Shown one piece after another: positions 1-55,101 of a stretch of 55,101 nucleotides of DNA. How positions within the stretch are numbered: position 1 is the stretch's first letter; the number at the start of each line of letters is the position of its first letter. Source of the DNA: a virus. Taxonomy: Duplodnaviria; Caudoviricetes. Both the position numbers and the translations under genes were made by a program. The notes below the pieces were generated by a model. That model worked only from the letters and a program-made list of their open reading frames with translations. It made no database searches and had not been told where the DNA came from. The DNA lies in the IMG/VR virus record IMGVR_UViG_3300048849_000134, positions 1 through 55,101 of that record; one strand, written 5' to 3'.

Positions 1-381
1 TCATTTGTATTTGGTGTATGTCTTACCGTCTAGTAATAGCGTACCATCCTTATATGTATAGGTCTGGTTAACTTTGAATCCCATCCCGCCCATACCAGTG
101 ACCAGAACACTGCTTCCAATGATCTTGTACTGAACGTGAGACGTGTAATCATCTGTAGGCTTTCCGATCTCATACGAGTCGTATAGATCTACATCGGTGG
201 CACTTGTAAAATGCAGCTGCTTATAATATGTTAGGCCATTGCCTGCATACTTTTCACCTGGTCCTACCCACTCAGTATTTGTCAGAACTAAGGGTTGCTC
301 GGCAGGTTGGTTAGTGTCCGATTTGCTGCATCCAGCTAATGTCACTACCAGGAGTGCTATTGAAAGTAAATGTTTTTTCAT
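1..381 (-). CDS. Lipoprotein co-transcribed with repressor (possible superinfection exclusion)
   Basis: MKK + hydrophobic stretch + lipobox LAGC; 6 nt downstream of CI. Confidence 0.75.
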   Translation of the reverse strand: MKKHLLSIALLVVTLAGCSKSDTNQPAEQPLVLTNTEWVGPGEKYAGNGLTYYKQLHFTSATDVDLYDSYEIGKPTDDYTSHVQYKIIGSSVLVTGMGGMGFKVNQTYTYKDGTLLLDGKTYTKYK

Positions 382-387
382 ATATAG

Positions 388-1101
388 TTAATATGGGAGT
401 TCGCGTTTAATGACGTTGTAAATGGCTTGGATATCCTTCAACTCGTATGTAGTATCAGGGTAGGTTACTTTATCGGGGTTGAGAGATCTCAAGGTTATTA
501 TGCCTTTTTCGAAATCCTGATCCGCTATCTGCTTAACTAGTATTCCTTCATACTTGTGCACAAATACCCAATCCGGGTAGTTATGAACGTGCAACTTAGG
601 GAACCAACGATCTTGAGGTAAGAATCTTGCTGTTACAATGGCTTTATTCGGAATTGAATATTTACTGCCATCATCCATGCTATCTCCCTCTACTTCAAAT
701 GCAAGGTATTTTCCTTTTGCGTAATAGTCTACTGTTACCGAATGCATCGGCAATTCTTCGTGGTGTTCTGCGTCCCTAAAGCCTAATAAGAATCCTGCTC
801 TAGCTCGCTCTGGTACAAATTCAATTCTCATCATATATCTGCCTGGGCTAATTTCTCTAAATTTAGTATTTCCTTCTGAATCTTCCCCGTATTCGGCATC
901 AACATTCCCAATAAACCTCGCATTTGTTACCGTATTTAATACAGACAATAATTTTTCAAGTGTCTCGATCTTCTTAACGTGCTCATCCTCTTTAGACTCA
1001 ATCCTGCCGATAGTTCCCAGGGGGACATCTGATCTGGATGCGAGCTCTTGTTGGGTTATTCCTTTTTGAAGTCTTAACTGCTTTAATTCTTTGCCTGTCA
1101 T
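388..1101 (-). CDS. CI-like repressor (XRE HTH + S24 autopeptidase)
   Basis: N-terminal LKQLRLQKGITQQELA HTH; VEGDSM catalytic Ser motif; LVKQI Lys; SLNP. Confidence 0.92.
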   Translation of the reverse strand: MTGKELKQLRLQKGITQQELASRSDVPLGTIGRIESKEDEHVKKIETLEKLLSVLNTVTNARFIGNVDAEYGEDSEGNTKFREISPGRYMMRIEFVPERARAGFLLGFRDAEHHEELPMHSVTVDYYAKGKYLAFEVEGDSMDDGSKYSIPNKAIVTARFLPQDRWFPKLHVHNYPDWVFVHKYEGILVKQIADQDFEKGIITLRSLNPDKVTYPDTTYELKDIQAIYNVIKRELPY

Positions 1102-1164
1102 TAGTTGGTTAGGTATGCTGTATTAAATTAATCGTTTTGATTGTGAGAACGTTAATTATTTTTT

Positions 1165-1217
1165 TATTCATTTTTGAGGAAACATCTTGCATTATTCAAA
1201 AATGAATATTACATTTG
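1165..1217 (+). promoter_or_regulatory. Immunity region: putative CI operators and rightward early promoter
   Basis: Palindrome TATTCA-AAAA-TGAATA (1193-1208), related site TATTCATTTTTGAGG (1165-1179), -7 box TACATTTG at 1210. Confidence 0.7.
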
Positions 1218-1277
1218 TTAAACACAAACCAAAGATAGGTTCTGCTTACCAATAAACAATACCTAAAAACAACCAAA

Positions 1278-1862
1278 ATGAACTACAACGGATTAGCAAT
1301 GATTTTAAGCGGCAAAGGAACAGAGATGTTTGTCAATAATGATGAGGCCTTATTCGCAACCAGCAGACAGATACTTTCTGTTGATCAGGTTCCGGCTCAT
1401 ATAAAGGATTTGCTAATCGATCATATTAGTTCTACACCTGGGCGCAAGGCTGCTTATGTTGCTTTGTCTGGAAGTGACGACCAAGATGCTATTATCGGCC
1501 AATACGTTAAATGCATGTCTCCTAACCTGGATGGTACACCAGATATTGACGAAGATGGCAGAATTCATGAAACTGAATACAACAAATGCCCGAATAGAAA
1601 TACCTGCCCTCATGTTGGTGTTGGATGCAACAAGTTCGCAAGTGTCAACGGCAATAAGATCAGCAGCGGAGAGGTGAGCATATTGAGTATGTGTCACTAC
1701 TCGGACAAAGAAATTGCAGAGCAGCTTTTCCTTTCCCCTATGACAGTAGGCACACATCTGCAGAACATCCGCAAAAAACTAAATGCAAGCTCTACAAAAA
1801 TGCTTGTATCGATCGCAGCATCAAACGGAATACTTAATCAAGATAATATATGGTCTTACTAA
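1278..1862 (+). CDS. LuxR-type HTH regulator with Cys cluster
   Basis: C-terminal SDKEIAEQLFLSPMTVGTHLQNIRKKL; CPNRNTCPHVGVGC. Confidence 0.85.
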   Translation: MNYNGLAMILSGKGTEMFVNNDEALFATSRQILSVDQVPAHIKDLLIDHISSTPGRKAAYVALSGSDDQDAIIGQYVKCMSPNLDGTPDIDEDGRIHETEYNKCPNRNTCPHVGVGCNKFASVNGNKISSGEVSILSMCHYSDKEIAEQLFLSPMTVGTHLQNIRKKLNASSTKMLVSIAASNGILNQDNIWSY

Positions 1863-2077
1863 CAGTAAAGAAATGGCCGGATGTTCTAAGAAGCGCACCG
1901 GATACGGCAAACGGTTTACCGCATGAGGTGCCATGGAAAGACCGAATGAGCGCAAGGAACGCGATTACCAGAGTCCTGAAATTCACAAACCCTGAAATGG
2001 AGTTTGAAACTAAAACAAGAAAAAAGCCAGACGGAACTTTATACCTGGCAGTTTGGAAAACAACAAAAGGCTCCTGA
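1850..2077 (+). CDS. Hypothetical protein
   Basis: ORF in early operon, overlaps upstream gene end. Confidence 0.6.
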   Translation: MVLLTVKKWPDVLRSAPDTANGLPHEVPWKDRMSARNAITRVLKFTNPEMEFETKTRKKPDGTLYLAVWKTTKGS

Positions 2078-2133
2078 CCGACTACCAATCAATTCAGGAG
2101 CCCAATTATTAAACCCTCTTACAGAATTTAACA

Positions 2134-2457
2134 ATGACAAACTTAGCAAAACCCGCCACAATAAACCTAATCTCTTTCAAAGACGGGATTCAGGTTGCTG
2201 AAATCAACGGTGATAAATATCAGTTTGATTTTACAGAGAATGAATTAGCTGATAGCATTGAGGCTAGTACCCTGCTGAATGAGCTGAGCAATCGGTCCGG
2301 ACTTCATGCTGATGACTACTCGGCAAAAGAAATGGCTATTGAGATCGCATCATATTGGGAAGCAGAAGACGTGGAGGCCATGATCGCGGGTCTTCCAGCA
2401 AATGAACTATTTGAATACATAGTAAAAGAAAGAAAGGAGCTTAACCATGCAGCTTAA
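2134..2457 (+). CDS. Hypothetical acidic protein
   Basis: ORF in operon context. Confidence 0.7.
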   Translation: MTNLAKPATINLISFKDGIQVAEINGDKYQFDFTENELADSIEASTLLNELSNRSGLHADDYSAKEMAIEIASYWEAEDVEAMIAGLPANELFEYIVKERKELNHAA

Positions 2458-2635
2458 TATCATCGAACACCGCCTTGAAATGCTTGCCACCGCCGAACGC
2501 CTGGCAATGGAGGACAAAAACCCAAAGAACTTGAGAGAGAACATGGATATGATTTTCCGGTGTTCATCTGCAAAACTTGAGTTATGGAACATCAAATTGA
2601 TGATCCAGGGGGACGGAAGAAAGGAGGTCGCGTAA
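2447..2635 (+). CDS. Hypothetical protein
   Basis: Coupled overlaps on both sides (TAATG at 2633). Confidence 0.6.
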   Translation: MQLNIIEHRLEMLATAERLAMEDKNPKNLRENMDMIFRCSSAKLELWNIKLMIQGDGRKEVA

Positions 2636-2910
2636 TGGAAGGTGTATCAATAGTATCTACCACCCTGCTGGAGTCCATGCTGAGCAAGATAGACGATCTA
2701 CATGCTCAGGTCAGCCAAATGAATGCAGAACGAAAAGCACAATCTGCACCATACCTCACAACTGCCCAGGTCTGCAAGTACATTAACAAGTCGCGCAATT
2801 GGGTAATGACACATAAGCATCATTTAGGATGCAGCAAAAGAGCCGGTACACTCTTATTTAAACGTGCCGATATAGATGAATTCATTAACTCCGATTACTT
2901 CAAAAAATAA
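2635..2910 (+). CDS. Excisionase-like HTH_17 protein
   Basis: YLTTAQVCKYINKSRNWV...LLFKRADIDEFI; ATG 2635 overlaps upstream stop. Confidence 0.8.
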   Translation: MEGVSIVSTTLLESMLSKIDDLHAQVSQMNAERKAQSAPYLTTAQVCKYINKSRNWVMTHKHHLGCSKRAGTLLFKRADIDEFINSDYFKK

Positions 2911-2918
2911 AACGCTCT

Positions 2919-3113
2919 ATGGAAAACCTACAGAACACACCCACTCAAGATGAGATCCAAGAAAAGTACAATATGCTATGGGAAAACAGATTCAAAGAAA
3001 AGGTGCCTGAGCCATACTTGAAAAAGAAACCGAGACCGGTTGTTCAGATCGTTTTTTCGGTCCTGAGCATATTAGCACTAATTGCTTGCGCATACAAATG
3101 GGGAGGCTTGTAA
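2919..3113 (+). CDS. Small membrane protein
   Basis: C-terminal hydrophobic helix. Confidence 0.6.
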   Translation: MENLQNTPTQDEIQEKYNMLWENRFKEKVPEPYLKKKPRPVVQIVFSVLSILALIACAYKWGGL

Positions 3114-3239
3114 TGACCAGCACACAACTAGATTACCAGCTACTCATGTACAGACTATGGCTAGATACTAACCCTTCGATCAGCGAGATAGCGAAAAGAA
3201 GCGCGGAGGAATTGGAGGTGATACGGAACAAGGGGGTGA

Positions 3240-3431
3240 ATGGATAGCGTCGAGGGCTTATCTGAAAGTGACAAAGATAAGTTCAACAACCTCTACAAGT
3301 CCATCAAAGACATTCCAATTCCGGACTTTGAGAATACAGAAGCCAAGCAAATGGGCGAAGATGTAAAAGAGGGATTGGGAATAATTAACAAAGCAATTAA
3401 AAGAGTTTCACAAATAATTAAAGAACCATGA
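3240..3431 (+). CDS. Hypothetical protein
   Basis: ATGA overlap with downstream recombinase. Confidence 0.6.
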   Translation: MDSVEGLSESDKDKFNNLYKSIKDIPIPDFENTEAKQMGEDVKEGLGIINKAIKRVSQIIKEP

Positions 3432-4156
3432 AAACAGAATTAGCAACAACCAGCAACAATCAAGTGTCTACTCAAGTTGGAGATACAGAACTGATCGGAT
3501 ATCTTGACAACTTAGGTTTAACTAAAAAGTTGACCGAGGGCGAAAAGAGTACGTACCTGCAAATTGCAAAGGCATTTGGACTCAATCCATTTAAACGAGA
3601 ATTGCACGTGTCTAAGTATGGCGATACCATGAGTATCATTACCGGATATGAGGTTTACATCAAACGTGCTGAGCGTAGCGGTCAATTAGATGGATGGTCA
3701 GCTACAACAAGCGGTAGTGTTGAGGGTGGTGACCTTAAAGCAACCGTTACCATTTACAGGAAAGACCGATCGCATCCGTTCATATGGGAGGCTCTTTACA
3801 CTGAATGCGTTCAGAAAACGCGCGAAGGTAAGCCAACTCAATTCTGGCAAAAGGCTTCATTCATGACTAAAAAAGTTGCTATCTCCCAGGCTTTCCGGTT
3901 ATGCTTCTCGGATGAACTCGCTGGAATGCCTTACACTGCTGACGAAATGCCAAGTGATATCCCTGAAACAGTTGATACGCACCATGAGGAATTGACAGTT
4001 GTTCAGCTTGACTACGAAGCCGAACTTCGTGAATGCGGAAGCGTGGATGAGTTAAAGGAGAAGTACAAAAAGATGCCAAAAGAAAAGCAGGTAGAGTTTA
4101 AAGACCTGGTTGCAGACATGAAAGCATCGTTCACTAAGACCGAACAAGCAGCGTAG
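3428..4156 (+). CDS. Single-strand annealing recombinase, Bet/RecT-like
   Basis: GLNPFKRELH...IITGYEVYIKRAERSGQLDG...KKVAISQAFRLCF. Confidence 0.85.
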   Translation: MKTELATTSNNQVSTQVGDTELIGYLDNLGLTKKLTEGEKSTYLQIAKAFGLNPFKRELHVSKYGDTMSIITGYEVYIKRAERSGQLDGWSATTSGSVEGGDLKATVTIYRKDRSHPFIWEALYTECVQKTREGKPTQFWQKASFMTKKVAISQAFRLCFSDELAGMPYTADEMPSDIPETVDTHHEELTVVQLDYEAELRECGSVDELKEKYKKMPKEKQVEFKDLVADMKASFTKTEQAA

Positions 4157-4158
4157 TT

Positions 4159-4467
4159 ATGGAACACTCAAAAGGAACTTGGAAAGTAGGTAACAATCAT
4201 GGTGTGGTTGTTACTGATTGTGGAGATGGCTTTCAAGAAAGCACAGGGCATACCGCTGTTGATTATTACGGGGGCTATCTTATAGCCGAATCCGTAGCCA
4301 AAAAGGAGGACTCTTTATTGATCGCTGCAGCGCCGGACTTGCTTGAGGCATGCAAAACTGTTGTGTCTGGTTATGAAGGTGACGGGATGGAACAGATGGG
4401 CCATCGGGACGAGGTTTTCTACAGATACTGCAAAGAGGCTATTGCTAAAGCTACAGGAGGACAATAA
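4159..4467 (+). CDS. Conserved phage protein (HxxGxW...LIAAAPDLLEA family)
   Basis: Motif shared with 6068..6343. Confidence 0.7.
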   Translation: MEHSKGTWKVGNNHGVVVTDCGDGFQESTGHTAVDYYGGYLIAESVAKKEDSLLIAAAPDLLEACKTVVSGYEGDGMEQMGHRDEVFYRYCKEAIAKATGGQ

Positions 4468-4469
4468 TC

Positions 4470-5321
4470 ATGGAAACACTAACCGAACAACCTGAGCAGG
4501 AAACTGTTCAGGTTCCTTTAACAAGGGAGCAATATACGGTTCAGCTTATCCTAGACATTAAGTCCGGTAAAACCAAGCTATCCTATACCGCGATCTCAAA
4601 GTTCAAGAGATCGCCTAAATGCTTCATTGATTATAAGCTGGCACCAAAAGAGCAAACTGATGCTATGCTGTTGGGATCTATTGTTCACTGCTTGATATTG
4701 GAACCGGAGCATTTCGATGAGCGATACACTACCGATGCCCTTATTATTGCTGAGATCGGCGGCGCTAAACCACGGTCGACCACTAAATATAAAGAGTGGA
4801 AAGCAGAGCAAGAGGGAATGATTGTTATATCCAGCGACTTCCATAAAGCAGGTCAGGATATGGCTAATGCCGTACTTAACAACTCCGCTGCTAAATGGGT
4901 TCTTGATCAATGCGATAAGCGCGAGTTTAGAATCGAATGGAATCATAAAGGACTCTCCTTTATCGGATTCATGGATGCCAGAGGAAAAGTAATTGCTGAT
5001 ATTAAGATTTGCCAGGATGCTGAGCCAAAGAAGTTTCAGCGCGACATTATTAATATGGGGTATTACCTGCAGGGCGGCGCTTATACCATTGCCGAGGGTG
5101 AGGTATTGCCATACTTCTTAATTGCAGTCGACCGTAACCTTGGCGTTTCAGTGCATGAAGTTACCGAAGATCTTATTGAATTTGGAATGAATGAATTTGA
5201 TCGGCTATGCGGGGAGTTTAACACTTGCCTTGATGCGAACGACTTCCACAAATCCTTTGAATACAGATCACACACCGATCAGGGTTATTTCAAAGTTAGT
5301 AGACCACCTTATTTAACGTAG
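4470..5321 (+). CDS. PD-(D/E)XK exonuclease, DUF3799/RecE-like
   Basis: LSYTAISKF, LGSIVHCLILEP, D..IADIK, YYLQGGAY; near the SSAP. Confidence 0.85.
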   Translation: METLTEQPEQETVQVPLTREQYTVQLILDIKSGKTKLSYTAISKFKRSPKCFIDYKLAPKEQTDAMLLGSIVHCLILEPEHFDERYTTDALIIAEIGGAKPRSTTKYKEWKAEQEGMIVISSDFHKAGQDMANAVLNNSAAKWVLDQCDKREFRIEWNHKGLSFIGFMDARGKVIADIKICQDAEPKKFQRDIINMGYYLQGGAYTIAEGEVLPYFLIAVDRNLGVSVHEVTEDLIEFGMNEFDRLCGEFNTCLDANDFHKSFEYRSHTDQGYFKVSRPPYLT

Positions 5322-5325
5322 AATT

Positions 5326-5727
5326 ATGAGAGAATTGAAATTTAGAGCATGGCAGGAAAGCCAAAAGAAGATGCACCAAGAAATTGGATTGCACCATCAC
5401 ATAATGACAAACCACACAATGTGTGATGAAGATGAATGCGGTTATGTTGCAAAGGGAACAGGTAAGGGTGAATATACTTTGTTTGCTAATCAATCTGAAT
5501 GGCCTATTATGCAGTTTACAGGGCTTCTCGATAAAAATGGCAAAGAGATATACGAGGGGGATGTAACTAACAATGGTTATGTTGTATTATGGAACAATGA
5601 GAAAGCATTGTTTGCGGAGCACACATATCAACAGGTATTGGGGAAATGGTCCGTAATGTCATACCCGCTTGATTCAAGGTGGATACAAATAATCGGCAAC
5701 ATCTACGAAAATCCAGACCTGCTATGA
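5326..5727 (+). CDS. YopX family protein
   Basis: MRELKFRAW...MQFTGLLDKNGKEIYEGD...IGNIYENPDLL. Confidence 0.9.
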   Translation: MRELKFRAWQESQKKMHQEIGLHHHIMTNHTMCDEDECGYVAKGTGKGEYTLFANQSEWPIMQFTGLLDKNGKEIYEGDVTNNGYVVLWNNEKALFAEHTYQQVLGKWSVMSYPLDSRWIQIIGNIYENPDLL

Positions 5728-5907
5728 GCACCAACCCCCTCGCCCTACTCCCCCGACACATCATCCAGTGCACCGGCAGCCGAACCTGGTGGTACTGCAC
5801 GCGTTCAGGGGCCCTCATCCACAAAGACAATCTGCATCACCATCTCCCAAAACCTAAACCAACACATGAGGAAATTATGGAGAAAAGGTATGATTTGCGA
5901 AAATAAT

Positions 5908-5949
5908 TACGACGTTTTTAGTATCGTTAATAAAATTGTTGTATATTAG
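5908..5949 (+). promoter_or_regulatory. Class A motif copy 1 with -7 box
   Basis: TACGACGTTTTTAGTATCGTTAATA then TATATTAG. Confidence 0.8.
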
Positions 5950-5963
5950 TATACTCAATTCAA

Positions 5964-6053
5964 AATCAGGGTCGTAGCTGATTCAACTAACTTACTTGCC
6001 TCGGGCGTTCTGGTAACCTACGACTTACCGCAACAAACGGGGCTTTATTATTT
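5964..6053 (+). ncRNA. Kissing-loop 5' leader 1
   Basis: AATCAG/CTGATT stem, loop GTCGTAG; GGTAA/TTACC stem, loop CTACGAC; outer stem then U-tract. Confidence 0.75.
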
Positions 6054-6067
6054 AAACACACGTTATT

Positions 6068-6343
6068 ATGAATGAATTTAAGCATAGTCAGGGGCCATGG
6101 ACTTACGATAATGACCCGGAAAATCCAATACATAGAATTTGGTCGGACGGAAAATTCCCTATATATCTTGCAAGAACGTGTTACGCGGGTCAAAGCGAAT
6201 CTAATGCAAAATTAATAGCAGAAGCGCCTGCATTATTAGAAATGCTATCCGACCTTGTTCGATGCTATAAGCGTGATGGGTATCTAACAAACGCAGACTT
6301 AGAGGATGCAGAATCAATAATCAACAAAGCACTTAATAAATAA
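6068..6343 (+). CDS. Conserved phage protein (HSQGPW...NAKLIAEAPALLE)
   Basis: Motif shared with 4159..4467. Confidence 0.7.
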   Translation: MNEFKHSQGPWTYDNDPENPIHRIWSDGKFPIYLARTCYAGQSESNAKLIAEAPALLEMLSDLVRCYKRDGYLTNADLEDAESIINKALNK

Positions 6344-6347
6344 TCAT

Positions 6348-6716
6348 ATGGAAATTAAAGGACGCGTACATGAAATTGGCGCACTACAACAAGTCTCTGA
6401 AACATTTAAAAAGCGGGACCTCATCATCGAGTACGCTGAAAACCCTACTTATCCGGAGTACATCAAGTTCGAGGCTATGCAGGATAAGACAGCGCTTATC
6501 GATTCAGTCAAGGTAGGCGATGAGATAGAGGTATCCTTCAACCTTCGTGGAAGACCTTGGACCGATAAGACAGGTAAAACAAGCTACTTCAACAGTATGG
6601 TGATTTGGAGATTATCAACGGTTAAGGCTGGAAGTGTTGATGTGTCTGCTCCTGCTTATCAAGCTACACCGCCCATTACTCCATTAGACGAAGGATCGGG
6701 AGATCTCCCCTTCTAG
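6348..6716 (+). CDS. DUF3127 family SSB-like protein
   Basis: FKKRDLIIE...FNLRGRPW...YFNS; acidic tail ending DLPF. Confidence 0.88.
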   Translation: MEIKGRVHEIGALQQVSETFKKRDLIIEYAENPTYPEYIKFEAMQDKTALIDSVKVGDEIEVSFNLRGRPWTDKTGKTSYFNSMVIWRLSTVKAGSVDVSAPAYQATPPITPLDEGSGDLPF

Positions 6717-6739
6717 CCTACAACACACACAAATACCCG

Positions 6740-6768
6740 CCCCTGACTATGCAAGTAGTCGGGGTTTT
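6740..6768 (+). terminator. Putative intrinsic terminator
   Basis: CCCTGACTAT-GCAA-GTAGTCGGGG-TTTT. Confidence 0.65.
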
Positions 6769-6815
6769 CAGGTGCCGGGCAGTCCGGTTTTACTTCTCAC
6801 ACAAATAAGATTTTT

Positions 6816-7397
6816 ATGAATGTTTTAGTTGCCTGCGAATACAGCGGGGCCGTCAGGGATGCGTTTATAGCTAAAGGACATAATTCCGTAAGCTGTGATT
6901 TATTACCAACAGATAAGCCCGGACCGCACTATATGGGTGATGTTAGGTATATGCTTGAAAACCGTAAATGGGATTTAATTATTGCACATCCTCCATGTAC
7001 ATACATGAGCAACAGCGGTGTAAGATGGTTGTATAATACGGATGGCAGTAAAAACCAGGAAAGGTGGGATAACCTAAAGGAGGCAACGGAGTTCTTCAAC
7101 CTGTTCTACAACTATACCGGGGTTACAAAGATGTGTATTGAAAACCCTATTCCTCATAAGCACGCTAATTTACCAGATTACGCGCAAACTATTCAGCCGT
7201 GGGAATTTGGACACACCACCAGCAAGCGAACTTGTTTATGGTTAAAAGGCTTACCTAAGTTAGAGCCGACTAAGATAGTCCCCAAGGAAGAACGCACTCA
7301 GGACATTTGGCTTGCTTCCCCGGGACCCGACAGGTGGAAAATAAGATCGGCTACTTTTACGGGTATAGCGGAGGCTATGGCAAATCAATGGGGGTAA
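6816..7397 (+). CDS. Compact phage DNA cytosine-C5 methyltransferase
   Basis: VLVACEYSG motif I, IAHPPC motif IV, IENP motif VI, KRTCLW. Confidence 0.8.
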   Translation: MNVLVACEYSGAVRDAFIAKGHNSVSCDLLPTDKPGPHYMGDVRYMLENRKWDLIIAHPPCTYMSNSGVRWLYNTDGSKNQERWDNLKEATEFFNLFYNYTGVTKMCIENPIPHKHANLPDYAQTIQPWEFGHTTSKRTCLWLKGLPKLEPTKIVPKEERTQDIWLASPGPDRWKIRSATFTGIAEAMANQWG

Positions 7398-7430
7398 GAA
7401 AAATACTTGGTGCCGCTAGGGCAATAAATT

Positions 7431-7569
7431 GAACAGGTAGCTAAAGGTATTGGCTATTCGAAACTAGAAAGGCGTTGTTGAAAGAATGAATCGATGATAC
7501 AGAGGACTAGCAACACAGTGGGTTACAATGAGACACGTCGCTACGCGGGTTCGATTCCCGCCCTGTTCA
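7431..7569 (+). ncRNA. tRNA-like RNA with ~87-nt insert replacing anticodon/variable arms
   Basis: Acceptor GAACAGG/CCTGTTC, D-arm TAGCTAAAGGTATTGGCT, T-arm GCGGG-TTCGATT-CCCGC. Confidence 0.75.
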
Positions 7570-7591
7570 CACAAGGTTATGATATAAAATT

Positions 7592-7750
7592 ATGAAAGAT
7601 GTAAAAGGTTATTTAGTATGTTATGTTTCATGTAATTGTCCTGAATGTAAATCAGAATCGCAATTCCAAAAGACCCCAGATGATCAGGTATACGAGGTTG
7701 TTAAGTGTGGTTTATGTGGTATTCACTTTAAAGTTGTAGGGTTAGAATAA
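7592..7750 (+). CDS. Small zinc-ribbon protein (52 aa, not in ORF track)
   Basis: CPEC...CGLC; stop overlaps next ATG. Confidence 0.65.
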   Translation: MKDVKGYLVCYVSCNCPECKSESQFQKTPDDQVYEVVKCGLCGIHFKVVGLE

Positions 7751-7944
7751 TGCAACTCCCCCTATTCACCATCATAACAAGCCGTATAACAGGCGCACGC
7801 ATCCAGGTGGCACAAGTACTCGGCGATCTGATTATAGGTAAACTGATGGGCTTTAAACGATATCCACCATCCCAAGTGCGCAGGGCGTATGATGGAACTA
7901 AAATTATACATAATCGAAATGCAATACCATGCCAGGAAAAATAA
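7750..7944 (+). CDS. Hypothetical protein
   Basis: TAATG coupling. Confidence 0.5.
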   Translation: MQLPLFTIITSRITGARIQVAQVLGDLIIGKLMGFKRYPPSQVRRAYDGTKIIHNRNAIPCQEK

Positions 7945-8594
7945 GATTTGACACCACCGGAATGACACCGGAGCAGATAAAGCAAGAACAGGCTAAAAGG
8001 AGAAAATTGAACTCACAGGTTTACTATCAGTTTCAGCGCGAGTTGCAAGGATTACCGCCAGCTAAACCACGCGCAGACCGAAGTAAGATGACTCCTGATC
8101 AGATTAAAGAACACATAAACAAGATGAACCGGGATAGGCGTAAAGCCGCTAAAAATGAAGATATGCCGACAAACAAGAAAGAATACTATCATTCAAGACC
8201 GCCTGAGGTAAAAGAAAAAATACTTGCCCGGATGAGAGAAAACCGGATTAGGCTGCACAAAGAAAAACGTGAAGCCGCCGGACTGCCATACATTCCAAAG
8301 GCTGATCGCTCAAAAGCGCGTGCAGAAAAGAAGGCTATACCAAAGAAACCACGTGCTCCCAAAGCCGCCAAGTTGCCCACTCCCCTTCCGCGCGCCGCCA
8401 AACCAAAACACAAGCTGGATCCGATTAAGATAGGTAAACAAGAGCGCGTATTGCCTACCAGGAAAGTGGATGAATCCAAACTCGTTAAACTGTACATACC
8501 TGAGCGCAGAATGCATGTGCTTTATGATCCATCGAAAAGGACAGAGCAGGAGGTTAGGGAGAAGTATAAGGTTGCACCAATTAAGATAAGGTAA
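7929..8594 (+). CDS. Lys/Arg-rich hypothetical protein
   Basis: Highly basic; internal MTPEQIK/MTPDQIK repeat. Confidence 0.7.
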   Translation: MPGKIRFDTTGMTPEQIKQEQAKRRKLNSQVYYQFQRELQGLPPAKPRADRSKMTPDQIKEHINKMNRDRRKAAKNEDMPTNKKEYYHSRPPEVKEKILARMRENRIRLHKEKREAAGLPYIPKADRSKARAEKKAIPKKPRAPKAAKLPTPLPRAAKPKHKLDPIKIGKQERVLPTRKVDESKLVKLYIPERRMHVLYDPSKRTEQEVREKYKVAPIKIR

Positions 8595-8598
8595 GTAT

Positions 8599-8940
8599 AT
8601 GACACATTCAATCTACGCCGGACTACCTGAAAATAGCAGGCGACTATTTCGCCAAAATTCTAACAGTACAACACCAGAGGACATAATTATTGCTGTATGT
8701 GCCGTAACTGATATCACGCGGGATCAGATCGTAAGCCCCTCCCGAAAAAGAGAGATCGTAGAGGCTCGGCATATAGCCATAGGACTGATACTTCAATCAT
8801 TCAGGAATATAGGCCTAAAGGAGGTTGGACGCATGTTTAACCGTGATCATTCAACCGTGATATATGCCAGGGAAACATACAGGGATCTAATGGAAACGGA
8901 TCGTGATTTCCGAAAGAAAGTAGCCTTGGTAAAACTTTAA
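8599..8940 (+). CDS. Stand-alone DnaA C-terminal (domain IV) HTH protein
   Basis: SRKREIVEARHIA...LKEVGRMFNRDHSTVIYA. Confidence 0.85.
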   Translation: MTHSIYAGLPENSRRLFRQNSNSTTPEDIIIAVCAVTDITRDQIVSPSRKREIVEARHIAIGLILQSFRNIGLKEVGRMFNRDHSTVIYARETYRDLMETDRDFRKKVALVKL

Positions 8941-8951
8941 GCGATTATTTT

Positions 8952-8993
8952 TACTACGTTTTTATTATTGTTAATAAAAAATGATTATACTTG
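8952..8993 (+). promoter_or_regulatory. Class A motif copy 2 with -7 box
   Basis: TACTACGTTTTTATTATTGTTAATA then TATACTTG. Confidence 0.8.
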
Positions 8994-8996
8994 TAA

Positions 8997-9118
8997 AGCG
9001 GTTTGACGGTCGCTAAAAAATTTAAGTATCATCCTCACCACATAGATTCAAACCTTCGCATTCGCGATTGTCAGGCCGTCAACCCATAAAAATATGTGGT
9101 GTGGGTAATACTGTTTTG
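8997..9118 (+). ncRNA. Kissing-loop 5' leader 2
   Basis: AGCG/CGCT hairpin, loop TTGACGG; CCGTCAA inside CACCACATA/TATGTGGTG stem. Confidence 0.7.
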
Positions 9119-9140
9119 TGTATTGTAAATATTAAACATC

Positions 9141-9515
9141 ATGGATATCGATCAACTAAAAGGTTTATCAAAAACAGAAACATTTGATTTTATTAGAAGA
9201 TCCCTATTACCGGAAGGTGAGCAAGATTTGTCTAAGCACTACCGGTTTAACATGTCAGGATACGAATCTAAGACAGGGGAATGCACAGTGCACAATCAAT
9301 TTGTGTTAAATAAGTTTGCCTTCTTAGGTATTTACGACTACACCGACTTTCTATTTCTTGATTTCTATAAAGGAGCCCCAACCCTGTACTTTAGATACTG
9401 GTGTGACGACATTTTAAATGAAGTAGATTATTCAGGTGAAGGAACAACAAGTATTATTTACGACATAATGATGCTAACGATATTTTCCGGTAAAAGTACA
9501 AGGAGACGCAATTAA
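9141..9515 (+). CDS. Hypothetical protein
   Basis: First ORF behind leader 2. Confidence 0.7.
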   Translation: MDIDQLKGLSKTETFDFIRRSLLPEGEQDLSKHYRFNMSGYESKTGECTVHNQFVLNKFAFLGIYDYTDFLFLDFYKGAPTLYFRYWCDDILNEVDYSGEGTTSIIYDIMMLTIFSGKSTRRRN

Positions 9516-9527
9516 AGATCAAACAAC

Positions 9528-9842
9528 ATGTCAATTAAGAAAAGCAATGATCTAACTGATGCGCTGAACTCACTCAGATCAGGCGTACACCCAAAGTGGG
9601 GATATCTACCAGATTCGCCATCAAAGCGATCGTTAACCATAGGTAAATGGACCGCAAGTCTTAATGGAGACATTGTGTATGATGATTATTACCATATACA
9701 GAAAGAACGATTTAATGAGCCAGATTGGATCATTCACCTAATGGATAAGGGGTTCTTTGATTTCAACGAGTTCATGCCTATTTACATGCAGGCACATTTC
9801 AATGCTGGCTTAAAAACCATCAGTTTCAATATATTTTATTAA
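9528..9842 (+). CDS. Hypothetical protein
   Basis: ORF; DWIIHLMDKGF motif. Confidence 0.7.
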   Translation: MSIKKSNDLTDALNSLRSGVHPKWGYLPDSPSKRSLTIGKWTASLNGDIVYDDYYHIQKERFNEPDWIIHLMDKGFFDFNEFMPIYMQAHFNAGLKTISFNIFY

Positions 9843-9851
9843 TTCCATCTC

Positions 9852-12188
9852 ATGAAAACAGATTTAGGAAAGTGCAAGAAATTACTAGATTCAGGATTAT
9901 CTCTATTATGCGTAGGCGATAATAAGGTGCCTAACTTTCCCTGGAAAAAAAGACAGACTGAGGCTTATCCTAAATCTGATTTTGAAAAAGATTATAACTA
10001 CTCAGGGGGAATAATAAGGAAAGATGGAACAGAAATACCACCAACAAACGGCATAGGCATAGTTACGGGCTTCAATGGTATTGAGGTTATTGATATTGAC
10101 CTTAAAATTTTACCATCACTTAAACTTCAGCAAGATTTTTGGAATGAATTTACCTCTTTCCTTAAAGATAATATTGATGACTTCGATTCCAAGTTCGTCA
10201 TTTATAAGACCGTAAATAACGGATACCACATCATTTACAAGTGCAAGGTAATCGGTGGAAATGAGAAAATAGCAAAACTAAAGGGGCATGACCAGGCTAT
10301 TATCGAAACCAGAGGCGTTGGCGGTTATGTTTTTATTTACGAAAATCAAGTATCGAAAAAATCCTACACTGACATTCAGGAGATATCTGAAATGGATCGA
10401 GAAGTACTGTTCGGCATTTGTAAATACTACAACTACGTCGGTGAAATTGAACCTATAGTAATTGAAGTAAAGCCTGAATCAGAAAAAGAAGATGCCTCTG
10501 AAATTAGTATAGATATTAGCGTATGGGATGATTACAATCAAAAAACGACTATGATGGATATTCTGTCAAGCGATTTTTCTATTGTGAGAAACTTGACCGA
10601 TAAGCTAATTATCAAACGATCTGGTGCCGAGTCTGCACACAGCGGATACATATACAAAGATACCGGATGCATGTATCTATTTACTACTGGTACACTATAC
10701 CCAAGCGAAAAACTTATTAGCCCTTTTGCGGCATACACTTACAAAAACCATAACGGAGATTTCAGTAAATCCGCAAAAGAACTGTACCAACAGGGTTTCG
10801 GTTCTAGGGTTGTTAAAAAGATTAAGGAGTTAAATACTGAGATTCCGGAAGAAATTCAAGACATAGATTTTCCGATTGAGGTTTTCCCTTTGGAAATTCA
10901 GAACTACATAAGGAAATGTAATGAGACACTTGATAGTTCTATTGATTACATGGGCTGCAGTATGCTATGGATGATATCTGTTATTATGGGCAATTCCATA
11001 AAGATTCAAGTTAAGCCAGGCTGGAAAGAGCCAGCAGTTGTCTGGATAAGTGTGTTAGGAAAAGCGGGTATAGGTAAAACTCCATCTATTCAAAATATCG
11101 TTTCTCCGCTCATGGAGATTAATAACCGGGAGCAAAAGAAGTACGTCAAGCAGTATGAGAAATACGAAGCTTTCATGGAGTTGGATAAAAAGGAACGGTT
11201 GAATACTGAGGAAATTAAAAAGCCGAAGAAAAGTCAGTTCATTGCTAATGATATAACCTTTGAGGCCCTGGTTGATTTGCATGAGGAAAATAAAAATTCA
11301 GTTGGTGTTTTTAAAGATGAACTCGCAGGATGGTTTAAGGATATGAATAAATACCGTTCCGGATCCGACCTAGAATCCTGGTTGATGTCCTGGAATGGTA
11401 CGTCTATTTCATTAAATAGAAAAAGTGCAAAATCATCGTTTGTAGATAAGCCATTTATACCGGTACTAGGAGGTATTCAGCCGGGGATCATGGACCAGTT
11501 TTATACCGATGAAAATAAAGACAGCGGGTTTCTTGATCGTATGCTTTTCTGTCTCCCCGACCTTATGGTTGATGAGTACAACGATGATGAAATGGATGAT
11601 GAGATTATAACATGGTATTCCGACTACATGGTTGCCTTTTACGATAACATACGCAGGCACCTGGTCAAGTATGATGCAGACGACAACATTGTGCCGCTAA
11701 TAGCGAAATACAGTCCGGATGCAAAAACGGAATGGATAAGGATTTTCAATAAGGTCACTGCTATGCAGAACAGCGATGAAGAAAATGAATACATGAAGTC
11801 TATGCTGCCTAAGCAAAAATCCTACATCCCTAGGTTTGCTGCCTTAATAAACACGTTTAGTGTATTCAGTAAGAGTGGAACTGTTGCGGACTTCAATACC
11901 ATTAGCAAAGAATCAATTTTGGCCGCTGAAAAACTATCGGACTACTTCATTTTAATGGCTAAAAAGATCAAGGTATCTAGCTCAGAAATAAGCACCATCA
12001 AGCGACAAGTCAAGTTTAATGAAGGTAAAAGTGCATTTGAAGTTTTTCAGGTCCTTTATAAGCGAAATTCTAAGTTGAATAAAACTGAAGTAGCTGAAGT
12101 ATTAGGTATATCTAGAAAAACTGTATACGAGTTCATCAAAAAGTGTAACGGTCACAGTGAAAAAGTGTCACCATTGAAAACGGCTTAA
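9852..12188 (+). CDS. Bifunctional primase-polymerase fused to DUF3987 P-loop domain
   Basis: GIGIVTG..IEVIDID, GYHIIY, IETRGVGGY; GKAGIGKT Walker A, DELAG, GGIQP, GFLDR; C-terminal HTH. Confidence 0.88.
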   Translation: MKTDLGKCKKLLDSGLSLLCVGDNKVPNFPWKKRQTEAYPKSDFEKDYNYSGGIIRKDGTEIPPTNGIGIVTGFNGIEVIDIDLKILPSLKLQQDFWNEFTSFLKDNIDDFDSKFVIYKTVNNGYHIIYKCKVIGGNEKIAKLKGHDQAIIETRGVGGYVFIYENQVSKKSYTDIQEISEMDREVLFGICKYYNYVGEIEPIVIEVKPESEKEDASEISIDISVWDDYNQKTTMMDILSSDFSIVRNLTDKLIIKRSGAESAHSGYIYKDTGCMYLFTTGTLYPSEKLISPFAAYTYKNHNGDFSKSAKELYQQGFGSRVVKKIKELNTEIPEEIQDIDFPIEVFPLEIQNYIRKCNETLDSSIDYMGCSMLWMISVIMGNSIKIQVKPGWKEPAVVWISVLGKAGIGKTPSIQNIVSPLMEINNREQKKYVKQYEKYEAFMELDKKERLNTEEIKKPKKSQFIANDITFEALVDLHEENKNSVGVFKDELAGWFKDMNKYRSGSDLESWLMSWNGTSISLNRKSAKSSFVDKPFIPVLGGIQPGIMDQFYTDENKDSGFLDRMLFCLPDLMVDEYNDDEMDDEIITWYSDYMVAFYDNIRRHLVKYDADDNIVPLIAKYSPDAKTEWIRIFNKVTAMQNSDEENEYMKSMLPKQKSYIPRFAALINTFSVFSKSGTVADFNTISKESILAAEKLSDYFILMAKKIKVSSSEISTIKRQVKFNEGKSAFEVFQVLYKRNSKLNKTEVAEVLGISRKTVYEFIKKCNGHSEKVSPLKTA

Positions 12189-12446
12189 TTAAGCATTAAA
12201 GGGCGAAAAAGACCTGTTTTAAGACCTAAAAGTGTAACCGTTACACTTGTTCTTAGTAAATAGAAAATAAATGTGTTCTACAGCTTCCGTGTTGACTTCA
12301 ATAAGTAAATTAATTATAAAAAATATTTTTAGTGTAACGGTTACACTTCATTTGTAGTAAAACATAGCACAGGCATAAATAAAGGCCGATTTAACAAGAA
12401 AACAGGGTTACACTTTTATGTAACATAGGGTTACACGTGGTTACAC
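12141..12446. repeat. Iteron array, probable replication origin
   Basis: Palindromes AAGTGTAAC-C-GTTACACTT (12230-12248) and AGTGTAAC-G-GTTACACT (12331-12347); GGTTACAC at 12406, 12429, 12439; AT-rich spacer. Confidence 0.8.
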
Positions 12447-12457
12447 AGCAGTCAAGC

Positions 12458-13690
12458 ATGAAAACATTAAGGAACTACCAAATCGAGAATGCAGAAAAAG
12501 GAACCGAAATTTTAATAAAGCACGGCATTGTTTACCTAGCAATGGAGGTGAGATGTGGCAAGACTGCCACGGCTTTGCAGATCGCAAATCTTTACCAGGC
12601 TAAGAAAGTTTTATTCCTAACCAAAGTAAAGGCAATCGGATCTATCCAGGATGATTACTCGCAGTTTGGATTTACGTTTGAATTGCAGGTGGCAAACAAT
12701 GAAAGTCTACACAAGGTGCTTGATAATGACTTCGATCTAATTATTCAGGATGAGGCTCACCGATTCGGGGCATACCCAAAACCTGGTAAGATGGCTAAGG
12801 ATTTTAAAGCAAGGTTTAAAAAACTGCCTATTGTATTTTTATCTGGCACCCCTACCCCGGAATCATACAGCCAGATATACCATCAGCTATGGGTATCGGA
12901 AAAAAGCCCTTTTGCGAAATATTCGAACTTTTATAAGTGGGCCAAAGATTTTGTTACTGTAAAAGACAAATATGTTTCTTACGGCATTTGCAAGGATTAC
13001 AGCCACGCAAATAAAAAAATGATAGATGAGCACGCCAAACATCTGTTTTTGCCTTACACGCAGGCTGAGGCTGGATTTACCAGCGTTATCAATGAGCATA
13101 TACTCGAATGCCCAATGCTTCCATCAACATACTCGCTTATTAAGCGGCTGCAAAGAGATCTGGTTGTTGAAGGTAAAGGAGAGGTTATCTTGGCTGATAC
13201 AGGTGTTAAACTGCAGCAGAAAATACATCAGCTGTACTCCGGCAGTATTAAGTTTGAAAGCGGTAAAAGAATGGTACTTGACAACAGCAAAGCTGTATTC
13301 ATTAAAGAGAAATTCAAAGGTAAAAAGGTAGGTATTTTCTACAAGTTCATTGCTGAGTATGATGCTCTTAAAAGCGTTTTTGGAGATGATCTTACAAATG
13401 ACCTTGAGGAATTTAATTCTACTGGAAAACATATTGCATTACAAATTATCTCTGGCAGGGAAGGAATAAGCCTGAAAAATGCAGATTGCTTGGTTTACTT
13501 TAACATCGATTTCAGCGCAACATCATACTGGCAAAGCCGGGACCGACTAACTACAATGGAAAGGAAGTCAAACGATATCTACTGGATATTTTCAGTCGGA
13601 GGAATAGAGCGGAAAATTTATGACTGTGTGATGGGTAAGCGAGACTATACCCTGAGCAACTTTAGAAAGGATTATCATTATGGCCAGTAA
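12458..13690 (+). CDS. SF2 (SNF2-like) helicase
   Basis: LRNYQ, MEVRCGKT, DEAH, LSGTP, GREGISL, QSRDR. Confidence 0.88.
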   Translation: MKTLRNYQIENAEKGTEILIKHGIVYLAMEVRCGKTATALQIANLYQAKKVLFLTKVKAIGSIQDDYSQFGFTFELQVANNESLHKVLDNDFDLIIQDEAHRFGAYPKPGKMAKDFKARFKKLPIVFLSGTPTPESYSQIYHQLWVSEKSPFAKYSNFYKWAKDFVTVKDKYVSYGICKDYSHANKKMIDEHAKHLFLPYTQAEAGFTSVINEHILECPMLPSTYSLIKRLQRDLVVEGKGEVILADTGVKLQQKIHQLYSGSIKFESGKRMVLDNSKAVFIKEKFKGKKVGIFYKFIAEYDALKSVFGDDLTNDLEEFNSTGKHIALQIISGREGISLKNADCLVYFNIDFSATSYWQSRDRLTTMERKSNDIYWIFSVGGIERKIYDCVMGKRDYTLSNFRKDYHYGQ

Positions 13691-13922
13691 ACATCAAACC
13701 AAACTAATAAAAGAGTACACAAAGAAAGGTTATCTCGTTTTGAACCTAATAAAAACCAATAAACCGGGGATACCTGACCTGCTTTGTTTAAAGAAAGGAG
13801 AAGATCCCCTATTCATTGAGAGCAAAGAAAAAACAGATACTCTGAAGCCACTACAGCGATACATGATCAAGAGGCTTAATGATTTAGGCTTCACCGCATT
13901 TGAGTCGAGGGCCGCGAAATGA
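13680..13922 (+). CDS. VRR-NUC domain nuclease
   Basis: GIPDLL...FIESK...LKPLQ. Confidence 0.85.
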   Translation: MASKHQTKLIKEYTKKGYLVLNLIKTNKPGIPDLLCLKKGEDPLFIESKEKTDTLKPLQRYMIKRLNDLGFTAFESRAAK

Positions 13923-14164
13923 ACTCAATAATCAAATCCAACGGCGAATACCTATCCACTACGTTCTCCGGACCAGCAGCCACGTGGAAACTAATGGAAT
14001 CCGAATCAGCCGGACCCGCAAGCAAAGCGATGCAGACCCTCGACACATTCACAGACGGCAAAGGCAATTACATAACCAAGCGCAGACTGGAAATATTCAA
14101 GTGGGCTGAGTCAGGTGATATCTGGTTGCCTGGGAGCAAGTCTACACAACGCAAAGCAGCCTAA
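13919..14164 (+). CDS. Hypothetical protein
   Basis: ATGA overlap. Confidence 0.6.
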   Translation: MNSIIKSNGEYLSTTFSGPAATWKLMESESAGPASKAMQTLDTFTDGKGNYITKRRLEIFKWAESGDIWLPGSKSTQRKAA

Positions 14165-14179
14165 AAATTTATTTTTTCT

Positions 14180-14217
14180 TACTACGTTTTTATTATCATT
14201 AATAATTCTTACATTTG
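14180..14217 (+). promoter_or_regulatory. Class A motif copy 3 with -7 box
   Basis: TACTACGTTTTTATTATCATTAATA then TACATTTG. Confidence 0.8.
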
Positions 14218-14252
14218 TGGTACGCCACACCCCAAACGAAATAAGCACGAGT

Positions 14253-14714
14253 ATGACTAAATTCGAGATTCTTGGTAGAGTGTTGTGCGTGGTTGATCCA
14301 GTTGAAGCGGAGAAGCATCTGAGTAATTTTCAGAGGATGGCGAACGAACCAAAATATGTTAGCGTCATTTTTAACGATATCGAAACAGTTTACCCTGACG
14401 TAAGCGCGGAAACAAAAAGAGATTACATGATCGCTGCAATCTATCAAATTTATCAGCCCCTATCCTTTCTACATCTTGACGATAAGGCGGCAGGCAAATT
14501 GCCTCCAGGAGTGCGTGACGAACTAGCGAAGTTTTTAGGATTCACGAACAGCGAAATGTGTAATCATTACAAAGGGCAGCTGGAAAGTTGGATGAAACCA
14601 TTTAACAACGGGGTACGTAGGGAGTTTAGGGAAAAGGTGATGGTAATCGTCGAAAGGTTTAAACCGCTGTCTCTGAACAGGAATGATTCACAGTATAAAA
14701 TGGAGTTAGCGTAA
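14253..14714 (+). CDS. Hypothetical protein, possible transcription regulator
   Basis: ATG downstream of promoter; helical GVRDELAKFLG segment; sits just before terminase. Confidence 0.6.
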   Translation: MTKFEILGRVLCVVDPVEAEKHLSNFQRMANEPKYVSVIFNDIETVYPDVSAETKRDYMIAAIYQIYQPLSFLHLDDKAAGKLPPGVRDELAKFLGFTNSEMCNHYKGQLESWMKPFNNGVRREFREKVMVIVERFKPLSLNRNDSQYKMELA

Positions 14715-14715
14715 G

Positions 14716-14928
14716 ATGGGAGCGCACATACAGTTCACAGAAACTCACGATACAGGAAAGACTAAGGTTTTTTCCGCTGAATGTAATGATGCTTTTCTTG
14801 GCAATGTCAAATGGTATGCTCCATGGAGAAGATATACCTTTCATCCAGCGCAAGATACCTTGTTCGATAGTTCATGCCTTAAAGAGATCACTTCTTTTAT
14901 TGGTGGTTTAATGGAGGATCGGAAGTAA
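14716..14928 (+). CDS. Conserved phage protein
   Basis: LGNVKWYAPWRRYTF motif. Confidence 0.7.
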   Translation: MGAHIQFTETHDTGKTKVFSAECNDAFLGNVKWYAPWRRYTFHPAQDTLFDSSCLKEITSFIGGLMEDRK

Positions 14929-15443
14929 TGGCAAACTTAACCGACAAACAAGAGAAGTTTTGCCAGGAATACCTGATTGATCTTAACGCCACACAAGCAG
15001 CGATAAGGGCTGGATATTCCGAGACTACGGCGCGATCATTAGGCGCTGAGAACCTTACAAAACCTGACATCCAACTCAGACTATCAGAATTGAATAAAAG
15101 TCGCTTAGAAGCCACCGGAATAAGCCAGAAAAGAGTTTTAGAGGAGTACTCTAAGATAGCTTTCTTTGACATAAGAAATATTTATACCGAAAACGGAGCT
15201 TTGAAGCGGCCTGGTGAATTAAGCGATTTTGAAGCAGGAGCGGTATCTGGTATTAAAACCTTTGAAGTTTACGCTCAAGGCGAGATGGTTGGTGAAAACA
15301 AAGAGGTTAAAGTATTCGACAAATTAAGGGCATTGGAGGCTTTATCTAAGCACTTGGGCTTATTCGAGAAAGACAATAGCCAAAAGGCAGTTGAAGTGCC
15401 TAAGCAGGTTATAATCATTAACGGTAAAGAAGTTGAGTTCTAA
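14928..15443 (+). CDS. terS: Terminase small subunit
   Basis: LTDKQEKFCQEYLIDLNATQAAIRAGYS. Confidence 0.93.
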   Translation: MANLTDKQEKFCQEYLIDLNATQAAIRAGYSETTARSLGAENLTKPDIQLRLSELNKSRLEATGISQKRVLEEYSKIAFFDIRNIYTENGALKRPGELSDFEAGAVSGIKTFEVYAQGEMVGENKEVKVFDKLRALEALSKHLGLFEKDNSQKAVEVPKQVIIINGKEVEF

Positions 15444-16872
15444 TGTACCGCAAAACAGACAGGTCTTATTTGAGCCATTCCCTAAGCAGGAAGAGTTCAT
15501 TAATGCTGTATTAAGCGGAGAGTATTCCTTTGTCCTTTTTGGGGGTGCCATTCGGGGCGGTAAGACGTTTTCATTGCTTGCTCTATTCCTTATCCTTTGC
15601 CGTGTGTTCCCGGGTAGCAGATGGGCTCTGGTCCGTAAGGACCTACCAACGATTAAAAGGAACCTTTACCCTTCATGGGATAAGATCAAGCCAACACACT
15701 TCATAGCTAAGCACAATAACGAAACGCATACCGTAACTTTCATTAATGGTTCGCAGATCATTTTCTATCCTGAAAACTATGCTCAGGATAAGAACCTGGA
15801 TCGATGGAAAGGGCTTGAGGTAAATGGTTTTGGATTTGAGGAAATAAACGAATGCCAACAGGTTACTTTATTTAAGGCATTTGAACGTGCCGGATCATAT
15901 GTTGTGCCAGGGCTTAAAATACAGCCTAAGCCCATAGTTGTAGGCACTTGCAACCCAACACAAGGATGGGTGAAAGAAATGGTTTATACGCCTTGGAAAC
16001 AAGGTGCACTTAAAAAGTCATGGCATTATATCCAGTCGCGTATACACGACAACCTCCCTTTGCTTGCAGCTCAACCTGATTACCTTCCGTCATTGAGGGA
16101 AAACTTAAATACATATGAATTTTTAGTTTATGTCGAGGGAGATTGGGATGTTCAATTAAAAACAGGTGGTGAGTTCTTAGGTAAGTTTGAGTTAAGTGAT
16201 CACGTACGCCCTCTAACATGGGAGGTAGATAAAATGATCTGTGTGTCGTTGGATAGCAACGTTTACCCATATGTGGCTGTTTCCATTTGGCAGATCATAC
16301 CTGATGGAATGAATAAGATCATTAGACAGGTCCATGAGCTACATGCAGAGGATCCGATTAATACCGGGACAAAAGCGGGCAAGAATGTTGGTGAATGGTT
16401 GAAAGGTATAAACTATAATCAGCGTGTTAAGGTTTACGGAGATAGGTCTACCAAAAATCGCAACAATATCGATGATAATAAAAAGTCCTTCTTTGCCTTA
16501 TTTACCGAGGGCATATCAAACGAGGGATTCAGAATAGAGGACTGCATGCTGAATAATGCGCCGGTGGTATCAACCATTGCTGACTTTGTTAATGCCATCC
16601 TTGCAGGTGAAATACCTGGATTGAGAATCGAGATAGCAGAGCACTGCAAAACCTCAATCAACGACTACATAGAAACTAAGACAAATGAGAATGGAGGGGT
16701 TTTAAAGGTTCGAGTTAAACATCCTACTATTGATAAGCTGACTTACGAAAAGAACGGCCACCTTACCGATACCCTGAAAGACTTCATCGTGTCTGCATTC
16801 AATAAGGAATACCTGGCCTTTACCAACAAGAATAAACGCTCGGATTTTCGTAGATTATCTATTATCAAGTAG
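15433..16872 (+). CDS. terL: Terminase large subunit
   Basis: GGAIRGGKT Walker A, FEEINE Walker B, TCNP, C-terminal GHLTD nuclease motif. Confidence 0.92.
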   Translation: MSSNVPQNRQVLFEPFPKQEEFINAVLSGEYSFVLFGGAIRGGKTFSLLALFLILCRVFPGSRWALVRKDLPTIKRNLYPSWDKIKPTHFIAKHNNETHTVTFINGSQIIFYPENYAQDKNLDRWKGLEVNGFGFEEINECQQVTLFKAFERAGSYVVPGLKIQPKPIVVGTCNPTQGWVKEMVYTPWKQGALKKSWHYIQSRIHDNLPLLAAQPDYLPSLRENLNTYEFLVYVEGDWDVQLKTGGEFLGKFELSDHVRPLTWEVDKMICVSLDSNVYPYVAVSIWQIIPDGMNKIIRQVHELHAEDPINTGTKAGKNVGEWLKGINYNQRVKVYGDRSTKNRNNIDDNKKSFFALFTEGISNEGFRIEDCMLNNAPVVSTIADFVNAILAGEIPGLRIEIAEHCKTSINDYIETKTNENGGVLKVRVKHPTIDKLTYEKNGHLTDTLKDFIVSAFNKEYLAFTNKNKRSDFRRLSIIK

Positions 16873-16946
16873 CCAACTTCCGCGCATTCTCGATGGTGCG
16901 GTAATCGCCCGTGCAGGGCCAATCCCGACAAAATGTAAATAAATCT

Positions 16947-16985
16947 TACTACGTTTTTAATATAGTTAATAATTGCGTATGTTTG
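16947..16985 (+). promoter_or_regulatory. Class A motif copy 4 with -7 box
   Basis: TACTACGTTTTTAATATAGTTAATA then TATGTTTG. Confidence 0.8.
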
Positions 16986-16993
16986 ATCTACAA

Positions 16994-17080
16994 GGTCGTG
17001 TGGTAGCGATCATAACGAATTTTAGAGCATTCAGGAGGGCGGCATCTACCACAGCCAAACTTCTGGATGCTTTGTCTTTT
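16994..17080 (+). ncRNA. Kissing-loop 5' leader 3
   Basis: Loop TGTGGTAG vs loop CTACCACA; outer stem AGAGCATTCAGGAG/CTTCTGGATGCTTT; U-tract. Confidence 0.75.
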
Positions 17081-17093
17081 AAACAGTATTTTT

Positions 17094-17357
17094 ATGAGCA
17101 CATTCGAATACGAGCTCCCTAAAGGTAAGATCGATGGATCTGAACCTGCACAATCAACTTTTCAAAAGTTTGCAGATGGCAGCACAATTCAAACATTTGG
17201 TTTAAGCATTAGAGCGCACTTTGCAGCTATTGCCATGCAGGGGATGCTACACAAAGGCGCTATGACTGAGCACGGAGTGATTTCTCAGGCTCCTGACACT
17301 ATCGCTATGTTGGCCGTTAATCAAGCCGACGCCCTCATATCCGCCCTAAACAAATAA
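17094..17357 (+). CDS. Conserved phage protein (GxSxRxxFAAxAMQG...ADAL family)
   Basis: Recognisable motif; ATG after leader 3. Confidence 0.75.
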   Translation: MSTFEYELPKGKIDGSEPAQSTFQKFADGSTIQTFGLSIRAHFAAIAMQGMLHKGAMTEHGVISQAPDTIAMLAVNQADALISALNK

Positions 17358-17398
17358 CCAGTATTAACCAGCCGAAAATGCTATAACACGTAAAGAGA

Positions 17399-17812
17399 AT
17401 GAATAGAGAAATTAAGTTTAAAGTGTGGGACGGAAAGTCCATGCCTCACAATGCAATAGTTGGAAACGGTAACGCCTTATACATCCCAAGCGCAACTGGA
17501 GAATACAGATGGGCATCCTTAGCGGATGTTGTTCCACTTCAATTCACAGGACTGAAAGATAAGAACGGAGTTGAGATCTATGAGGGGGATATTGTCCGAG
17601 GTATCATTAAAGATGTTCACGATATATTTGATGAAAAAGACTTCTCCCTTGTTGATGAGATCGGCGCTGTCGAAATGAAAGAAGGGATGTGGATGCTATC
17701 TAATGATAGTGACGCGTATTCGGGGGGAATTGTATACAGGTATGATAGCATAGAAGTCATCGGCAACATCCACCAGCACCAACATTTACTAACCAAAGCC
17801 GTAAAGGCGTAA
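17399..17812 (+). CDS. YopX family protein (second copy)
   Basis: REIKFKVWD...QFTGLKDKNGVEIYEGDIV...EVIGNIH. Confidence 0.9.
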   Translation: MNREIKFKVWDGKSMPHNAIVGNGNALYIPSATGEYRWASLADVVPLQFTGLKDKNGVEIYEGDIVRGIIKDVHDIFDEKDFSLVDEIGAVEMKEGMWMLSNDSDAYSGGIVYRYDSIEVIGNIHQHQHLLTKAVKA

Positions 17813-17824
17813 CCAGAAAGAAAG

Positions 17825-18388
17825 ATGGAAAATAAACCATACACAGTAACAAAAAGCACAGTTGAATTATACCGCTTAAGACATCCATCCGGCATGTATT
17901 GGGCTGACATCACAATCGACCAAGGAGATGAAGCCGGCCGTATCAGCATAGCTTCCGACTTCGGCAACTGGTCAAACTATTGGGGATGCTGTGGAATGCC
18001 GTTTAAAGATTTCTTATGCAAGATTGATCAAGGGTATGCCGCAAATAAGTTCGGCGCCAATGATTGGTTTGATCTGGAAGCCACTATCAAGCATCTAAGA
18101 GATGAAGTTAAACGTCAGCTGGCAGATCGTAGCATAGACACGGAAATGGCAAAAACAATGCGCGAAGAAATATCAGAACTTACCGACTATAACTCCAAGG
18201 ATGCGTTTGCAGTGCAATGCTTCAATATGGAACACTTATCTCAGTTGTATGATTGTGGGCCGGATTTGTTAACAGATGTGGAACCAGGATTCAAGCACTT
18301 CTGGGATAAGGTGTGGCCAGTGATGATCGAGACATTTAAGGCTGAAAAGGTCGCTAGGTGCCGGAGGATGCACACAGTTTCAACATAG
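17825..18388 (+). CDS. Conserved hypothetical phage protein
   Basis: GRISIASDFGNWSNYW...FKDFL motif. Confidence 0.7.
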   Translation: MENKPYTVTKSTVELYRLRHPSGMYWADITIDQGDEAGRISIASDFGNWSNYWGCCGMPFKDFLCKIDQGYAANKFGANDWFDLEATIKHLRDEVKRQLADRSIDTEMAKTMREEISELTDYNSKDAFAVQCFNMEHLSQLYDCGPDLLTDVEPGFKHFWDKVWPVMIETFKAEKVARCRRMHTVST

Positions 18389-18676
18389 AAGATAACCAAG
18401 TGGAAGGCGGGAAACACATAGCTATGCTTTTAGGCGTACCGGACTACGCTTGCGTGTTTAGCCCTGTATTACCCCCAGGCAACTGGAAACCTCTTGGAAT
18501 ATCTGCCGAGTTGACCGAGGAACAGGCGGCTGAATTGGTGGAAGATTATAAAGGTGCATTTTTCTATGACTATACATTGTCATGCTACATCAAGAAAACG
18601 GCTGTTTCATCCTTTGCATCCCTTATGCAAGCTAATGCGATCAACGAGCCACGTTTAATTTTAATTAAACAATGAT

Positions 18677-19018
18677 ATGAAAGAGATAACAGAAGAAATG
18701 ATCGGAGATCTTGCGCACGAGTATGTATTTAATGAAAACGGACACAAGTGGAGCAACAACGATAATACCGCAGGGGATAACTTTGGTAGTTTTATGGCCG
18801 GATTCAAAGCCGCGCAGGAGCAACTAAAGCCGGAGTGGGTGCCGGTAAGCGAGAGACTTCCGGAAATTGGGCAGTATGTGCAAGCGGCAATCAAGGGCGG
18901 AGTATTGCTTTACTCATGCGTTCTTGAGAAGAATAACACTTGGTATGGCTACGGATATGCTCAACCAGAAACAAGGATCACCCATTGGATGCCATTACCC
19001 GCTCCACCCAAGCAATAA
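18677..19018 (+). CDS. DUF551 domain protein
   Basis: WVPVSERLPE...ITHWMPLPAPP. Confidence 0.88.
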   Translation: MKEITEEMIGDLAHEYVFNENGHKWSNNDNTAGDNFGSFMAGFKAAQEQLKPEWVPVSERLPEIGQYVQAAIKGGVLLYSCVLEKNNTWYGYGYAQPETRITHWMPLPAPPKQ

Positions 19019-19139
19019 AAAAGGAGATGTCTGGCTAAGTCATCCCCTAAACTGACCGGTGCAATCCAATCAGCTACGCTCTCGGAACAAGTATGTGACG
19101 GGGGAGTGAATAAGTGGTAATTTATTTTATAATAATTTT

Positions 19140-19436
19140 ATGAAGACAATAAAACAAGTAACGATTAAGCCTGTGTTTGTGGATCAACTGCCAACTTTCA
19201 GGAAACAAAACGAAGTATACATTAGTAAAGAACGAAAAATTTCCGAGCATGTATGTCTATGTGGGTGTGGCGGAACAGTGGTTATGCCATTGAATTACGA
19301 ATTATTTCCAAATACAAACTGGAAACTTGTCGAGGAAAACAACGGAACGGTATCGTTTATCGGTTCTGTTGGTAACTATCAATTTGCTTGTAAGTCGCAT
19401 TACATCATAACTAAAAACGTAGCAAACTTCGTTTAA
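19140..19436 (+). CDS. DUF6527 family protein
   Basis: VYIS...HVCLCGCG..VVMPL...W...SVGNYQFACKSHYII. Confidence 0.8.
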   Translation: MKTIKQVTIKPVFVDQLPTFRKQNEVYISKERKISEHVCLCGCGGTVVMPLNYELFPNTNWKLVEENNGTVSFIGSVGNYQFACKSHYIITKNVANFV

Positions 19437-19438
19437 CA

Positions 19439-19690
19439 ATGGAAACAAAAGGAAAAGTATCAAAGGTGGCGGTATGCAAAAGATGCGCTGGCTATGTTAA
19501 AGCGTGTCATGTTGATTATCTGGATAAAGCATCAGAAAAGGAGTTTACGCAGCTAACCAACGAAGGTTTTACGGTTAAGTTAGAGACTATAGCAGCCACA
19601 AAGAAACGGATCTATAGCCCTTATTCGGATTGCCGTAGTAACATATGCGTTCAAGCTACCCATAAGGCCCCTCTGGCATTACCTCAGTGA
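19439..19690 (+). CDS. Cys-rich hypothetical protein
   Basis: CKRC...C; operon context. Confidence 0.55.
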   Translation: METKGKVSKVAVCKRCAGYVKACHVDYLDKASEKEFTQLTNEGFTVKLETIAATKKRIYSPYSDCRSNICVQATHKAPLALPQ

Positions 19691-19892
19691 TCATGTCTTC
19701 AATCAAGGCGATATCCATTGTTTCAAGTTCCTCATGCACATGGGCGGTCCATTTATCGCCCTGCCAGATAACCTGACCATAGTGAAATTTATCAATTGAG
19801 ACATACCAGGATCCGCCACCGCCAGCCGGCATGTATAGCCGCAGAGTTTTGGTCTGATCACCGTAGGTGAGCTGTCTGATAATATCGTTCAC
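19656..19892 (-). CDS. Hypothetical protein (reverse-strand moron)
   Basis: Overlap-coupled to 19889..20119. Confidence 0.6.
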   Translation of the reverse strand: MNDIIRQLTYGDQTKTLRLYMPAGGGGSWYVSIDKFHYGQVIWQGDKWTAHVHEELETMDIALIEDMITEVMPEGPYG

Positions 19893-20119
19893 CAGTCCTG
19901 CCTTTCAATTGCTTCCCCGATCAGCTTAACCAAGCGCCAGGGCATGCCGATTCCGGTCCATTCGACATCTACGTAATCTCCAGTGGTAGGAACAACAGTT
20001 CCAAGCAGAACGTTACCCGTATAGCAGTCATACACCAGGTTATCTCCTTCCTCTCGGATAAGGGCGGTAATGTGCAGCGGCTGACCGTCGTAGTCAATAT
20101 CTATTATTTGGTGGTCCAT
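19889..20119 (-). CDS. Hypothetical acidic protein (reverse-strand moron)
   Basis: ORF divergent from class A promoter. Confidence 0.65.
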   Translation of the reverse strand: MDHQIIDIDYDGQPLHITALIREEGDNLVYDCYTGNVLLGTVVPTTGDYVDVEWTGIGMPWRLVKLIGEAIERQDW

Positions 20120-20165
20120 GGGGGATATAACGCTTGGCGAACCCGGATGTTTTATTGATATTTCC

Positions 20166-20206
20166 TACTACGAATTTGTTATCGTTAATATTTATGGTTA
20201 TCTTAG
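20166..20206 (+). promoter_or_regulatory. Class A motif copy 5 with -7 box
   Basis: TACTACGAATTTGTTATCGTTAATA then TATCTTAG. Confidence 0.8.
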
Positions 20207-20210
20207 TGTT

Positions 20211-20313
20211 TCGGTAGCCTTCGAAACTAAACCGAGTTAAAACATTCATTACCCTTGATTATCCAAGTACAGAGTTCGAAGGCTGAAAAGGAAGTCGAGG
20301 GTTTATTATTTTT
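20211..20313 (+). ncRNA. Kissing-loop 5' leader 4
   Basis: AGCCTTCGAA in TCGGT/ACCGA hairpin vs TTCGAAGGCT inside ACCCTTGATT/AGTCGAGGGT stem; U-tract. Confidence 0.75.
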
Positions 20314-21006
20314 ATGCAGATAGGATTCATTTACAAGATTACTTCGCCTACTAAGCGCGTGTACATCGGGCAGACTGTTCGGGTAAGGAATAGGTTTATT
20401 AAATACAAAAGTCTAGATTGCGATGAGCAACCTAAGATATACAATTCACTTAAAAAGTACGGGCCTGGTAAGCACAAGTTCGAAGTAATTGCCGAATGCG
20501 ATCAGTCAGATTTAAACAAGATGGAGAGGTATTATCAGGACTTGTATCATGCATGTGGTCCGAAAGGTCTTAACTGTAAATTCACTGGGTATGAACAGCG
20601 TTCTGGTTCATTGTCTGATGAACTGAAAAAGAAAATAAGCGATGGTAATAAAGGAAAAGTTGTTTCCGCAGAATCAAGAGCGAAGATGAGTGCTGCGAAA
20701 AAAGGAAAGGCTCCATGGAACACAGGCATATCCCACCCTGCTGGGACTAGGGCAAAGATTGGAGAAAAAGCAAAGGGAAATACTAGGTGTTTAGGTAGGA
20801 TTGCAAACAAGGAAACACTTGAAAGAATGAAAACAAGCAACTTACATCGGTCAAAGTCTGTTATTTGTGTTCAAACAAACGTAACGTATCCATCTATACA
20901 CGAATGCAGCAGACAATTAGGAATTAATGTCCGTGGTATTCAAAGGTGTCTAAAGGGCGAAACCAAAAACGGGGGCAAGGGATATACATTCATGTACACC
21001 GATTAG
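20314..21006 (+). CDS. GIY-YIG homing endonuclease with NUMOD3-like repeats
   Basis: GFIYKIT..VYIGQT..R; SAESRAKMSAAKKGK; C-terminal YPSIHECSRQLG. Confidence 0.9.
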   Translation: MQIGFIYKITSPTKRVYIGQTVRVRNRFIKYKSLDCDEQPKIYNSLKKYGPGKHKFEVIAECDQSDLNKMERYYQDLYHACGPKGLNCKFTGYEQRSGSLSDELKKKISDGNKGKVVSAESRAKMSAAKKGKAPWNTGISHPAGTRAKIGEKAKGNTRCLGRIANKETLERMKTSNLHRSKSVICVQTNVTYPSIHECSRQLGINVRGIQRCLKGETKNGGKGYTFMYTD

Positions 21007-21023
21007 CTTACCTAGTACTCTAA

Positions 21024-21068
21024 GTAAACACCATAACCAATAGACCGCAAAGTCATTGGTTATTTTTG
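21024..21068 (+). promoter_or_regulatory. Class B (late) promoter, portal
   Basis: GTAAAC 21024; TATTTTTG 21061. Confidence 0.75.
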
Positions 21069-21073
21069 TTAGC

Positions 21074-22531
21074 ATGGAGTACAACACGTTATTACAGCTT
21101 GCCGAGTCTGATCCAGCTAAACTTATTTCTAGGATAACCGCTGTTCGCTATGATAGCGGAAAGGATGCGCTTCAATATGAACCGGAAAACCACGCTATCT
21201 TTGATAAGGCGCAGTATAAGGATCGTGAAGTATGGCTGCCTGTAAAAGATGAGAATGGTCAGAACGATACGACTGACACCGGAGAGCAGAAGTTAAGACG
21301 TGAATACGAAAAGGTCCCCCGGATATCATCTGTGCTCCAAAAGGAAATAGTTGATTGGGCGGTTAACACCTGCGCAGCCATTCCTGCTGAGCCGATACTG
21401 ACTCCACAAGAACCTACCAAAGACGAGCAGACCATTTTTGAGATGCTCAAGACTACATTCAAAGACAATAAAATGGCGTACCAAGATCGAGAGATATTGC
21501 GCCTTGTGATGATCCACAAAATAGTAGCTGAGATATGGTATAGGGAGGAAGATAAAAACATCTGGAAAGATATCAAAGGCTGTGATCCGTTTAAGATGCG
21601 TCTGGTCGTTCTATCTCCTGAAACCGGGGACCTACTGTATCCGGTCAAGAATAACATTGGCAAAATGATCGCATTAGGCCGAGAGTATATCACTATTGAT
21701 GATGACAATAAGGAGCAAAAGAAATTCGATATATTCACTTCTGAAAAGATACAAACGTTCGGACAGGCTGCCGGAGGATGGGTACTTGAAAGTGAAATAC
21801 CTATTGAATATGGTAAGGCAAATTTCATTGTTCACCAGCAATCAAAAACAGAATGGGAGGATCAACAGCCACGTATTGACAGGCTTGAGATAACTGATAG
21901 CTCATTGGCGTCCACAAACGATGCGCTTGGTAGCCCTATTCTTGCAATTACCGGACAGGTTATTGATTTTGGAAAGCGAGGTGATGCAGGGAAAATTTTT
22001 GAGCTAGAACAAGGATCGTCTATGAGCGTGGTCGAATCTGCATCGGCGCCGGAGTCTGTGCGGTTTGAAAGAGAGAACTTATTGAAGGGCATTTACTCAG
22101 GAAGTGCGACACCTCAGCTGTCGTTCGATGATGCTGCAGGATTTGGAGCGAATATTCCGGGTATTACCTTGAAGCTTCTTTTCCTGCCAACCACGTTAAA
22201 GGCTATGGGTAGACAAACGGGATCTTGGGGTATGTCCTACCAAAGAAGGATCAACTTCTTGCTTTATGCAATGGCTACTATATGCAAAAGGCTTATTTCA
22301 GTTCGTGACGTTGATGTATCGGTAAAATTCACACAATACATGCCGAGCAATGACACTGAGACGTATGATAATGCGGTGAAGCTGTATAGTGCCGGATTGT
22401 TGAGTATTGAAAAAGCAGTTGAAATGGTGGGTATCGCTGGAGAAGATCTTAAAGAGGAACTAGCCAGGTTAGATGCTGCAGCAAAACAAGCCGCCCAATC
22501 AAAATCCTCCCCAACCCTATCAGTTGCATAA
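21074..22531 (+). CDS. Portal protein (SPP1 Gp6-like)
   Basis: Size and position; EIVDWAV, LYPV, GITLKLLF, YQRRINFL motifs. Confidence 0.88.
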   Translation: MEYNTLLQLAESDPAKLISRITAVRYDSGKDALQYEPENHAIFDKAQYKDREVWLPVKDENGQNDTTDTGEQKLRREYEKVPRISSVLQKEIVDWAVNTCAAIPAEPILTPQEPTKDEQTIFEMLKTTFKDNKMAYQDREILRLVMIHKIVAEIWYREEDKNIWKDIKGCDPFKMRLVVLSPETGDLLYPVKNNIGKMIALGREYITIDDDNKEQKKFDIFTSEKIQTFGQAAGGWVLESEIPIEYGKANFIVHQQSKTEWEDQQPRIDRLEITDSSLASTNDALGSPILAITGQVIDFGKRGDAGKIFELEQGSSMSVVESASAPESVRFERENLLKGIYSGSATPQLSFDDAAGFGANIPGITLKLLFLPTTLKAMGRQTGSWGMSYQRRINFLLYAMATICKRLISVRDVDVSVKFTQYMPSNDTETYDNAVKLYSAGLLSIEKAVEMVGIAGEDLKEELARLDAAAKQAAQSKSSPTLSVA

Positions 22532-22547
22532 CTTTTTTCACTTTTTT

Positions 22548-22588
22548 TACTACGTTTTTGTTATCTTTAATAATTAGTGTTATATTAG
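22548..22588 (+). promoter_or_regulatory. Class A motif copy 6 with -7 box
   Basis: TACTACGTTTTTGTTATCTTTAATA then TATATTAG. Confidence 0.8.
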
Positions 22589-22779
22589 CATAAGCAAAAG
22601 GGGAATGGCCCAGTAGCATACAGGAACGGTTACTACATAGGGCTGTTTCTTTTTGATAGAACAAATACCCTATAACGCATAATTATAGAATAAACGTTAA
22701 ATAATTTACCCGTTCATTGGTGATTTATATTTGGTTAGAGCGTACATCGGATGGTGTGCGCTTGTTAAATGAACAAAAT

Positions 22780-22854
22780 GCACGCTAATGTTCCAAGGCA
22801 AGGCGAGTTGGATTCCAAACCCGACTGAGTAAGGTTCGATACCTTAAGCGTGTG
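22780..22854 (+). tRNA. trnW: tRNA-Trp (CCA)
   Basis: Acceptor GCACGCT/AGCGTGT, anticodon loop TTCCAAA, T-arm TAAGG-TTCGATA-CCTTA; 3' CCA not encoded. Confidence 0.8.
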
Positions 22855-22880
22855 CAAATGAAACAACTTTAATTGAGTAT

Positions 22881-23038
22881 TTGGATTCCTAAAGCTACGG
22901 ATAAGGATGAAAAAATGAATGTTGTTTGAACTATGATAGGAGAATAGGATTACTCGCCGGGGCATGAGGCCGTGGAGATACAGGGTTAGAATCCCGACAT
23001 AGAATGTTATTCAAGTCCTGATCTCACCGGGAATCCAA
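22881..23038 (+). ncRNA. Long nested stem capped by a degenerate tRNA-Met-like cloverleaf
   Basis: TTGGATTCC/GGAATCCAA, AGGAT/GTCCT, TGAATG/TATTCA and CTATG/CATAG enclose a D-like arm, a CAT loop and GGG-TTAGAAT-CCC. Confidence 0.55.
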
Positions 23039-23080
23039 CGAGACAGGCATCACACCCCGCAAGGGTAGTTTTCAAGGATG

Positions 23081-23115
23081 TTAGCGTGGGTTGTGGCGAC
23101 TCACGCTAATTTGTT
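23081..23115 (+). terminator. Strong hairpin, putative terminator
   Basis: TTAGCGTGGGTTG-TGG-CGACTCACGCTAA-TTTGTT. Confidence 0.65.
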
Positions 23116-23298
23116 ACCAAAGCGCCACCTGAACGAGTAACCTAACATTCAAGTATATGGGAACATTAGCGCTAATCACCATCAGCCTAACAGCAATCAG
23201 CCTGATCGCAATGATCTGGGCGTGTATGACAGCCACAGAGGTAGACGAATTTGAACACAAAGTAACCGTAAATGAAGCGGCTTAAAGCATTTACATAT

Positions 23299-23418
23299 AT
23301 GGATGATTACGACGAAGAAGAAACCGACAACGATAATTGCTGCGACAATCCAGACATTAAAAGTTCCACATACACTGATTGGTGTGAGAACTGTGGTTGG
23401 AGCTACAGCTACCTTTAA
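23299..23418 (+). CDS. Small acidic Cys-rich protein (39 aa)
   Basis: MDDYDEEE..CCDNP..WCENCGW. Confidence 0.5.
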   Translation: MDDYDEEETDNDNCCDNPDIKSSTYTDWCENCGWSYSYL

Positions 23419-23442
23419 TTAATTAGATATAGAAAAGTTATA

Positions 23443-23727
23443 ATGAAAACACTTAAAAAAATAACCATTAAACCCATGTATGTTGAATCTATCCCTGATT
23501 TAACTGAAATGGAACAAAAGGTTTTGTATATCAGCAAGCACTATAAAACAGCAGCACATATGTGCCTATGTGGTTGCGGGGAGGAAACAATAACACCACT
23601 AAATGAATACGGATGGATACTGACCGATAACGAAGGGAAAATATCCTTACAGCCATCTATAGGAAACTATCAATTTGAATGTAAGTCACATTACATCATT
23701 ACAAACAACGTAGCGAATTTCGTTTAA
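23443..23727 (+). CDS. DUF6527 family protein (second copy)
   Basis: LYISKHYKTAAHMCLCGCGEETITPL..W..ISLQPSIGNYQFECKSHYII. Confidence 0.85.
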   Translation: MKTLKKITIKPMYVESIPDLTEMEQKVLYISKHYKTAAHMCLCGCGEETITPLNEYGWILTDNEGKISLQPSIGNYQFECKSHYIITNNVANFV

Positions 23728-23756
23728 CCAACCCCTATAACAACACAACTACCATA

Positions 23757-24157
23757 ATGACCAAAGAAACACTACTACAAAGAGATATAAAGTTGCTTAA
23801 AGAGCAGCAGAATGAGTCTATAACCCTGTTTAAGGAGTTGGACAAAGAAGTCGGATTAATGGCTGGCGAAAAGATCGCAAAGCACCTAGCAAAGCTGCAG
23901 GGGATCCGGTTTAATGAGCATGAATACAACATGGCCGATGTTAACGGTGAACAAGGGGTATGAAAAGGTACACGAGAGGTGCTATTGCATTTGGAGTCCT
24001 ATTCACTTTAGGATATTTGGTTGGGTCCATGTTTTGCGGCTTCAATACCAGATTATGGAACGGTGATTCATCAGCGTGCCTAGTCGTATGGTTTGTGATC
24101 TGTGTATTTGCTTCTATTGTCGTGATGTTCGCGGAGGGGATGCAGGATGTCAAGTAG
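23757..24157 (+). CDS. Two small hypothetical proteins (23757-23963; membrane protein 23960-24157)
   Basis: ATGA-coupled ORFs; second has two hydrophobic segments. Confidence 0.6.
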
Positions 24158-24704
24158 AAACGAAAACCAAGGATTGGGTAAGCCCATCCGAGTAACAACC
24201 ATTGATCCGGAGTTTGACCTAGCCGCTGATCGGTTTCTTGCTAATGTGCATGGGGAGGATCAGCCCATTACGATCAGCGGGAAGATAATTGATCCATCAA
24301 GCCCCCCGATAGGATTACAAGATCTGCCAGGATTTGCACGAGACAGTCATGGATCAGGCAAGGTGTTAGAGCACCGCACGTTTGAATCCGGTTCAGTTCG
24401 GGATAACGATGATGATAAGCCGTTAGTTAATCACCTGGATCCTTACTTACGTTTGCGTTTCGGCTATTTACTGAGGGCCGGGGCTCGTAAGTACAATAAG
24501 GGCAACTGGAAGCTAGGCCAAGATACTGAAACGGCACTGGAGAGTTTACACAGGCATCTAGCAAAGTATGAGTTGAACCTCAATGCTGGGATTGAGCAAG
24601 ACGAGGACCACCTATCATCGGTTGTATTCAACATCATGCTCATCATGAAGAACGAAGAAAAATCCGGTATCCCGGTAGATCACTATTACGGAACGACTAA
24701 GTAA
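24147..24704 (+). CDS. dATP/dGTP diphosphohydrolase domain protein (DUF5664-like)
   Basis: GARKYNKGNWKLG...SLHRHL...EDHLSSVVFN. Confidence 0.8.
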   Translation: MSSRNENQGLGKPIRVTTIDPEFDLAADRFLANVHGEDQPITISGKIIDPSSPPIGLQDLPGFARDSHGSGKVLEHRTFESGSVRDNDDDKPLVNHLDPYLRLRFGYLLRAGARKYNKGNWKLGQDTETALESLHRHLAKYELNLNAGIEQDEDHLSSVVFNIMLIMKNEEKSGIPVDHYYGTTK

Positions 24705-24715
24705 AATAATCAACG

Positions 24716-27076
24716 ATGATAAAAACTCCATACGAAATATTAACAGATGGTTGCGCAGCTTATCCACTGCGAACCGTTATAGACAATTTACTAGATGAGC
24801 AGATTATTGAGGCGTTTGATGATTACGCAGATCAGTTTAAACCGAAGTTACTTGCTATTGATAAGTTGGAAGGCGCAAATAATGACTCGTGGTTTTTCCT
24901 TTATAACTCTAATGCAAAAGGCACAAAATGGTTTGGAGGTTCATATACTAAAAATCAAGCATTAGATTTTTCTAAGTCTTTATACATAACTCACTTCATG
25001 GAAGTGGTCTTACCAGAGCCTAACATATAACCAGATATGACCGAATACTACAAAGACCAACGATTTAAATGTAAGGATCACCCATACATAAATAGAGGTG
25101 GTCGAGAATTGCGCATCCTTGCAATTGAGCAAAAACATATCATGTGCAGGTTTAAGGGCTGTATACCATTTGTGAAGTCTGTAAAGGAGTTTCCAAAGTA
25201 TTTAGAGTCACTAGAGGCTGTTGAGATTGAATCCATTAAACGTAAATAACCAGATATGACACAGATCAAAAAGCAATACTACATCAAAGGAGTTGATAAT
25301 CAGAAAAAGCCTGATATGACCTTTGAATTAAAGAGAGTAGATATTTCAAAGCTCATATCCCTAGAAAATGCAGATAAATTCAGACTGATCGATTTTCTAA
25401 GAGAGTGCCAAAACGATATTCAACTTACTATTGACAGGCTCCAACCCTAACCACCATGGCAACAAAAATCAAAGACCTAAAAACCGTTTCTCTGATTAAA
25501 GCAGATGGAGGTGAACATTATCAAATATGCATGCCGGACGGGACACCCATTCCAAATATTATTTCGGATAGCATTTTCATTAATGCAGATACGCCAATGT
25601 TCCGTGGAGGGTTCTGTCATGTACAACTGACGGTTATGGTTAGGCTGGAAAATATAAACCCTAGGATTCAATAAGAAAGTAAATAAACGCCACACGCCAT
25701 GCAAAGAACAGAACACGTGTTCCACTTTATAGCCGGAACAAATATAACGACAAAGAATGTGCTTCAATACGCTATTGGATTAGCAGAGCACTTCAATTCA
25801 AAGGTCAAGATTGAGCGTGCCTACAAGCGCAAAGTAGACAGGCTTATCGATGCAGCCCATGATGTACAAAAGGTAACAGACCGCTTGCTTGATAATATTC
25901 AAGTGAAAGAACTGACCGAGATTGAGGCTGATGAGATTGAAAAGGTATTGTACCTCGCATGTGGGCTTACTGCAGCTAAACGCACAAAGGTTATCAACTA
26001 CATCAATCACTTGAATAAAGAGGATCGGGTATTGGTATCTGACCGCATAGAGATTGCCCAGGAAGGAGAGCAAGCGGCATGAAAAAGCACCTACCATTAA
26101 TCCTGCCCTGTATTCTAGCCGCCCTGGTTATGTGGGTTATGATCAAAACTGCCTATGTAACGGGGCTGCATAGAGGTAGCAAGCAAATAGATACGACCTA
26201 CTACAGTACGGATCGAGTAAGGAAGCTGACAGATTCAACGGATAGTGTGGCGCAAGCTGAACAGGACGCGTCTGTGATGGCTACTAACATGATGTTAAGC
26301 ACGTATTGATTATGAGCGAAAGACGAATTACAACCCTCCTATTGATGGGATTTGGTGCAGCCGTAACCGGTATGCTAGAGATAATACACCTATTCCTTGA
26401 CTTTGGGGATACGATACTTATAGGCATAGGAATGATTTGCGCCCTGTTACTATGGGTTATATTTTACCTGGACGATTTAAAGCATAAAATATGATAATAC
26501 ATGGCATTTCCAAGATTGAGTACGCTCCAGCGGAAAAGACAATAATATTCAAAAACAAAGGTAAAATGTATGCCAGACCATTTTACACGAAAAAGAACGT
26601 CCCTATTCCGATTGTGTACAAGGATGTTTTTATCAATACCCCATCCGTGTGGGCGATGCCGCATGACTCTAGTCTCTTTTCACCATTTGCAATGCAGCCA
26701 TAAGTAATGCAACAAGAATACAACTCCCTACTTAAATCCGGCATGTTTTGGGTGATATTTCCAAACATGACAGGCAATTGGATTGATGATGCTCCAGACT
26801 TCATCGAGTTTTACGTGACACACAGGAAATAACTAATTTAGCAGTATGGATATAAACAGGGAAGAACTACGGCAAAAACTTACATCATTCATGCGGGAAA
26901 CATTTAAGAAGGATAGCTGGATGACTGATGACGAATACAACGAGATGATGACCGAAGCTCTAGCGCAACAAGGCACAAGTATAGATCATCTTGTAGATCA
27001 ACTAATAATAGGCATTAATAATGGATACACACCGGAATACCAATTTGAATTGTTACGAAAGGCATTTACAAAGTAA
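24716..27076 (+). other. Cluster of about 10 small co-directional hypothetical genes (starts 24716, 25037, 25256, 25456, 25699, 26079, 26306, 26491, 26846)
   Basis: Tightly packed or overlapping ORFs with no recognisable domains. Confidence 0.65.
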
Positions 27077-27101
27077 CGATACCCCTCTCACCCACCCACG
27101 C

Positions 27102-27129
27102 AGCCTGACCTAACAAGTCGGGCTTTTTT
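27102..27129 (+). terminator. Intrinsic terminator closing accessory island
   Basis: AGCCTGAC-CTAACAA-GTCGGGCT-TTTTT. Confidence 0.8.
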
Positions 27130-27166
27130 ATACCCAATCCTCCCCCTCACTTACCACCCTACCCAA

Positions 27167-27211
27167 GTAAACGCGCTCACTTTACCACCCCAAAGCATAC
27201 AGGTATTTTCG
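27167..27211 (+). promoter_or_regulatory. Class B (late) promoter, head operon
   Basis: GTAAAC 27167; TATTTTCG 27204. Confidence 0.75.
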
Positions 27212-27243
27212 TAGTAATAACCCAATAAAGGGGTATTCGCACT

Positions 27244-27852
27244 ATGAAACAAAAACTTTTGCCGTTGTTGAAACCCAAAATGGCCAGTAAGGGGTTCGAC
27301 CAAGAAACTTTAGAGAGTATTGCTGATCTGTTGGCTAATAATCTCACGGAAGAATCAACTGAGGAAGAAATTAACACCGCTATCGACTCGTTTATGCCGC
27401 AAGCATCCTTGATGCAGTCCGCTATAAACCGAAGTGTAAATAAGGTGGTAACTAAACCTAAACCTGTTGAGTCTGCCAAACCAACTGAAACGCCTGCTGA
27501 TCCAGCGCCAACTACTGATCCTGCATTGCTTGCAATCCTACAGGAGCTGAGAGGTGAGATCGCAACCATCAAAGGCGAAAAAGTTGTAAACACCTGGAAG
27601 TCCAAACTGGAAGAAAACCTGAAAGAGTCTGACCCGAAGTTCAAGGCAGCAACTCTAAAGGCATTCGGAAGGATGAAGTTTGACAATGAGGATCAGTTCA
27701 ATGAATATCTATCCGAAGTATCCGAGGATGCTAAAGAGTTCGTTGCTCCATCGTTCCAATCAGACAGACCTACAGGTAGTGCTGGGAAACCGGCAGCAGT
27801 AAAGGAAGCGACCAAAGAGGAAGCTGCAACAGTATTAAAAACTATAATGTAA
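27244..27852 (+). CDS. Capsid scaffolding protein
   Basis: Helical with P/T/A-rich linker; directly upstream of head genes. Confidence 0.7.
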   Translation: MKQKLLPLLKPKMASKGFDQETLESIADLLANNLTEESTEEEINTAIDSFMPQASLMQSAINRSVNKVVTKPKPVESAKPTETPADPAPTTDPALLAILQELRGEIATIKGEKVVNTWKSKLEENLKESDPKFKAATLKAFGRMKFDNEDQFNEYLSEVSEDAKEFVAPSFQSDRPTGSAGKPAAVKEATKEEAATVLKTIM

Positions 27853-27859
27853 ACAGAAA

Positions 27860-28255
27860 ATGGCAGTAGCTAATTTAACAAACGATTCTGTTTCTCTATC
27901 AGTAGGCAACGATTCGATTGTAATCAGAGATAACTTTGAAGCAATCAGAGGTGGCCGAACCTTAGACGTAACCGGATATACCCCCGAAGTTATTAACGCG
28001 GGTCATGTAATCATCAAAAGTTCAGCTGGCGAATATAAGCCAATGCCTGTAAATGCAGGCGCAACGGCTTATGCAGCTCTACCCGCCGATCACACATACG
28101 CTGGCATCCTTGTTAGTTCGGTATTAACATCCAGACCTTTTGCTGGAATAATGGTCAGAGGAAGTGTAAACCCGGCAGCCGCACCTTTTCCAATGGCTAC
28201 AATTCAGTCAGCGGTATCAGCAGCATTGCCTTTAATCACCTTTTTAGCAGATTAA
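27860..28255 (+). CDS. Head decoration protein
   Basis: GGRTLDV..INAGHVII..YKPMPV; precedes MCP. Confidence 0.75.
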   Translation: MAVANLTNDSVSLSVGNDSIVIRDNFEAIRGGRTLDVTGYTPEVINAGHVIIKSSAGEYKPMPVNAGATAYAALPADHTYAGILVSSVLTSRPFAGIMVRGSVNPAAAPFPMATIQSAVSAALPLITFLAD

Positions 28256-28256
28256 T

Positions 28257-29333
28257 ATGGAAACATCAATTTATAAACAATACGTAGATAAGTTATTCAA
28301 GCCCGTTTCCCACGGTGTTATTGAAAAACTTAACGGATCTGAAAACGCATTAACGTACAGACACAAAACCATGTTGCGTGATGAATTCTCCGTTTCTGGT
28401 AAATGGGATTCAATCACCATCAATGGAACTTTGGTTGCTGCCGATGTGGTTGCCTTAGATTCACCATTGCCATTAAAAACCCGCGATTCGCTTTCTAAAG
28501 CATCCGGTGACATTCCTAAGAAAGGTATGGAGCTGAAGTTGAACGAGCAGCAAATGCAGGACATTGATACGCTTATCGCTACCGGCGGTCAAGATGCTGT
28601 CATTAACCAAAAATTGTTTGCAGATACCCCGAAAGTAATTGGTGGTATCTATGAAGAAAACGAAGCTGAGTTCTTGCAGGGCTTATCTACGGGTGTTGCC
28701 CTGGTTGACGCTAATAACGTTGGTACAGGAATCCGGGTAGATTATAAATACCCTGCTGAAAACAAGTTTGGTGTATCGAAACTTTGGAGCGATGTTACAT
28801 CCACTCCACTAACTGACATTGCAACTAAGATTTTAGCTAAAGCAAGCCTAGATGGTAATATGATCACTAAGGTGATGATTGATCCTGCAACGTTTGCGAA
28901 CATCGCTAAGAGCAATGAAGCCAAAGATTTGTATGCTATGTATATCGGAAACTTTGGAACAACTAAACCAACTCCGAACAAGGCACGCTTGAATGAGGCT
29001 GTTAGTCAGGAATACGGATATGTGTTCGATGTTGTGGATCGTACTGTGATCTTCGAAAAGAATGGTATCAAAACTCCGGTTAAGCCATGGGCTGCAGGTG
29101 CTGTTGTTGGCTTGGGTGGTGAAATTGTAGGTACGCTTACATATGCCAAACTTGCTGAGCAAAACCACCCTGTAGCAGGAGTAACTTACGAGTTGGTTGA
29201 TGGCAAGATCCTGGTATCTAAATACCGTCAGAACAAACCATCATTAGGGGAATTCACAAGCTCACAGGCTCGTGTTGTGCCAATCGTAAGTGAGGCGGTT
29301 TACCTAATTGATTCAACAACCGTTCAAGCCTAA
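28257..29333 (+). CDS. Major capsid protein
   Basis: VAADVVALDSPLPLKTR..GDIPK; 358 aa; position. Confidence 0.88.
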   Translation: METSIYKQYVDKLFKPVSHGVIEKLNGSENALTYRHKTMLRDEFSVSGKWDSITINGTLVAADVVALDSPLPLKTRDSLSKASGDIPKKGMELKLNEQQMQDIDTLIATGGQDAVINQKLFADTPKVIGGIYEENEAEFLQGLSTGVALVDANNVGTGIRVDYKYPAENKFGVSKLWSDVTSTPLTDIATKILAKASLDGNMITKVMIDPATFANIAKSNEAKDLYAMYIGNFGTTKPTPNKARLNEAVSQEYGYVFDVVDRTVIFEKNGIKTPVKPWAAGAVVGLGGEIVGTLTYAKLAEQNHPVAGVTYELVDGKILVSKYRQNKPSLGEFTSSQARVVPIVSEAVYLIDSTTVQA

Positions 29334-29503
29334 TGAAACAGGAAGCTAAAGACAAACAACCAGGTAAAAGTTATCTGGTTGTTCAAGAGTTCCGCGACAA
29401 AGACAACTTTGATCTGATCCACCAGGTGGGTGCAGATGTAAGCGAACTTCCAAAGGATCGTTTAGCTGAACTGGTAGAAAAAGGGCTGATCAAAGCACAA
29501 TAA
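29333..29503 (+). CDS. Small head-associated protein (56 aa, not in track)
   Basis: EFRDKDNF..VGADVS..RLAELVEKGLI; TAATG coupling. Confidence 0.65.
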   Translation: MKQEAKDKQPGKSYLVVQEFRDKDNFDLIHQVGADVSELPKDRLAELVEKGLIKAQ

Positions 29504-29507
29504 AGAT

Positions 29508-29822
29508 ATGACGATAAAAGAAGCCTTTGCAATCAAAACAAAGAACCTGTTACTAACCGATAAGGAATTAGACCTATATCTACTTGAAGCAGGACTAGAC
29601 GGATCAGCCGAGTATGTTTATGCAGACCACGGCAGGCCTGTTGATTTGACCTATGCAGAGCTTCTTTTATCTGCTATTTATGTGTCCGAGAAACGCGAGG
29701 ATGATGTATCAGTTAAGTATACTGCTGACATCAAGGGTATATATTCCGCTATCATGCGCAGGTGGGGATTAATTGATCCGTTTGCAGCCGGTAGGCCAAC
29801 AGTTAAACGATTGTATGTATAA
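29508..29822 (+). CDS. Head-tail adaptor (DUF6706-like)
   Basis: MTIKEA..; position after MCP. Confidence 0.65.
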   Translation: MTIKEAFAIKTKNLLLTDKELDLYLLEAGLDGSAEYVYADHGRPVDLTYAELLLSAIYVSEKREDDVSVKYTADIKGIYSAIMRRWGLIDPFAAGRPTVKRLYV

Positions 29823-30148
29823 TGAAACTGTTCAGACCTCACACCCTATCTTTTACCACAGGTGGCACCCCTCCCGGTCAGGATGCTGACGGATTACCGA
29901 CTGAAGGAACTCCGGGCGTTACGGTAACTATGCCCTGCCGATTCCATTTAGGAGGAAGTAAGGTATTCAGGAACCAGGATAGTACGGAAAGTTTGCAGAT
30001 TGGGCGTATTCGGATAGACGATGGGTTGGAATTACCTAGTGTTGGTCAGGAGATCACAGTAACCGATAACCGCGATAGTGGTGTGGTATTCAATGGTCCA
30101 GTTAAGCAGGTCTACCCTGCCTCACTTAGTTCAAGGATTGAGGTATGA
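29822..30148 (+). CDS. Head closure protein
   Basis: Beta-rich, PCRF motif; position. Confidence 0.6.
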   Translation: MKLFRPHTLSFTTGGTPPGQDADGLPTEGTPGVTVTMPCRFHLGGSKVFRNQDSTESLQIGRIRIDDGLELPSVGQEITVTDNRDSGVVFNGPVKQVYPASLSSRIEV

Positions 30149-30603
30149 TAAGTATTAAAGCTGAGTTCGACCTAGCCGCCTTAGATCGCTTCGTACAGGA
30201 GCAAACAGATCAATGGCTGGATAGCCTGATGGAGAAGTACAGAAAGGCTGGATTGCAGTTCGTTGAAAGGGCGCGAAGCAAGACAAAAGCTGCAGACGGA
30301 TCATTTGGAAACATTACCTGGAACCTGCGTAGTTCAATCGGTTACCTGCTGATGCGTGATGGAAAAGTGATTGAATCCTATTTTCCGACACTCCAAGGTG
30401 CTCCGGAAGGATCTGTCACCGGCGATGCGTATGCTAGGCAAATCGCAACCTCCAATGAGTTTGACCAGGGTATTGCTTTGATCTGCGTTGCAGGGATGGA
30501 ATATGCCTACTACGTTGAAGCCAAAGGATATGATGTAATCTCCGGATCATCTGATCACTTCGATACTGAATTAACCTCACTACTATTCAACGGGCAGGGC
30601 TAA
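30145..30603 (+). CDS. Neck protein (HK97 gp10-like)
   Basis: TWNLRSSIGY...VAGMEYAYYVEAKGYDVI. Confidence 0.8.
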   Translation: MISIKAEFDLAALDRFVQEQTDQWLDSLMEKYRKAGLQFVERARSKTKAADGSFGNITWNLRSSIGYLLMRDGKVIESYFPTLQGAPEGSVTGDAYARQIATSNEFDQGIALICVAGMEYAYYVEAKGYDVISGSSDHFDTELTSLLFNGQG

Positions 30604-30604
30604 T

Positions 30605-31009
30605 ATGAAAGACGCAATTGATGTAACACTGGACGTTCGGAACCTACTGAATATCCCTGCCGTGACGGGTTTACTTACTGGCAGCATTTGGCAAACAGAG
30701 AAGCCAACGGGCAGGCAGACGATTTCCGATATTGTGGTTAATTGTTCGTCAGTTACTAACAACCAGGATCAAGTGGCGCGGGTGAACGTAGCGGTTTACT
30801 GGCCGAACCTATCGAGTGGCCTTGCAGATCAAGCAAACCTTAGAAGGGTTGGTAAGATCGTAACAAGCTACCTAGATACGCAGTGGAAAGACGCGTTTCA
30901 TTGCTACGTTGAAGATGGCGGGGTGATCGTGAAAGACAGTGATGGTAGCAATTTTTACAACATCCGGGTAGTTTACCGGGCACTACAAAACAATTATCAA
31001 AACATTTAA
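30605..31009 (+). CDS. Tail terminator
   Basis: DIVVN..VNVAVYWPN; position. Confidence 0.65.
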   Translation: MKDAIDVTLDVRNLLNIPAVTGLLTGSIWQTEKPTGRQTISDIVVNCSSVTNNQDQVARVNVAVYWPNLSSGLADQANLRRVGKIVTSYLDTQWKDAFHCYVEDGGVIVKDSDGSNFYNIRVVYRALQNNYQNI

Positions 31010-31037
31010 CCGCCCATAAGGGCCAAATATTTTTATC

Positions 31038-31598
31038 ATGGCAAAAACAATATTAAGCGGAGTTGAAACCATTGAATACGCTCCTGCATCAGCTCTTGGA
31101 GTAGTTACCGATGCGAACTGGAAAAAGATCGAACACATCACTATGGGTTCTGTAAGTCATGTAGAAGGCACACAAACTAAAAATGATGTGTTCGAGGAAG
31201 ATAGTGACGTTGCGGCATTCAGTACTTATTCCCCAGCCGAAGGTGATCAGCTAATTTTTAGCGTGTTGGATCAAAACCCAACATTGTTGCAGGAATTGTA
31301 TAATGTTAAATGGACAGCTGCAACCTCTGAAATGGCTTTTAAGGCTAGAAAAAAAATTGCAAACCTTGCCTTTCGTCTAACCTCGCGTCCTGTTGAAGGT
31401 CGTAAATTGGTTTACACCTACTTTAACACGGAAGTTCAAACAACTTCTGATGGCGCAATTACCAAAGACAATGCACAAAGCAAAGTGCTTACCGCAACTC
31501 TTAAAGGCTACCGCCCTGCTGGAGAAACGGAGGATTTCATTTACAGCAAAAAAATTGTTGCTGCTGATGGTACAGTTATCAACTCAACTGCCGCCTAA
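31038..31598 (+). CDS. Major tail tube protein
   Basis: Size, T/S/E-rich beta composition, position. Confidence 0.75.
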   Translation: MAKTILSGVETIEYAPASALGVVTDANWKKIEHITMGSVSHVEGTQTKNDVFEEDSDVAAFSTYSPAEGDQLIFSVLDQNPTLLQELYNVKWTAATSEMAFKARKKIANLAFRLTSRPVEGRKLVYTYFNTEVQTTSDGAITKDNAQSKVLTATLKGYRPAGETEDFIYSKKIVAADGTVINSTAA

Positions 31599-31798
31599 TG
31601 GAGACGTACAAAGTCAAACAGTTTTTCACAGACCTTAAGACAGGTGATGAAAGACATCCTGGCGACCTTGTAGAGTTCAGTCAGGAACGGGTTAAAGAGA
31701 TACAAAAAGTAGATCCTGAGTTGATAGAACTGCATAAAGTAGACGTCCTCCCCGATCCTGAGCCGGTGACACTGCGCAAGGCAAACACTAAAAAGTAA
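31598..31798 (+). CDS. Small hypothetical protein
   Basis: FTDLKTG..GDLVEF..ERVKEI. Confidence 0.65.
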   Translation: METYKVKQFFTDLKTGDERHPGDLVEFSQERVKEIQKVDPELIELHKVDVLPDPEPVTLRKANTKK

Positions 31799-31850
31799 AA
31801 CCTTAACCCCTTGCATTTGTGAGGGGTTAAAAATTACCCAAACACACTAC

Positions 31851-32348
31851 ATGACAGAAGATCAAATAATCAGCGCCTCAGTCGATACGTTCCTGGAAAA
31901 GGAGAAGTATAGCTTTACGGTGGCTATTGCAGAGCCCAAACGCAGCCTATGGGCATGGATCAAGCGCAAGCCGTTGCAGACGGAGCGCACATTCACAATC
32001 TATCCCTGTAAAGCCGCTAATATGGCCCGTATTGCAGGCGTAGCTGTTCGTATGCCCAACAAGCTGGATGGAGGCACGAAAGAGGCGGTTTACCTGCCAC
32101 TAATTGTTAGTCACATGGATGACGTTCTATACACCGTAGCCGCCGGGATCCAAAACAACAAGCATGAGCCGAATCCTGCTTTGATCGAATTCCTAAGGGA
32201 TAACGCTGATGCCATTGATTTGTACAAGGCCGCATACTTCGTTTTAGAGAACGTTAACATGGAGTCTTTTTTCAACACTATTGTCTTAATAAAGGGATCA
32301 GTAACGATCATCAAAAAAGAGACAAGTCCGGTAGACAGGAGCGAGTAG
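31851..32348 (+). CDS. Tail assembly chaperone G
   Basis: After tail tube gene; slippery T-TTT-TTC at 32267-32273. Confidence 0.75.
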   Translation: MTEDQIISASVDTFLEKEKYSFTVAIAEPKRSLWAWIKRKPLQTERTFTIYPCKAANMARIAGVAVRMPNKLDGGTKEAVYLPLIVSHMDDVLYTVAAGIQNNKHEPNPALIEFLRDNADAIDLYKAAYFVLENVNMESFFNTIVLIKGSVTIIKKETSPVDRSE

Positions 32349-32539
32349 ATAGCCTCCTACATTCAGTATTTGCTAGTGCATCCAAACATTATGGGTGGAC
32401 ACTTGGTTTTGTGCAGTGGGGCCTTAGTTGGGATAACTTCGTTTTGTACATGGCTGTTATTCCGGGGTATGATAGCGATGAGCAGGGTGAGTCGGGTAAA
32501 GAAAAGGTCGAGGTTAAGGATATTTGGGAAGTATTTTAA
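32267..32539 (+). CDS. Tail assembly chaperone GT extension via -1 frameshift
   Basis: -1 frame open 32258-32539 with no early ATG; HYGWTLGFVQWGLSWDNFVLYMAVIPGYD. Confidence 0.7.
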   Translation, partial: FFQHYCLNKGISNDHQKRDKSGRQERVDSLLHSVFASASKHYGWTLGFVQWGLSWDNFVLYMAVIPGYDSDEQGESGKEKVEVKDIWEVF

Positions 32540-32546
32540 AAATTCT

Positions 32547-32586
32547 TACTACGAATTTGTTATCGTTAATATTTTTACTATATTTA
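32547..32586 (+). promoter_or_regulatory. Class A motif copy 7 with -7 box
   Basis: TACTACGAATTTGTTATCGTTAATA (identical to copy 5) then TATATTTA. Confidence 0.8.
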
Positions 32587-32609
32587 CATCATATATAAAC
32601 ACATACACC

Positions 32610-32903
32610 ATGTTCATTTTAAGAAAAATTAGTCCCAACTCCTTTGGGCAAGAAAACCTACAAATAGGTGATTTTTACAGGTTAAGCCATTTCATATACA
32701 CACCGGCTGATTTCAAGGAAGCTTTAAAAGAGTTTGACGGATCGACAGAGGTCGATAAGGTTTATGGATTCGTCCATTATAATAATGGTCACGACATCTA
32801 TCCGCTCTACAACGGTGATCAGTACTATATCATGACCGAAAACGGTAAGACCTTTGACAACTTAACAAACAAGTTTTACGAATCTAACCAACCTGAGGGC
32901 TAG
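32610..32903 (+). CDS. Conserved hypothetical phage protein
   Basis: MFILRKI...YYIMTENGKTFDNL; start placed after promoter. Confidence 0.75.
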   Translation: MFILRKISPNSFGQENLQIGDFYRLSHFIYTPADFKEALKEFDGSTEVDKVYGFVHYNNGHDIYPLYNGDQYYIMTENGKTFDNLTNKFYESNQPEG

Positions 32904-33454
32904 CGTCATGGAATGGAGTGAATACCAAGAGGCAAACCCGCCAAAAGGGAGGATGTCTAAAAAGAAAATAGATAAACACTACAAAGGTCTTTTTGTATCG
33001 TGGTTCAACTTATATAGAAGACCTGGATTAAAGCTAATTAAGGATGCGGAAAACATACTAAACGGAAAATCATGACAAATTTAGAATTACAAGAGGCATT
33101 AAGGCAGTTACCTGACGACTTAGAAATCAGACTGGGCACATGGTACAACGAAGTTAATTTTTTAGATAGGCGAACAGTTCGTATCAATTGTGAAGAATAC
33201 GATATAATATCGATCAGCGACGAAGACCCCGACGAATGATTAACCAAACCCCTGCTTAGCAGGATTAACATAAAACGAGCTATGACAAAATTACACATCG
33301 ACAATTACCCTGAGCTACTTCAGTGGTGCAAGAATAACCTGAGTGACAATCGGTATGAAGTATACCGTAATTGTATAACTATCACCTGCAAAGACAGTAC
33401 AGAAAAAAGAATGATCCGTGATCAGGTTAACGGTGCTAGATTGATTGCTGTTTA

Positions 33455-33808
33455 ATGAAAGCAATGAAGGTAATTGAAGTTGACATACCTATATATTTTG
33501 GGTGCCTTAGAATTGTAGTCGCTAAGAACTTCATAAAAGCCACTAAGAAACTAAAGGTAAGCAACGAGGGTAAAGATCTTAATTCTTTCGGTGCATTTGT
33601 TTGTGAATCCATTTCAAATGGAAAAACATACCATAATTTATTCATTAGACCTAACATCGATCATGACCTTATAGCGCACGAAGTAGTCCATTTGGTCAAC
33701 TCTATTTACATCAAGTGTCATATTATTTTGGATCCTCATAATGATGAGCCACAAGCCTATTTAACCGCATGGGTTACGGACCAGATTTACAAGGCTCTTG
33801 ACAGGTAA
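33455..33808 (+). CDS. HExxH motif protein
   Basis: LIAHEVVHLV...NDEPQAYL. Confidence 0.7.
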   Translation: MKAMKVIEVDIPIYFGCLRIVVAKNFIKATKKLKVSNEGKDLNSFGAFVCESISNGKTYHNLFIRPNIDHDLIAHEVVHLVNSIYIKCHIILDPHNDEPQAYLTAWVTDQIYKALDR

Positions 33809-33832
33809 CCCCCTCCTTACTCCTACCTCAAC

Positions 33833-33877
33833 GTAAGCCCCTATCCCCCATTCCCACCAACCACACAGGTAACTTTG
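33833..33877 (+). promoter_or_regulatory. Class B (late) promoter, tape measure operon
   Basis: GTAAGC 33833; TAACTTTG 33870. Confidence 0.75.
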
Positions 33878-33881
33878 GGTC

Positions 33882-34394
33882 ATGGACCCAATTCTTAAAA
33901 CGTACATTTTAGACCATGCACCAAGCGGCATGTGTGATCCCGGTATTACCGGGGTTATATCTGCTGACAGTGTTGATGATCTACTGAACCTGTACAAGCA
34001 GCATATTGATTTCTCCCTATCTGAGGATTTCCCCTCTTCTGCCGACCTTGCTAAGTACGGTGGTGATGAACTGGAACGGCATGGCATCTACATTGGTTCT
34101 ACCATTCCCGATCTGACCATTACGGATAAGGGTTTTCTGGTCCTGCTTGAATCCTGCAAGGCGCAAGTGCAGTGCAAAGGATTCAGTGCATCTGAGATCT
34201 ACGTCAAGCATACCTCACAGGCCAACATAAGCGTACAAGGCTCCGCATTCGTTCAGGTTGATGTATTCGACTCAGCGCGCGTAGAGGTAAGTAATACCGG
34301 CATTGGCAGGGTTACAGTCAATGTGTACGGCAATGCAGTGGTCAAGTCAAGTGGTCAGGTTAAAGTGGTTTACAAACATAAGAAAACGTACTAA
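33882..34394 (+). CDS. Conserved phage protein with beta-repeat C-terminus
   Basis: Repeating V-x-V-F/Y-D/G-x-A units; coupled to TMP. Confidence 0.7.
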   Translation: MDPILKTYILDHAPSGMCDPGITGVISADSVDDLLNLYKQHIDFSLSEDFPSSADLAKYGGDELERHGIYIGSTIPDLTITDKGFLVLLESCKAQVQCKGFSASEIYVKHTSQANISVQGSAFVQVDVFDSARVEVSNTGIGRVTVNVYGNAVVKSSGQVKVVYKHKKTY

Positions 34395-37300
34395 TGGGTA
34401 AAGTAAATGGGAACGGCTCTCTTTCATTCAAGGCTGGATTAGATATATCCGAGGTCCAAAGGAACGCTGAGGAACTTAGGAAAATTTTAAAAGACCTTAA
34501 AATACAGTCTAGCGCCGCAACAGCAACAGGTGCAGTTCCAGCATCCAACACTCAAGGTGTGAATGCCTATCGTGAGGCGCAACTCAGAATGCAGCAATCT
34601 TTGCGCGACTCAAGGCTTGAAACACAAAGGTTAAAGCAGGAGCAACAAAATCTCCGTAATCAATTCGAACAAGGGCGCGTAAGCCAACAAACATACAGGA
34701 CTGAAGCTGATCGATTAAGGGCTGAGTTGACCGCATTAAGGCTCGCCACTGCACAAGCTAGGACAGTCCAGACAGCGACAAACGGATCTTATAAAGAGGC
34801 TCAGCAGCGACTTACTGCATTAGGCAATGAAATCAGGAATACAACCGGCGGCTTTAGTAGTCAAACTCCTGCCTTAAGAGCAAAGATTAAAGAATACAAC
34901 GAGCTAAATGATCGCCTAAAGCAGTTCGACGCGACAATGGGTAACCACGGGCGTAACGTCGGTAATTACAGGCAGGAAATTAAAGGCGCGGCTTCTGATC
35001 TATTGAGTTTCGCTACATCTTACCTCTCTGCCGGAGCAGCCTTGCAATATGTGTTTCAATCAACATTGAAATTCCAGTCAATTAAAACGCCTTTAACCTA
35101 TATTTTAGGTTCTGAAGGGGATGCCAACAACAAACTTGCTGAGCTTAAGCAATTAGCTAGTGATTTGGGTATAGAATACTTCGCGTTAGCTGATTCTTAC
35201 CGTTCGTTTTCTGCTGCCGCACGTGCATCAAACTTTGATTTAGATAAGTCAGAAAAGATATTCCGTTCAGTTGCGAAGGCTGGGGCTGTTCTACACCTTA
35301 GTTCGGATCAGATGAGTGGAGCGCTCCTTGCTATCCAGCAGATGATTAGTAAAGGAAATGTTCAGGCCGAAGAATTACGTGGACAGTTATCTGAGCGTTT
35401 ACCGGGGGCGTTCTCGCTTGCGGCAAAAGCTATGGGGGTAACGGAACAAGAGTTAAATAAGCTGCTTCAAACAGGCAGCGTCGTTGCTTCCGACTTACTT
35501 CCAAAATTAGCTGATCAGTTAGATAAACGTTACGGTGATAAAGCTGCAGGAGGTATCCATGGGCTTAATTCTGAATTGAATGGGCTTATCTCGGCTTTAC
35601 AATCTATGGCTGGTGAAGGTAAGTGGAGCGAAAAAGTCTTTGAACCGATAATTCGTGGAGCTAAAAACCTAGCCAGGGAGCTATCGTATGTGTTTAGGGG
35701 ATCAACAATGGAAAACCTTAAGTACCTGTTAACCTTTAGCAACAAGGACATAGCTAACCAGCGCAAAGCATATGATCTAAGAGATACAAATGCAAATAAC
35801 ATAAATGCTCTTCAGGCATCGAAGAAAAATAACATCTCCGATCTGGGATTGGGCGATCTTCGCACCGCATACACTCAAATAGATGCCACGTACAAGCAAG
35901 CAGTTCGTGATTATAAAGCATTTGAAGCGGGCGTTAAGAATGGGAGTTTAAAAGAAACAAACAAGGCTACCGTTGCATCATTCTTTAATGTAGCCGCTGG
36001 ACTTCGAGAAGAACGTAAGAGAATCGCTACCGAATTGGATAAAGCAAAATCTGAGCAGGTAAAAGGTAATAAGGATATTGCAGATTCTGCATTGACAGCA
36101 GTAGCAGACATCCGTAAACGTATCACCCAACTTCAAAAGCTATCTGGATCAGCAGATCCTGGAAGTGATATAGCAAAGCGTATTGAGGCATTACAAGCAA
36201 GGATAAAGAAAGGTGGTGATGCGGCAGGCAAAGCCCAGGAGAGCGCATTGAAAAGACAACGTGCTTTGCAGGCTGAAATAGATGCGCTCACTAAAAAAGG
36301 AGTCGCTAGCAAGCTGGATGCAGATCAACAGGAGATTGTCAGTGTTGAGAATAAGTACAAGAAGCTACGCGAAAAAGCGATTGCATTCAATAATGCGAAG
36401 GATAGCAAAGGCCAGAAAGTAAACCTGAGCGGGCTCGATAACGCAGAAACTGCTGAGAAAAAGGAGATCACAGATAAGAGCGCGACTAAAACACTAAAGG
36501 GCACGCTCGATACACAGGCAAAGTACTACAGCGAGTTTGAGGATCTAAAAAACCGAATTGGTGAAGATAAAGCAAAGGAACGGTATGCAAAGCTGATAGA
36601 TACTGATAAAACATATTTAGATACTTTGAGGGAAGCGCAAGAAAAGTATGCCGCAAATCCTTTTGCAATGAAGTTGCTAGCGGAGGAATCTGCAGCCGCA
36701 AATGTCGATATCCAAAAGGTAAGCGACGAACGTTATGCACGCGCCTTACAGGCTGCAACTACTCACGCTCAGGCATTAGCTGCTATTGATCGCGAGTATA
36801 ACGAGAATGTAAAAGCATTAGGCAAAGACGCAACAGCCGAGCAGATCGCGAACCTGAACAGGCAAAAAGCCGAGGCTATCCGCAATGCCAATGAAACCAA
36901 TGCCTACCTGAAATCAGGCTATGATGAGTTGATGCAGAACTTTGATGCTATGACCAGGGGGCAGATACGTGAGCGTTTGGAGGCTATTAAGAAAGGCTAC
37001 CAGGACGAATATAAGGCAGGCAAGTTAACCGCGGAACAACTGGCAAACCTAGTCGGTCCCATCAATGATGGTATTGCTAAACTCGATGGTAACAATTCAT
37101 TCAAACAAGTAACGTCTGCTATTAAAAACTACCGGGAACAAGTTAAGTTGCTTGGCAAGGATAGCGAAGGTGCCAAAGAAGCGCAAAAAGGCATGTTTGC
37201 GGCAATGGCTCAAGGTGCTGCCGATATCAATGAGGTACTTGGAGAGGTGGCAGGATCACTGGAACAGCTTGGTATTGGTGGCGAAGGGTTGCAAAATGCC

Positions 37301-38368
37301 TTTAAGAACGTACAGGGTGCCGTTGACGGGATTGGTAAGATCGGTAAAGGACTTGCAACTGGCAATCCTGTAGATGTTGTTACGGGTAGTATCAAGCTGC
37401 TAACAAGTGCGCTCGGCTTGTTCAATACCAAAGATAAAAAGCTGCAAAAGCAGATTGATGGGTATAAGGACCAAATAGACAGCCTATCCCGGTCCTACGC
37501 TGCATTAGATCGGGCCGTAAACAATAGCGTTGGAGAGTCTTTCTACACGGACAGCAGAAAGGAAATTGATAACCTGATGGCTCAGCAAAAGCTACTGATC
37601 GCTATGCGGGATGCTGAGAGCAAAAAGAAGAAAAGCGATAAAGATAAGATAGCTGAGTACAATGCCCAGATTGATGAGATCCCAAACAAGATAGCAGATA
37701 TCAACAAGGCTATCTCAGAGAACCTAATACAGACCCATTTCAAGGACTTATCCAACAACCTAGCCGATGCCCTAGCCGAGGCATTCGCAAGCGGTGAGGA
37801 CAGCGCAAAAGCATTTGATAATGTATTTCGCGGGGTGATTAGTAATGCCGTTAAGAACTCGCTCAAGTTGAAGATCCTGGATCCAATCATCAAGAAGTTT
37901 ACGGATGATCTGACTGAATACGCAGAGGGGAATGACAACAGTGTAATTGGCTTTGATTTCAATGCGTATAAGGATCAGCTGAAAGCAGCAGGCGATCTAT
38001 TCAGCGCAGGACTGAAAGGCAGTGAGGAATACTTTAAAAGCGTTGGGTTGGATGCAGGTACTGTGGCGAGTGCGAATGGCGGTATAGCGTCTAAGGGTAT
38101 TACTGCCATTACCCAGGAAACCGGAGGTTCAATAGATGGTACGTTAAGAGCCCAATACGACATAACCAAGCAAAGCAATACGCAGCTGGTTACATTGAAT
38201 AAGGTTACTTTCGATGCTTTCAATATCGCCAAACAAAACCTGGATGTGGCGGTTCAAATCCAACTAAACACGCTACGTACCGCGAATAACACAGACGGGA
38301 TTGGACCTAAGCTGGATAAGATCATTACCAATACCTCATCGCAATCGAGCCGGGGATTGACAGGATAA
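34394..38368 (+). CDS. Tape measure protein
   Basis: 1324 aa coiled-coil; QMISKGNVQAEELRGQLSERLPGA tape-measure domain. Confidence 0.93.
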   Translation: MGKVNGNGSLSFKAGLDISEVQRNAEELRKILKDLKIQSSAATATGAVPASNTQGVNAYREAQLRMQQSLRDSRLETQRLKQEQQNLRNQFEQGRVSQQTYRTEADRLRAELTALRLATAQARTVQTATNGSYKEAQQRLTALGNEIRNTTGGFSSQTPALRAKIKEYNELNDRLKQFDATMGNHGRNVGNYRQEIKGAASDLLSFATSYLSAGAALQYVFQSTLKFQSIKTPLTYILGSEGDANNKLAELKQLASDLGIEYFALADSYRSFSAAARASNFDLDKSEKIFRSVAKAGAVLHLSSDQMSGALLAIQQMISKGNVQAEELRGQLSERLPGAFSLAAKAMGVTEQELNKLLQTGSVVASDLLPKLADQLDKRYGDKAAGGIHGLNSELNGLISALQSMAGEGKWSEKVFEPIIRGAKNLARELSYVFRGSTMENLKYLLTFSNKDIANQRKAYDLRDTNANNINALQASKKNNISDLGLGDLRTAYTQIDATYKQAVRDYKAFEAGVKNGSLKETNKATVASFFNVAAGLREERKRIATELDKAKSEQVKGNKDIADSALTAVADIRKRITQLQKLSGSADPGSDIAKRIEALQARIKKGGDAAGKAQESALKRQRALQAEIDALTKKGVASKLDADQQEIVSVENKYKKLREKAIAFNNAKDSKGQKVNLSGLDNAETAEKKEITDKSATKTLKGTLDTQAKYYSEFEDLKNRIGEDKAKERYAKLIDTDKTYLDTLREAQEKYAANPFAMKLLAEESAAANVDIQKVSDERYARALQAATTHAQALAAIDREYNENVKALGKDATAEQIANLNRQKAEAIRNANETNAYLKSGYDELMQNFDAMTRGQIRERLEAIKKGYQDEYKAGKLTAEQLANLVGPINDGIAKLDGNNSFKQVTSAIKNYREQVKLLGKDSEGAKEAQKGMFAAMAQGAADINEVLGEVAGSLEQLGIGGEGLQNAFKNVQGAVDGIGKIGKGLATGNPVDVVTGSIKLLTSALGLFNTKDKKLQKQIDGYKDQIDSLSRSYAALDRAVNNSVGESFYTDSRKEIDNLMAQQKLLIAMRDAESKKKKSDKDKIAEYNAQIDEIPNKIADINKAISENLIQTHFKDLSNNLADALAEAFASGEDSAKAFDNVFRGVISNAVKNSLKLKILDPIIKKFTDDLTEYAEGNDNSVIGFDFNAYKDQLKAAGDLFSAGLKGSEEYFKSVGLDAGTVASANGGIASKGITAITQETGGSIDGTLRAQYDITKQSNTQLVTLNKVTFDAFNIAKQNLDVAVQIQLNTLRTANNTDGIGPKLDKIITNTSSQSSRGLTG

Positions 38369-38387
38369 CACATACCAACAACCGCAC

Positions 38388-38432
38388 GTAAACGCGCTTC
38401 CTATATGTTGGGAGTGCGTTTAGGTAATTTTA
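38388..38432 (+). promoter_or_regulatory. Class B (late) promoter, tail-tip operon
   Basis: GTAAAC 38388; TAATTTTA 38425. Confidence 0.7.
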
Positions 38433-38461
38433 CAGTAGCCCTCACATGGGTGAAACAACAC

Positions 38462-38878
38462 ATGGTAATTACAAAAGAGAGTAACGGAACGGTTACGATT
38501 GATGGTAGCAACACACTTCTATTCACGAAAAACAAGGCTGGTTTCACCTTCAATGGCAGGGCTAGCTTAAACCTTACAAGGTGGACTGTATACGGAGCGG
38601 CTAAAGGCTTTATAAACCGGATAAAGCAGTCTTACATGCTTTTTAAATGGTTAGCTGACTAAGTTATGTGGAAAGAAATTAGACCTATCATAGATTTTCT
38701 GATAAACATCATTTGGGCAGCAAGTGCAGTCTACTTGTATTTGCATTACAAGCTTAGTATTGGTGAGTTTATGATTTTCATAGTACTACTTCTTAATTAC
38801 ATGCAGTCGAGTTGGAAAAGGCAAGACCAAAAGGATGTAGAGAAAGTAAGTGGAGGAAGTAGATCATTGATCGGGTAA
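38462..38878 (+). CDS. Two small proteins (38462-38662; membrane protein 38666-38878)
   Basis: ORFs after late promoter. Confidence 0.55.
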
Positions 38879-38881
38879 GTA

Positions 38882-39796
38882 ATGAACAACTATTACCTAA
38901 ACGGCAAAAACATAGCAGACTACGGGATCATTCCGGGTCAGTCAAATAACAGTAACCTAGCAATTGCTGGATGCTGGGATATGCCAGTCCGTACAGGTAA
39001 AACTTACCATGAATGGCCTGATGAAAATGGCATTGAACCATACCTCAGGGCAGATGAGATCTTCTTTGCAGGCCGGGATATAACATTTACGTTCTACGTC
39101 GCTGCAAGTGATCGTGAGACTGCTATTAAGAAGTGCTATGCGCTTTATGATGATATAAACAGCTTCACGGGGTTAGTGCCTTTTAGTTCCGACTTATACG
39201 GGTCATACAACGTGCAGGTTAAGGATGAGGTAAAGATTGAATACCTGGGATCTGGTTACTGTAAAGGTGTAATAACCATGCGAGAACCGATTGTAAACTT
39301 GACGGGTATCGCATTCGATACAGATTTTCAGAGGCCATCTATAGATGATTGCAGTCTGCAAAGTATGGGGTTCGCGATTGTATCAATGACCGATCAGTTT
39401 AACAGGCCTGGCGCAAAGCCGGCAGAGGTAACTGCATATGGATATGAGGGCTACAAGGTTGCGAAAACCGGCCCGCGCATATTCAACCTGGAACTTGCTG
39501 GATCGTTTGGCAGCTACTATGAATTCAATATGTCGATCCGTGGACTTGCTGCAATGCTTGCGAAACCTAATGCCCGGACACTGATCCATAACGGAATTAC
39601 TCGTGAGTTCTTTGCTAAAGATGGGTTTAAGCTGGACCGCATGCAGAAGGAAGGTGAACAGTATAAGTGTACACTTAAAATGGCTTTGACTGAGATCAGG
39701 GTGCTATCAACCTATAACCTATTCACGGACAATGCAGGTAATATACTAACAGATGGCAACGGGGTTCCGCTTGCTGAAATACTAAAAATGAATTAA
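38882..39796 (+). CDS. Distal tail (Dit-like) protein
   Basis: HEWPDENGIE..RDITFTF; two similar halves; follows TMP. Confidence 0.7.
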   Translation: MNNYYLNGKNIADYGIIPGQSNNSNLAIAGCWDMPVRTGKTYHEWPDENGIEPYLRADEIFFAGRDITFTFYVAASDRETAIKKCYALYDDINSFTGLVPFSSDLYGSYNVQVKDEVKIEYLGSGYCKGVITMREPIVNLTGIAFDTDFQRPSIDDCSLQSMGFAIVSMTDQFNRPGAKPAEVTAYGYEGYKVAKTGPRIFNLELAGSFGSYYEFNMSIRGLAAMLAKPNARTLIHNGITREFFAKDGFKLDRMQKEGEQYKCTLKMALTEIRVLSTYNLFTDNAGNILTDGNGVPLAEILKMN

Positions 39797-39978
39797 TGAG
39801 AATCACAAAGGCCGAGTTCGAAGCACTATATGGCGCTTCAATGTCAGATAGAGAGAAAGAAGAATTTATGAGCACTCAGGTAGTTATCCCATGTGACTGC
39901 GATTATGAAGGATGCAAGGGATGGCAGGTCATAGACAAGAATCTGTATGAGTTTGAAATCGACAACAACTTAAGATAA
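39796..39978 (+). CDS. Small Cys-motif protein
   Basis: PCDCDYEGCKGW. Confidence 0.6.
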   Translation: MRITKAEFEALYGASMSDREKEEFMSTQVVIPCDCDYEGCKGWQVIDKNLYEFEIDNNLR

Positions 39979-39983
39979 AAACA

Positions 39984-42221
39984 ATGGTGGGAGAAATTGT
40001 AGACGTACCAGGCACAAGAGATGTAACGCTGGATTTGCAGAAACGGACCTTTGTGAAGGCATCTGATCGTTTTCTGATGGTCAACCAGGAGACGAAAGAG
40101 TTGCAATATGTAACAGCTGATCAGATTCAAGGATCTTCAAATATGATGAGGGCCGACTCTGTTGGTGCGGTAGGTGACGATATTCATGATGATACGATTG
40201 CTATTCAAAATGGAATCAACGAATGCGCTCTACAAGGACTTCCATTCTATTTGCATAAACCTGCTGTCCGGTGGGTAATTGATCGGATCGTCGTTCCTGC
40301 TGGTGTAACAATAGTTACGGATGGATACGATACTGTGGTTAGGCATTTGCCGCAATCTCTAGCGGACAGACGTGCCATTGAAATTAGGGGGAGTAACGTA
40401 AAGCTTGGGGACTTCAAATTTTACGGTAATATTTCTACTGATATAAATGAGCAAAATCATGCAGTATACATTAGAGCGCAAACTGAATCATACGAAAACA
40501 TCGAAATAGGAAATATTTGGGGTTTAAATATTAGAGGTGATGTTTTGTACATCGGCGCTAGAAGCCCTTATAATGTTAACATCGTCAAAGTAGGGAACAT
40601 ATATGGATCAAACATTCTTAGAAATATAGTCTCTGTTACAGGAGGAAGTAATATTGACATACAATCAATAGATGGCGATAAGGTTGGCTCATTGGCATTC
40701 GATGTTGAGCCTGAACCAACTTATGCTCCAGTAGACAATGTCCATATCGGTTTTATACGTGGGCGAGGCGCTAACCTTGCTGCAGCATCTGCCATAAATC
40801 CAATTTCAAATGTAAGGGTCGATAAGATGGTGTTATCTCCCTCAATCCAGGCTCAAAGTGAACCTGCTTACTATCCTGAATTAGCTACAGGTCATGGCAT
40901 GGTTGTAAGAAACCTTTATTCGGCAAATATTGGCTATTTAGAGGCCTATGGGTTTAGTAAATGTGCAATATTCACCATTATAAACCCCGGCGAAATTGGA
41001 TGCAAAAGTCTTAGAATAGATTCAGTAAACATACATGATTGCAGTTTAATCGACGCTCAATATAATTCCTTTATTCAGGGTTCAGGTGGATCAATAGAGA
41101 TAGGTAGTGGGGTGATTAATGTTACAGGGCAAAAGTCAGGTATTTCTGGATTTGAAAAAGTTAAGATTTCAAGTTTAACCAGCAATCTAGGCTCAGCTAA
41201 CGATTTACTCATTAAAGGCGTAGACAAGGTTGATTTAAACCTGCTGGATGTTACTGGTTCAGGTACAATGTTAAGGTTTGTTACAAAAGGGGGCGATGTA
41301 AGAAACACAAAGCATGCGGGAACCTACGCAGCTACAGCTTGTAATAACTTATTGTTTTCAAACCTAGAAGCATCCGTTTCGGCAGATGTATTTGATGCGC
41401 AAAACAGAAATCATCAGGTGATTGCAAGTACCGTGAATGGCGTCCCGTACGCATTCGGCATTGATAACCCATTAGTGAATAGTATTGGTGCTTTGGATGC
41501 AAAACCGGCAAGCGTCAACGGTTTTACTATTGGCAATGATAATAAGCTCTATCCACAATCCGCATCTGCAACGAGACCTGGATTATTGAGTGCTGTCTTG
41601 CAGGTGATATCTGGAGTTAAAAGGTTCATGACAACCCTTGTGGCATCTGCAGGTATTGCACGTGGGACTACATTCGAACACGCATTAACAGCGTCCGCAA
41701 ATAACGATGTTATTGTTGGGGCATATTTCGGGTCCAACCTAAACAGCGGAGGATTTACAGGGGTAAAAACATACCAAATACAAGCTATCGGAACATCGCA
41801 GCTTAACTCCGATAATACAGGCAAGGTGTTTTTTGGGTCAGAAAGAGGGTTTCAATTTGGGACAGGCTTTGAACTTCGCGGAAGCGGCGCCATATGGAAT
41901 CCGGCCTCAAGCTCTTTTGGGCTTAGACTTGGTTTTGATGCTACATCGAATGTTCCTTCCCTTCAAGGATATCGTGAATCTGTCGGCGTCACCGACATTT
42001 TGCTCCAGGCGACTGGGGGCAACGTAGGTATTGGAGTTTCTGTAGCCACAGACAAACTTCATGTATCGGGAAACATAAGAGCAACGGGTCTGATTAATCT
42101 AGGTCAATTCACGACAGCAACAAGGCCAGTGTATAGCAAAGGAGCTCAGTTTTTTGATACCACCTTGAGTAAGCTTGTCGTGGGCGGAGCGTCGGCATGG
42201 GAAGTAGTTACATCAGCATAA
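39984..42221 (+). CDS. Tailspike / beta-helix depolymerase (pectate-lyase-3-like)
   Basis: GAVGDDIHDDTIAIQ; I/V-N-G-rich beta-helix repeats; C-terminal GNVGIG..DKLHVSGN. Confidence 0.8.
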   Translation: MVGEIVDVPGTRDVTLDLQKRTFVKASDRFLMVNQETKELQYVTADQIQGSSNMMRADSVGAVGDDIHDDTIAIQNGINECALQGLPFYLHKPAVRWVIDRIVVPAGVTIVTDGYDTVVRHLPQSLADRRAIEIRGSNVKLGDFKFYGNISTDINEQNHAVYIRAQTESYENIEIGNIWGLNIRGDVLYIGARSPYNVNIVKVGNIYGSNILRNIVSVTGGSNIDIQSIDGDKVGSLAFDVEPEPTYAPVDNVHIGFIRGRGANLAAASAINPISNVRVDKMVLSPSIQAQSEPAYYPELATGHGMVVRNLYSANIGYLEAYGFSKCAIFTIINPGEIGCKSLRIDSVNIHDCSLIDAQYNSFIQGSGGSIEIGSGVINVTGQKSGISGFEKVKISSLTSNLGSANDLLIKGVDKVDLNLLDVTGSGTMLRFVTKGGDVRNTKHAGTYAATACNNLLFSNLEASVSADVFDAQNRNHQVIASTVNGVPYAFGIDNPLVNSIGALDAKPASVNGFTIGNDNKLYPQSASATRPGLLSAVLQVISGVKRFMTTLVASAGIARGTTFEHALTASANNDVIVGAYFGSNLNSGGFTGVKTYQIQAIGTSQLNSDNTGKVFFGSERGFQFGTGFELRGSGAIWNPASSSFGLRLGFDATSNVPSLQGYRESVGVTDILLQATGGNVGIGVSVATDKLHVSGNIRATGLINLGQFTTATRPVYSKGAQFFDTTLSKLVVGGASAWEVVTSA

Positions 42222-42239
42222 ATACAAATAAACAATATC

Positions 42240-42620
42240 ATGGCATTATTTACAGAAAAAAGGACTCCATACGAATTTTTAGTTAGATGGGACGTTAATG
42301 GCGTTATTCAAGGTGCCCATATTGGCTTTTTAGATACCGTGCTAAAAGATGGCGAAGTGTTGACTCAAATTCCTTCGAATGTCGAGAGTGTTGCTGTCGG
42401 AGTTCAAAACGGGTTCCCTTTGGACGATGTATTAGATAAGGCGCTAAGTGATGCACTGACGAAAATAGACTTATTGGAAGAAGCAAACTCCGAAGTGATA
42501 GCAGAGAAGATTGAGCTTGCCGGTAGGATTGCCGATCTGGTCTTAGAGCTAGAAGCTGTTAGGGCTGAAAACGCGAAACTGCAAGAATCTATTAACCAAC
42601 TCCAAGCTGATCCTGCTTAA
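42240..42620 (+). CDS. Tail-associated hypothetical protein with coiled coil
   Basis: PYEFLVRW..GAHI; position. Confidence 0.65.
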   Translation: MALFTEKRTPYEFLVRWDVNGVIQGAHIGFLDTVLKDGEVLTQIPSNVESVAVGVQNGFPLDDVLDKALSDALTKIDLLEEANSEVIAEKIELAGRIADLVLELEAVRAENAKLQESINQLQADPA

Positions 42621-45600
42621 TGCTTAATTCGCTTCAAATATACCGTAACGATCAGCCGTACCTACTGATACCAATTGACGAGAAAACTGAGTTCTTCCAG
42701 GCTGTCATGGGTGATCACGTAATCACGACTCAATTCATCAGTCCGGTGCCGCTGGATATTGATGAGGGTGATTACATCCTGTTCCGAGGCGAACGGTTTA
42801 CAATCAATAGGCCATTGCCTCCATTGGATAAAACTAGCCTAACTGAGTTTACATACAATCTTACCTTTGAAGGGTATGTTTATGATTTACTGGATATGCC
42901 GTACATGCACTTGGGGTCACTGGAGTTTAGTTACTTCGGGACGCCTGCTATGTACTTGCAGATCCTTGTTGATTGTATGAACTCAATTAGCTCTGGATGG
43001 TCTGTCGGAGCGGTTGATGCACTCCCAGAACAGCCCCTTGACTTTTACGAGTCAGGCAAGGGCTTTTCATGCAAGGGTGCGCTGATCAAAATTGCCGAGG
43101 CGTTTAAACTTGAATTCTGGTTAACAGGCAAGACAATCAATCTTACCGCTCAGGCTGGGGTACTGACAAACCTTACCTTTGAATATGGCAGAGGTCGCGG
43201 ATTATACAAGATAAGCCGGGGCCAGATCAATGATACTGCATACTTCAACAGGCTTTATGTCCAGGGTAGTGATAAGAATATACCGTCTGGTTATAGAGGT
43301 GGTGCAAAGCGTTTACAGGTCGGCAATGATCCGTACCTTGAACTGCCATTAACGGGCGGTAAGAAAAGGCGCGCCAACTCGATTGTTATTGATGATATTT
43401 TCCCTAAACGCGTCGGAACAATTACAGCGGTCAGTGCCGATTGGCTAACCATTACCGATACCGCCATTGACTTTGATGTAAATGGTCAGCGTATCGATGG
43501 ACAAAAAGCGACAGTTGAAATAACAAGTGGAGAAAATGCTGGACAGTCTTTTGAGATTGATAGCTACGTTCATGCAACACGCACGATCAAGCTCCTGCCG
43601 CTGACTGAAACAGATGGATACGTGCGCCCAAATAGCACCTATAGTATTGCCGTAGGTGATAAGTATTTCTTTGCTGGAATCAATATGCCGCAGACTTACA
43701 TTGATGCAGCTGAAAAAGAGTTGCGGGATCGGGGCACTACCCTACTCAACACTGCAGCAAATCAACTCCCACCATATAGCGTTGAGGTATCAGACAAATT
43801 CATGCGCGATAACGGTATTACCGTAAACGCAGGTGATCGTGTTGGACTTAAAGATGCGCAGATCGGTGTAGATGCAAAGATTCGTGTTTCATCTGTCAGG
43901 TTCCCTTTGGTTGACCCGAACAACGTTCAATTGGTTATATCAGATGTTATTCCGCTGAACAATACCGAAAAGACAATAATTGATGTAGATAAGACGAAAC
44001 GCGATGTTGTTGTAACGACTAAAATAAGCGCAGAGAAAGCACGCAGAAACATGCTGGACATGCGTATGCTGAAAGATAAGATATTCGATCCTGACGGCTA
44101 TTTTGATCCGGAGAGCATTAAGCCGCTGAGTATTGATACTTACATGCTATCCGTTGGGGCAAAAGGTCAGAATTTCAGCTTAAACAACGTTACAATTGAC
44201 GCAAATACTGGAGGTGATCCGAACTACCTAACTATTTCAGGAGGTTCGCTTATTCACTATGAGGTTGAAACTCCCGGTCTTGGTTATGTATGGCAGATTT
44301 CCGCAGGAGAATTCCCGGCACTGGATCCAGCCAAAACATACTTTGTTTCCGCTAAGTGCTCCCGTAATGAGCTTGCAGGTATTTGGTCGGTAAGCGAGGT
44401 GCCGATTAAAACAGAAGAAGTTTCCGGCTTTTATCACTTTAATATCGGCATCCTGTTTCCTGTTGGATCAGATGGAACTCGAGGATTTGACTTCACTAAT
44501 GGAATGACCTTTATAGTTGGAGATCGGATCACAACCGGACGCATACAATCACTTGACGGCCTTAATTTCCTTGACCTATCGGCTGGAACTTTCAACCTGG
44601 GTGATGTATTGAGTGGATTGGATTGGAGTATTACCAATGAGGGGAAGCTAACTGTTCGCGGAGAGATCATTGCTACTGATGCACAGTTTATTAACCTTGC
44701 TGTTGAAAATCTTAAAACGGGTAAAGTAAAAATCACCGCCGAAAACAATAACATCATAATTGAAGACGGCGACAAAAACGCTATGATCATATTAGATGAT
44801 GATTGCGCCGTTGAGGGTTATACATTAAGTCCGGTTGATGGAGGTAGGCCCGTGATTATACCTGTTTATGGTCCCGGAGCTCGATTTGGATTGTCTCCAA
44901 ATAACTCATCTGGGTTTTCTTCAATAGGCAGGAAGGGGTTATTTACCAACGGAAAGTACACGGCTGGAGGCAACGGGAAAACGCTTGTTATGGATCATGA
45001 TGGATTCTCTACCAATTCAGGTAAGCGGACTTTGTCTGGTCAGTTTAGGCTTGCCCCAATACCAAACAACCCTGCGCTTACCGACAATAATGCGATGCTT
45101 GTTACAATTGAAAACGGGCTTATCGTTGGTTTTGAGGAATTAGTTGATGGAACTAAGCAGCCGATGACAGTTAATGATCCTACGAGCCTGCCCCCTGATA
45201 ACACCAATGATACGGGATATACGTCTGGAGACGGCGGAGGTGGCATTGATCCACCTATTCAGATTACACCGACGACCTTCACGGCCGCAAACTTCCCGCT
45301 TGGACTTGTGACAAAGAGGGGGCAAACATCAAATACCAATTATTCCGGTATACTCAGCACCCACGTAAAAAGGTTCACTATTGAGAACGATCTAAAGACC
45401 ACAACAACAAGGGTAAATGAAACTACCTTTAATTATACCAATGCTGATACGCAGGCAGCCTGGGCAAAAGAAAACGGACTCACTATTCACGGACATTGTT
45501 TATTGTGGGCAAAGGATGCGTATATCCCTCAATACATCAAAGACTATGAAACGGCGGGAACCCTGACAACCCAGCAATGGAATGACAAACTGAAAGACCT

Positions 45601-46291
45601 GATTCAAGCGCCAATCCTTCATTACAAGAATACTCCGTCTGTTTCTGGTGTCATTAAATCCTGGGATGTAGTTAACGAACCATTCCTTGAGGCTGCCGAC
45701 ATAGACACAACGGCTAGGGTAGTTTTCAAAAATTGCGTTTGGTTGCGCGTATTAGGTCCGGACTACATTAAGTTAGCCTTTCAATACGCCTATGAAGCTG
45801 ATCCAACTTGCATTTACTTTCTGAATGATTACGGTTGGGAGTACGGTTGGAAAAAGGTTGACGAAATGGTACGGCTTGCAACCGAGTACCAGGCTGCAGG
45901 TATTCCTATGCACGGTTGGGGGTTACAGTTGCATACTTACCTAAGTATGTCAAACAACGGCATAACAAGCAACTTGCAGCGCCTTGTTGATACAGGTTTG
46001 AAAATCCATATCTCCGAGCTTGCAATTCAGCTTCGCGAAGGTACCGTACCGAATCCGTTTGTATTAACACCAGCGCTTGAAGCCTCACAGGCGGCCAAGT
46101 TCGTGACCATTTTCAATGCGTTTAAAGCGATACCGTCCGAGCAGAAGTTCGGCATTACAACCTGGGGGATTATCGATTCAGGGTACTGGAAAGTGGTTGA
46201 TTCAGGCAATGCCGATTACCCGTTATTGTTTAACGATGACTTCACAACTAAACAGGGATACCGGGATGCGTTAACAGCAATACTTACATAA
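42620..46291 (+). CDS. Tail-tip (Tal-like) protein fused to C-terminal GH10 glycoside hydrolase
   Basis: N-terminal phage tail motifs (FEYGRGRGLY, GSDKNIP, DDIFPKRVG); P/T/G linker; ENDLK, IHGHCLLW, WDVVNE, NDY, GLQLH, ISEL, ITTWG. Confidence 0.9.
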   Translation: MLNSLQIYRNDQPYLLIPIDEKTEFFQAVMGDHVITTQFISPVPLDIDEGDYILFRGERFTINRPLPPLDKTSLTEFTYNLTFEGYVYDLLDMPYMHLGSLEFSYFGTPAMYLQILVDCMNSISSGWSVGAVDALPEQPLDFYESGKGFSCKGALIKIAEAFKLEFWLTGKTINLTAQAGVLTNLTFEYGRGRGLYKISRGQINDTAYFNRLYVQGSDKNIPSGYRGGAKRLQVGNDPYLELPLTGGKKRRANSIVIDDIFPKRVGTITAVSADWLTITDTAIDFDVNGQRIDGQKATVEITSGENAGQSFEIDSYVHATRTIKLLPLTETDGYVRPNSTYSIAVGDKYFFAGINMPQTYIDAAEKELRDRGTTLLNTAANQLPPYSVEVSDKFMRDNGITVNAGDRVGLKDAQIGVDAKIRVSSVRFPLVDPNNVQLVISDVIPLNNTEKTIIDVDKTKRDVVVTTKISAEKARRNMLDMRMLKDKIFDPDGYFDPESIKPLSIDTYMLSVGAKGQNFSLNNVTIDANTGGDPNYLTISGGSLIHYEVETPGLGYVWQISAGEFPALDPAKTYFVSAKCSRNELAGIWSVSEVPIKTEEVSGFYHFNIGILFPVGSDGTRGFDFTNGMTFIVGDRITTGRIQSLDGLNFLDLSAGTFNLGDVLSGLDWSITNEGKLTVRGEIIATDAQFINLAVENLKTGKVKITAENNNIIIEDGDKNAMIILDDDCAVEGYTLSPVDGGRPVIIPVYGPGARFGLSPNNSSGFSSIGRKGLFTNGKYTAGGNGKTLVMDHDGFSTNSGKRTLSGQFRLAPIPNNPALTDNNAMLVTIENGLIVGFEELVDGTKQPMTVNDPTSLPPDNTNDTGYTSGDGGGGIDPPIQITPTTFTAANFPLGLVTKRGQTSNTNYSGILSTHVKRFTIENDLKTTTTRVNETTFNYTNADTQAAWAKENGLTIHGHCLLWAKDAYIPQYIKDYETAGTLTTQQWNDKLKDLIQAPILHYKNTPSVSGVIKSWDVVNEPFLEAADIDTTARVVFKNCVWLRVLGPDYIKLAFQYAYEADPTCIYFLNDYGWEYGWKKVDEMVRLATEYQAAGIPMHGWGLQLHTYLSMSNNGITSNLQRLVDTGLKIHISELAIQLREGTVPNPFVLTPALEASQAAKFVTIFNAFKAIPSEQKFGITTWGIIDSGYWKVVDSGNADYPLLFNDDFTTKQGYRDALTAILT

Positions 46292-46403
46292 CCTTATGAG
46301 CCTTTGCCATTGCCTGTATTTCTGCCTGAGTAGGCTTTGGATCATCTTTTTTACATCTAGTCAATGCCAGTAGTATTGCCGCGATTATCATTAAATTTTT
46401 CAT
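46284..46403 (-). CDS. 39-aa lipoprotein-like ORF (not in track)
   Basis: MKNLMIIAAILLALTR-CKKDD. Confidence 0.5.
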   Translation of the reverse strand: MKNLMIIAAILLALTRCKKDDPKPTQAEIQAMAKAHKVM

Positions 46404-46472
46404 GATTAAATGTTGGCATAGTTCACGGCTCCTGCACCTCCTGCAATGGCTAATATGTACCAAAATACACAG

Positions 46473-46517
46473 GTAAGCTCGTATGCTTGAGCGTGGTAGG
46501 TGGTGTTTGTAGTTTCG
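46473..46517 (+). promoter_or_regulatory. Class B (late) promoter, GH10 gene
   Basis: GTAAGC 46473; TAGTTTCG 46510. Confidence 0.7.
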
Positions 46518-46533
46518 TGTAAACCCCTATACT

Positions 46534-47856
46534 ATGAAAAAATTAATCGAATGGCTAATGGCTTTCCTTGGGATCAAGAAGCCTACCCCTGAACCCGTAC
46601 AAGTGCCGGTTCCTGCCCCAGAACCAGCTCCTGTTGAACCAACTCCCGTTGAGCAACCAGTGCCCGATCCGGTTATCATCCCAATGCCACCAGCGCCAGA
46701 ACAGCCACCTGTTGAAGAAGAACCAGAACCATTACCGCCTGCTGCTGAAACGCCACCCGTATACATCCCGCCTGTTGTCGTTGAAGTACCTGTACCTGCT
46801 CCTCCTGTAATTGCGCCACCCGTTATTGCGCCCGTGCCTCCCGTTCCCGCACCGCCGGTAGTTGAACATGCGCCCCCGGTTATCAAACCACCCGTAGTTG
46901 TACAGCCTACCCCAATCAAAGAACCATCCCTCCTTTCATCACCAATTACCTGGGGCGTTGCATTCAAAGAAGCTGATCTATCCAATCAAACGGTAATTAA
47001 CGAAACCTATAAGCAGTTCAAATCAGTAACCGGGGAAAATAGCATGAAGCCCGGACACGTTCAGCCCTCGCAAGGTAAATTCGATTTTACCCACGCAAAG
47101 GCCTTGGTTAAGATTGCAAAAGCAAAAGGCATTCGCATTCATGGGCACGCCTGTTTCGTATGGCCTAGTCAAGAAAAGAACCTGCCAGCGTTTTGGCATG
47201 AGGCTGCAAAGGATAAGGCCACATACATAGCGCTGCTCAAGAATACCGTTCAAACAACGGTACGGGAGTTCAAAAATGACATTACATCCTGGGATATCAC
47301 CAATGAGGCGCACGATAATAACGGCAAGCCCCGCCCTTGTTATGCCCTCACTCACCTGGGCCCAACGTATCACGAGCAAATTGCAAAATGGATCCTTGAG
47401 GTACAGCCGTCCACAAAGCTATTCATGTCCGATTACGATTTTGAAACAGCAAGCAAGAAAGCGGGAGTTGTAATTGACTATGCGGGTACATTGGCACGTA
47501 AAGGATTGATCCATGGTATTAGCTCGCAGATGCACACAAACCTTAAAATGGATTACAAGACCTACAAGAAACAGTTGGACCGTATGGCTGCAGCTGGTCT
47601 ACTCGTACACCTGTCAGAACTGGATATCGCTTGCAAGCCAACTGAGGAAGCCCAAAAAGCAGCCAAATACAAAGAGATTGCGACAGGATTCCGTACCATT
47701 CCCGGTGCATTACAATACGGCATTACAACCTGGTCGCATACCAATGGCAAAAACTTCATGAACTACAAGAAAGTTCCGGCCCCGTATGCTCCAGCAATAT
47801 TCGATAACGACTTTAACGGCGGGTTAACCTTACCTGCTATCCTTGGAGTTGCTTAA
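46534..47856 (+). CDS. GH10 glycoside hydrolase with Pro-rich N-terminal stalk
   Basis: TGENSMK, IHGH, WDITNE, SQMH, LSELDI, ITTW; about 115 aa P/V/E-rich. Confidence 0.9.
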   Translation: MKKLIEWLMAFLGIKKPTPEPVQVPVPAPEPAPVEPTPVEQPVPDPVIIPMPPAPEQPPVEEEPEPLPPAAETPPVYIPPVVVEVPVPAPPVIAPPVIAPVPPVPAPPVVEHAPPVIKPPVVVQPTPIKEPSLLSSPITWGVAFKEADLSNQTVINETYKQFKSVTGENSMKPGHVQPSQGKFDFTHAKALVKIAKAKGIRIHGHACFVWPSQEKNLPAFWHEAAKDKATYIALLKNTVQTTVREFKNDITSWDITNEAHDNNGKPRPCYALTHLGPTYHEQIAKWILEVQPSTKLFMSDYDFETASKKAGVVIDYAGTLARKGLIHGISSQMHTNLKMDYKTYKKQLDRMAAAGLLVHLSELDIACKPTEEAQKAAKYKEIATGFRTIPGALQYGITTWSHTNGKNFMNYKKVPAPYAPAIFDNDFNGGLTLPAILGVA

Positions 47857-47876
47857 TGCCTTACCCGCTAGCCAAA

Positions 47877-47921
47877 GTAAACGCATGCCTTAAACATACT
47901 GAGGCGGGCTTCTTAACTTTA
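47877..47921 (+). promoter_or_regulatory. Class B (late) promoter
   Basis: GTAAAC 47877; TAACTTTA 47914. Confidence 0.7.
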
Positions 47922-47929
47922 GTTAATGG

Positions 47930-49045
47930 ATGAAACGAATGACTAACAGGTTTACAATAAAACCTGAAATAGCCGAAAAGCTAGGTTTGCAAATCAACAA
48001 AGGTAATAGGTATAGGATAACTGAACAGCAGCGGGTTGCCCTCGCGGCACTTACTGATCACCCTGCTCTACAAGCAGAAGCAGAAGCAGTAGGGTTACCG
48101 ATCAACAATGTTAGGCAGTATTGGTATAAAGGGAAAAACTTCTCGATCCAGGTAAGTAATAACAAGGCTCCGGTTGACTTTGAACATATTATAGATGATC
48201 TGACTGATCGAATTAAAAAGCATTCTCCTAAATACAAATCGGTATCCCGCAAACCAATTGCCGACCCTCACCTATTAATAATTGATGCTGCAGATACCCA
48301 CTTTGGAAAACTTGCATCAGCCTATGAAACCGGAGAGGACTACAATATAGCCATCGCCAAACAGCGAGTAATTGAGGGATTTAACGGCATCCTTGCTAAG
48401 TCTCAGGCATTCAATATTGAAAAGATAGTGGTGGTTGTAGGTAACGACGTTCTGCACTTCGATAACGCCAAAAGCACGACCACCAGCGGCACCTTTCAAG
48501 ATAGTGATGTGATGTTCTATGATATGTTTAACATAGCCTTAGAAACGTTCGTTGGCCTTATTGAAAGTATCGTGTCTGACTACGATGTAGATATCGTTTT
48601 TAATCCCTCAAATCATGACTATGCAAGCGGATGGATGTTTGCCAGGACCTTGGAAACATGGTTCAGGAATACAGTCAACGTAAATGTAGTAAGCGATATC
48701 AGGCACCGGAAATATTATCAGTACGGACTTAATATGATCGGGCTATCTCATGGTGATGGCGCTAAGATGGCAGACATGCCATTGCTCATGGCTAACGAAT
48801 CACCTCAGATGTGGGCCGACACAAAGTTTAGGTACATCTACCTGCATCATATCCATCATAAGCAGGTAACCAAGTTTCAATCTGGAAAGGATTATATAGG
48901 AGTAACAGTTGAGTATCTGAGATCACCATCAAGCGCGGACTCGTGGCATTCACGTAACGGTTACTGCGGATCCAAGAAAGCGATTGAGGGATTTATACAC
49001 AGCAAGGAACACGGTCAGGTCGCACGTTTGAGCCACTACTATTAG
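47930..49045 (+). CDS. Calcineurin-like metallophosphoesterase
   Basis: DTHFG, GNDVLH, SNHD, SHGD, HHIHH. Confidence 0.85.
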   Translation: MKRMTNRFTIKPEIAEKLGLQINKGNRYRITEQQRVALAALTDHPALQAEAEAVGLPINNVRQYWYKGKNFSIQVSNNKAPVDFEHIIDDLTDRIKKHSPKYKSVSRKPIADPHLLIIDAADTHFGKLASAYETGEDYNIAIAKQRVIEGFNGILAKSQAFNIEKIVVVVGNDVLHFDNAKSTTTSGTFQDSDVMFYDMFNIALETFVGLIESIVSDYDVDIVFNPSNHDYASGWMFARTLETWFRNTVNVNVVSDIRHRKYYQYGLNMIGLSHGDGAKMADMPLLMANESPQMWADTKFRYIYLHHIHHKQVTKFQSGKDYIGVTVEYLRSPSSADSWHSRNGYCGSKKAIEGFIHSKEHGQVARLSHYY

Positions 49046-49062
49046 TATATCAATGACCGCGC

Positions 49063-49107
49063 GTAAACCCACAACTCACTATACCACAACTATGTAAGTT
49101 AACTTTG
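49063..49107 (+). promoter_or_regulatory. Class B (late) promoter, lysis cassette
   Basis: GTAAAC 49063; TAACTTTG 49100. Confidence 0.75.
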
Positions 49108-49117
49108 TTAAACAAGA

Positions 49118-49928
49118 ATGAACATGATTAGATCAATTGATTTTTACGGCAAATACATGCCTCTATTCCTCCCGACTGTGGGGGGTGTAGTGATAGTATT
49201 GATGCTGATAATGCTATTAATGCTTAGCACGCTAAACAAAAGGGTAAGCCGATTAGAAGAAAAGGTAACCAAACTGATTACGGACTGATGGATGACACAA
49301 GAACAAAAAACCAAAATAGAACTACCAGAGGGTTGGAGAAAACTAAACTTCTACTCTCTGAATTTAGCGTATTGCTTTTTTGTTCTGTTCGTTTCGCTCC
49401 AGGTTCCATCGGTTTCTAAAATTCTGATTAAAGCGTTTAGCGAGCCCATGTATGATGCTATAAATGGCTGGGTACTGATATGCCTGCTGATAACTTCTGC
49501 AGGAGCCGGAATACTTGGTTTTATCAGAATGGTAAGTGTGAAAAAACTGATTAACCTGATTGAGCATGACGAAAATGATAAGTGAAACGGTTAGCTACGG
49601 CATAGTGATGCTCATTGAGAACACGATCATTCTGTGTCTGCTTTATGACTTGATGTGCAGGGTGGTGTATAAGATACGGCGTATCGCTCACCCGCACGTT
49701 CAGTGGAAGTCGGGGCTTATATTTTTGTGCTACCTGCTTTGCGTTACTGCGTTCAACCTATCAGCATTTTACACCTGCTACGTCAATTACCTGATGTCAG
49801 ATGATCCGATCTATACAGTAACAGTATCGGCCAGGGTGTTTGAAAGGACAATGATCCTGTGCGCGAAGGGCCTGTTATGGTACTACACCTGTAAGGGAGA
49901 TTTTATATTATTTAAAGGGAAGATATGA
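49118..49928 (+). CDS. Three membrane proteins, holin/antiholin candidates (49118-49288, 49292-49585, ~49560-49928)
   Basis: 1, 2 and about 3 hydrophobic segments; directly upstream of endolysin. Confidence 0.6.
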
Positions 49929-50536
49929 ACAAGGCTACATTCTTTACATCGATACGAAACAGCCTATTTGGTGGTAAACTTACTCAGGGTGTAGTTGATA
50001 CGACTGAGGCAATTAACAAGGCTCTGGATAAGTATTGCGTTACTGATTATCGTCAGCGGGCATATGTATTTGCCACCGCTAGGCATGAATCATATCACTA
50101 TGGTCGTAACCCGGAATGGCTCCCGGTCCGTGAGGGGTGGGCAAGTACCAATCAGGGCGCAATAAATGCCGTTACATCACTACACAAGCGTGGTGTGATC
50201 AGCAAGAACTATGCATTGCCACTTGCAAACGGTCACAGCTATTACGGGCGTGGCTTCGTTCAGATAACCTGGGATTACAACTACAAGTCAGTAGGCAAAC
50301 GTTTAGGGGTAGACCTCTATAATAACCCAGACTTAGCATTAGACCGGGATATTGCTGCTGAAATACTTGTTGTTGGGATGAAAGAGGGCTTGTTCACTGG
50401 CAAGAAACTAAGCAACTACTTTACCGAATCGGGCACCGACAATAAGAATGCACGCAGGATAATTAATGGTATGGACCAAGCTGAATTGATAGCCGGTTAT
50501 GCAGATAAGTTTTACATGGGTTTGATTTTGAAGTGA
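49925..50536 (+). CDS. Endolysin, GH19 lysozyme-like
   Basis: AYVFATARHES..YYGRGFVQITWDYNY..ARRIING. Confidence 0.9.
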   Translation: MNKATFFTSIRNSLFGGKLTQGVVDTTEAINKALDKYCVTDYRQRAYVFATARHESYHYGRNPEWLPVREGWASTNQGAINAVTSLHKRGVISKNYALPLANGHSYYGRGFVQITWDYNYKSVGKRLGVDLYNNPDLALDRDIAAEILVVGMKEGLFTGKKLSNYFTESGTDNKNARRIINGMDQAELIAGYADKFYMGLILK

Positions 50537-50783
50537 TGAAAACCTAAACTTTATCTGGCCCAAAGAAGCATTTAAGAACTTCCTTGCACTGTTTGTATTA
50601 GGCATCATGTTCTACCTATTATATATACGTAGCGAACTAAGAGACTCAATGTTTGTGCTGATCACTTTGGTGGTTAAGCATTATTTCGATTCAACATCTG
50701 CCAGCAACAAAAAAGACGATACAATTAACTCAATGGCTAACAGCATTCCAAACGCGCCTGAAAATGAAACCAAGCAAATCTAA
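50536..50783 (+). CDS. Holin-like membrane protein, start uncertain
   Basis: Two hydrophobic segments, VVKHYFDSTSASNKKDDTI; first in-frame ATG only at 50607. Confidence 0.55.
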
Positions 50784-51390
50784 CCTCCTGATCCTAGTAT
50801 TAGTTGTGGTTATCGGTTTCTTAATTATCCGGGGATGTAACCAATCCAATACCAATACCACTAGCACCCTGACTGATCAGCGCGATCTTGCCAAGGCTGA
50901 AAGCGACACGTTACGGGTTGATACGAACAAGGACGGATCAAAGGAATACAGCAAAGACACGTATGCCGTGACCGATAAAGATTTATTAATTGCCGAGCTC
51001 AGTAAAAAAAACAAGGCGCTTGCGGCTATGGTTCAGAATAAGGATAAGGCAGGGCTGCGCACCATTACAAACACAGTTTACCGAGATACAGGCCGCACCA
51101 TAATTGACACTGTGAAAGATACCCGGACTGCAAACATACATACCCCATACTACGATGCTGATATCGTTTCCGGTCCAGAGCGCACGACCTTGGATATTAC
51201 CAGGATGACCGACACGGTGGCTTATAATATAGATAAGAACTACAGACTACACGCCAAGCATTCAAATCCTCATGTGGATGTTGTGGAGCTGGAATCGTTC
51301 TACGTCAAGCCGGCGGTCCGTAAGAAGAACTGGAAATATGTTGTAGGTGGTATTATTGCCGGAGGATTGGTGTACGGGGTTACGCGATGA
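50764..51390 (+). CDS. Spanin, probably unimolecular
   Basis: N-terminal hydrophobic stretch ending IRGC plus C-terminal TM helix; last gene of lysis cassette. Confidence 0.65.
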   Translation: MKPSKSNLLILVLVVVIGFLIIRGCNQSNTNTTSTLTDQRDLAKAESDTLRVDTNKDGSKEYSKDTYAVTDKDLLIAELSKKNKALAAMVQNKDKAGLRTITNTVYRDTGRTIIDTVKDTRTANIHTPYYDADIVSGPERTTLDITRMTDTVAYNIDKNYRLHAKHSNPHVDVVELESFYVKPAVRKKNWKYVVGGIIAGGLVYGVTR

Positions 51391-51468
51391 TCTTTGCCCT
51401 CCTATACTTTTGCGTGTTGGCGTTAGGGGCTTATAAGTTGCTGAGGGAGCGTTGAAAATAAATATTTA

Positions 51469-51506
51469 TACGATGTTTTTATTATCGTTAATAAAATGTA
51501 TATTGC
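51469..51506 (+). promoter_or_regulatory. Class A motif copy 8 with -7-like box
   Basis: TACGATGTTTTTATTATCGTTAATA then TATATTGC. Confidence 0.75.
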
Positions 51507-51511
51507 GGTAT

Positions 51512-51620
51512 AATTAGCAGCGTTCGACTTCTAGCTAGTTTCACAAAGACATTAACACCCTTATTACATCCTATTGAGAGGTCGAACGCTCATTGGATTG
51601 GTAAGGGTTTATTTATTTGT
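51512..51620 (+). ncRNA. Kissing-loop 5' leader 5
   Basis: AGCGTTCGACTT in AATTAGC/GCTAGTT hairpin vs AGGTCGAACGCT; outer stem ACCCTTATTA/TGGTAAGGGT; U-tract. Confidence 0.75.
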
Positions 51621-51627
51621 TTGAAGT

Positions 51628-51909
51628 ATGAATATCGGTTTGGCCATTTACAGACTTAGAAAGAAAGCAGGGTTTACTCAGTCTAAACTAAACATGATAT
51701 CAGGCGTACTTCAAACTAGTTTATCTCATATCGAAAGTGGCACCAAGAAACCGAATAAAGCAACCATAAAAAAGCTTTGTGCCGCATTAGAGGTGCCTAT
51801 AGAATTATTAAACATCCTGGCTATACCTATTGACCATTTAGATGAAAAGCCTAAAAGTATAATACAAGGGATTCAAGAAGAAATATTAAACAAATATCCA
51901 TTTAACTAG
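51628..51909 (+). CDS. XRE family HTH regulator
   Basis: IYRLRKKAGFTQSKL..LSHIESG.KKPN..IKKLCAALEV. Confidence 0.9.
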   Translation: MNIGLAIYRLRKKAGFTQSKLNMISGVLQTSLSHIESGTKKPNKATIKKLCAALEVPIELLNILAIPIDHLDEKPKSIIQGIQEEILNKYPFN

Positions 51910-51914
51910 AAAGT

Positions 51915-54011
51915 ATGACAGAAAATTCAAGAGAATTCAGAGAAGAAATAGCAAGGCATTTAGGTATGGCATCCTATGATCATCTTACCACATCACTACA
52001 CGATCGAGGTATAGATTCAGATGATTATTTTTTGGAACTTCTTAAAGAAGCTTTTGAAGATAATATGAGAAAACAGGATCACATTAAAAACCTGTTGATT
52101 GATTTGGAAGATAATAAATCTACACGTGAAAACCAAGATGATTACAAGATCGTGATCCGAAAAGACGGCAAATTTGTGTCAGCTATAACACCAGACGGTG
52201 GCCGTATCTTAAATATTGTAAAGGATAGCGTGAAATTTGAGCAAACACCATGGGAAAAAGCGTTTGCTCGTACCCGGGTTAAGCTGTCATTCTTCATTAA
52301 AGACGCATCAATAGAGGTTCAGCCATGAAAACTTTAAAAGACGCACTAGAGGTGATGTTTGATGTAGGCTTTAAAAGCTACGTCAACTCAATTAAAAGGG
52401 AAAACAAGCGCAAGAACACCCGATTATTCAAATTACTTGCTAAAATAGTCAATGACGGATTTGTTATTGATCTAAAAGCCTTCATGAAAGCCATTGATAG
52501 GAAAGATAACCTATGGCGTATAGTTCGTGAACCAATTGGCACACCATTCAAGGATAGGCGTTTTTCGACCATCAAAACTATTTGGGTAGATCAAAAAGCT
52601 TCAGCAGAGGATGGCGAGATCATTGGATCGGTCTGCATTCAGGTTAAGCCAAACAGGTGGATTATATTAAACTACTAACCCCTATTCGTAATAGTATGAA
52701 AATAAGATTCAAATACAAATTTGGTTACTTAACCAAAGAAGGCAATAGACATTACCCGGTTATCTATTTTGCTCATGGACCTGATGGCTTTATTATTAGC
52801 ATTATAGGGTTATGCGTCATCCTTAATGTTAAGTAACAAAAAAAAAATTAAGCCAACTAAATATTATGGGAAATAAATCAAGAAACGACATGGTTCGTGA
52901 ATTCGGTAAGGAACACAGGACGTTTTCATACATTATAGCTGTGCCTATACTTGGCGGCGCCATAGGTTTATTGTTTAGCTTAGGAGCCATGCTATGGGCT
53001 AATGATACTATCTTTTGGTTTAAAGTAACTCTTACAGACGGGGTAATATTTTCAATTGCCTGCGTAATAAATCAAGCTGTAATAAACACATTTGAAGCGG
53101 GTAAAAATAACACTAAAGAGTAAGGCTATGAAAAAGACACTAAGCCAATGTAAGCATTTAGTTGCTTCACGTTCTGGTCATCAGAATTGGACTACATTAT
53201 TGAAATATCAAAATGGCGCTACGTTGAAAGACTATTATTTGCAAGCTCTAGAGATGTTTGCTCAACAGTTCGCGGAATTTCATCAGTAATTATACCGCCA
53301 TGCTAAAAATAGAACAACAATTAACCGAAAAATCAGGGCAAGCGTATGAATACTCCAGTACCCTGAAAGTGTTGCCTTTGGATGATGCTATTCATTTAAG
53401 TAAAGCATACGCCGTGATGCTGCTTGAAAATTACATCAATAGCCTGGCCGATCAAACTATGATCTGCGACAACAACCATCACAAGACAATAACCGAGGAA
53501 GAAATCAGGAATTTTAAAATTGATTTGATATGAAACCAAGAAGAATAATCGGGTACTCGATAATAACAATATTTGTCCTAGGGAGGATACAGCATGCAAC
53601 GAATGGTCAGCCGTGGTGGATGTTTTTTGGCATGTTGATATTGGTAATTGTAGGACTCGCACTAGCTGCAGGGGTGGCTTGGTTAATTAGGTAAATATGA
53701 AAAAATACATTAACAGAGATATACTGGCAGGCTTTGGGGAAGGCGGCAGTGATATTCATTCAGGCTGCACTAATGAGGCTAAAAAGGACCAAACGAAGCT
53801 TATTAAGTGGCTAAAGATAATTGGCCTTACCATAGCGATAGTTGTCGGATCGTCGTTATTCATGGTATTTCTAGGTTTTCTCTGGTATCAAATGGATAAA
53901 TACTGGAATACTTTTTCTGGTTTTATTGCTGAATACGGCAGTTTATTTATCCCGGTGACACTCTTAATCATTGGTTCGTTTAAGGTTGCGAAATTCTTAA
54001 TTGAAGATTAA
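51915..54011 (+). other. Cluster of small hypothetical genes (starts 51915, 52325, 52866, ~53128, ~53300, 53697), several membrane proteins
   Basis: Packed co-directional ORFs. Confidence 0.6.
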
Positions 54012-54045
54012 ACCCCTGCTTTACTCGCAACCTACCTACTTGGGC

Positions 54046-55101
54046 TTACCCAAAAATATCATCATTAGCAGCATCCAGCTCATCGTTTTTCCGAATATCA
54101 TTCAGATACCCCTGGTGTACCTTCAAATCGCTGTGCCCCAATAGCTCCATTGTGATCATTGGGTTGTTGATCTTATCGATTGCCATACGCGCATAGGTGT
54201 GACGTGCAATGTGGGAGGATAGGGGCTTGGTGATGTCGGCCATGATCGCGATAAGTTTAAGTTGATAGTTAATGAGAGCCGTACAAGTCTCTTTGTGCTT
54301 CAGCCGCGCTTTGTCGTTCGCGAACCTACTCAACTTGACGTCAGGTTTCCATTTGAAGAAAGGGAATAGCCGCTCATGTTTGCCCGCATATTTATCTACT
54401 ATCGCCTGGGCCGGAGCAATTAATTTAACGTCGTGGCTTTTGCCTGTCTTATCGTCCTGGTATCTAAACCTCCCATCCCTGAAGTCACCGGAATAAGCCT
54501 GGAGCAAATCGCCCACGCGTACCCCACGCAAATACACCTGGAGTACAAAGATATCCCTTGAGGCTTCTTTATTACTTCCGGGCTCTAATTCCACTTCAAC
54601 CAGTCTGGCAAATTCCTCACGGGTTAACTTCTGCTTTAATCCTTTTGGCGCTTTGACTACAATATCCTTTACGTCCTGACTAATTCCGTTTTTAGAATAC
54701 CTAGCTATTATACCTCGAATTATTTTAACCTTTTGTTTGATTGTACTTGGACCATTACCGATGTCGGTAAGCGCCGATATAAAACCGTTGATCCACCGAT
54801 CATCTATACTATTTATGTTAACATCATATTTATAACCATGCCTCATAATAGCTAGCACATTATCGTACGCCACCGGTTTAAACTCGCGCTCCGTTCTTAT
54901 TATTTCAGCATTGAAGCAATCGGAGAGTGTAACCACCTTATCAGAGGAAAAAATCTTATCAATACCTTTTTCTCCGGACCTGATATCGTAAAGATCCTTT
55001 TCGGCTTTTGATAGTTCTTTGGCTATAATATTATTCCGCTTTGCCGAATCTTCTACCTTGTTTTTTATTCTGCATGCTTTGAAGTCCCATTCATCCTCCA
55101 T
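54046..55101 (-). CDS. int: Tyrosine recombinase (integrase), probably 5'-truncated by window edge
   Basis: GVRVGDL (R), KTGK, HIARHTY, LGH, C-terminal Y. Confidence 0.92.
   Translation of the reverse strand: MEDEWDFKACRIKNKVEDSAKRNNIIAKELSKAEKDLYDIRSGEKGIDKIFSSDKVVTLSDCFNAEIIRTEREFKPVAYDNVLAIMRHGYKYDVNINSIDDRWINGFISALTDIGNGPSTIKQKVKIIRGIIARYSKNGISQDVKDIVVKAPKGLKQKLTREEFARLVEVELEPGSNKEASRDIFVLQVYLRGVRVGDLLQAYSGDFRDGRFRYQDDKTGKSHDVKLIAPAQAIVDKYAGKHERLFPFFKWKPDVKLSRFANDKARLKHKETCTALINYQLKLIAIMADITKPLSSHIARHTYARMAIDKINNPMITMELLGHSDLKVHQGYLNDIRKNDELDAANDDIFG

Follow-up and report, generated by a model that had tools for sequence, protein, structure and literature searches.

Five operons of a temperate Flavobacteriales phage open with a folded RNA leader in which the loop of a 5'-terminal hairpin is complementary to the apical loop of a long, terminator-like hairpin further downstream. 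All five lie on the + strand of the window, by which we mean the whole 55,101-nucleotide stretch of DNA that was analysed, and they belong to a family of cis-acting 5' leader RNAs that is conserved among uncultured Flavobacteriales phages. The structure of this family and its conservation form the firm part of our analysis. Judging from sequence, we read the leaders as promoter-proximal cis-acting attenuators locked into a compact fold (probability roughly 0.5), whose role is probably the control of an early transcription stop.

Leaders and promoters in the window

Structured 5' leader RNAs directly 3' of a common promoter class had been predicted, and five such leaders are indeed present in the window. 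The promoter motif TACGNNTTTNNTATNGTTAATA has eight matches there at up to three mismatches, all on the + strand, where 0.31 would be expected (at most two matches were found in 100 shuffles). Five of the eight carry a kissing leader, and the other three lie at 14183, 22551 and 32550. The promoters are of the Bacteroidota sigma-A type, with TAnnTTTG at -12 to -5, preceded by a TTTG some 19-20 nt before it. Across 49 aligned curated cases the TAnnTTTG box is present by selection, whereas the upstream TTTG was unselected and still stands out at positions -31 to -28, counted from the end of the box (T in 31, T in 38, T in 30 and G in 24 of the 49). From the box to the start of hairpin 1 the median distance is 5 nt; in Flavobacterium psychrophilum, the box is placed at -12 to -5 (PMC9723704).

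The layout opens with a -33/-7 promoter of the Bacteroidota kind, and the transcript has its first hairpin at about +2. A linker rich in A and poor in G leads to a long hairpin and a T-tract, and an ATG follows 6-27 nt on. The long hairpin is built from an outer stem of about 10 bp, a purine-rich symmetric internal loop, an inner stem, and an apical loop of 8-13 nt that is complementary to loop 1. The features are as follows.

5911-5949, + strand: class A promoter 1; 22-nt common motif 5911-5932, -7 box TATATTAG 5942-5949
5964-5983, + strand: leader 1 hairpin 1; 6-bp stem, 8-nt loop with GTCGTAG
5998-6053, + strand: leader 1 hairpin 2 and T-tract; hairpin 5998-6043, apex loop CCTACGAC 6017-6024, internal loop GGC/AAA, T-tract 6044-6053, ATG 6068
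8955-8993, + strand: class A promoter 2; motif 8955-8976, -7 box TATACTTG 8986-8993
8997-9014, + strand: leader 2 hairpin 1; loop TTTGACGG
9025-9122, + strand: leader 2 long branched hairpin 2 and T-rich tail; hairpin 9025-9112, small apical arm GG-CCGTCAA-CC 9074-9084, tail 9113-9122, ATG 9141
14183-14204, + strand: class A promoter with a short unstructured leader, without the kissing layout
16950-16985, + strand: class A promoter 3; motif 16950-16971, -7 box TATGTTTG 16978-16985
16994-17011, + strand: leader 3 hairpin 1; 6-bp stem, TGTGGTAG 16999-17006
17027-17080, + strand: leader 3 hairpin 2 and T-tract; hairpin 17027-17070, 11-bp outer stem, internal loop GGC/AAA, inner stem GGC/GCC, apex loop 17044-17053, T-tract 17071-17080, probable ATG 17094
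20169-20206, + strand: class A promoter 4; motif 20169-20190, -7 box TATCTTAG 20199-20206
20208-20227, + strand: leader 4 hairpin 1; 7-bp stem, AGCCTTCGAA 20216-20225 over the loop and 3' arm
20251-20313, + strand: leader 4 hairpin 2 and T-tract; hairpin 20251-20302, apex TTCGAAGGCT 20275-20284, AAGUA/AAAA internal loop, T-tract to 20313, ATG 20314 (GIY-YIG/NUMOD endonuclease)
22551-22654, + strand: class A promoter and terminator-like hairpin without a 5' kissing hairpin; a related attenuator-like unit, not a member
32550-32571, + strand: class A promoter with a short unstructured leader, without the kissing layout
51472-51506, + strand: class A promoter 5; motif 51472-51493, -7 box TATATTGC 51499-51506
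51512-51540, + strand: leader 5 hairpin 1; 7-bp stem, 15-nt loop with AGCGTTCGAC 51519-51528
51557-51623, + strand: leader 5 hairpin 2 and T-rich tail; hairpin 51557-51608, apex GTCGAACGCT 51581-51590, tail to 51623, ATG 51628 (HTH_3/XRE protein)

The operons behind the leaders are functionally unrelated to each other. All ten words of the five complementary pairs first reported were verified on the + strand (window coordinates): GTCGTAG 5971 / CTACGAC 6018 in leader 1, TTGACGG 9003 / CCGTCAA 9076 in leader 2, TGTGGTAG 16999 / CTACCACA 17046 in leader 3, AGCCTTCGAA 20216 / TTCGAAGGCT 20275 in leader 4, and AGCGTTCGAC 51519 / GTCGAACGCT 51581 in leader 5. That the apex is the reverse complement of the first loop holds for all five, but in leaders 2, 4 and 5 the complementarity exceeds the loop and extends into the 3' arm of hairpin 1 or into the apical stem. 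In both loops, 0-2 nt stay unpaired 5' of the kissing helix, and no nucleotide does so 3' of it.

In the MFE folds of leaders 1, 3, 4 and 5, the first word lies in or at the loop of the short 5' hairpin and the second forms the apex of the long one; in leader 2 the second hairpin is longer and branched. Fold z-scores are -2.10, -2.63, -3.67, -1.30 and -1.49 for leaders 1-5. The gene behind leader 3 probably starts at ATG 17094 rather than at the in-frame ATG 17067 of the open reading frame list, which falls within the hairpin.

Conservation and covariation

The expectation that loop sequences vary while their complementarity is kept was confirmed both within the genome and between phages. Leaders 4 and 5 are paralogues whose kissing helices differ by two double changes, both compensatory. 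Related uncultured Flavobacteriales phages show the layout too, with other loop sequences and, again, compensatory changes. The leaders have what marks a putative kissing-loop complex, Watson-Crick complementarity of two hairpin loops kept by compensatory change. The kissing helix of one alignment (A2) has eight pairs, 100% paired, with five two-sided and no one-sided changes. In a second (A5; 27 diverse members, fitted to the model), 93.9% of cells are paired and 20 of 20 pairs covary, a covariation score reached by none of 500 shuffles of this model-fitted alignment. These curated sets were picked by a detector that demands the kiss and are in that respect circular; only the swapped-pair test, the promoter and 5'-end analysis, and the primase-operon survey are partly free of this. 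In the survey, which covered 48 non-redundant leaders preceding the homologous primase operon, 34 showed the layout. In the swapped-pair test, a cognate apex matched its own upstream region over at least 7 nt at 19 of 30 loci, compared with 66 of 870 swapped pairs.

Model R2 has 49 of its 51 matches on the gene strand and recovers hairpin 2 of leader 3 (E 0.00045 in 1.18 Mb, 5e-05 in 132 kb). Internal loops recur as well, namely GGA/AAA, GGC/AAA, GAGUA/GAAA in both orientations, UGAU/UGAU and GGAU/UGAA, and three-way-junction variants add a second loop-linker pairing. A variant of the layout is present in the cultured Cellulophaga phage Nekkels_1. Host chromosomes, searched with a model of limited sensitivity, gave no genuine copy.

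The leaders had not been recognised as a named family, and this stands: the whole window has no Rfam 15 match at gathering thresholds, and in five 3-kb loci around the leaders an E value of up to 10 gave four chance-level matches, none within a leader. A literature search for such a leader design found no description. The kissing-leader design is conserved and, apparently, undescribed.

Terminator form and gene start

The long stem had been called terminator-like, and rightly so, as it has the GC-rich stem base with a T-tract immediately after it that marks an intrinsic terminator. At least five T's occur in the 8 nt after hairpin 2 in 25 of 34 members when a T-run was not required of them (background 15.8%), and in relatives T-tracts of 5-8 adjoin the GC-rich stem base as a rule. 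The U-tract described at the end of the long stem is seen in the window in part: T-rich tails are present, but they are interrupted, of the TTTATTATTT type, and break after three T's (that of leader 2 follows an extended stem). The window tracts may therefore be weak terminators, or just the AU-rich translation start region of Bacteroidota. Many relatives have a separate plain terminator upstream of the promoter, which suggests that the leader hairpin acts on transcripts of its own promoter. Plain terminators between 5 and 24 kb of the window show no excess over chance (12 found, 15.3 expected).

These interrupted tracts count in favour of an alternative, on the whole unlikely, in which the leader is purely a stabiliser or insulator. 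The closed 5' fold would guard the mRNA from 5'-end-dependent decay with little or no termination, keeping upstream RNA off an unstructured start region that lacks a Shine-Dalgarno sequence, and the T-rich tail would be AU-rich start context. The start of hairpin 1 at about +2, the unpaired ATG 6-27 nt past the fold, and a constitutive loop pairing that makes a competing structure unnecessary all fit this picture. It sits poorly with the T-tracts that abut the stem base in relatives, and it leaves the conserved internal loop and the kiss unexplained, since a simple 5' hairpin is enough for protection.

In 47 of 50 curated cases, 6-27 nt separate hairpin 2 from the ATG, and none of the five window folds has this codon paired; both points speak against the translation block of the original prediction. 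Its other arm, a switch between pseudoknot and terminator, is not supported either. The complementary word lies in the apical loop and not in the outer stem, so the kissing helix does not compete with the terminator stem and both structures can form; by the same token, structure alone offers no route to modulate termination. Pseudoknot-free MFE folds contain both hairpins in only 21 of 50 curated leaders, which makes an alternative nested pairing of the same words energetically possible.

Loop codes and their specificity

Within the window, the match between hairpin-1 loop and apex is 7, 7, 8, 10 and 10 nt for the cognate pairs of leaders 1-5, and 3-5 nt in all 20 off-diagonal cells. Shuffling the apex gave a match at least as long as the real one in 411, 380, 209, 2 and 3 of 20000 trials, respectively, and among 2749 comparable segment pairs from the whole window only 38 have matches of 7 nt or more. 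The window holds no third copy of the 8-10-nt codes, code and complement occurring once each (the record is an estimated 60% complete), and no further copy of any of the five apex words; the two 7-nt words do recur by chance, with copies of one strand only.

Mutually non-complementary codes are what one would expect of orthogonal RNA switches, where loop-loop pairing would alternate with a terminator or translation block under a separate code for each leader, possibly with terminated leaders working in trans on leaders still being made. As pairing enters the hairpin 1 arm in leaders 2, 4 and 5, strands could conceivably exchange to some extent, and a nested long-range helix is often preferred in MFE folds. 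We nevertheless consider such switches clearly improbable: the apical loop lies outside the terminator stem, start codons are not sequestered, and the 8-10-nt codes lack a third copy in the window. Complete relatives have a single leader each, so orthogonality is no family trait, and the proposed set of addressable switches finds no backing. Distinct codes are instead the outcome expected from compensated drift and avoidance of long direct repeats: they would differ between leaders because selection acts on complementarity only, and long identical repeats in one genome would, in addition, be recombinogenic.

The likening of the leaders to P4 CI and P1 C4 is not supported. Those systems are defined by a processed trans RNA and two target copies; among the 8-10-nt codes, no regulatory word with at least two complementary targets occurs in the window.

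A possible mode of action

In the attenuator reading, transcription would start from a host-type Bacteroidota sigma-A promoter, after which loop 1 and the apical loop of hairpin 2 would pair over 7-10 nt into an intramolecular kissing complex. Together with the bend at the internal loop, the kiss would hold the terminator hairpin and the 5' end in one closed fold. At the T-tract, some polymerases would halt and set free a compact transcript of about 85-120 nt. The closed fold could set the efficiency with which the terminator hairpin forms, present a sequence-independent shape to a read-through factor, and shield the 5' end of read-through transcripts. That the leader terminates, regulates and protects in this way is a tentative proposal, to which we give slightly less than even odds.

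Should polymerases halt as proposed, the released RNA could itself be what the unit serves to make: a stable small RNA whose two ends are buried in one fold and which acts on a host or phage target. Small RNA genes are laid out in this way, with a strong consensus promoter and, about 90-120 nt further on, a terminator. With a sequence that varies freely save for its internal complementarity, there is no conserved target seed, and the placement directly before a start codon is invariant, which renders this option very improbable.

A promoter-proximal terminator also requires a means of passage, and this would be provided if the folded leader were an antitermination platform that rides on the polymerase (as HK022 put does) or uses its shape and internal loop to bind a factor of phage or host origin, rendering the polymerase resistant to the leader's own and to downstream terminators. 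The unit lies just downstream of early or middle promoters in a temperate phage, and it is a two-hairpin RNA with conserved purine-rich internal loops, which are often protein-binding. Yet there are no conserved nucleotides able to contact polymerase, no antiterminator or other candidate factor was identified among the scanned window proteins, and few other terminators are seen downstream in the window; we regard such a platform as rather improbable.

Bolder still, and doubtful, is the idea of a new phage gene-control RNA class. Here, the apical loop of a promoter-proximal intrinsic terminator would be captured by a 5'-terminal hairpin, and whether the polymerase stops would be decided by the closed kissing fold, with its bend at an internal loop of tandem-GA or loop-E-like type, either via a shape-reading factor or by riding on the polymerase in a put-like manner. 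Re-codable loop pairs would then allow several independent copies per genome without cross-pairing or recombination.

Significance

To our knowledge, gene control in Bacteroidota phages is almost unexplored. As far as we know, Bacteroidota also do without Shine-Dalgarno-based initiation, so leader RNAs may bear more of the regulation. We found no description in the literature of a conserved, pseudoknotted leader with covarying pairs in which the 5' end is linked to a terminator hairpin. If the leader tunes termination, it would be a compact, re-codable natural part, with one shape and many mutually non-pairing loop codes, and would interest both structural biologists working on RNA and designers of synthetic attenuators. 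In uncultured flavobacterial phages it would further show where early or middle operons begin. The Nekkels_1 variant makes the design testable at the bench.

Comparison with known systems

In the lambdoid late unit (PR' - 6S RNA - tR'), too, an intrinsic terminator lies within about 100-200 nt of a phage promoter, and polymerase has to get past it for the operon to be expressed. There, passage depends on Q, and a short terminated RNA is made by default; among the scanned window proteins, none was identified as Q-like. The leaders differ in their long terminator hairpin with a conserved internal loop and a tip that pairs with the 5'-terminal hairpin, and in being present in up to five units per genome. 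HK022 put RNAs and EAR resemble them as cis-acting two-hairpin RNAs just downstream of early phage promoters. However, put RNAs have a conserved sequence and no terminator of their own, and we know of no loop-loop complementarity in them, whereas the leaders have both loop-loop complementarity and their own terminator form, with no Rfam match within them at E up to 10.

In pT181 RNAI, ColE1 RNA I/II and R1 CopA/CopT, two hairpins are joined by a loop-loop helix of 7-8 nt that is fully paired, and in pT181 the pairing is coupled to terminator formation in the leader. Those antisense copy-number RNAs are two molecules from opposite strands, whereas both loops of our leaders lie in one sense transcript, for which no antisense promoter or partner was seen. 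P4 CI and P1/P7 C4 govern premature termination or translation through short complementary words that covary between relatives; unlike their processed trans RNA with two targets, each of the 8-10-nt codes in the window is present as a single word with a single complement, and a given leader carries the two in its hairpin loops.

Leaders of the purine riboswitch type share an intramolecular loop-loop contact (L2-L3) and a 5' leader ending in an intrinsic terminator, but they have an invariant ligand pocket and a terminator that competes with the aptamer; in the phage leaders almost no nucleotide is conserved and the terminator hairpin itself bears one kissing loop. Finally, the T4 gene 32 leader pseudoknot and the ompA-type stabiliser hairpins also fold the very 5' end of a phage or bacterial mRNA, and an unstructured, AU-rich stretch separates that fold from the start codon. 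They have no terminator-like hairpin and no conserved loop-loop design, in contrast to the leaders, which combine both and precede five unrelated operons.

The window and its leaders

The window is a provirus record (IMG/VR) of 55,101 bases, 60% complete by estimate, with nearly all its genes on the + strand. The phage is temperate, and most of its non-immediate-early operons are driven by class A promoters, which combine a shared 22-nt motif (TACGNNTTTNNTATNGTTAATA) with a −7 box. With up to 3 mismatches allowed, the motif occurs eight times, on the + strand every time, against a mean of 0.31 and a maximum of 2 copies in the shuffled window. About 6–15 nt 3′ of each copy lies a −7 box of the Bacteroidota type (TAnnTTTG or a near variant), which PMC9723704 places at −12 to −5 in Flavobacterium psychrophilum.

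The recurring hairpin layout described in the original prediction follows directly after five of the eight promoters (5911, 8955, 16950, 20169, and 51472), giving leaders 1–5: hairpin 1 near the 5′ end of the transcript, an A-rich linker, a long terminator-like hairpin 2, a T-tract, and an ATG. In the MFE folds, a short hairpin at the 5′ end is followed by a second, long one (longer and branched in leader 2), with complementary words in or at the two loops, and all ten words predicted earlier were found in place. MFE folding of entire intergenic regions missed leaders 2, 4, and 5. Pairing of the loop of hairpin 1 with the apical loop of hairpin 2 is called the kiss herein. The class A promoters at 14183 and 32550 have short leaders devoid of the kissing fold. 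At 22551, a terminator-like hairpin and T-tract follow the promoter, and the kissing partner is missing.

The genes and leaders are arranged as follows.

Gene order and leaders in the window
388–1101, − strand: CI-like repressor (HTH_3 and Peptidase_S24)
1278–1862, + strand: LuxR/GerE-type regulator that also matches sigma-70 region 4 weakly and lies divergent from the CI-like repressor
Next in order, before leader 1: RecT and exonuclease
Leader 1, followed by a phrog_1273 protein, DUF3127, and a DNA methyltransferase
Leader 2, followed by the primase/helicase and a helicase
14928–16872: both terminase subunits (small and large)
Leader 3, followed by YopX and others
Leader 4, followed by a GIY-YIG/NUMOD endonuclease and the portal protein
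Between the leader 4 operon and leader 5: endolysin
Leader 5, then an HTH_3 protein
54046–55101, − strand: integrase

The 22-nt motif is conserved well beyond the host −33/−7 elements, and the LuxR/GerE-type regulator is a candidate for its reader. No tRNA was found in the window. Some local details deserve mention. The PHROG 1273 small proteins form two paralogues (4159–4467 and 6068–6343), the second being the first gene after leader 1. After leader 3, the mechanical ORF start (ATG 17067) falls within the 3′ arm of hairpin 2, and the in-frame ATG at 17094, past the T-tract, is likely the true start. The stretch 22551–23442 consists of a promoter, a terminator-like hairpin (~22597–22654), and ~800 nt without an ORF of at least 60 aa before the next gene at 23443; tRNA genes are absent there, and Rfam matches do not go below E 0.71. 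The −7 box of leader 5 (51499–51506, TATATTGC) fits TAnnTTGY (motif SM5), a non-sigma-A class in F. psychrophilum according to PMC9723704, better than TAnnTTTG.

Complementarity beyond chance

The longest Watson–Crick match between hairpin 1 and its own apex measures 7, 7, 8, 10, and 10 nt in leaders 1–5, against 3–5 nt in all 20 non-cognate combinations. Shuffled apexes reached these lengths in 411, 380, 209, 2, and 3 of 20,000 trials, respectively, and across the window 38 of 2,749 segment pairs of comparable kind match over at least 7 nt. A match at one structural position in five out of five leaders is, therefore, far beyond chance. Leaders 4 and 5 share an identity of 0.69 (0.56 in shuffles), the other pairs being no closer than shuffled sequences, and their aligned kissing helix contains two compensated double changes. 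This is true covariation within one genome; the claim that complementarity is kept while loop sequences change holds, here as well as between phages.

Conservation of the kiss among relatives

For the DUF3987 primase/helicase (778 aa, 9852–12188, Pfam), IMG/VR contains 358 relatives, from which 80 loci were retained; four further loci stem from assembled genomes labelled Flavobacterium, Psychroflexus, Flavobacteriales, and Bacteroidetes MAGs. We compared the 220 nt that precede the primase operon's first gene in 77 loci and the window. In most of the 77, the layout is the same, and the promoter context and loop words are different.

Curated leader sets depend on the detector used to choose their members, and three tests did not presuppose the kiss, namely an apex swap, a search in which no T-tract was required, and an alignment on the −7 box. 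For the apex swap, the terminator-like hairpin was located alone in 30 non-redundant loci, and the 23 nt at its center were then matched against the preceding 80 nt. Cognate matches reached at least 7 nt in 19 loci and at least 6 nt in 28, against 66 and 227 of 870 combinations after exchange of apexes between loci. When no T-tract was demanded, 34 of 48 non-redundant leaders had the full layout, and 25 of these 34 carry at least five T within 8 nt after hairpin 2 (background 15.8%). Finally, aligning 49 curated cases on the −7 box brings out an unselected TTTG 19–20 nt upstream, which is the −33 element of Bacteroidota.

Six related leaders were aligned with MAFFT; their kissing helix comprises eight pairs with every cell paired, showing two-sided changes in five pairs and one-sided changes in none; sliding the partner by 1–3 columns lowers pairing from 95.8% to 31–41%. 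MAFFT was unsuccessful on diverse members, and a model-fitted alignment of 27 of them, a procedure that leans toward structure, has 93.9% of cells paired and 20 of 20 stem pairs covarying.

Signal separates from controls with the full-layout detector at high score only (44 forward, 9 reversed, and 20 reverse-complement hits at scores of at least 32). A naive search for stem-flanked complementary 7-mers found 3306 hits on the forward sequence, 3047 on the reverse complement, and 1974 after shuffling, the controls coming close to the signal, and another search of this kind had a similar outcome. False positives of the layout detector include short direct-repeat arrays (GTGTGAAA, GTGTAAAG, and TTTAAAC types) 40–150 nt upstream of the primase-operon promoter (L025, L027, L033, L034, L087, L035–L038, and other related loci), which are likely binding sites for a repressor or replication initiator.

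Anatomy of the leader family

Anatomical figures refer to 50 non-redundant curated members. Hairpin 1 begins a median of 5 nt past the −7 box, with a median stem of 5 bp and loop of 8 nt. The linker (median 19 nt) contains 48% A and 7% G, against 37% and 18% overall; its motif ACATT, present in 11 of 50 members where 1.75 are expected, is enriched, yet not general. Hairpin 2 (median 46.5 nt) has an outer stem of ~10 bp with a GC-rich base; a symmetric internal loop separates this stem from the inner one of 3–7 bp, which carries an apical loop of 8–13 nt. A small number of purine-rich types account for the internal loops (GGA/AAA, GGC/AAA, GAGUA/GAAA in either orientation, UGAU/UGAU, and GGAU/UGAA); we take these types to resemble tandem G-A and loop-E/sarcin-ricin-type motifs. 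The kiss spans 7–8 nt; in both loops, 0–2 nt (often A) stay unpaired 5′ of the kissing stretch and none 3′ of it. In 47 of 50 members, the next start codon (ORF of at least 40 codons) lies 6–27 nt past hairpin 2.

In some members, hairpin 2 is a three-way junction whose two arms have different partners, hairpin 1 (by a kiss) for one and the linker for the other.

Three-way-junction variants, the loop of the second arm being complementary to the linker
4290–4425 of related locus L017
Related loci L020–L022
48437–48575 of the cultured Cellulophaga phage Nekkels_1 (L154, NC_062753.1)

The Nekkels_1 variant, located 5′ of the replication operon, has the complementary pairs ATTGGAA/TTCCAAT and GTCTAAC/GTTAGAC, with fold z-scores of −4.48 and −7.45. 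The same phage carries, at ~13510–13690 and 5′ of the portal gene, a TATATTTG box and three mutually complementary segments of 9–11 nt, the first of which can pair with the second or the third, followed by a separate hairpin and T-tract. This element looks like a classical alternative-pairing attenuator, distinct from the kissing family.

Distribution

The comparison with Rfam proposed at the outset yielded no family match in the whole window at gathering thresholds and none around the leaders at E up to 10. A first covariance model, from six close relatives, was too specific, and a second one (R2) was built on 27 members. Across 1.18 Mb of phage loci, R2 gives 51 matches at E up to 1, of which 49 lie on the same strand as the genes. 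An R2 match at 5341–5426 (−) of locus L058 (E 0.0038), opposite in strand to the primase, may be the leader of a divergent operon. Since R2 finds only one of the five window leaders (leader 3), its negative results are weak. Across four MAG genomes, the sole true member is on the phage contig. In 151 genomes of one Flavobacteriales family, all 13 R2 hits at E up to 0.05 were, on inspection, plain gene-end terminators; the host-genome scan used stricter filters and scored 28 candidates per genome.

Two complete relatives (39.9 and 37.2 kb) have one member apiece, 5′ of the primase operon, and a 76%-complete relative has three; the five in the window are, therefore, an expansion. Neither the first 50 kb of the cultured Cellulophaga phage phi38:1 nor the cultured Riemerella phage RAP44 contains a convincing member. 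Megablast of window positions 1–25000 matched no cultured phage, and, judged by primase or portal protein, the closest relatives in culture share less than 33% identity.

Mechanism

The structure of the leaders, their covariation, their place at the transcript's 5′ end, their terminator form, and their fixed register before the start codon are demonstrated; we infer that they attenuate transcription. In favor of attenuation, the GC-rich stem base of hairpin 2 is abutted by the T-tract, and the sixth class A promoter (22551) likewise precedes a hairpin and T-tract. In many relatives, a separate plain terminator lies 5′ of the leader promoter; hairpin 2 is therefore not needed for ending the preceding operon and acts on transcripts of its own promoter. 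Plain terminators between 5 and 24 kb of the window showed no excess over chance under a sigma-70/terminator consensus ill-suited to the phylum and to long hairpins.

The original prediction proposed an orthogonal set of RNA switches and likened their logic to P4 CI and P1 C4. As the long codes lack a third copy, start codons are free, and complete relatives have single leaders, neither the switch model with its orthogonality nor the analogy is supported. Nor can the kiss serve as an anti-terminator: it involves the apical loop and can coexist with the full hairpin 2; we therefore read it as a tertiary lock. In such a lock, the kiss would bind the 5′ end of the transcript to the terminator hairpin, and the internal loop of hairpin 2 would supply a bend, so that the short linker could close the ring. 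The effect might be one or several of faster or stabler terminator folding, a shape for a read-through factor, and 5′-end protection.

Three other readings were rejected: a ribozyme, as a conserved core is absent; a riboswitch, as a conserved pocket is absent; and a DNA-level repeat or mobile element, as strand, promoter, and start-codon register are strict.

Comparison with known systems

The leaders were compared with put, Q, pT181, P4, and P1. A full-text literature search found no published description of kissing-loop terminator leaders. PMC10690425 lists 10,006 candidate viral RNAs without names, drawn from IMG/VR; its text mentions neither kissing loops nor Bacteroidota, and its supplementary tables may include members. 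In short, we rate the leaders as a known kind of element (structured 5′ leader or promoter-proximal attenuator) whose architecture is new to description.

Follow-up and report, generated by a model that had tools for sequence, protein, structure and literature searches.

The window, by which we mean the whole 55,101-nucleotide stretch analysed, is best explained as a temperate siphovirus provirus from a soil Bacteroidota host, probably a member of the Sphingobacteriaceae. The one sequencing run that holds the window sequence is labelled soil metagenome. The record has a CheckV completeness of 60, so the prophage may be defective. All the evidence is metagenomic, the provirus being known from sequence alone. 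The features considered here are:

34394..38368, + strand: tape measure protein (PHROG 18891, E 1e-79)
38882..39796, + strand: conserved 304-aa tail gene in the gap between tape measure and β-helix genes, 53-60% identical in three related contigs (L003, L005 and L007)
39984..42221, + strand: 745-aa receptor-binding-type protein: conserved anchor in roughly the first 45 aa, plus a probable right-handed β-helix
42240..42620, + strand: ORF of 126 aa, its stop codon overlapping the start of Tal; weak, sub-threshold matches of coiled-coil type only
42620..43993, + strand: N-terminal hub domain of Tal (aa 1-458), with a gp27-like fold as in baseplate hubs (AlphaFold/Foldseek)
43994..44689, + strand: middle part of Tal, with helices of low confidence (aa 459-511) and then a β-rich domain (aa 512-690)
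44690..45226, + strand: conserved connector module that travels with GH10, aa 691-869
45227..45277, + strand: Gly/Pro/Thr linker GDGGGGIDPPIQITPTT, aa 870-886, read from the translation
45272..46291, + strand: GH10 (β/α)8 catalytic domain (envelope aa 885-1223) and stop codon
46284..46403, - strand: small antisense ORF between the two GH10 genes; counted from an internal ATG it has 39 aa, and its lipoprotein-type signal has a terminal Cys
46534..47856, + strand: GH10b, a second GH10 protein of 440 aa, with GH10 at aa 132-438 (Pfam E 6.2e-50)

The Tal gene (42620..46291, + strand) starts with ATG, encodes 1223 aa and is the sole long frame in its region. It lies downstream of the tape measure gene, with six listed ORFs of at least 60 aa between the two (85, 70, 304, 60, 745 and 126 aa). 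The original prediction described its product as a tail-tip protein in which about 880 aa of phage tail protein are followed by a P/T/G linker and an intact GH10 domain, a layout that stands at every point. The tail portion matches PHROG 19846, a family without a named function, over aa 19-656 (E 4e-152), and tblastn aligns aa 22-656 with proteins annotated as tail proteins in phages of Riemerella, Porphyromonas and Bacteroides. When the AlphaFold model of aa 1-690 was compared with the PDB by Foldseek, baseplate-hub and Tal structures were returned at a probability of 1.00 and target TM scores of up to 0.71, among them the monocin tip 9j1k_L, the tail-associated lysin of phage NF5 (9m7n_A, rank 2), the MuSo2 43 kDa tail protein 3cdd, Listeria gp18 (3gs9), the 80alpha baseplate 6v8i_AE and Mu gp44 (1wru). 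The hub itself is modelled with a pLDDT mostly of 85-93. The Pfam family PF06605 (Prophage_tail) scores 22.8 bits in the window's Tal, under the cut-off of 31.3; the orthologue in the related contig L004 passes with 46.2 bits, and that in L003 falls slightly below with 31.0.

Beyond the hub, confidence drops to a pLDDT of 33-45 over aa 459-511 and recovers to 81-92 over most of aa 520-620. This middle part is missing from a shorter relative, P0004, in which the hub match runs to aa 470 and the cassette match resumes from aa 487. The connector is modelled poorly (pLDDT 35-60, with aa 661-880 poor overall), and the ESM Atlas yields only leads below 0.9; it has near-invariant columns in a 13-sequence alignment (A1), namely N697, I705, T706, A707, N710-I712, D726, D727 and several Gly. 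The linker has a pLDDT below 50. Like the Tals of siphophages NF5 (9m7n), 80alpha (6v8i) and Listeria (gp18, 3gs9), the protein combines an N-terminal gp27-like hub with a swappable C-terminal module. In classical Tals this extension is a peptidoglycan hydrolase or a fibre that binds the receptor, whereas in the window it is a GH10 domain.

The identity of this extension is clear. Pfam PF00331 (Glyco_hydro_10) matches aa 889-1216 with an E-value of 7.1e-61 and 206.6 bits (cut-off 22.1). The match takes in 7-307 of the 311 profile positions; on the DNA it begins at nt 45284, close to the barrel start of about 45290 that had been proposed, and ends at nt 46267. A phmmer search of the PDB returned solved xylanases, including Cellvibrio Xyn10C and Xyn10A, with a best E of about 2e-38; given these E-values and those of the tail part, a chance match is excluded. 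The model of the domain (pLDDT about 96) has eight alternating strand/helix units and aligns with GH10 xylanase crystal structures at target TM scores of 0.82-0.91. Both motifs said to carry the catalytic glutamates are found in the translation at the positions given for them, WDVVNE with W1015 at nt 45662 and ISEL with I1131 at nt 46010. In HMMER alignments the acid/base E1020 (N1019-E1020, nt 45674-45679) and the nucleophile E1133 (nt 46016-46018) coincide with the corresponding catalytic Glu residues of Xyn10C and Xyn10A. Alignment A1 shows no variation among its 13 sequences at E922, N923, N1019, E1020, Q1103, H1105 and E1133, and each of the 23 phage-linked GH10 domains examined retains these catalytic-core positions. 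Comparison with the closest relative, in L004 (95% identical at the protein level, pS 0.50), gives a dN/dS of 0.039. These sequence comparisons indicate that the tail GH10 is under purifying selection with its catalytic machinery conserved, in keeping with the prediction that the Glu motifs are intact, and the domain is apparently a working enzyme of a Bacteroidota soil prophage. One could imagine instead a lectin-like carbohydrate-binding receptor domain in which catalysis is irrelevant, since enzymatically inactive tailspike-like receptor-binding proteins exist and GH10 domains seldom have alanine where the window has A964 and A1135. However, enzyme descendants that merely bind usually lose their catalytic residues, whereas here the Glu pair and its partners persist throughout the phage-linked set and dN/dS is low. 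We regard binding alone as quite improbable.

The joining of hub and GH10 is real and recurrent. It occurs in 13 of the 271 proteins compared, that is, in the window's own (P0001) and in 12 others from JGI, Logan and ENA, and is present on three of four related IMG/VR contigs. A 26,380-b Logan contig, assembled separately from a run that is possibly the window's own source, matches positions 42000-45409 with 0 differences, so that tail part, linker and the beginning of GH10 lie on one contig. Within GH10, at 45380-46041, the Logan graph is fragmented into five short pieces of uneven depth (111-249); this would be the one hint of an assembly chimera, and it shows a second variant in the same sample. 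With the junction on a single 26-kb contig and the same architecture in the 12 other proteins and three other IMG/VR contigs, a chimera is scarcely conceivable and was rejected. The original prediction did not know GH10 as a common tail domain, and a survey of phage records agrees: none of 50,697 INPHARED records has a tail-hub-GH10 fusion, and GH10 is absent among the 50 BFVD matches listed (32 at E<=0.001). The nearest structures to the GH10 model among the BFVD matches listed are GH5 phage proteins; GH5, like GH10, is a family of clan GH-A. In the records and literature searched we found no description of GH10 on phage tails.

Comparison among relatives suggests that the module moves. P0001 and P0004 have hubs that are only 32% identical, and yet from aa 664 to 1223, a segment that includes the connector, they share 80% identity. 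Conversely, P0001 and its L003 counterpart share 64% in the hub and just 31% in GH10. In L007 the Tal (P0016) is without GH10, and the domain is carried instead by the anchor-bearing (receptor-binding) protein upstream, P0251; a closely related GH10 is also found in a hubless protein, P0038, and sibling Tal proteins have collagen-like or S74 domains in place of GH10. By these sequence criteria the GH10 module behaves as a mobile tail receptor/enzyme cassette among unrelated hubs. In a tree, all 23 phage-linked domains fall with nine others on one side (SH-aLRT 98), opposite 68 other GH10 domains, so that the phage-linked domains sit, as far as their sequences tell, in a phage-enriched clade with altered sugar-binding positions. 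Its nearest cellular members include P0103, a protein with a lipoprotein-type signal and tandem GH10 domains. The window's domain is 94% identical to that of the Tal-linked P0004 and 68% to that of P0026, after which the best of the 150 matches listed reach 36-41%. Given this distance and the clade, the domain is not a recent copy from the host.

These relationships bear on the idea of an auxiliary metabolic gene, that is, a host xylanase that was acquired, serves no structural purpose and only happens to stand beside a tail gene. Several of the proteins are labelled endo-1,4-β-xylanase by JGI, and a viral GH10 "xylanase" figures as an auxiliary CAZyme of mangrove soil viromes in the portion of PMC6460857 available to us. 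More generally, what is accessible of PMC6460857 and PMC10465536 treats viral glycoside hydrolase genes of soil and rumen viromes as auxiliary metabolic genes, and the annotation "xylanase (GH10)" on viral contigs is the same. The Tal GH10, however, is neither free-standing nor non-structural: it shares one ORF with the hub, as in all 13 fusion proteins, GC content has no break at the domain (0.445-0.469), and the best matches listed below P0004 and P0026 are distant. The metabolic explanation does not suit a domain built into a structural tail protein, and we hold it to be highly improbable.

The closest characterized enzymes, GH10 endo-β-1,4-xylanases such as Cellvibrio japonicus Xyn10A (1clx, 1w2p, 1w3h) and Xyn10C (1us2, 1us3), have the same (β/α)8 fold at about 28% identity, with target TM scores of 0.82-0.84 for Xyn10A. 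In CjXyn10A numbering, the window has the equivalents of E43, N44, K47, H79, W83, N126, E127, Q/H, E246 and W305, and its -1 subsite residues are canonical. It differs in having Ala at the "WH" motif His (A964), at Y87 (A967) and at the Asp two residues past the nucleophile Glu in the ELD motif (A1135), and Lys at L314 (K1191). The "WH" His is present in 42 of the 68 other GH10 domains and in only one of the 23 phage-linked ones; the Trp equivalent to W313 is kept in four of the 23, one being W1190 of the window. We take the altered positions to belong to the glycone (-2) subsite, and such positions reportedly help CjXyn10A to tell xylose from glucose. Since the phage clade departs at these positions, its substrate may differ from classical xylan. 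It is conceivable that the GH10 scaffold was retargeted further, to a cellulose-like or uronic-acid EPS or to the glycan strand of peptidoglycan. The changes at Y87, L314 and the "WH" His could be read in this way, Tal C-termini often bear cell-wall hydrolases, and the second-ranking hub match is the NF5 lysin. Against this, we know of no GH10 enzyme active on HexNAc polymers, and the -1 subsite is unchanged; the idea strikes us as improbable. The Cellvibrio enzymes also differ in their setting, with a signal peptide or CBMs where the window has a phage tail hub, and they lie outside the separate phage-enriched clade.

The tail genes upstream are less readily assigned. The 304-aa protein has no family match in Pfam or PHROGs; we infer from gene position only that it is the distal-tail (Dit) protein. 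In the 745-aa protein, just the first 32-48 aa match the equivalents in L007 and L005. The separate β-helix spike of the original prediction corresponds to this protein, which is probably a right-handed β-helix by its ESM Atlas matches (feature score 0.93; TM 0.53/0.71 to PF12708 pectate-lyase-like clusters); the Atlas is the sole source of this call, as Pfam and PHROGs searches gave no match.

The original prediction was right about the Tal-GH10 protein and incomplete in that it missed both the cassette-like mobility of GH10 and the second enzyme, GH10b; the xylose-containing capsule/EPS or plant-derived matrix that it named as target is a candidate. GH10b begins with a short hydrophobic N-terminus and a Pro-rich stalk (39% Pro over about 110 aa), and its catalytic domain is 29% identical to that of the Tal. 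Its family comprises 17 clusters with 57-76% identity, the next match being at 35% and the nearest named relative a Mucilaginibacter xylanase (32%). Seven of the 17 N-termini have a lipoprotein-type signal, and five of the eight members without Cys have a significant amphipathic helix; the window's own N-terminus has no clear signal peptide and is not significantly amphipathic (muH 0.24, a value attained in 50% of shuffles). GH10b is probably membrane-tethered. As a free-standing gene it has the form expected of an auxiliary metabolic gene; its constant linkage to Tal, with an orthologue directly after the Tal gene in four of four related contigs (L003, L004, L005 and L007), nevertheless argues for a role in infection.

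We put at roughly 60% the probability of the whole picture, in which the provirus has a stalked GH10b and its Tal-borne GH10 is an endo-β-1,4-glycanase of the virion that removes a surface glycan or attaches to it. At its C-terminus the Tal would bear, on a flexible linker, a retaining GH10 endo-β-1,4-glycanase competent for catalysis. As Tal hubs are trimers, three barrels would hang at the tail tip, where they could bind and cut a β-1,4-xylan-type layer on the host surface, alongside the upstream β-helix protein, and so let the tip get to the outer membrane. GH10b, tethered to the envelope of the infected or lysogenic cell, might trim the same glycan, serving a receptor-destroying/release function or superinfection exclusion. 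To our knowledge, no β-1,4-xylan capsule has been described in the Sphingobacteriia.

Plant xylan is a possible though unlikely target. The tail enzyme would then attack hemicellulose in litter or biofilm around a xylan-degrading host, or xylan that the host's own uptake machinery holds at its surface, with GH10b as a lysogenic-conversion xylanase that feeds the host. The closest solved relatives are all true endo-1,4-β-xylanases, and the soil label of the run, the lipoprotein-type P0103 with its tandem domains, the Mucilaginibacter relative of GH10b and the lipoprotein-type signals retained in its family all fit. So does the upstream tail protein of L004, which bears a GDSL/SGNH esterase, a domain type that occurs in acetyl-xylan esterases too; the SGNH esterases of phage tails, however, usually deacetylate host polysaccharide, and phage tail enzymes in general normally target host-made surface polymers. 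The divergence at the glycone subsite and a shuffling that resembles that of a host-range determinant likewise speak against plant xylan.

A surface-glycan function for the tail GH10 has a parallel in Erwinia amylovora phage S6. According to the accessible text of PMC9544554, this phage has two β-1,4-glucanases, gp095 (GH5) and gp094 (GH48), and bacterial cellulose serves as its first receptor, with the CMC substrate and the receptor shown experimentally. Both cases would pit a plant-cell-wall-type β-1,4-glycanase against a surface polysaccharide, and both have two adjacent glycanase genes. In contrast, S6 is a Schitoviridae podovirus with other GH families on another carrier protein, and, set beside S6 and the Cellvibrio enzymes, the window's GH10 is known from sequence and model only. 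As far as the available part of a review of phage depolymerases goes (PMC10621286), xylan-active enzymes are a very rare phage class ("xylosidase"), for which Caulobacter phage Cr30 is cited. The likely role of the window's enzyme, removal of surface polysaccharide by the virion, would be that of this class and of β-helix tailspike depolymerases. It differs from the latter as a TIM barrel on the hub rather than a β-helix on a side spike, the β-helix here being in the separate upstream protein, and from the former, in the terms of that text, as an endo-acting GH10 rather than an exo-xylosidase.

The 39-aa antisense ORF between the two GH10 genes is nested in a 59-aa ORF (46284..46463, - strand), and the Tal/GH10b gap of L004 has, at the equivalent antisense position, a coding frame for a 39-aa peptide that closely resembles it.

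The GH10 genes of the window and their neighbours have the following arrangement, with the parts of the tail-tip protein Tal given by residue.

39984-42221, upstream protein, 745 aa
42620-46291, + strand, Tal-GH10 reading frame (P0001), 1223 aa
Tal aa 1-458, hub
Tal aa 459-511, low-confidence helices
Tal aa 512-690, beta-rich domain
Tal aa 691-869, connector, conserved and poorly modelled, followed by the linker and the GH10 domain
46284-46403, - strand, small antisense reading frame, 39 aa, between the two GH10 genes
46534-47856, + strand, GH10b (P0002), 440 aa, the gene after Tal

The original prediction, made from the sequence alone, held that the tail protein ends in an intact GH10 domain. 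PF00331 (GH10) matches aa 889-1216 of Tal (nt 45284-46267) with an E value of 7.1e-61 over profile positions 7-307 of 311. The AlphaFold model of aa 661-1223, for which a 33-sequence alignment was used, reaches a pLDDT of about 96 in the barrel. Comparison of the modelled barrel with GH10 crystal structures gave target TM values of 0.82-0.91. Family match and model alike bear the prediction out; the linker (aa 870-886) and the motifs WDVVNE (nt 45662) and ISEL (nt 46010), counted on the translation, lie where it had placed them. Among PDB sequences, phmmer found 136 distinct matches at E≤0.01 (best E about 2e-38). The listing of the 60 best consists of GH10 xylanases and proteins engineered from a GH10 scaffold, headed by Cellvibrio Xyn10C and Xyn10A and Pseudothermotoga Xyn11. 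E1020 and E1133 align on the catalytic Glu positions of solved xylanases. In an alignment of 12 hub fusions and one protein without a hub (P0038, whose GH10 domain is close to that of the window), E922, N923, N1019, E1020, Q1103, H1105 and E1133 are invariant, while K926, H959 and W1182 are conserved in at least 90% of the sequences. All 23 phage-linked GH10 domains retain the residues equivalent to E43, N44, N126, E127, Q, H and E246, and 22 retain that equivalent to W305. Compared with the related provirus contig L004, the GH10 domain of the window shows 95% protein identity, a pS of 0.50 and a dN/dS of 0.039; this is the one pair in which dN/dS was usable (for the GH10 domain and the GH10b linker), dS being saturated in all others. 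On both counts, the Tal GH10 enzyme looks functional.

The N-terminal part of Tal is a hub of the Tal type. PF06605 scores a weak 22.8 bits on the window protein against a cut-off of 31.3, and 46.2 bits, above the cut-off, on the L004 orthologue. PHROG 19846, a family without a named function, covers aa 19-656 (E 4e-152). By tblastn, aa 22-656 are about 30% identical to annotated phage tail proteins of Riemerella (RAP44-like), Porphyromonas, Elizabethkingia and Bacteroides; the 77 records matched all stay below 80% query coverage, and the 40 listed end at aa 688 or before. A model of aa 1-690 (pLDDT 81.5) matched the monocin tip, the tail-associated lysin of phage NF5, the MuSo2 43-kDa tail protein, Listeria gp18, the 80alpha baseplate and Mu gp44, each with a probability of 1.00, and on these matches we assign aa 1-458 to a gp27-like hub. 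For the connector (aa 690-868), the best ESM Atlas scores were at most 0.86 and pointed to no family.

A fusion of this kind might be an artefact of assembly. Against this, a 26,380-b Logan contig spans 42000-45409 with zero differences, running from the tail part across the linker and about 125 nt into the GH10 domain, although it comes from the single public run containing the stretch, a soil metagenome that is possibly the source of the record and is thus not independent. The fusion also recurs. Among 100 matches of a search of 5.8 billion proteins, 11 besides P0001 join a hub to PF00331 (P0003-P0008, P0010, P0012, P0026, P0035 and P0043, from JGI, Logan and ENA), with 37-80% identity to P0001 in the best local alignment. 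An exhaustive search added one more, P0204, which brings the other fusion proteins to 12; custom profiles detected hub and GH10 together in 13 of 271 proteins, P0001 counted. Three IMG/VR contigs (L003, L004 and L005) encode the fusion; a scan of IMG/VR with the phage-clade GH10 domains recovered the L004 contig alone. We therefore reject the artefact. In the Logan graph, positions 45380-46041 are tiled by five short pieces with depths of 111-249, between flanks that are single contigs at depths of 152-163. Given these unequal depths, the soil sample seems to contain another variant of the GH10 module as well.

The original prediction did not know GH10 as a common tail domain, and none of 50,697 INPHARED records contains the Tal-GH10 fusion. 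Matches to GH10 only came from eight unannotated faecal contigs labelled "UNVERIFIED Bacteriophage sp." (24-31% identity; MT835713.1 and MT839786.1 among them). In MT835713.1, the one of the eight whose gene content we examined, the part inspected (3406-20239) is ordinary bacterial chromosome, the GH10 gene lying beside genes for GlgB, phosphoglucomutase, purine nucleoside phosphorylase (PNP), YkuD (an L,D-transpeptidase) and a subtilase.

Comparison of the fusion proteins with their relatives, which are few and all metagenomic, shows GH10 behaving as a mobile cassette that moves among hubs and other tail proteins. P0001 and P0004 are only 32% identical in the hub and 80% identical over aa 664-1223; the protein of L003 shows the opposite pattern, with 64% identity in the hub and 31% in GH10. 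In a fourth related contig, L007, Tal (P0016, 1725 aa, hub score 636) lacks GH10, and a GH10 domain is found at aa 279-629 of the upstream protein (P0251, 821 aa), whose N-terminal anchor, about 32 aa long, is shared with the upstream protein of the window. That short anchor is matched in L005 and L007 and has no match in L004, and the body behind it differs from contig to contig:

L005, 7604-10000, PF12708 beta-helix
L004, 7311-9569, GDSL/SGNH esterase
L007, 2004-4469, GH10 and a further C-terminal domain

The upstream protein of the window itself is the candidate for the separate beta-helix spike that had been proposed. The proposal stands as a lead, the ESM Atlas grouping the protein with beta-helix clusters of PF12708 (feature score 0.93, TM 0.53/0.71). 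Neither Pfam nor PHROGs matched any part of the 745 residues. A further region of about 190 aa lies beyond the barrel in P0204 (1425 aa) and P0251, whose C-terminal ends look similar by eye; it could be a lectin-like domain.

The second GH10 gene accompanies Tal in the relatives as well. An orthologue of GH10b lies directly behind the Tal gene in all four related contigs (L003, L004, L005 and L007). Its GH10 domain (aa 139-428, E 6.2e-50) is 29% identical to that of Tal and is preceded by a stalk of about 110 aa, 39% of which are proline. The family comprises 17 clusters with 57-76% identity, all metagenomic, the next match being at 35%; seven of the 17 appear to share a contig with a Tal-family protein, to judge by equal lengths of the longest contig, and two members look truncated. 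In seven of the 17, the N-terminus is a lipoprotein-type signal that ends in Cys. Among the eight members without Cys, five have a first 16-residue segment whose helical hydrophobic moment is equalled by no more than 3.5% of shuffles. The window's GH10b belongs to the group without Cys, and its N-terminus is not significantly amphipathic by the hydrophobic-moment test. Going by the membrane-anchor-type N-terminus of most relatives, GH10b is probably tethered to the envelope. The antisense reading frame between the two GH10 genes encodes a peptide with a lipoprotein-type signal, its Cys followed by K-K-D-D, residues that we take to resemble the surface-export signal of Bacteroidota. A closely similar peptide occurs at the same position in L004, and the gene could be a moron acting, for example, in superinfection exclusion.

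Features placed elsewhere in the window are those of a prophage. The CheckV completeness estimate of this 55,101-b IMG/VR provirus record is 60, and the provirus sits in a host contig of 547 kb.

388-1101, - strand, CI-like HTH/S24 repressor, left end
15433-16872, terminase large subunit
21056-22531, portal
34394-38368, tape measure
54046-55101, - strand, tyrosine integrase, right end

RecT, exonucleases, a primase/helicase, the major head protein and a GH19 endolysin are also encoded between repressor and integrase. GC content varies between 0.37 and 0.47, with no break in the GH10 region. No tRNA gene able to mark an att site was found in the window, and no RNA dataset containing the stretch is listed among public runs. 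The gap of about 4 kb between terminase and portal genes holds several small reading frames and a GIY-YIG/HNH-type homing endonuclease (20314-21006; PHROG 314, E 1e-34). The host can be placed only through the names of the organisms that carry sibling Tal proteins. As these are Pedobacter antarcticus, P. nyackensis, P. gandavensis, Pleomorphovibrio and Parafilimonas, it would belong to the Sphingobacteriaceae or neighbouring groups. The sibling proteins end in domains other than GH10, such as collagen-like or S74 domains. Two pattern scans (P0001; A2) of 185,579 GTDB species genomes found no relatives, a result that, with this method, does not amount to absence.

Phage tail enzymes define which surface glycans can be breached, and beta-helix lyases and hydrolases, sialidases and cell-wall hydrolases dominate among them. 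A virion glycanase borne on Tal is likewise a known kind of device. We consider it most likely that three GH10 domains, carried on a trimeric tail tip, bind and cut a host-surface glycan of the beta-1,4-xylan type beside the beta-helix enzyme. GH10b, tethered by its proline stalk to the envelope of a cell that is infected or lysogenic, would clear this glycan too, favoring progeny release or superinfection exclusion. The closest experimental precedent is Erwinia phage S6, in which genes for GH5 and GH48 beta-1,4-glucanases are adjacent and bacterial cellulose is required as first receptor (PMC9544554). The structures nearest to the GH10 model in BFVD are GH5 phage proteins, with no GH10 among the 50 listed.

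The main rival to a host-made glycan is a substrate of plant origin, xylan that lies free in the matrix or is retained on the host. In a bolder version, which we consider improbable, the phage would find its host through the host's food. Xylan captured on the Sus-like machinery of xylan-degrading Sphingobacteriaceae would be the primary receptor bound by the tail GH10, and GH10b, by stripping it, would block superinfection and free the progeny, a receptor-destroying arrangement comparable to the HA/NA pair of influenza virus. In this lineage of soil Bacteroidota prophages, a classical hemicellulase family appears at the tail tip as an exchangeable cassette, each phage having two to three GH10 copies. 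Its presence points either to a surface glycan that is xylan-like (or GH10-cleavable) in bacteria that have been little studied, or to phages acting on plant matrix, and new biology would follow in either case.

In the literature passages and listings searched, viral GH10 is found only as a listed "auxiliary CAZyme" (PMC6460857) and xylan-active phage enzymes only as a very rare "xylosidase" class (PMC10621286); no GH10 domain on a phage tail protein is described there. The GH10 tail cassette, in two to three copies of which one is probably envelope-tethered, is on these searches new. What soil virome counts would register as a "viral xylanase AMG" is here a structural tail domain, and claims about carbon cycling built on such counts are therefore affected.

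The phage enzymes also stand apart within their family. A maximum-likelihood tree was computed from 100 GH10 domains, comprising those linked to phages, matches to the full protein and the top matches to the GH10 domain, a sample biased toward the query. In it, a branch with SH-aLRT support of 98 separates all 23 phage-linked domains and nine others from the remaining 68. The GH10b domains group in a single clade (support 100), and those fused to Tal fall into at least two. The His of the "WH" motif is present in one of the 23 phage-linked domains against 42 of the 68 others, and the W313 equivalent is Trp in four against 61. The window protein has A964 at the "WH" His, retains W313 as W1190, and carries K1191 for L314 and A967 for Y87; from work on CjXyn10A, we take these positions to shape the -2 subsite. 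A phage-enriched clade with altered subsites could be a source of new specificities. Within it lie three stand-alone GH10 proteins of about 380-400 aa (P0104, P0105 and P0106) with no signal peptide, whose barrel follows a Pro-rich linker and, ahead of that, a short N-terminal stretch; in other phages, they may act as separate enzymes attached to the tail.
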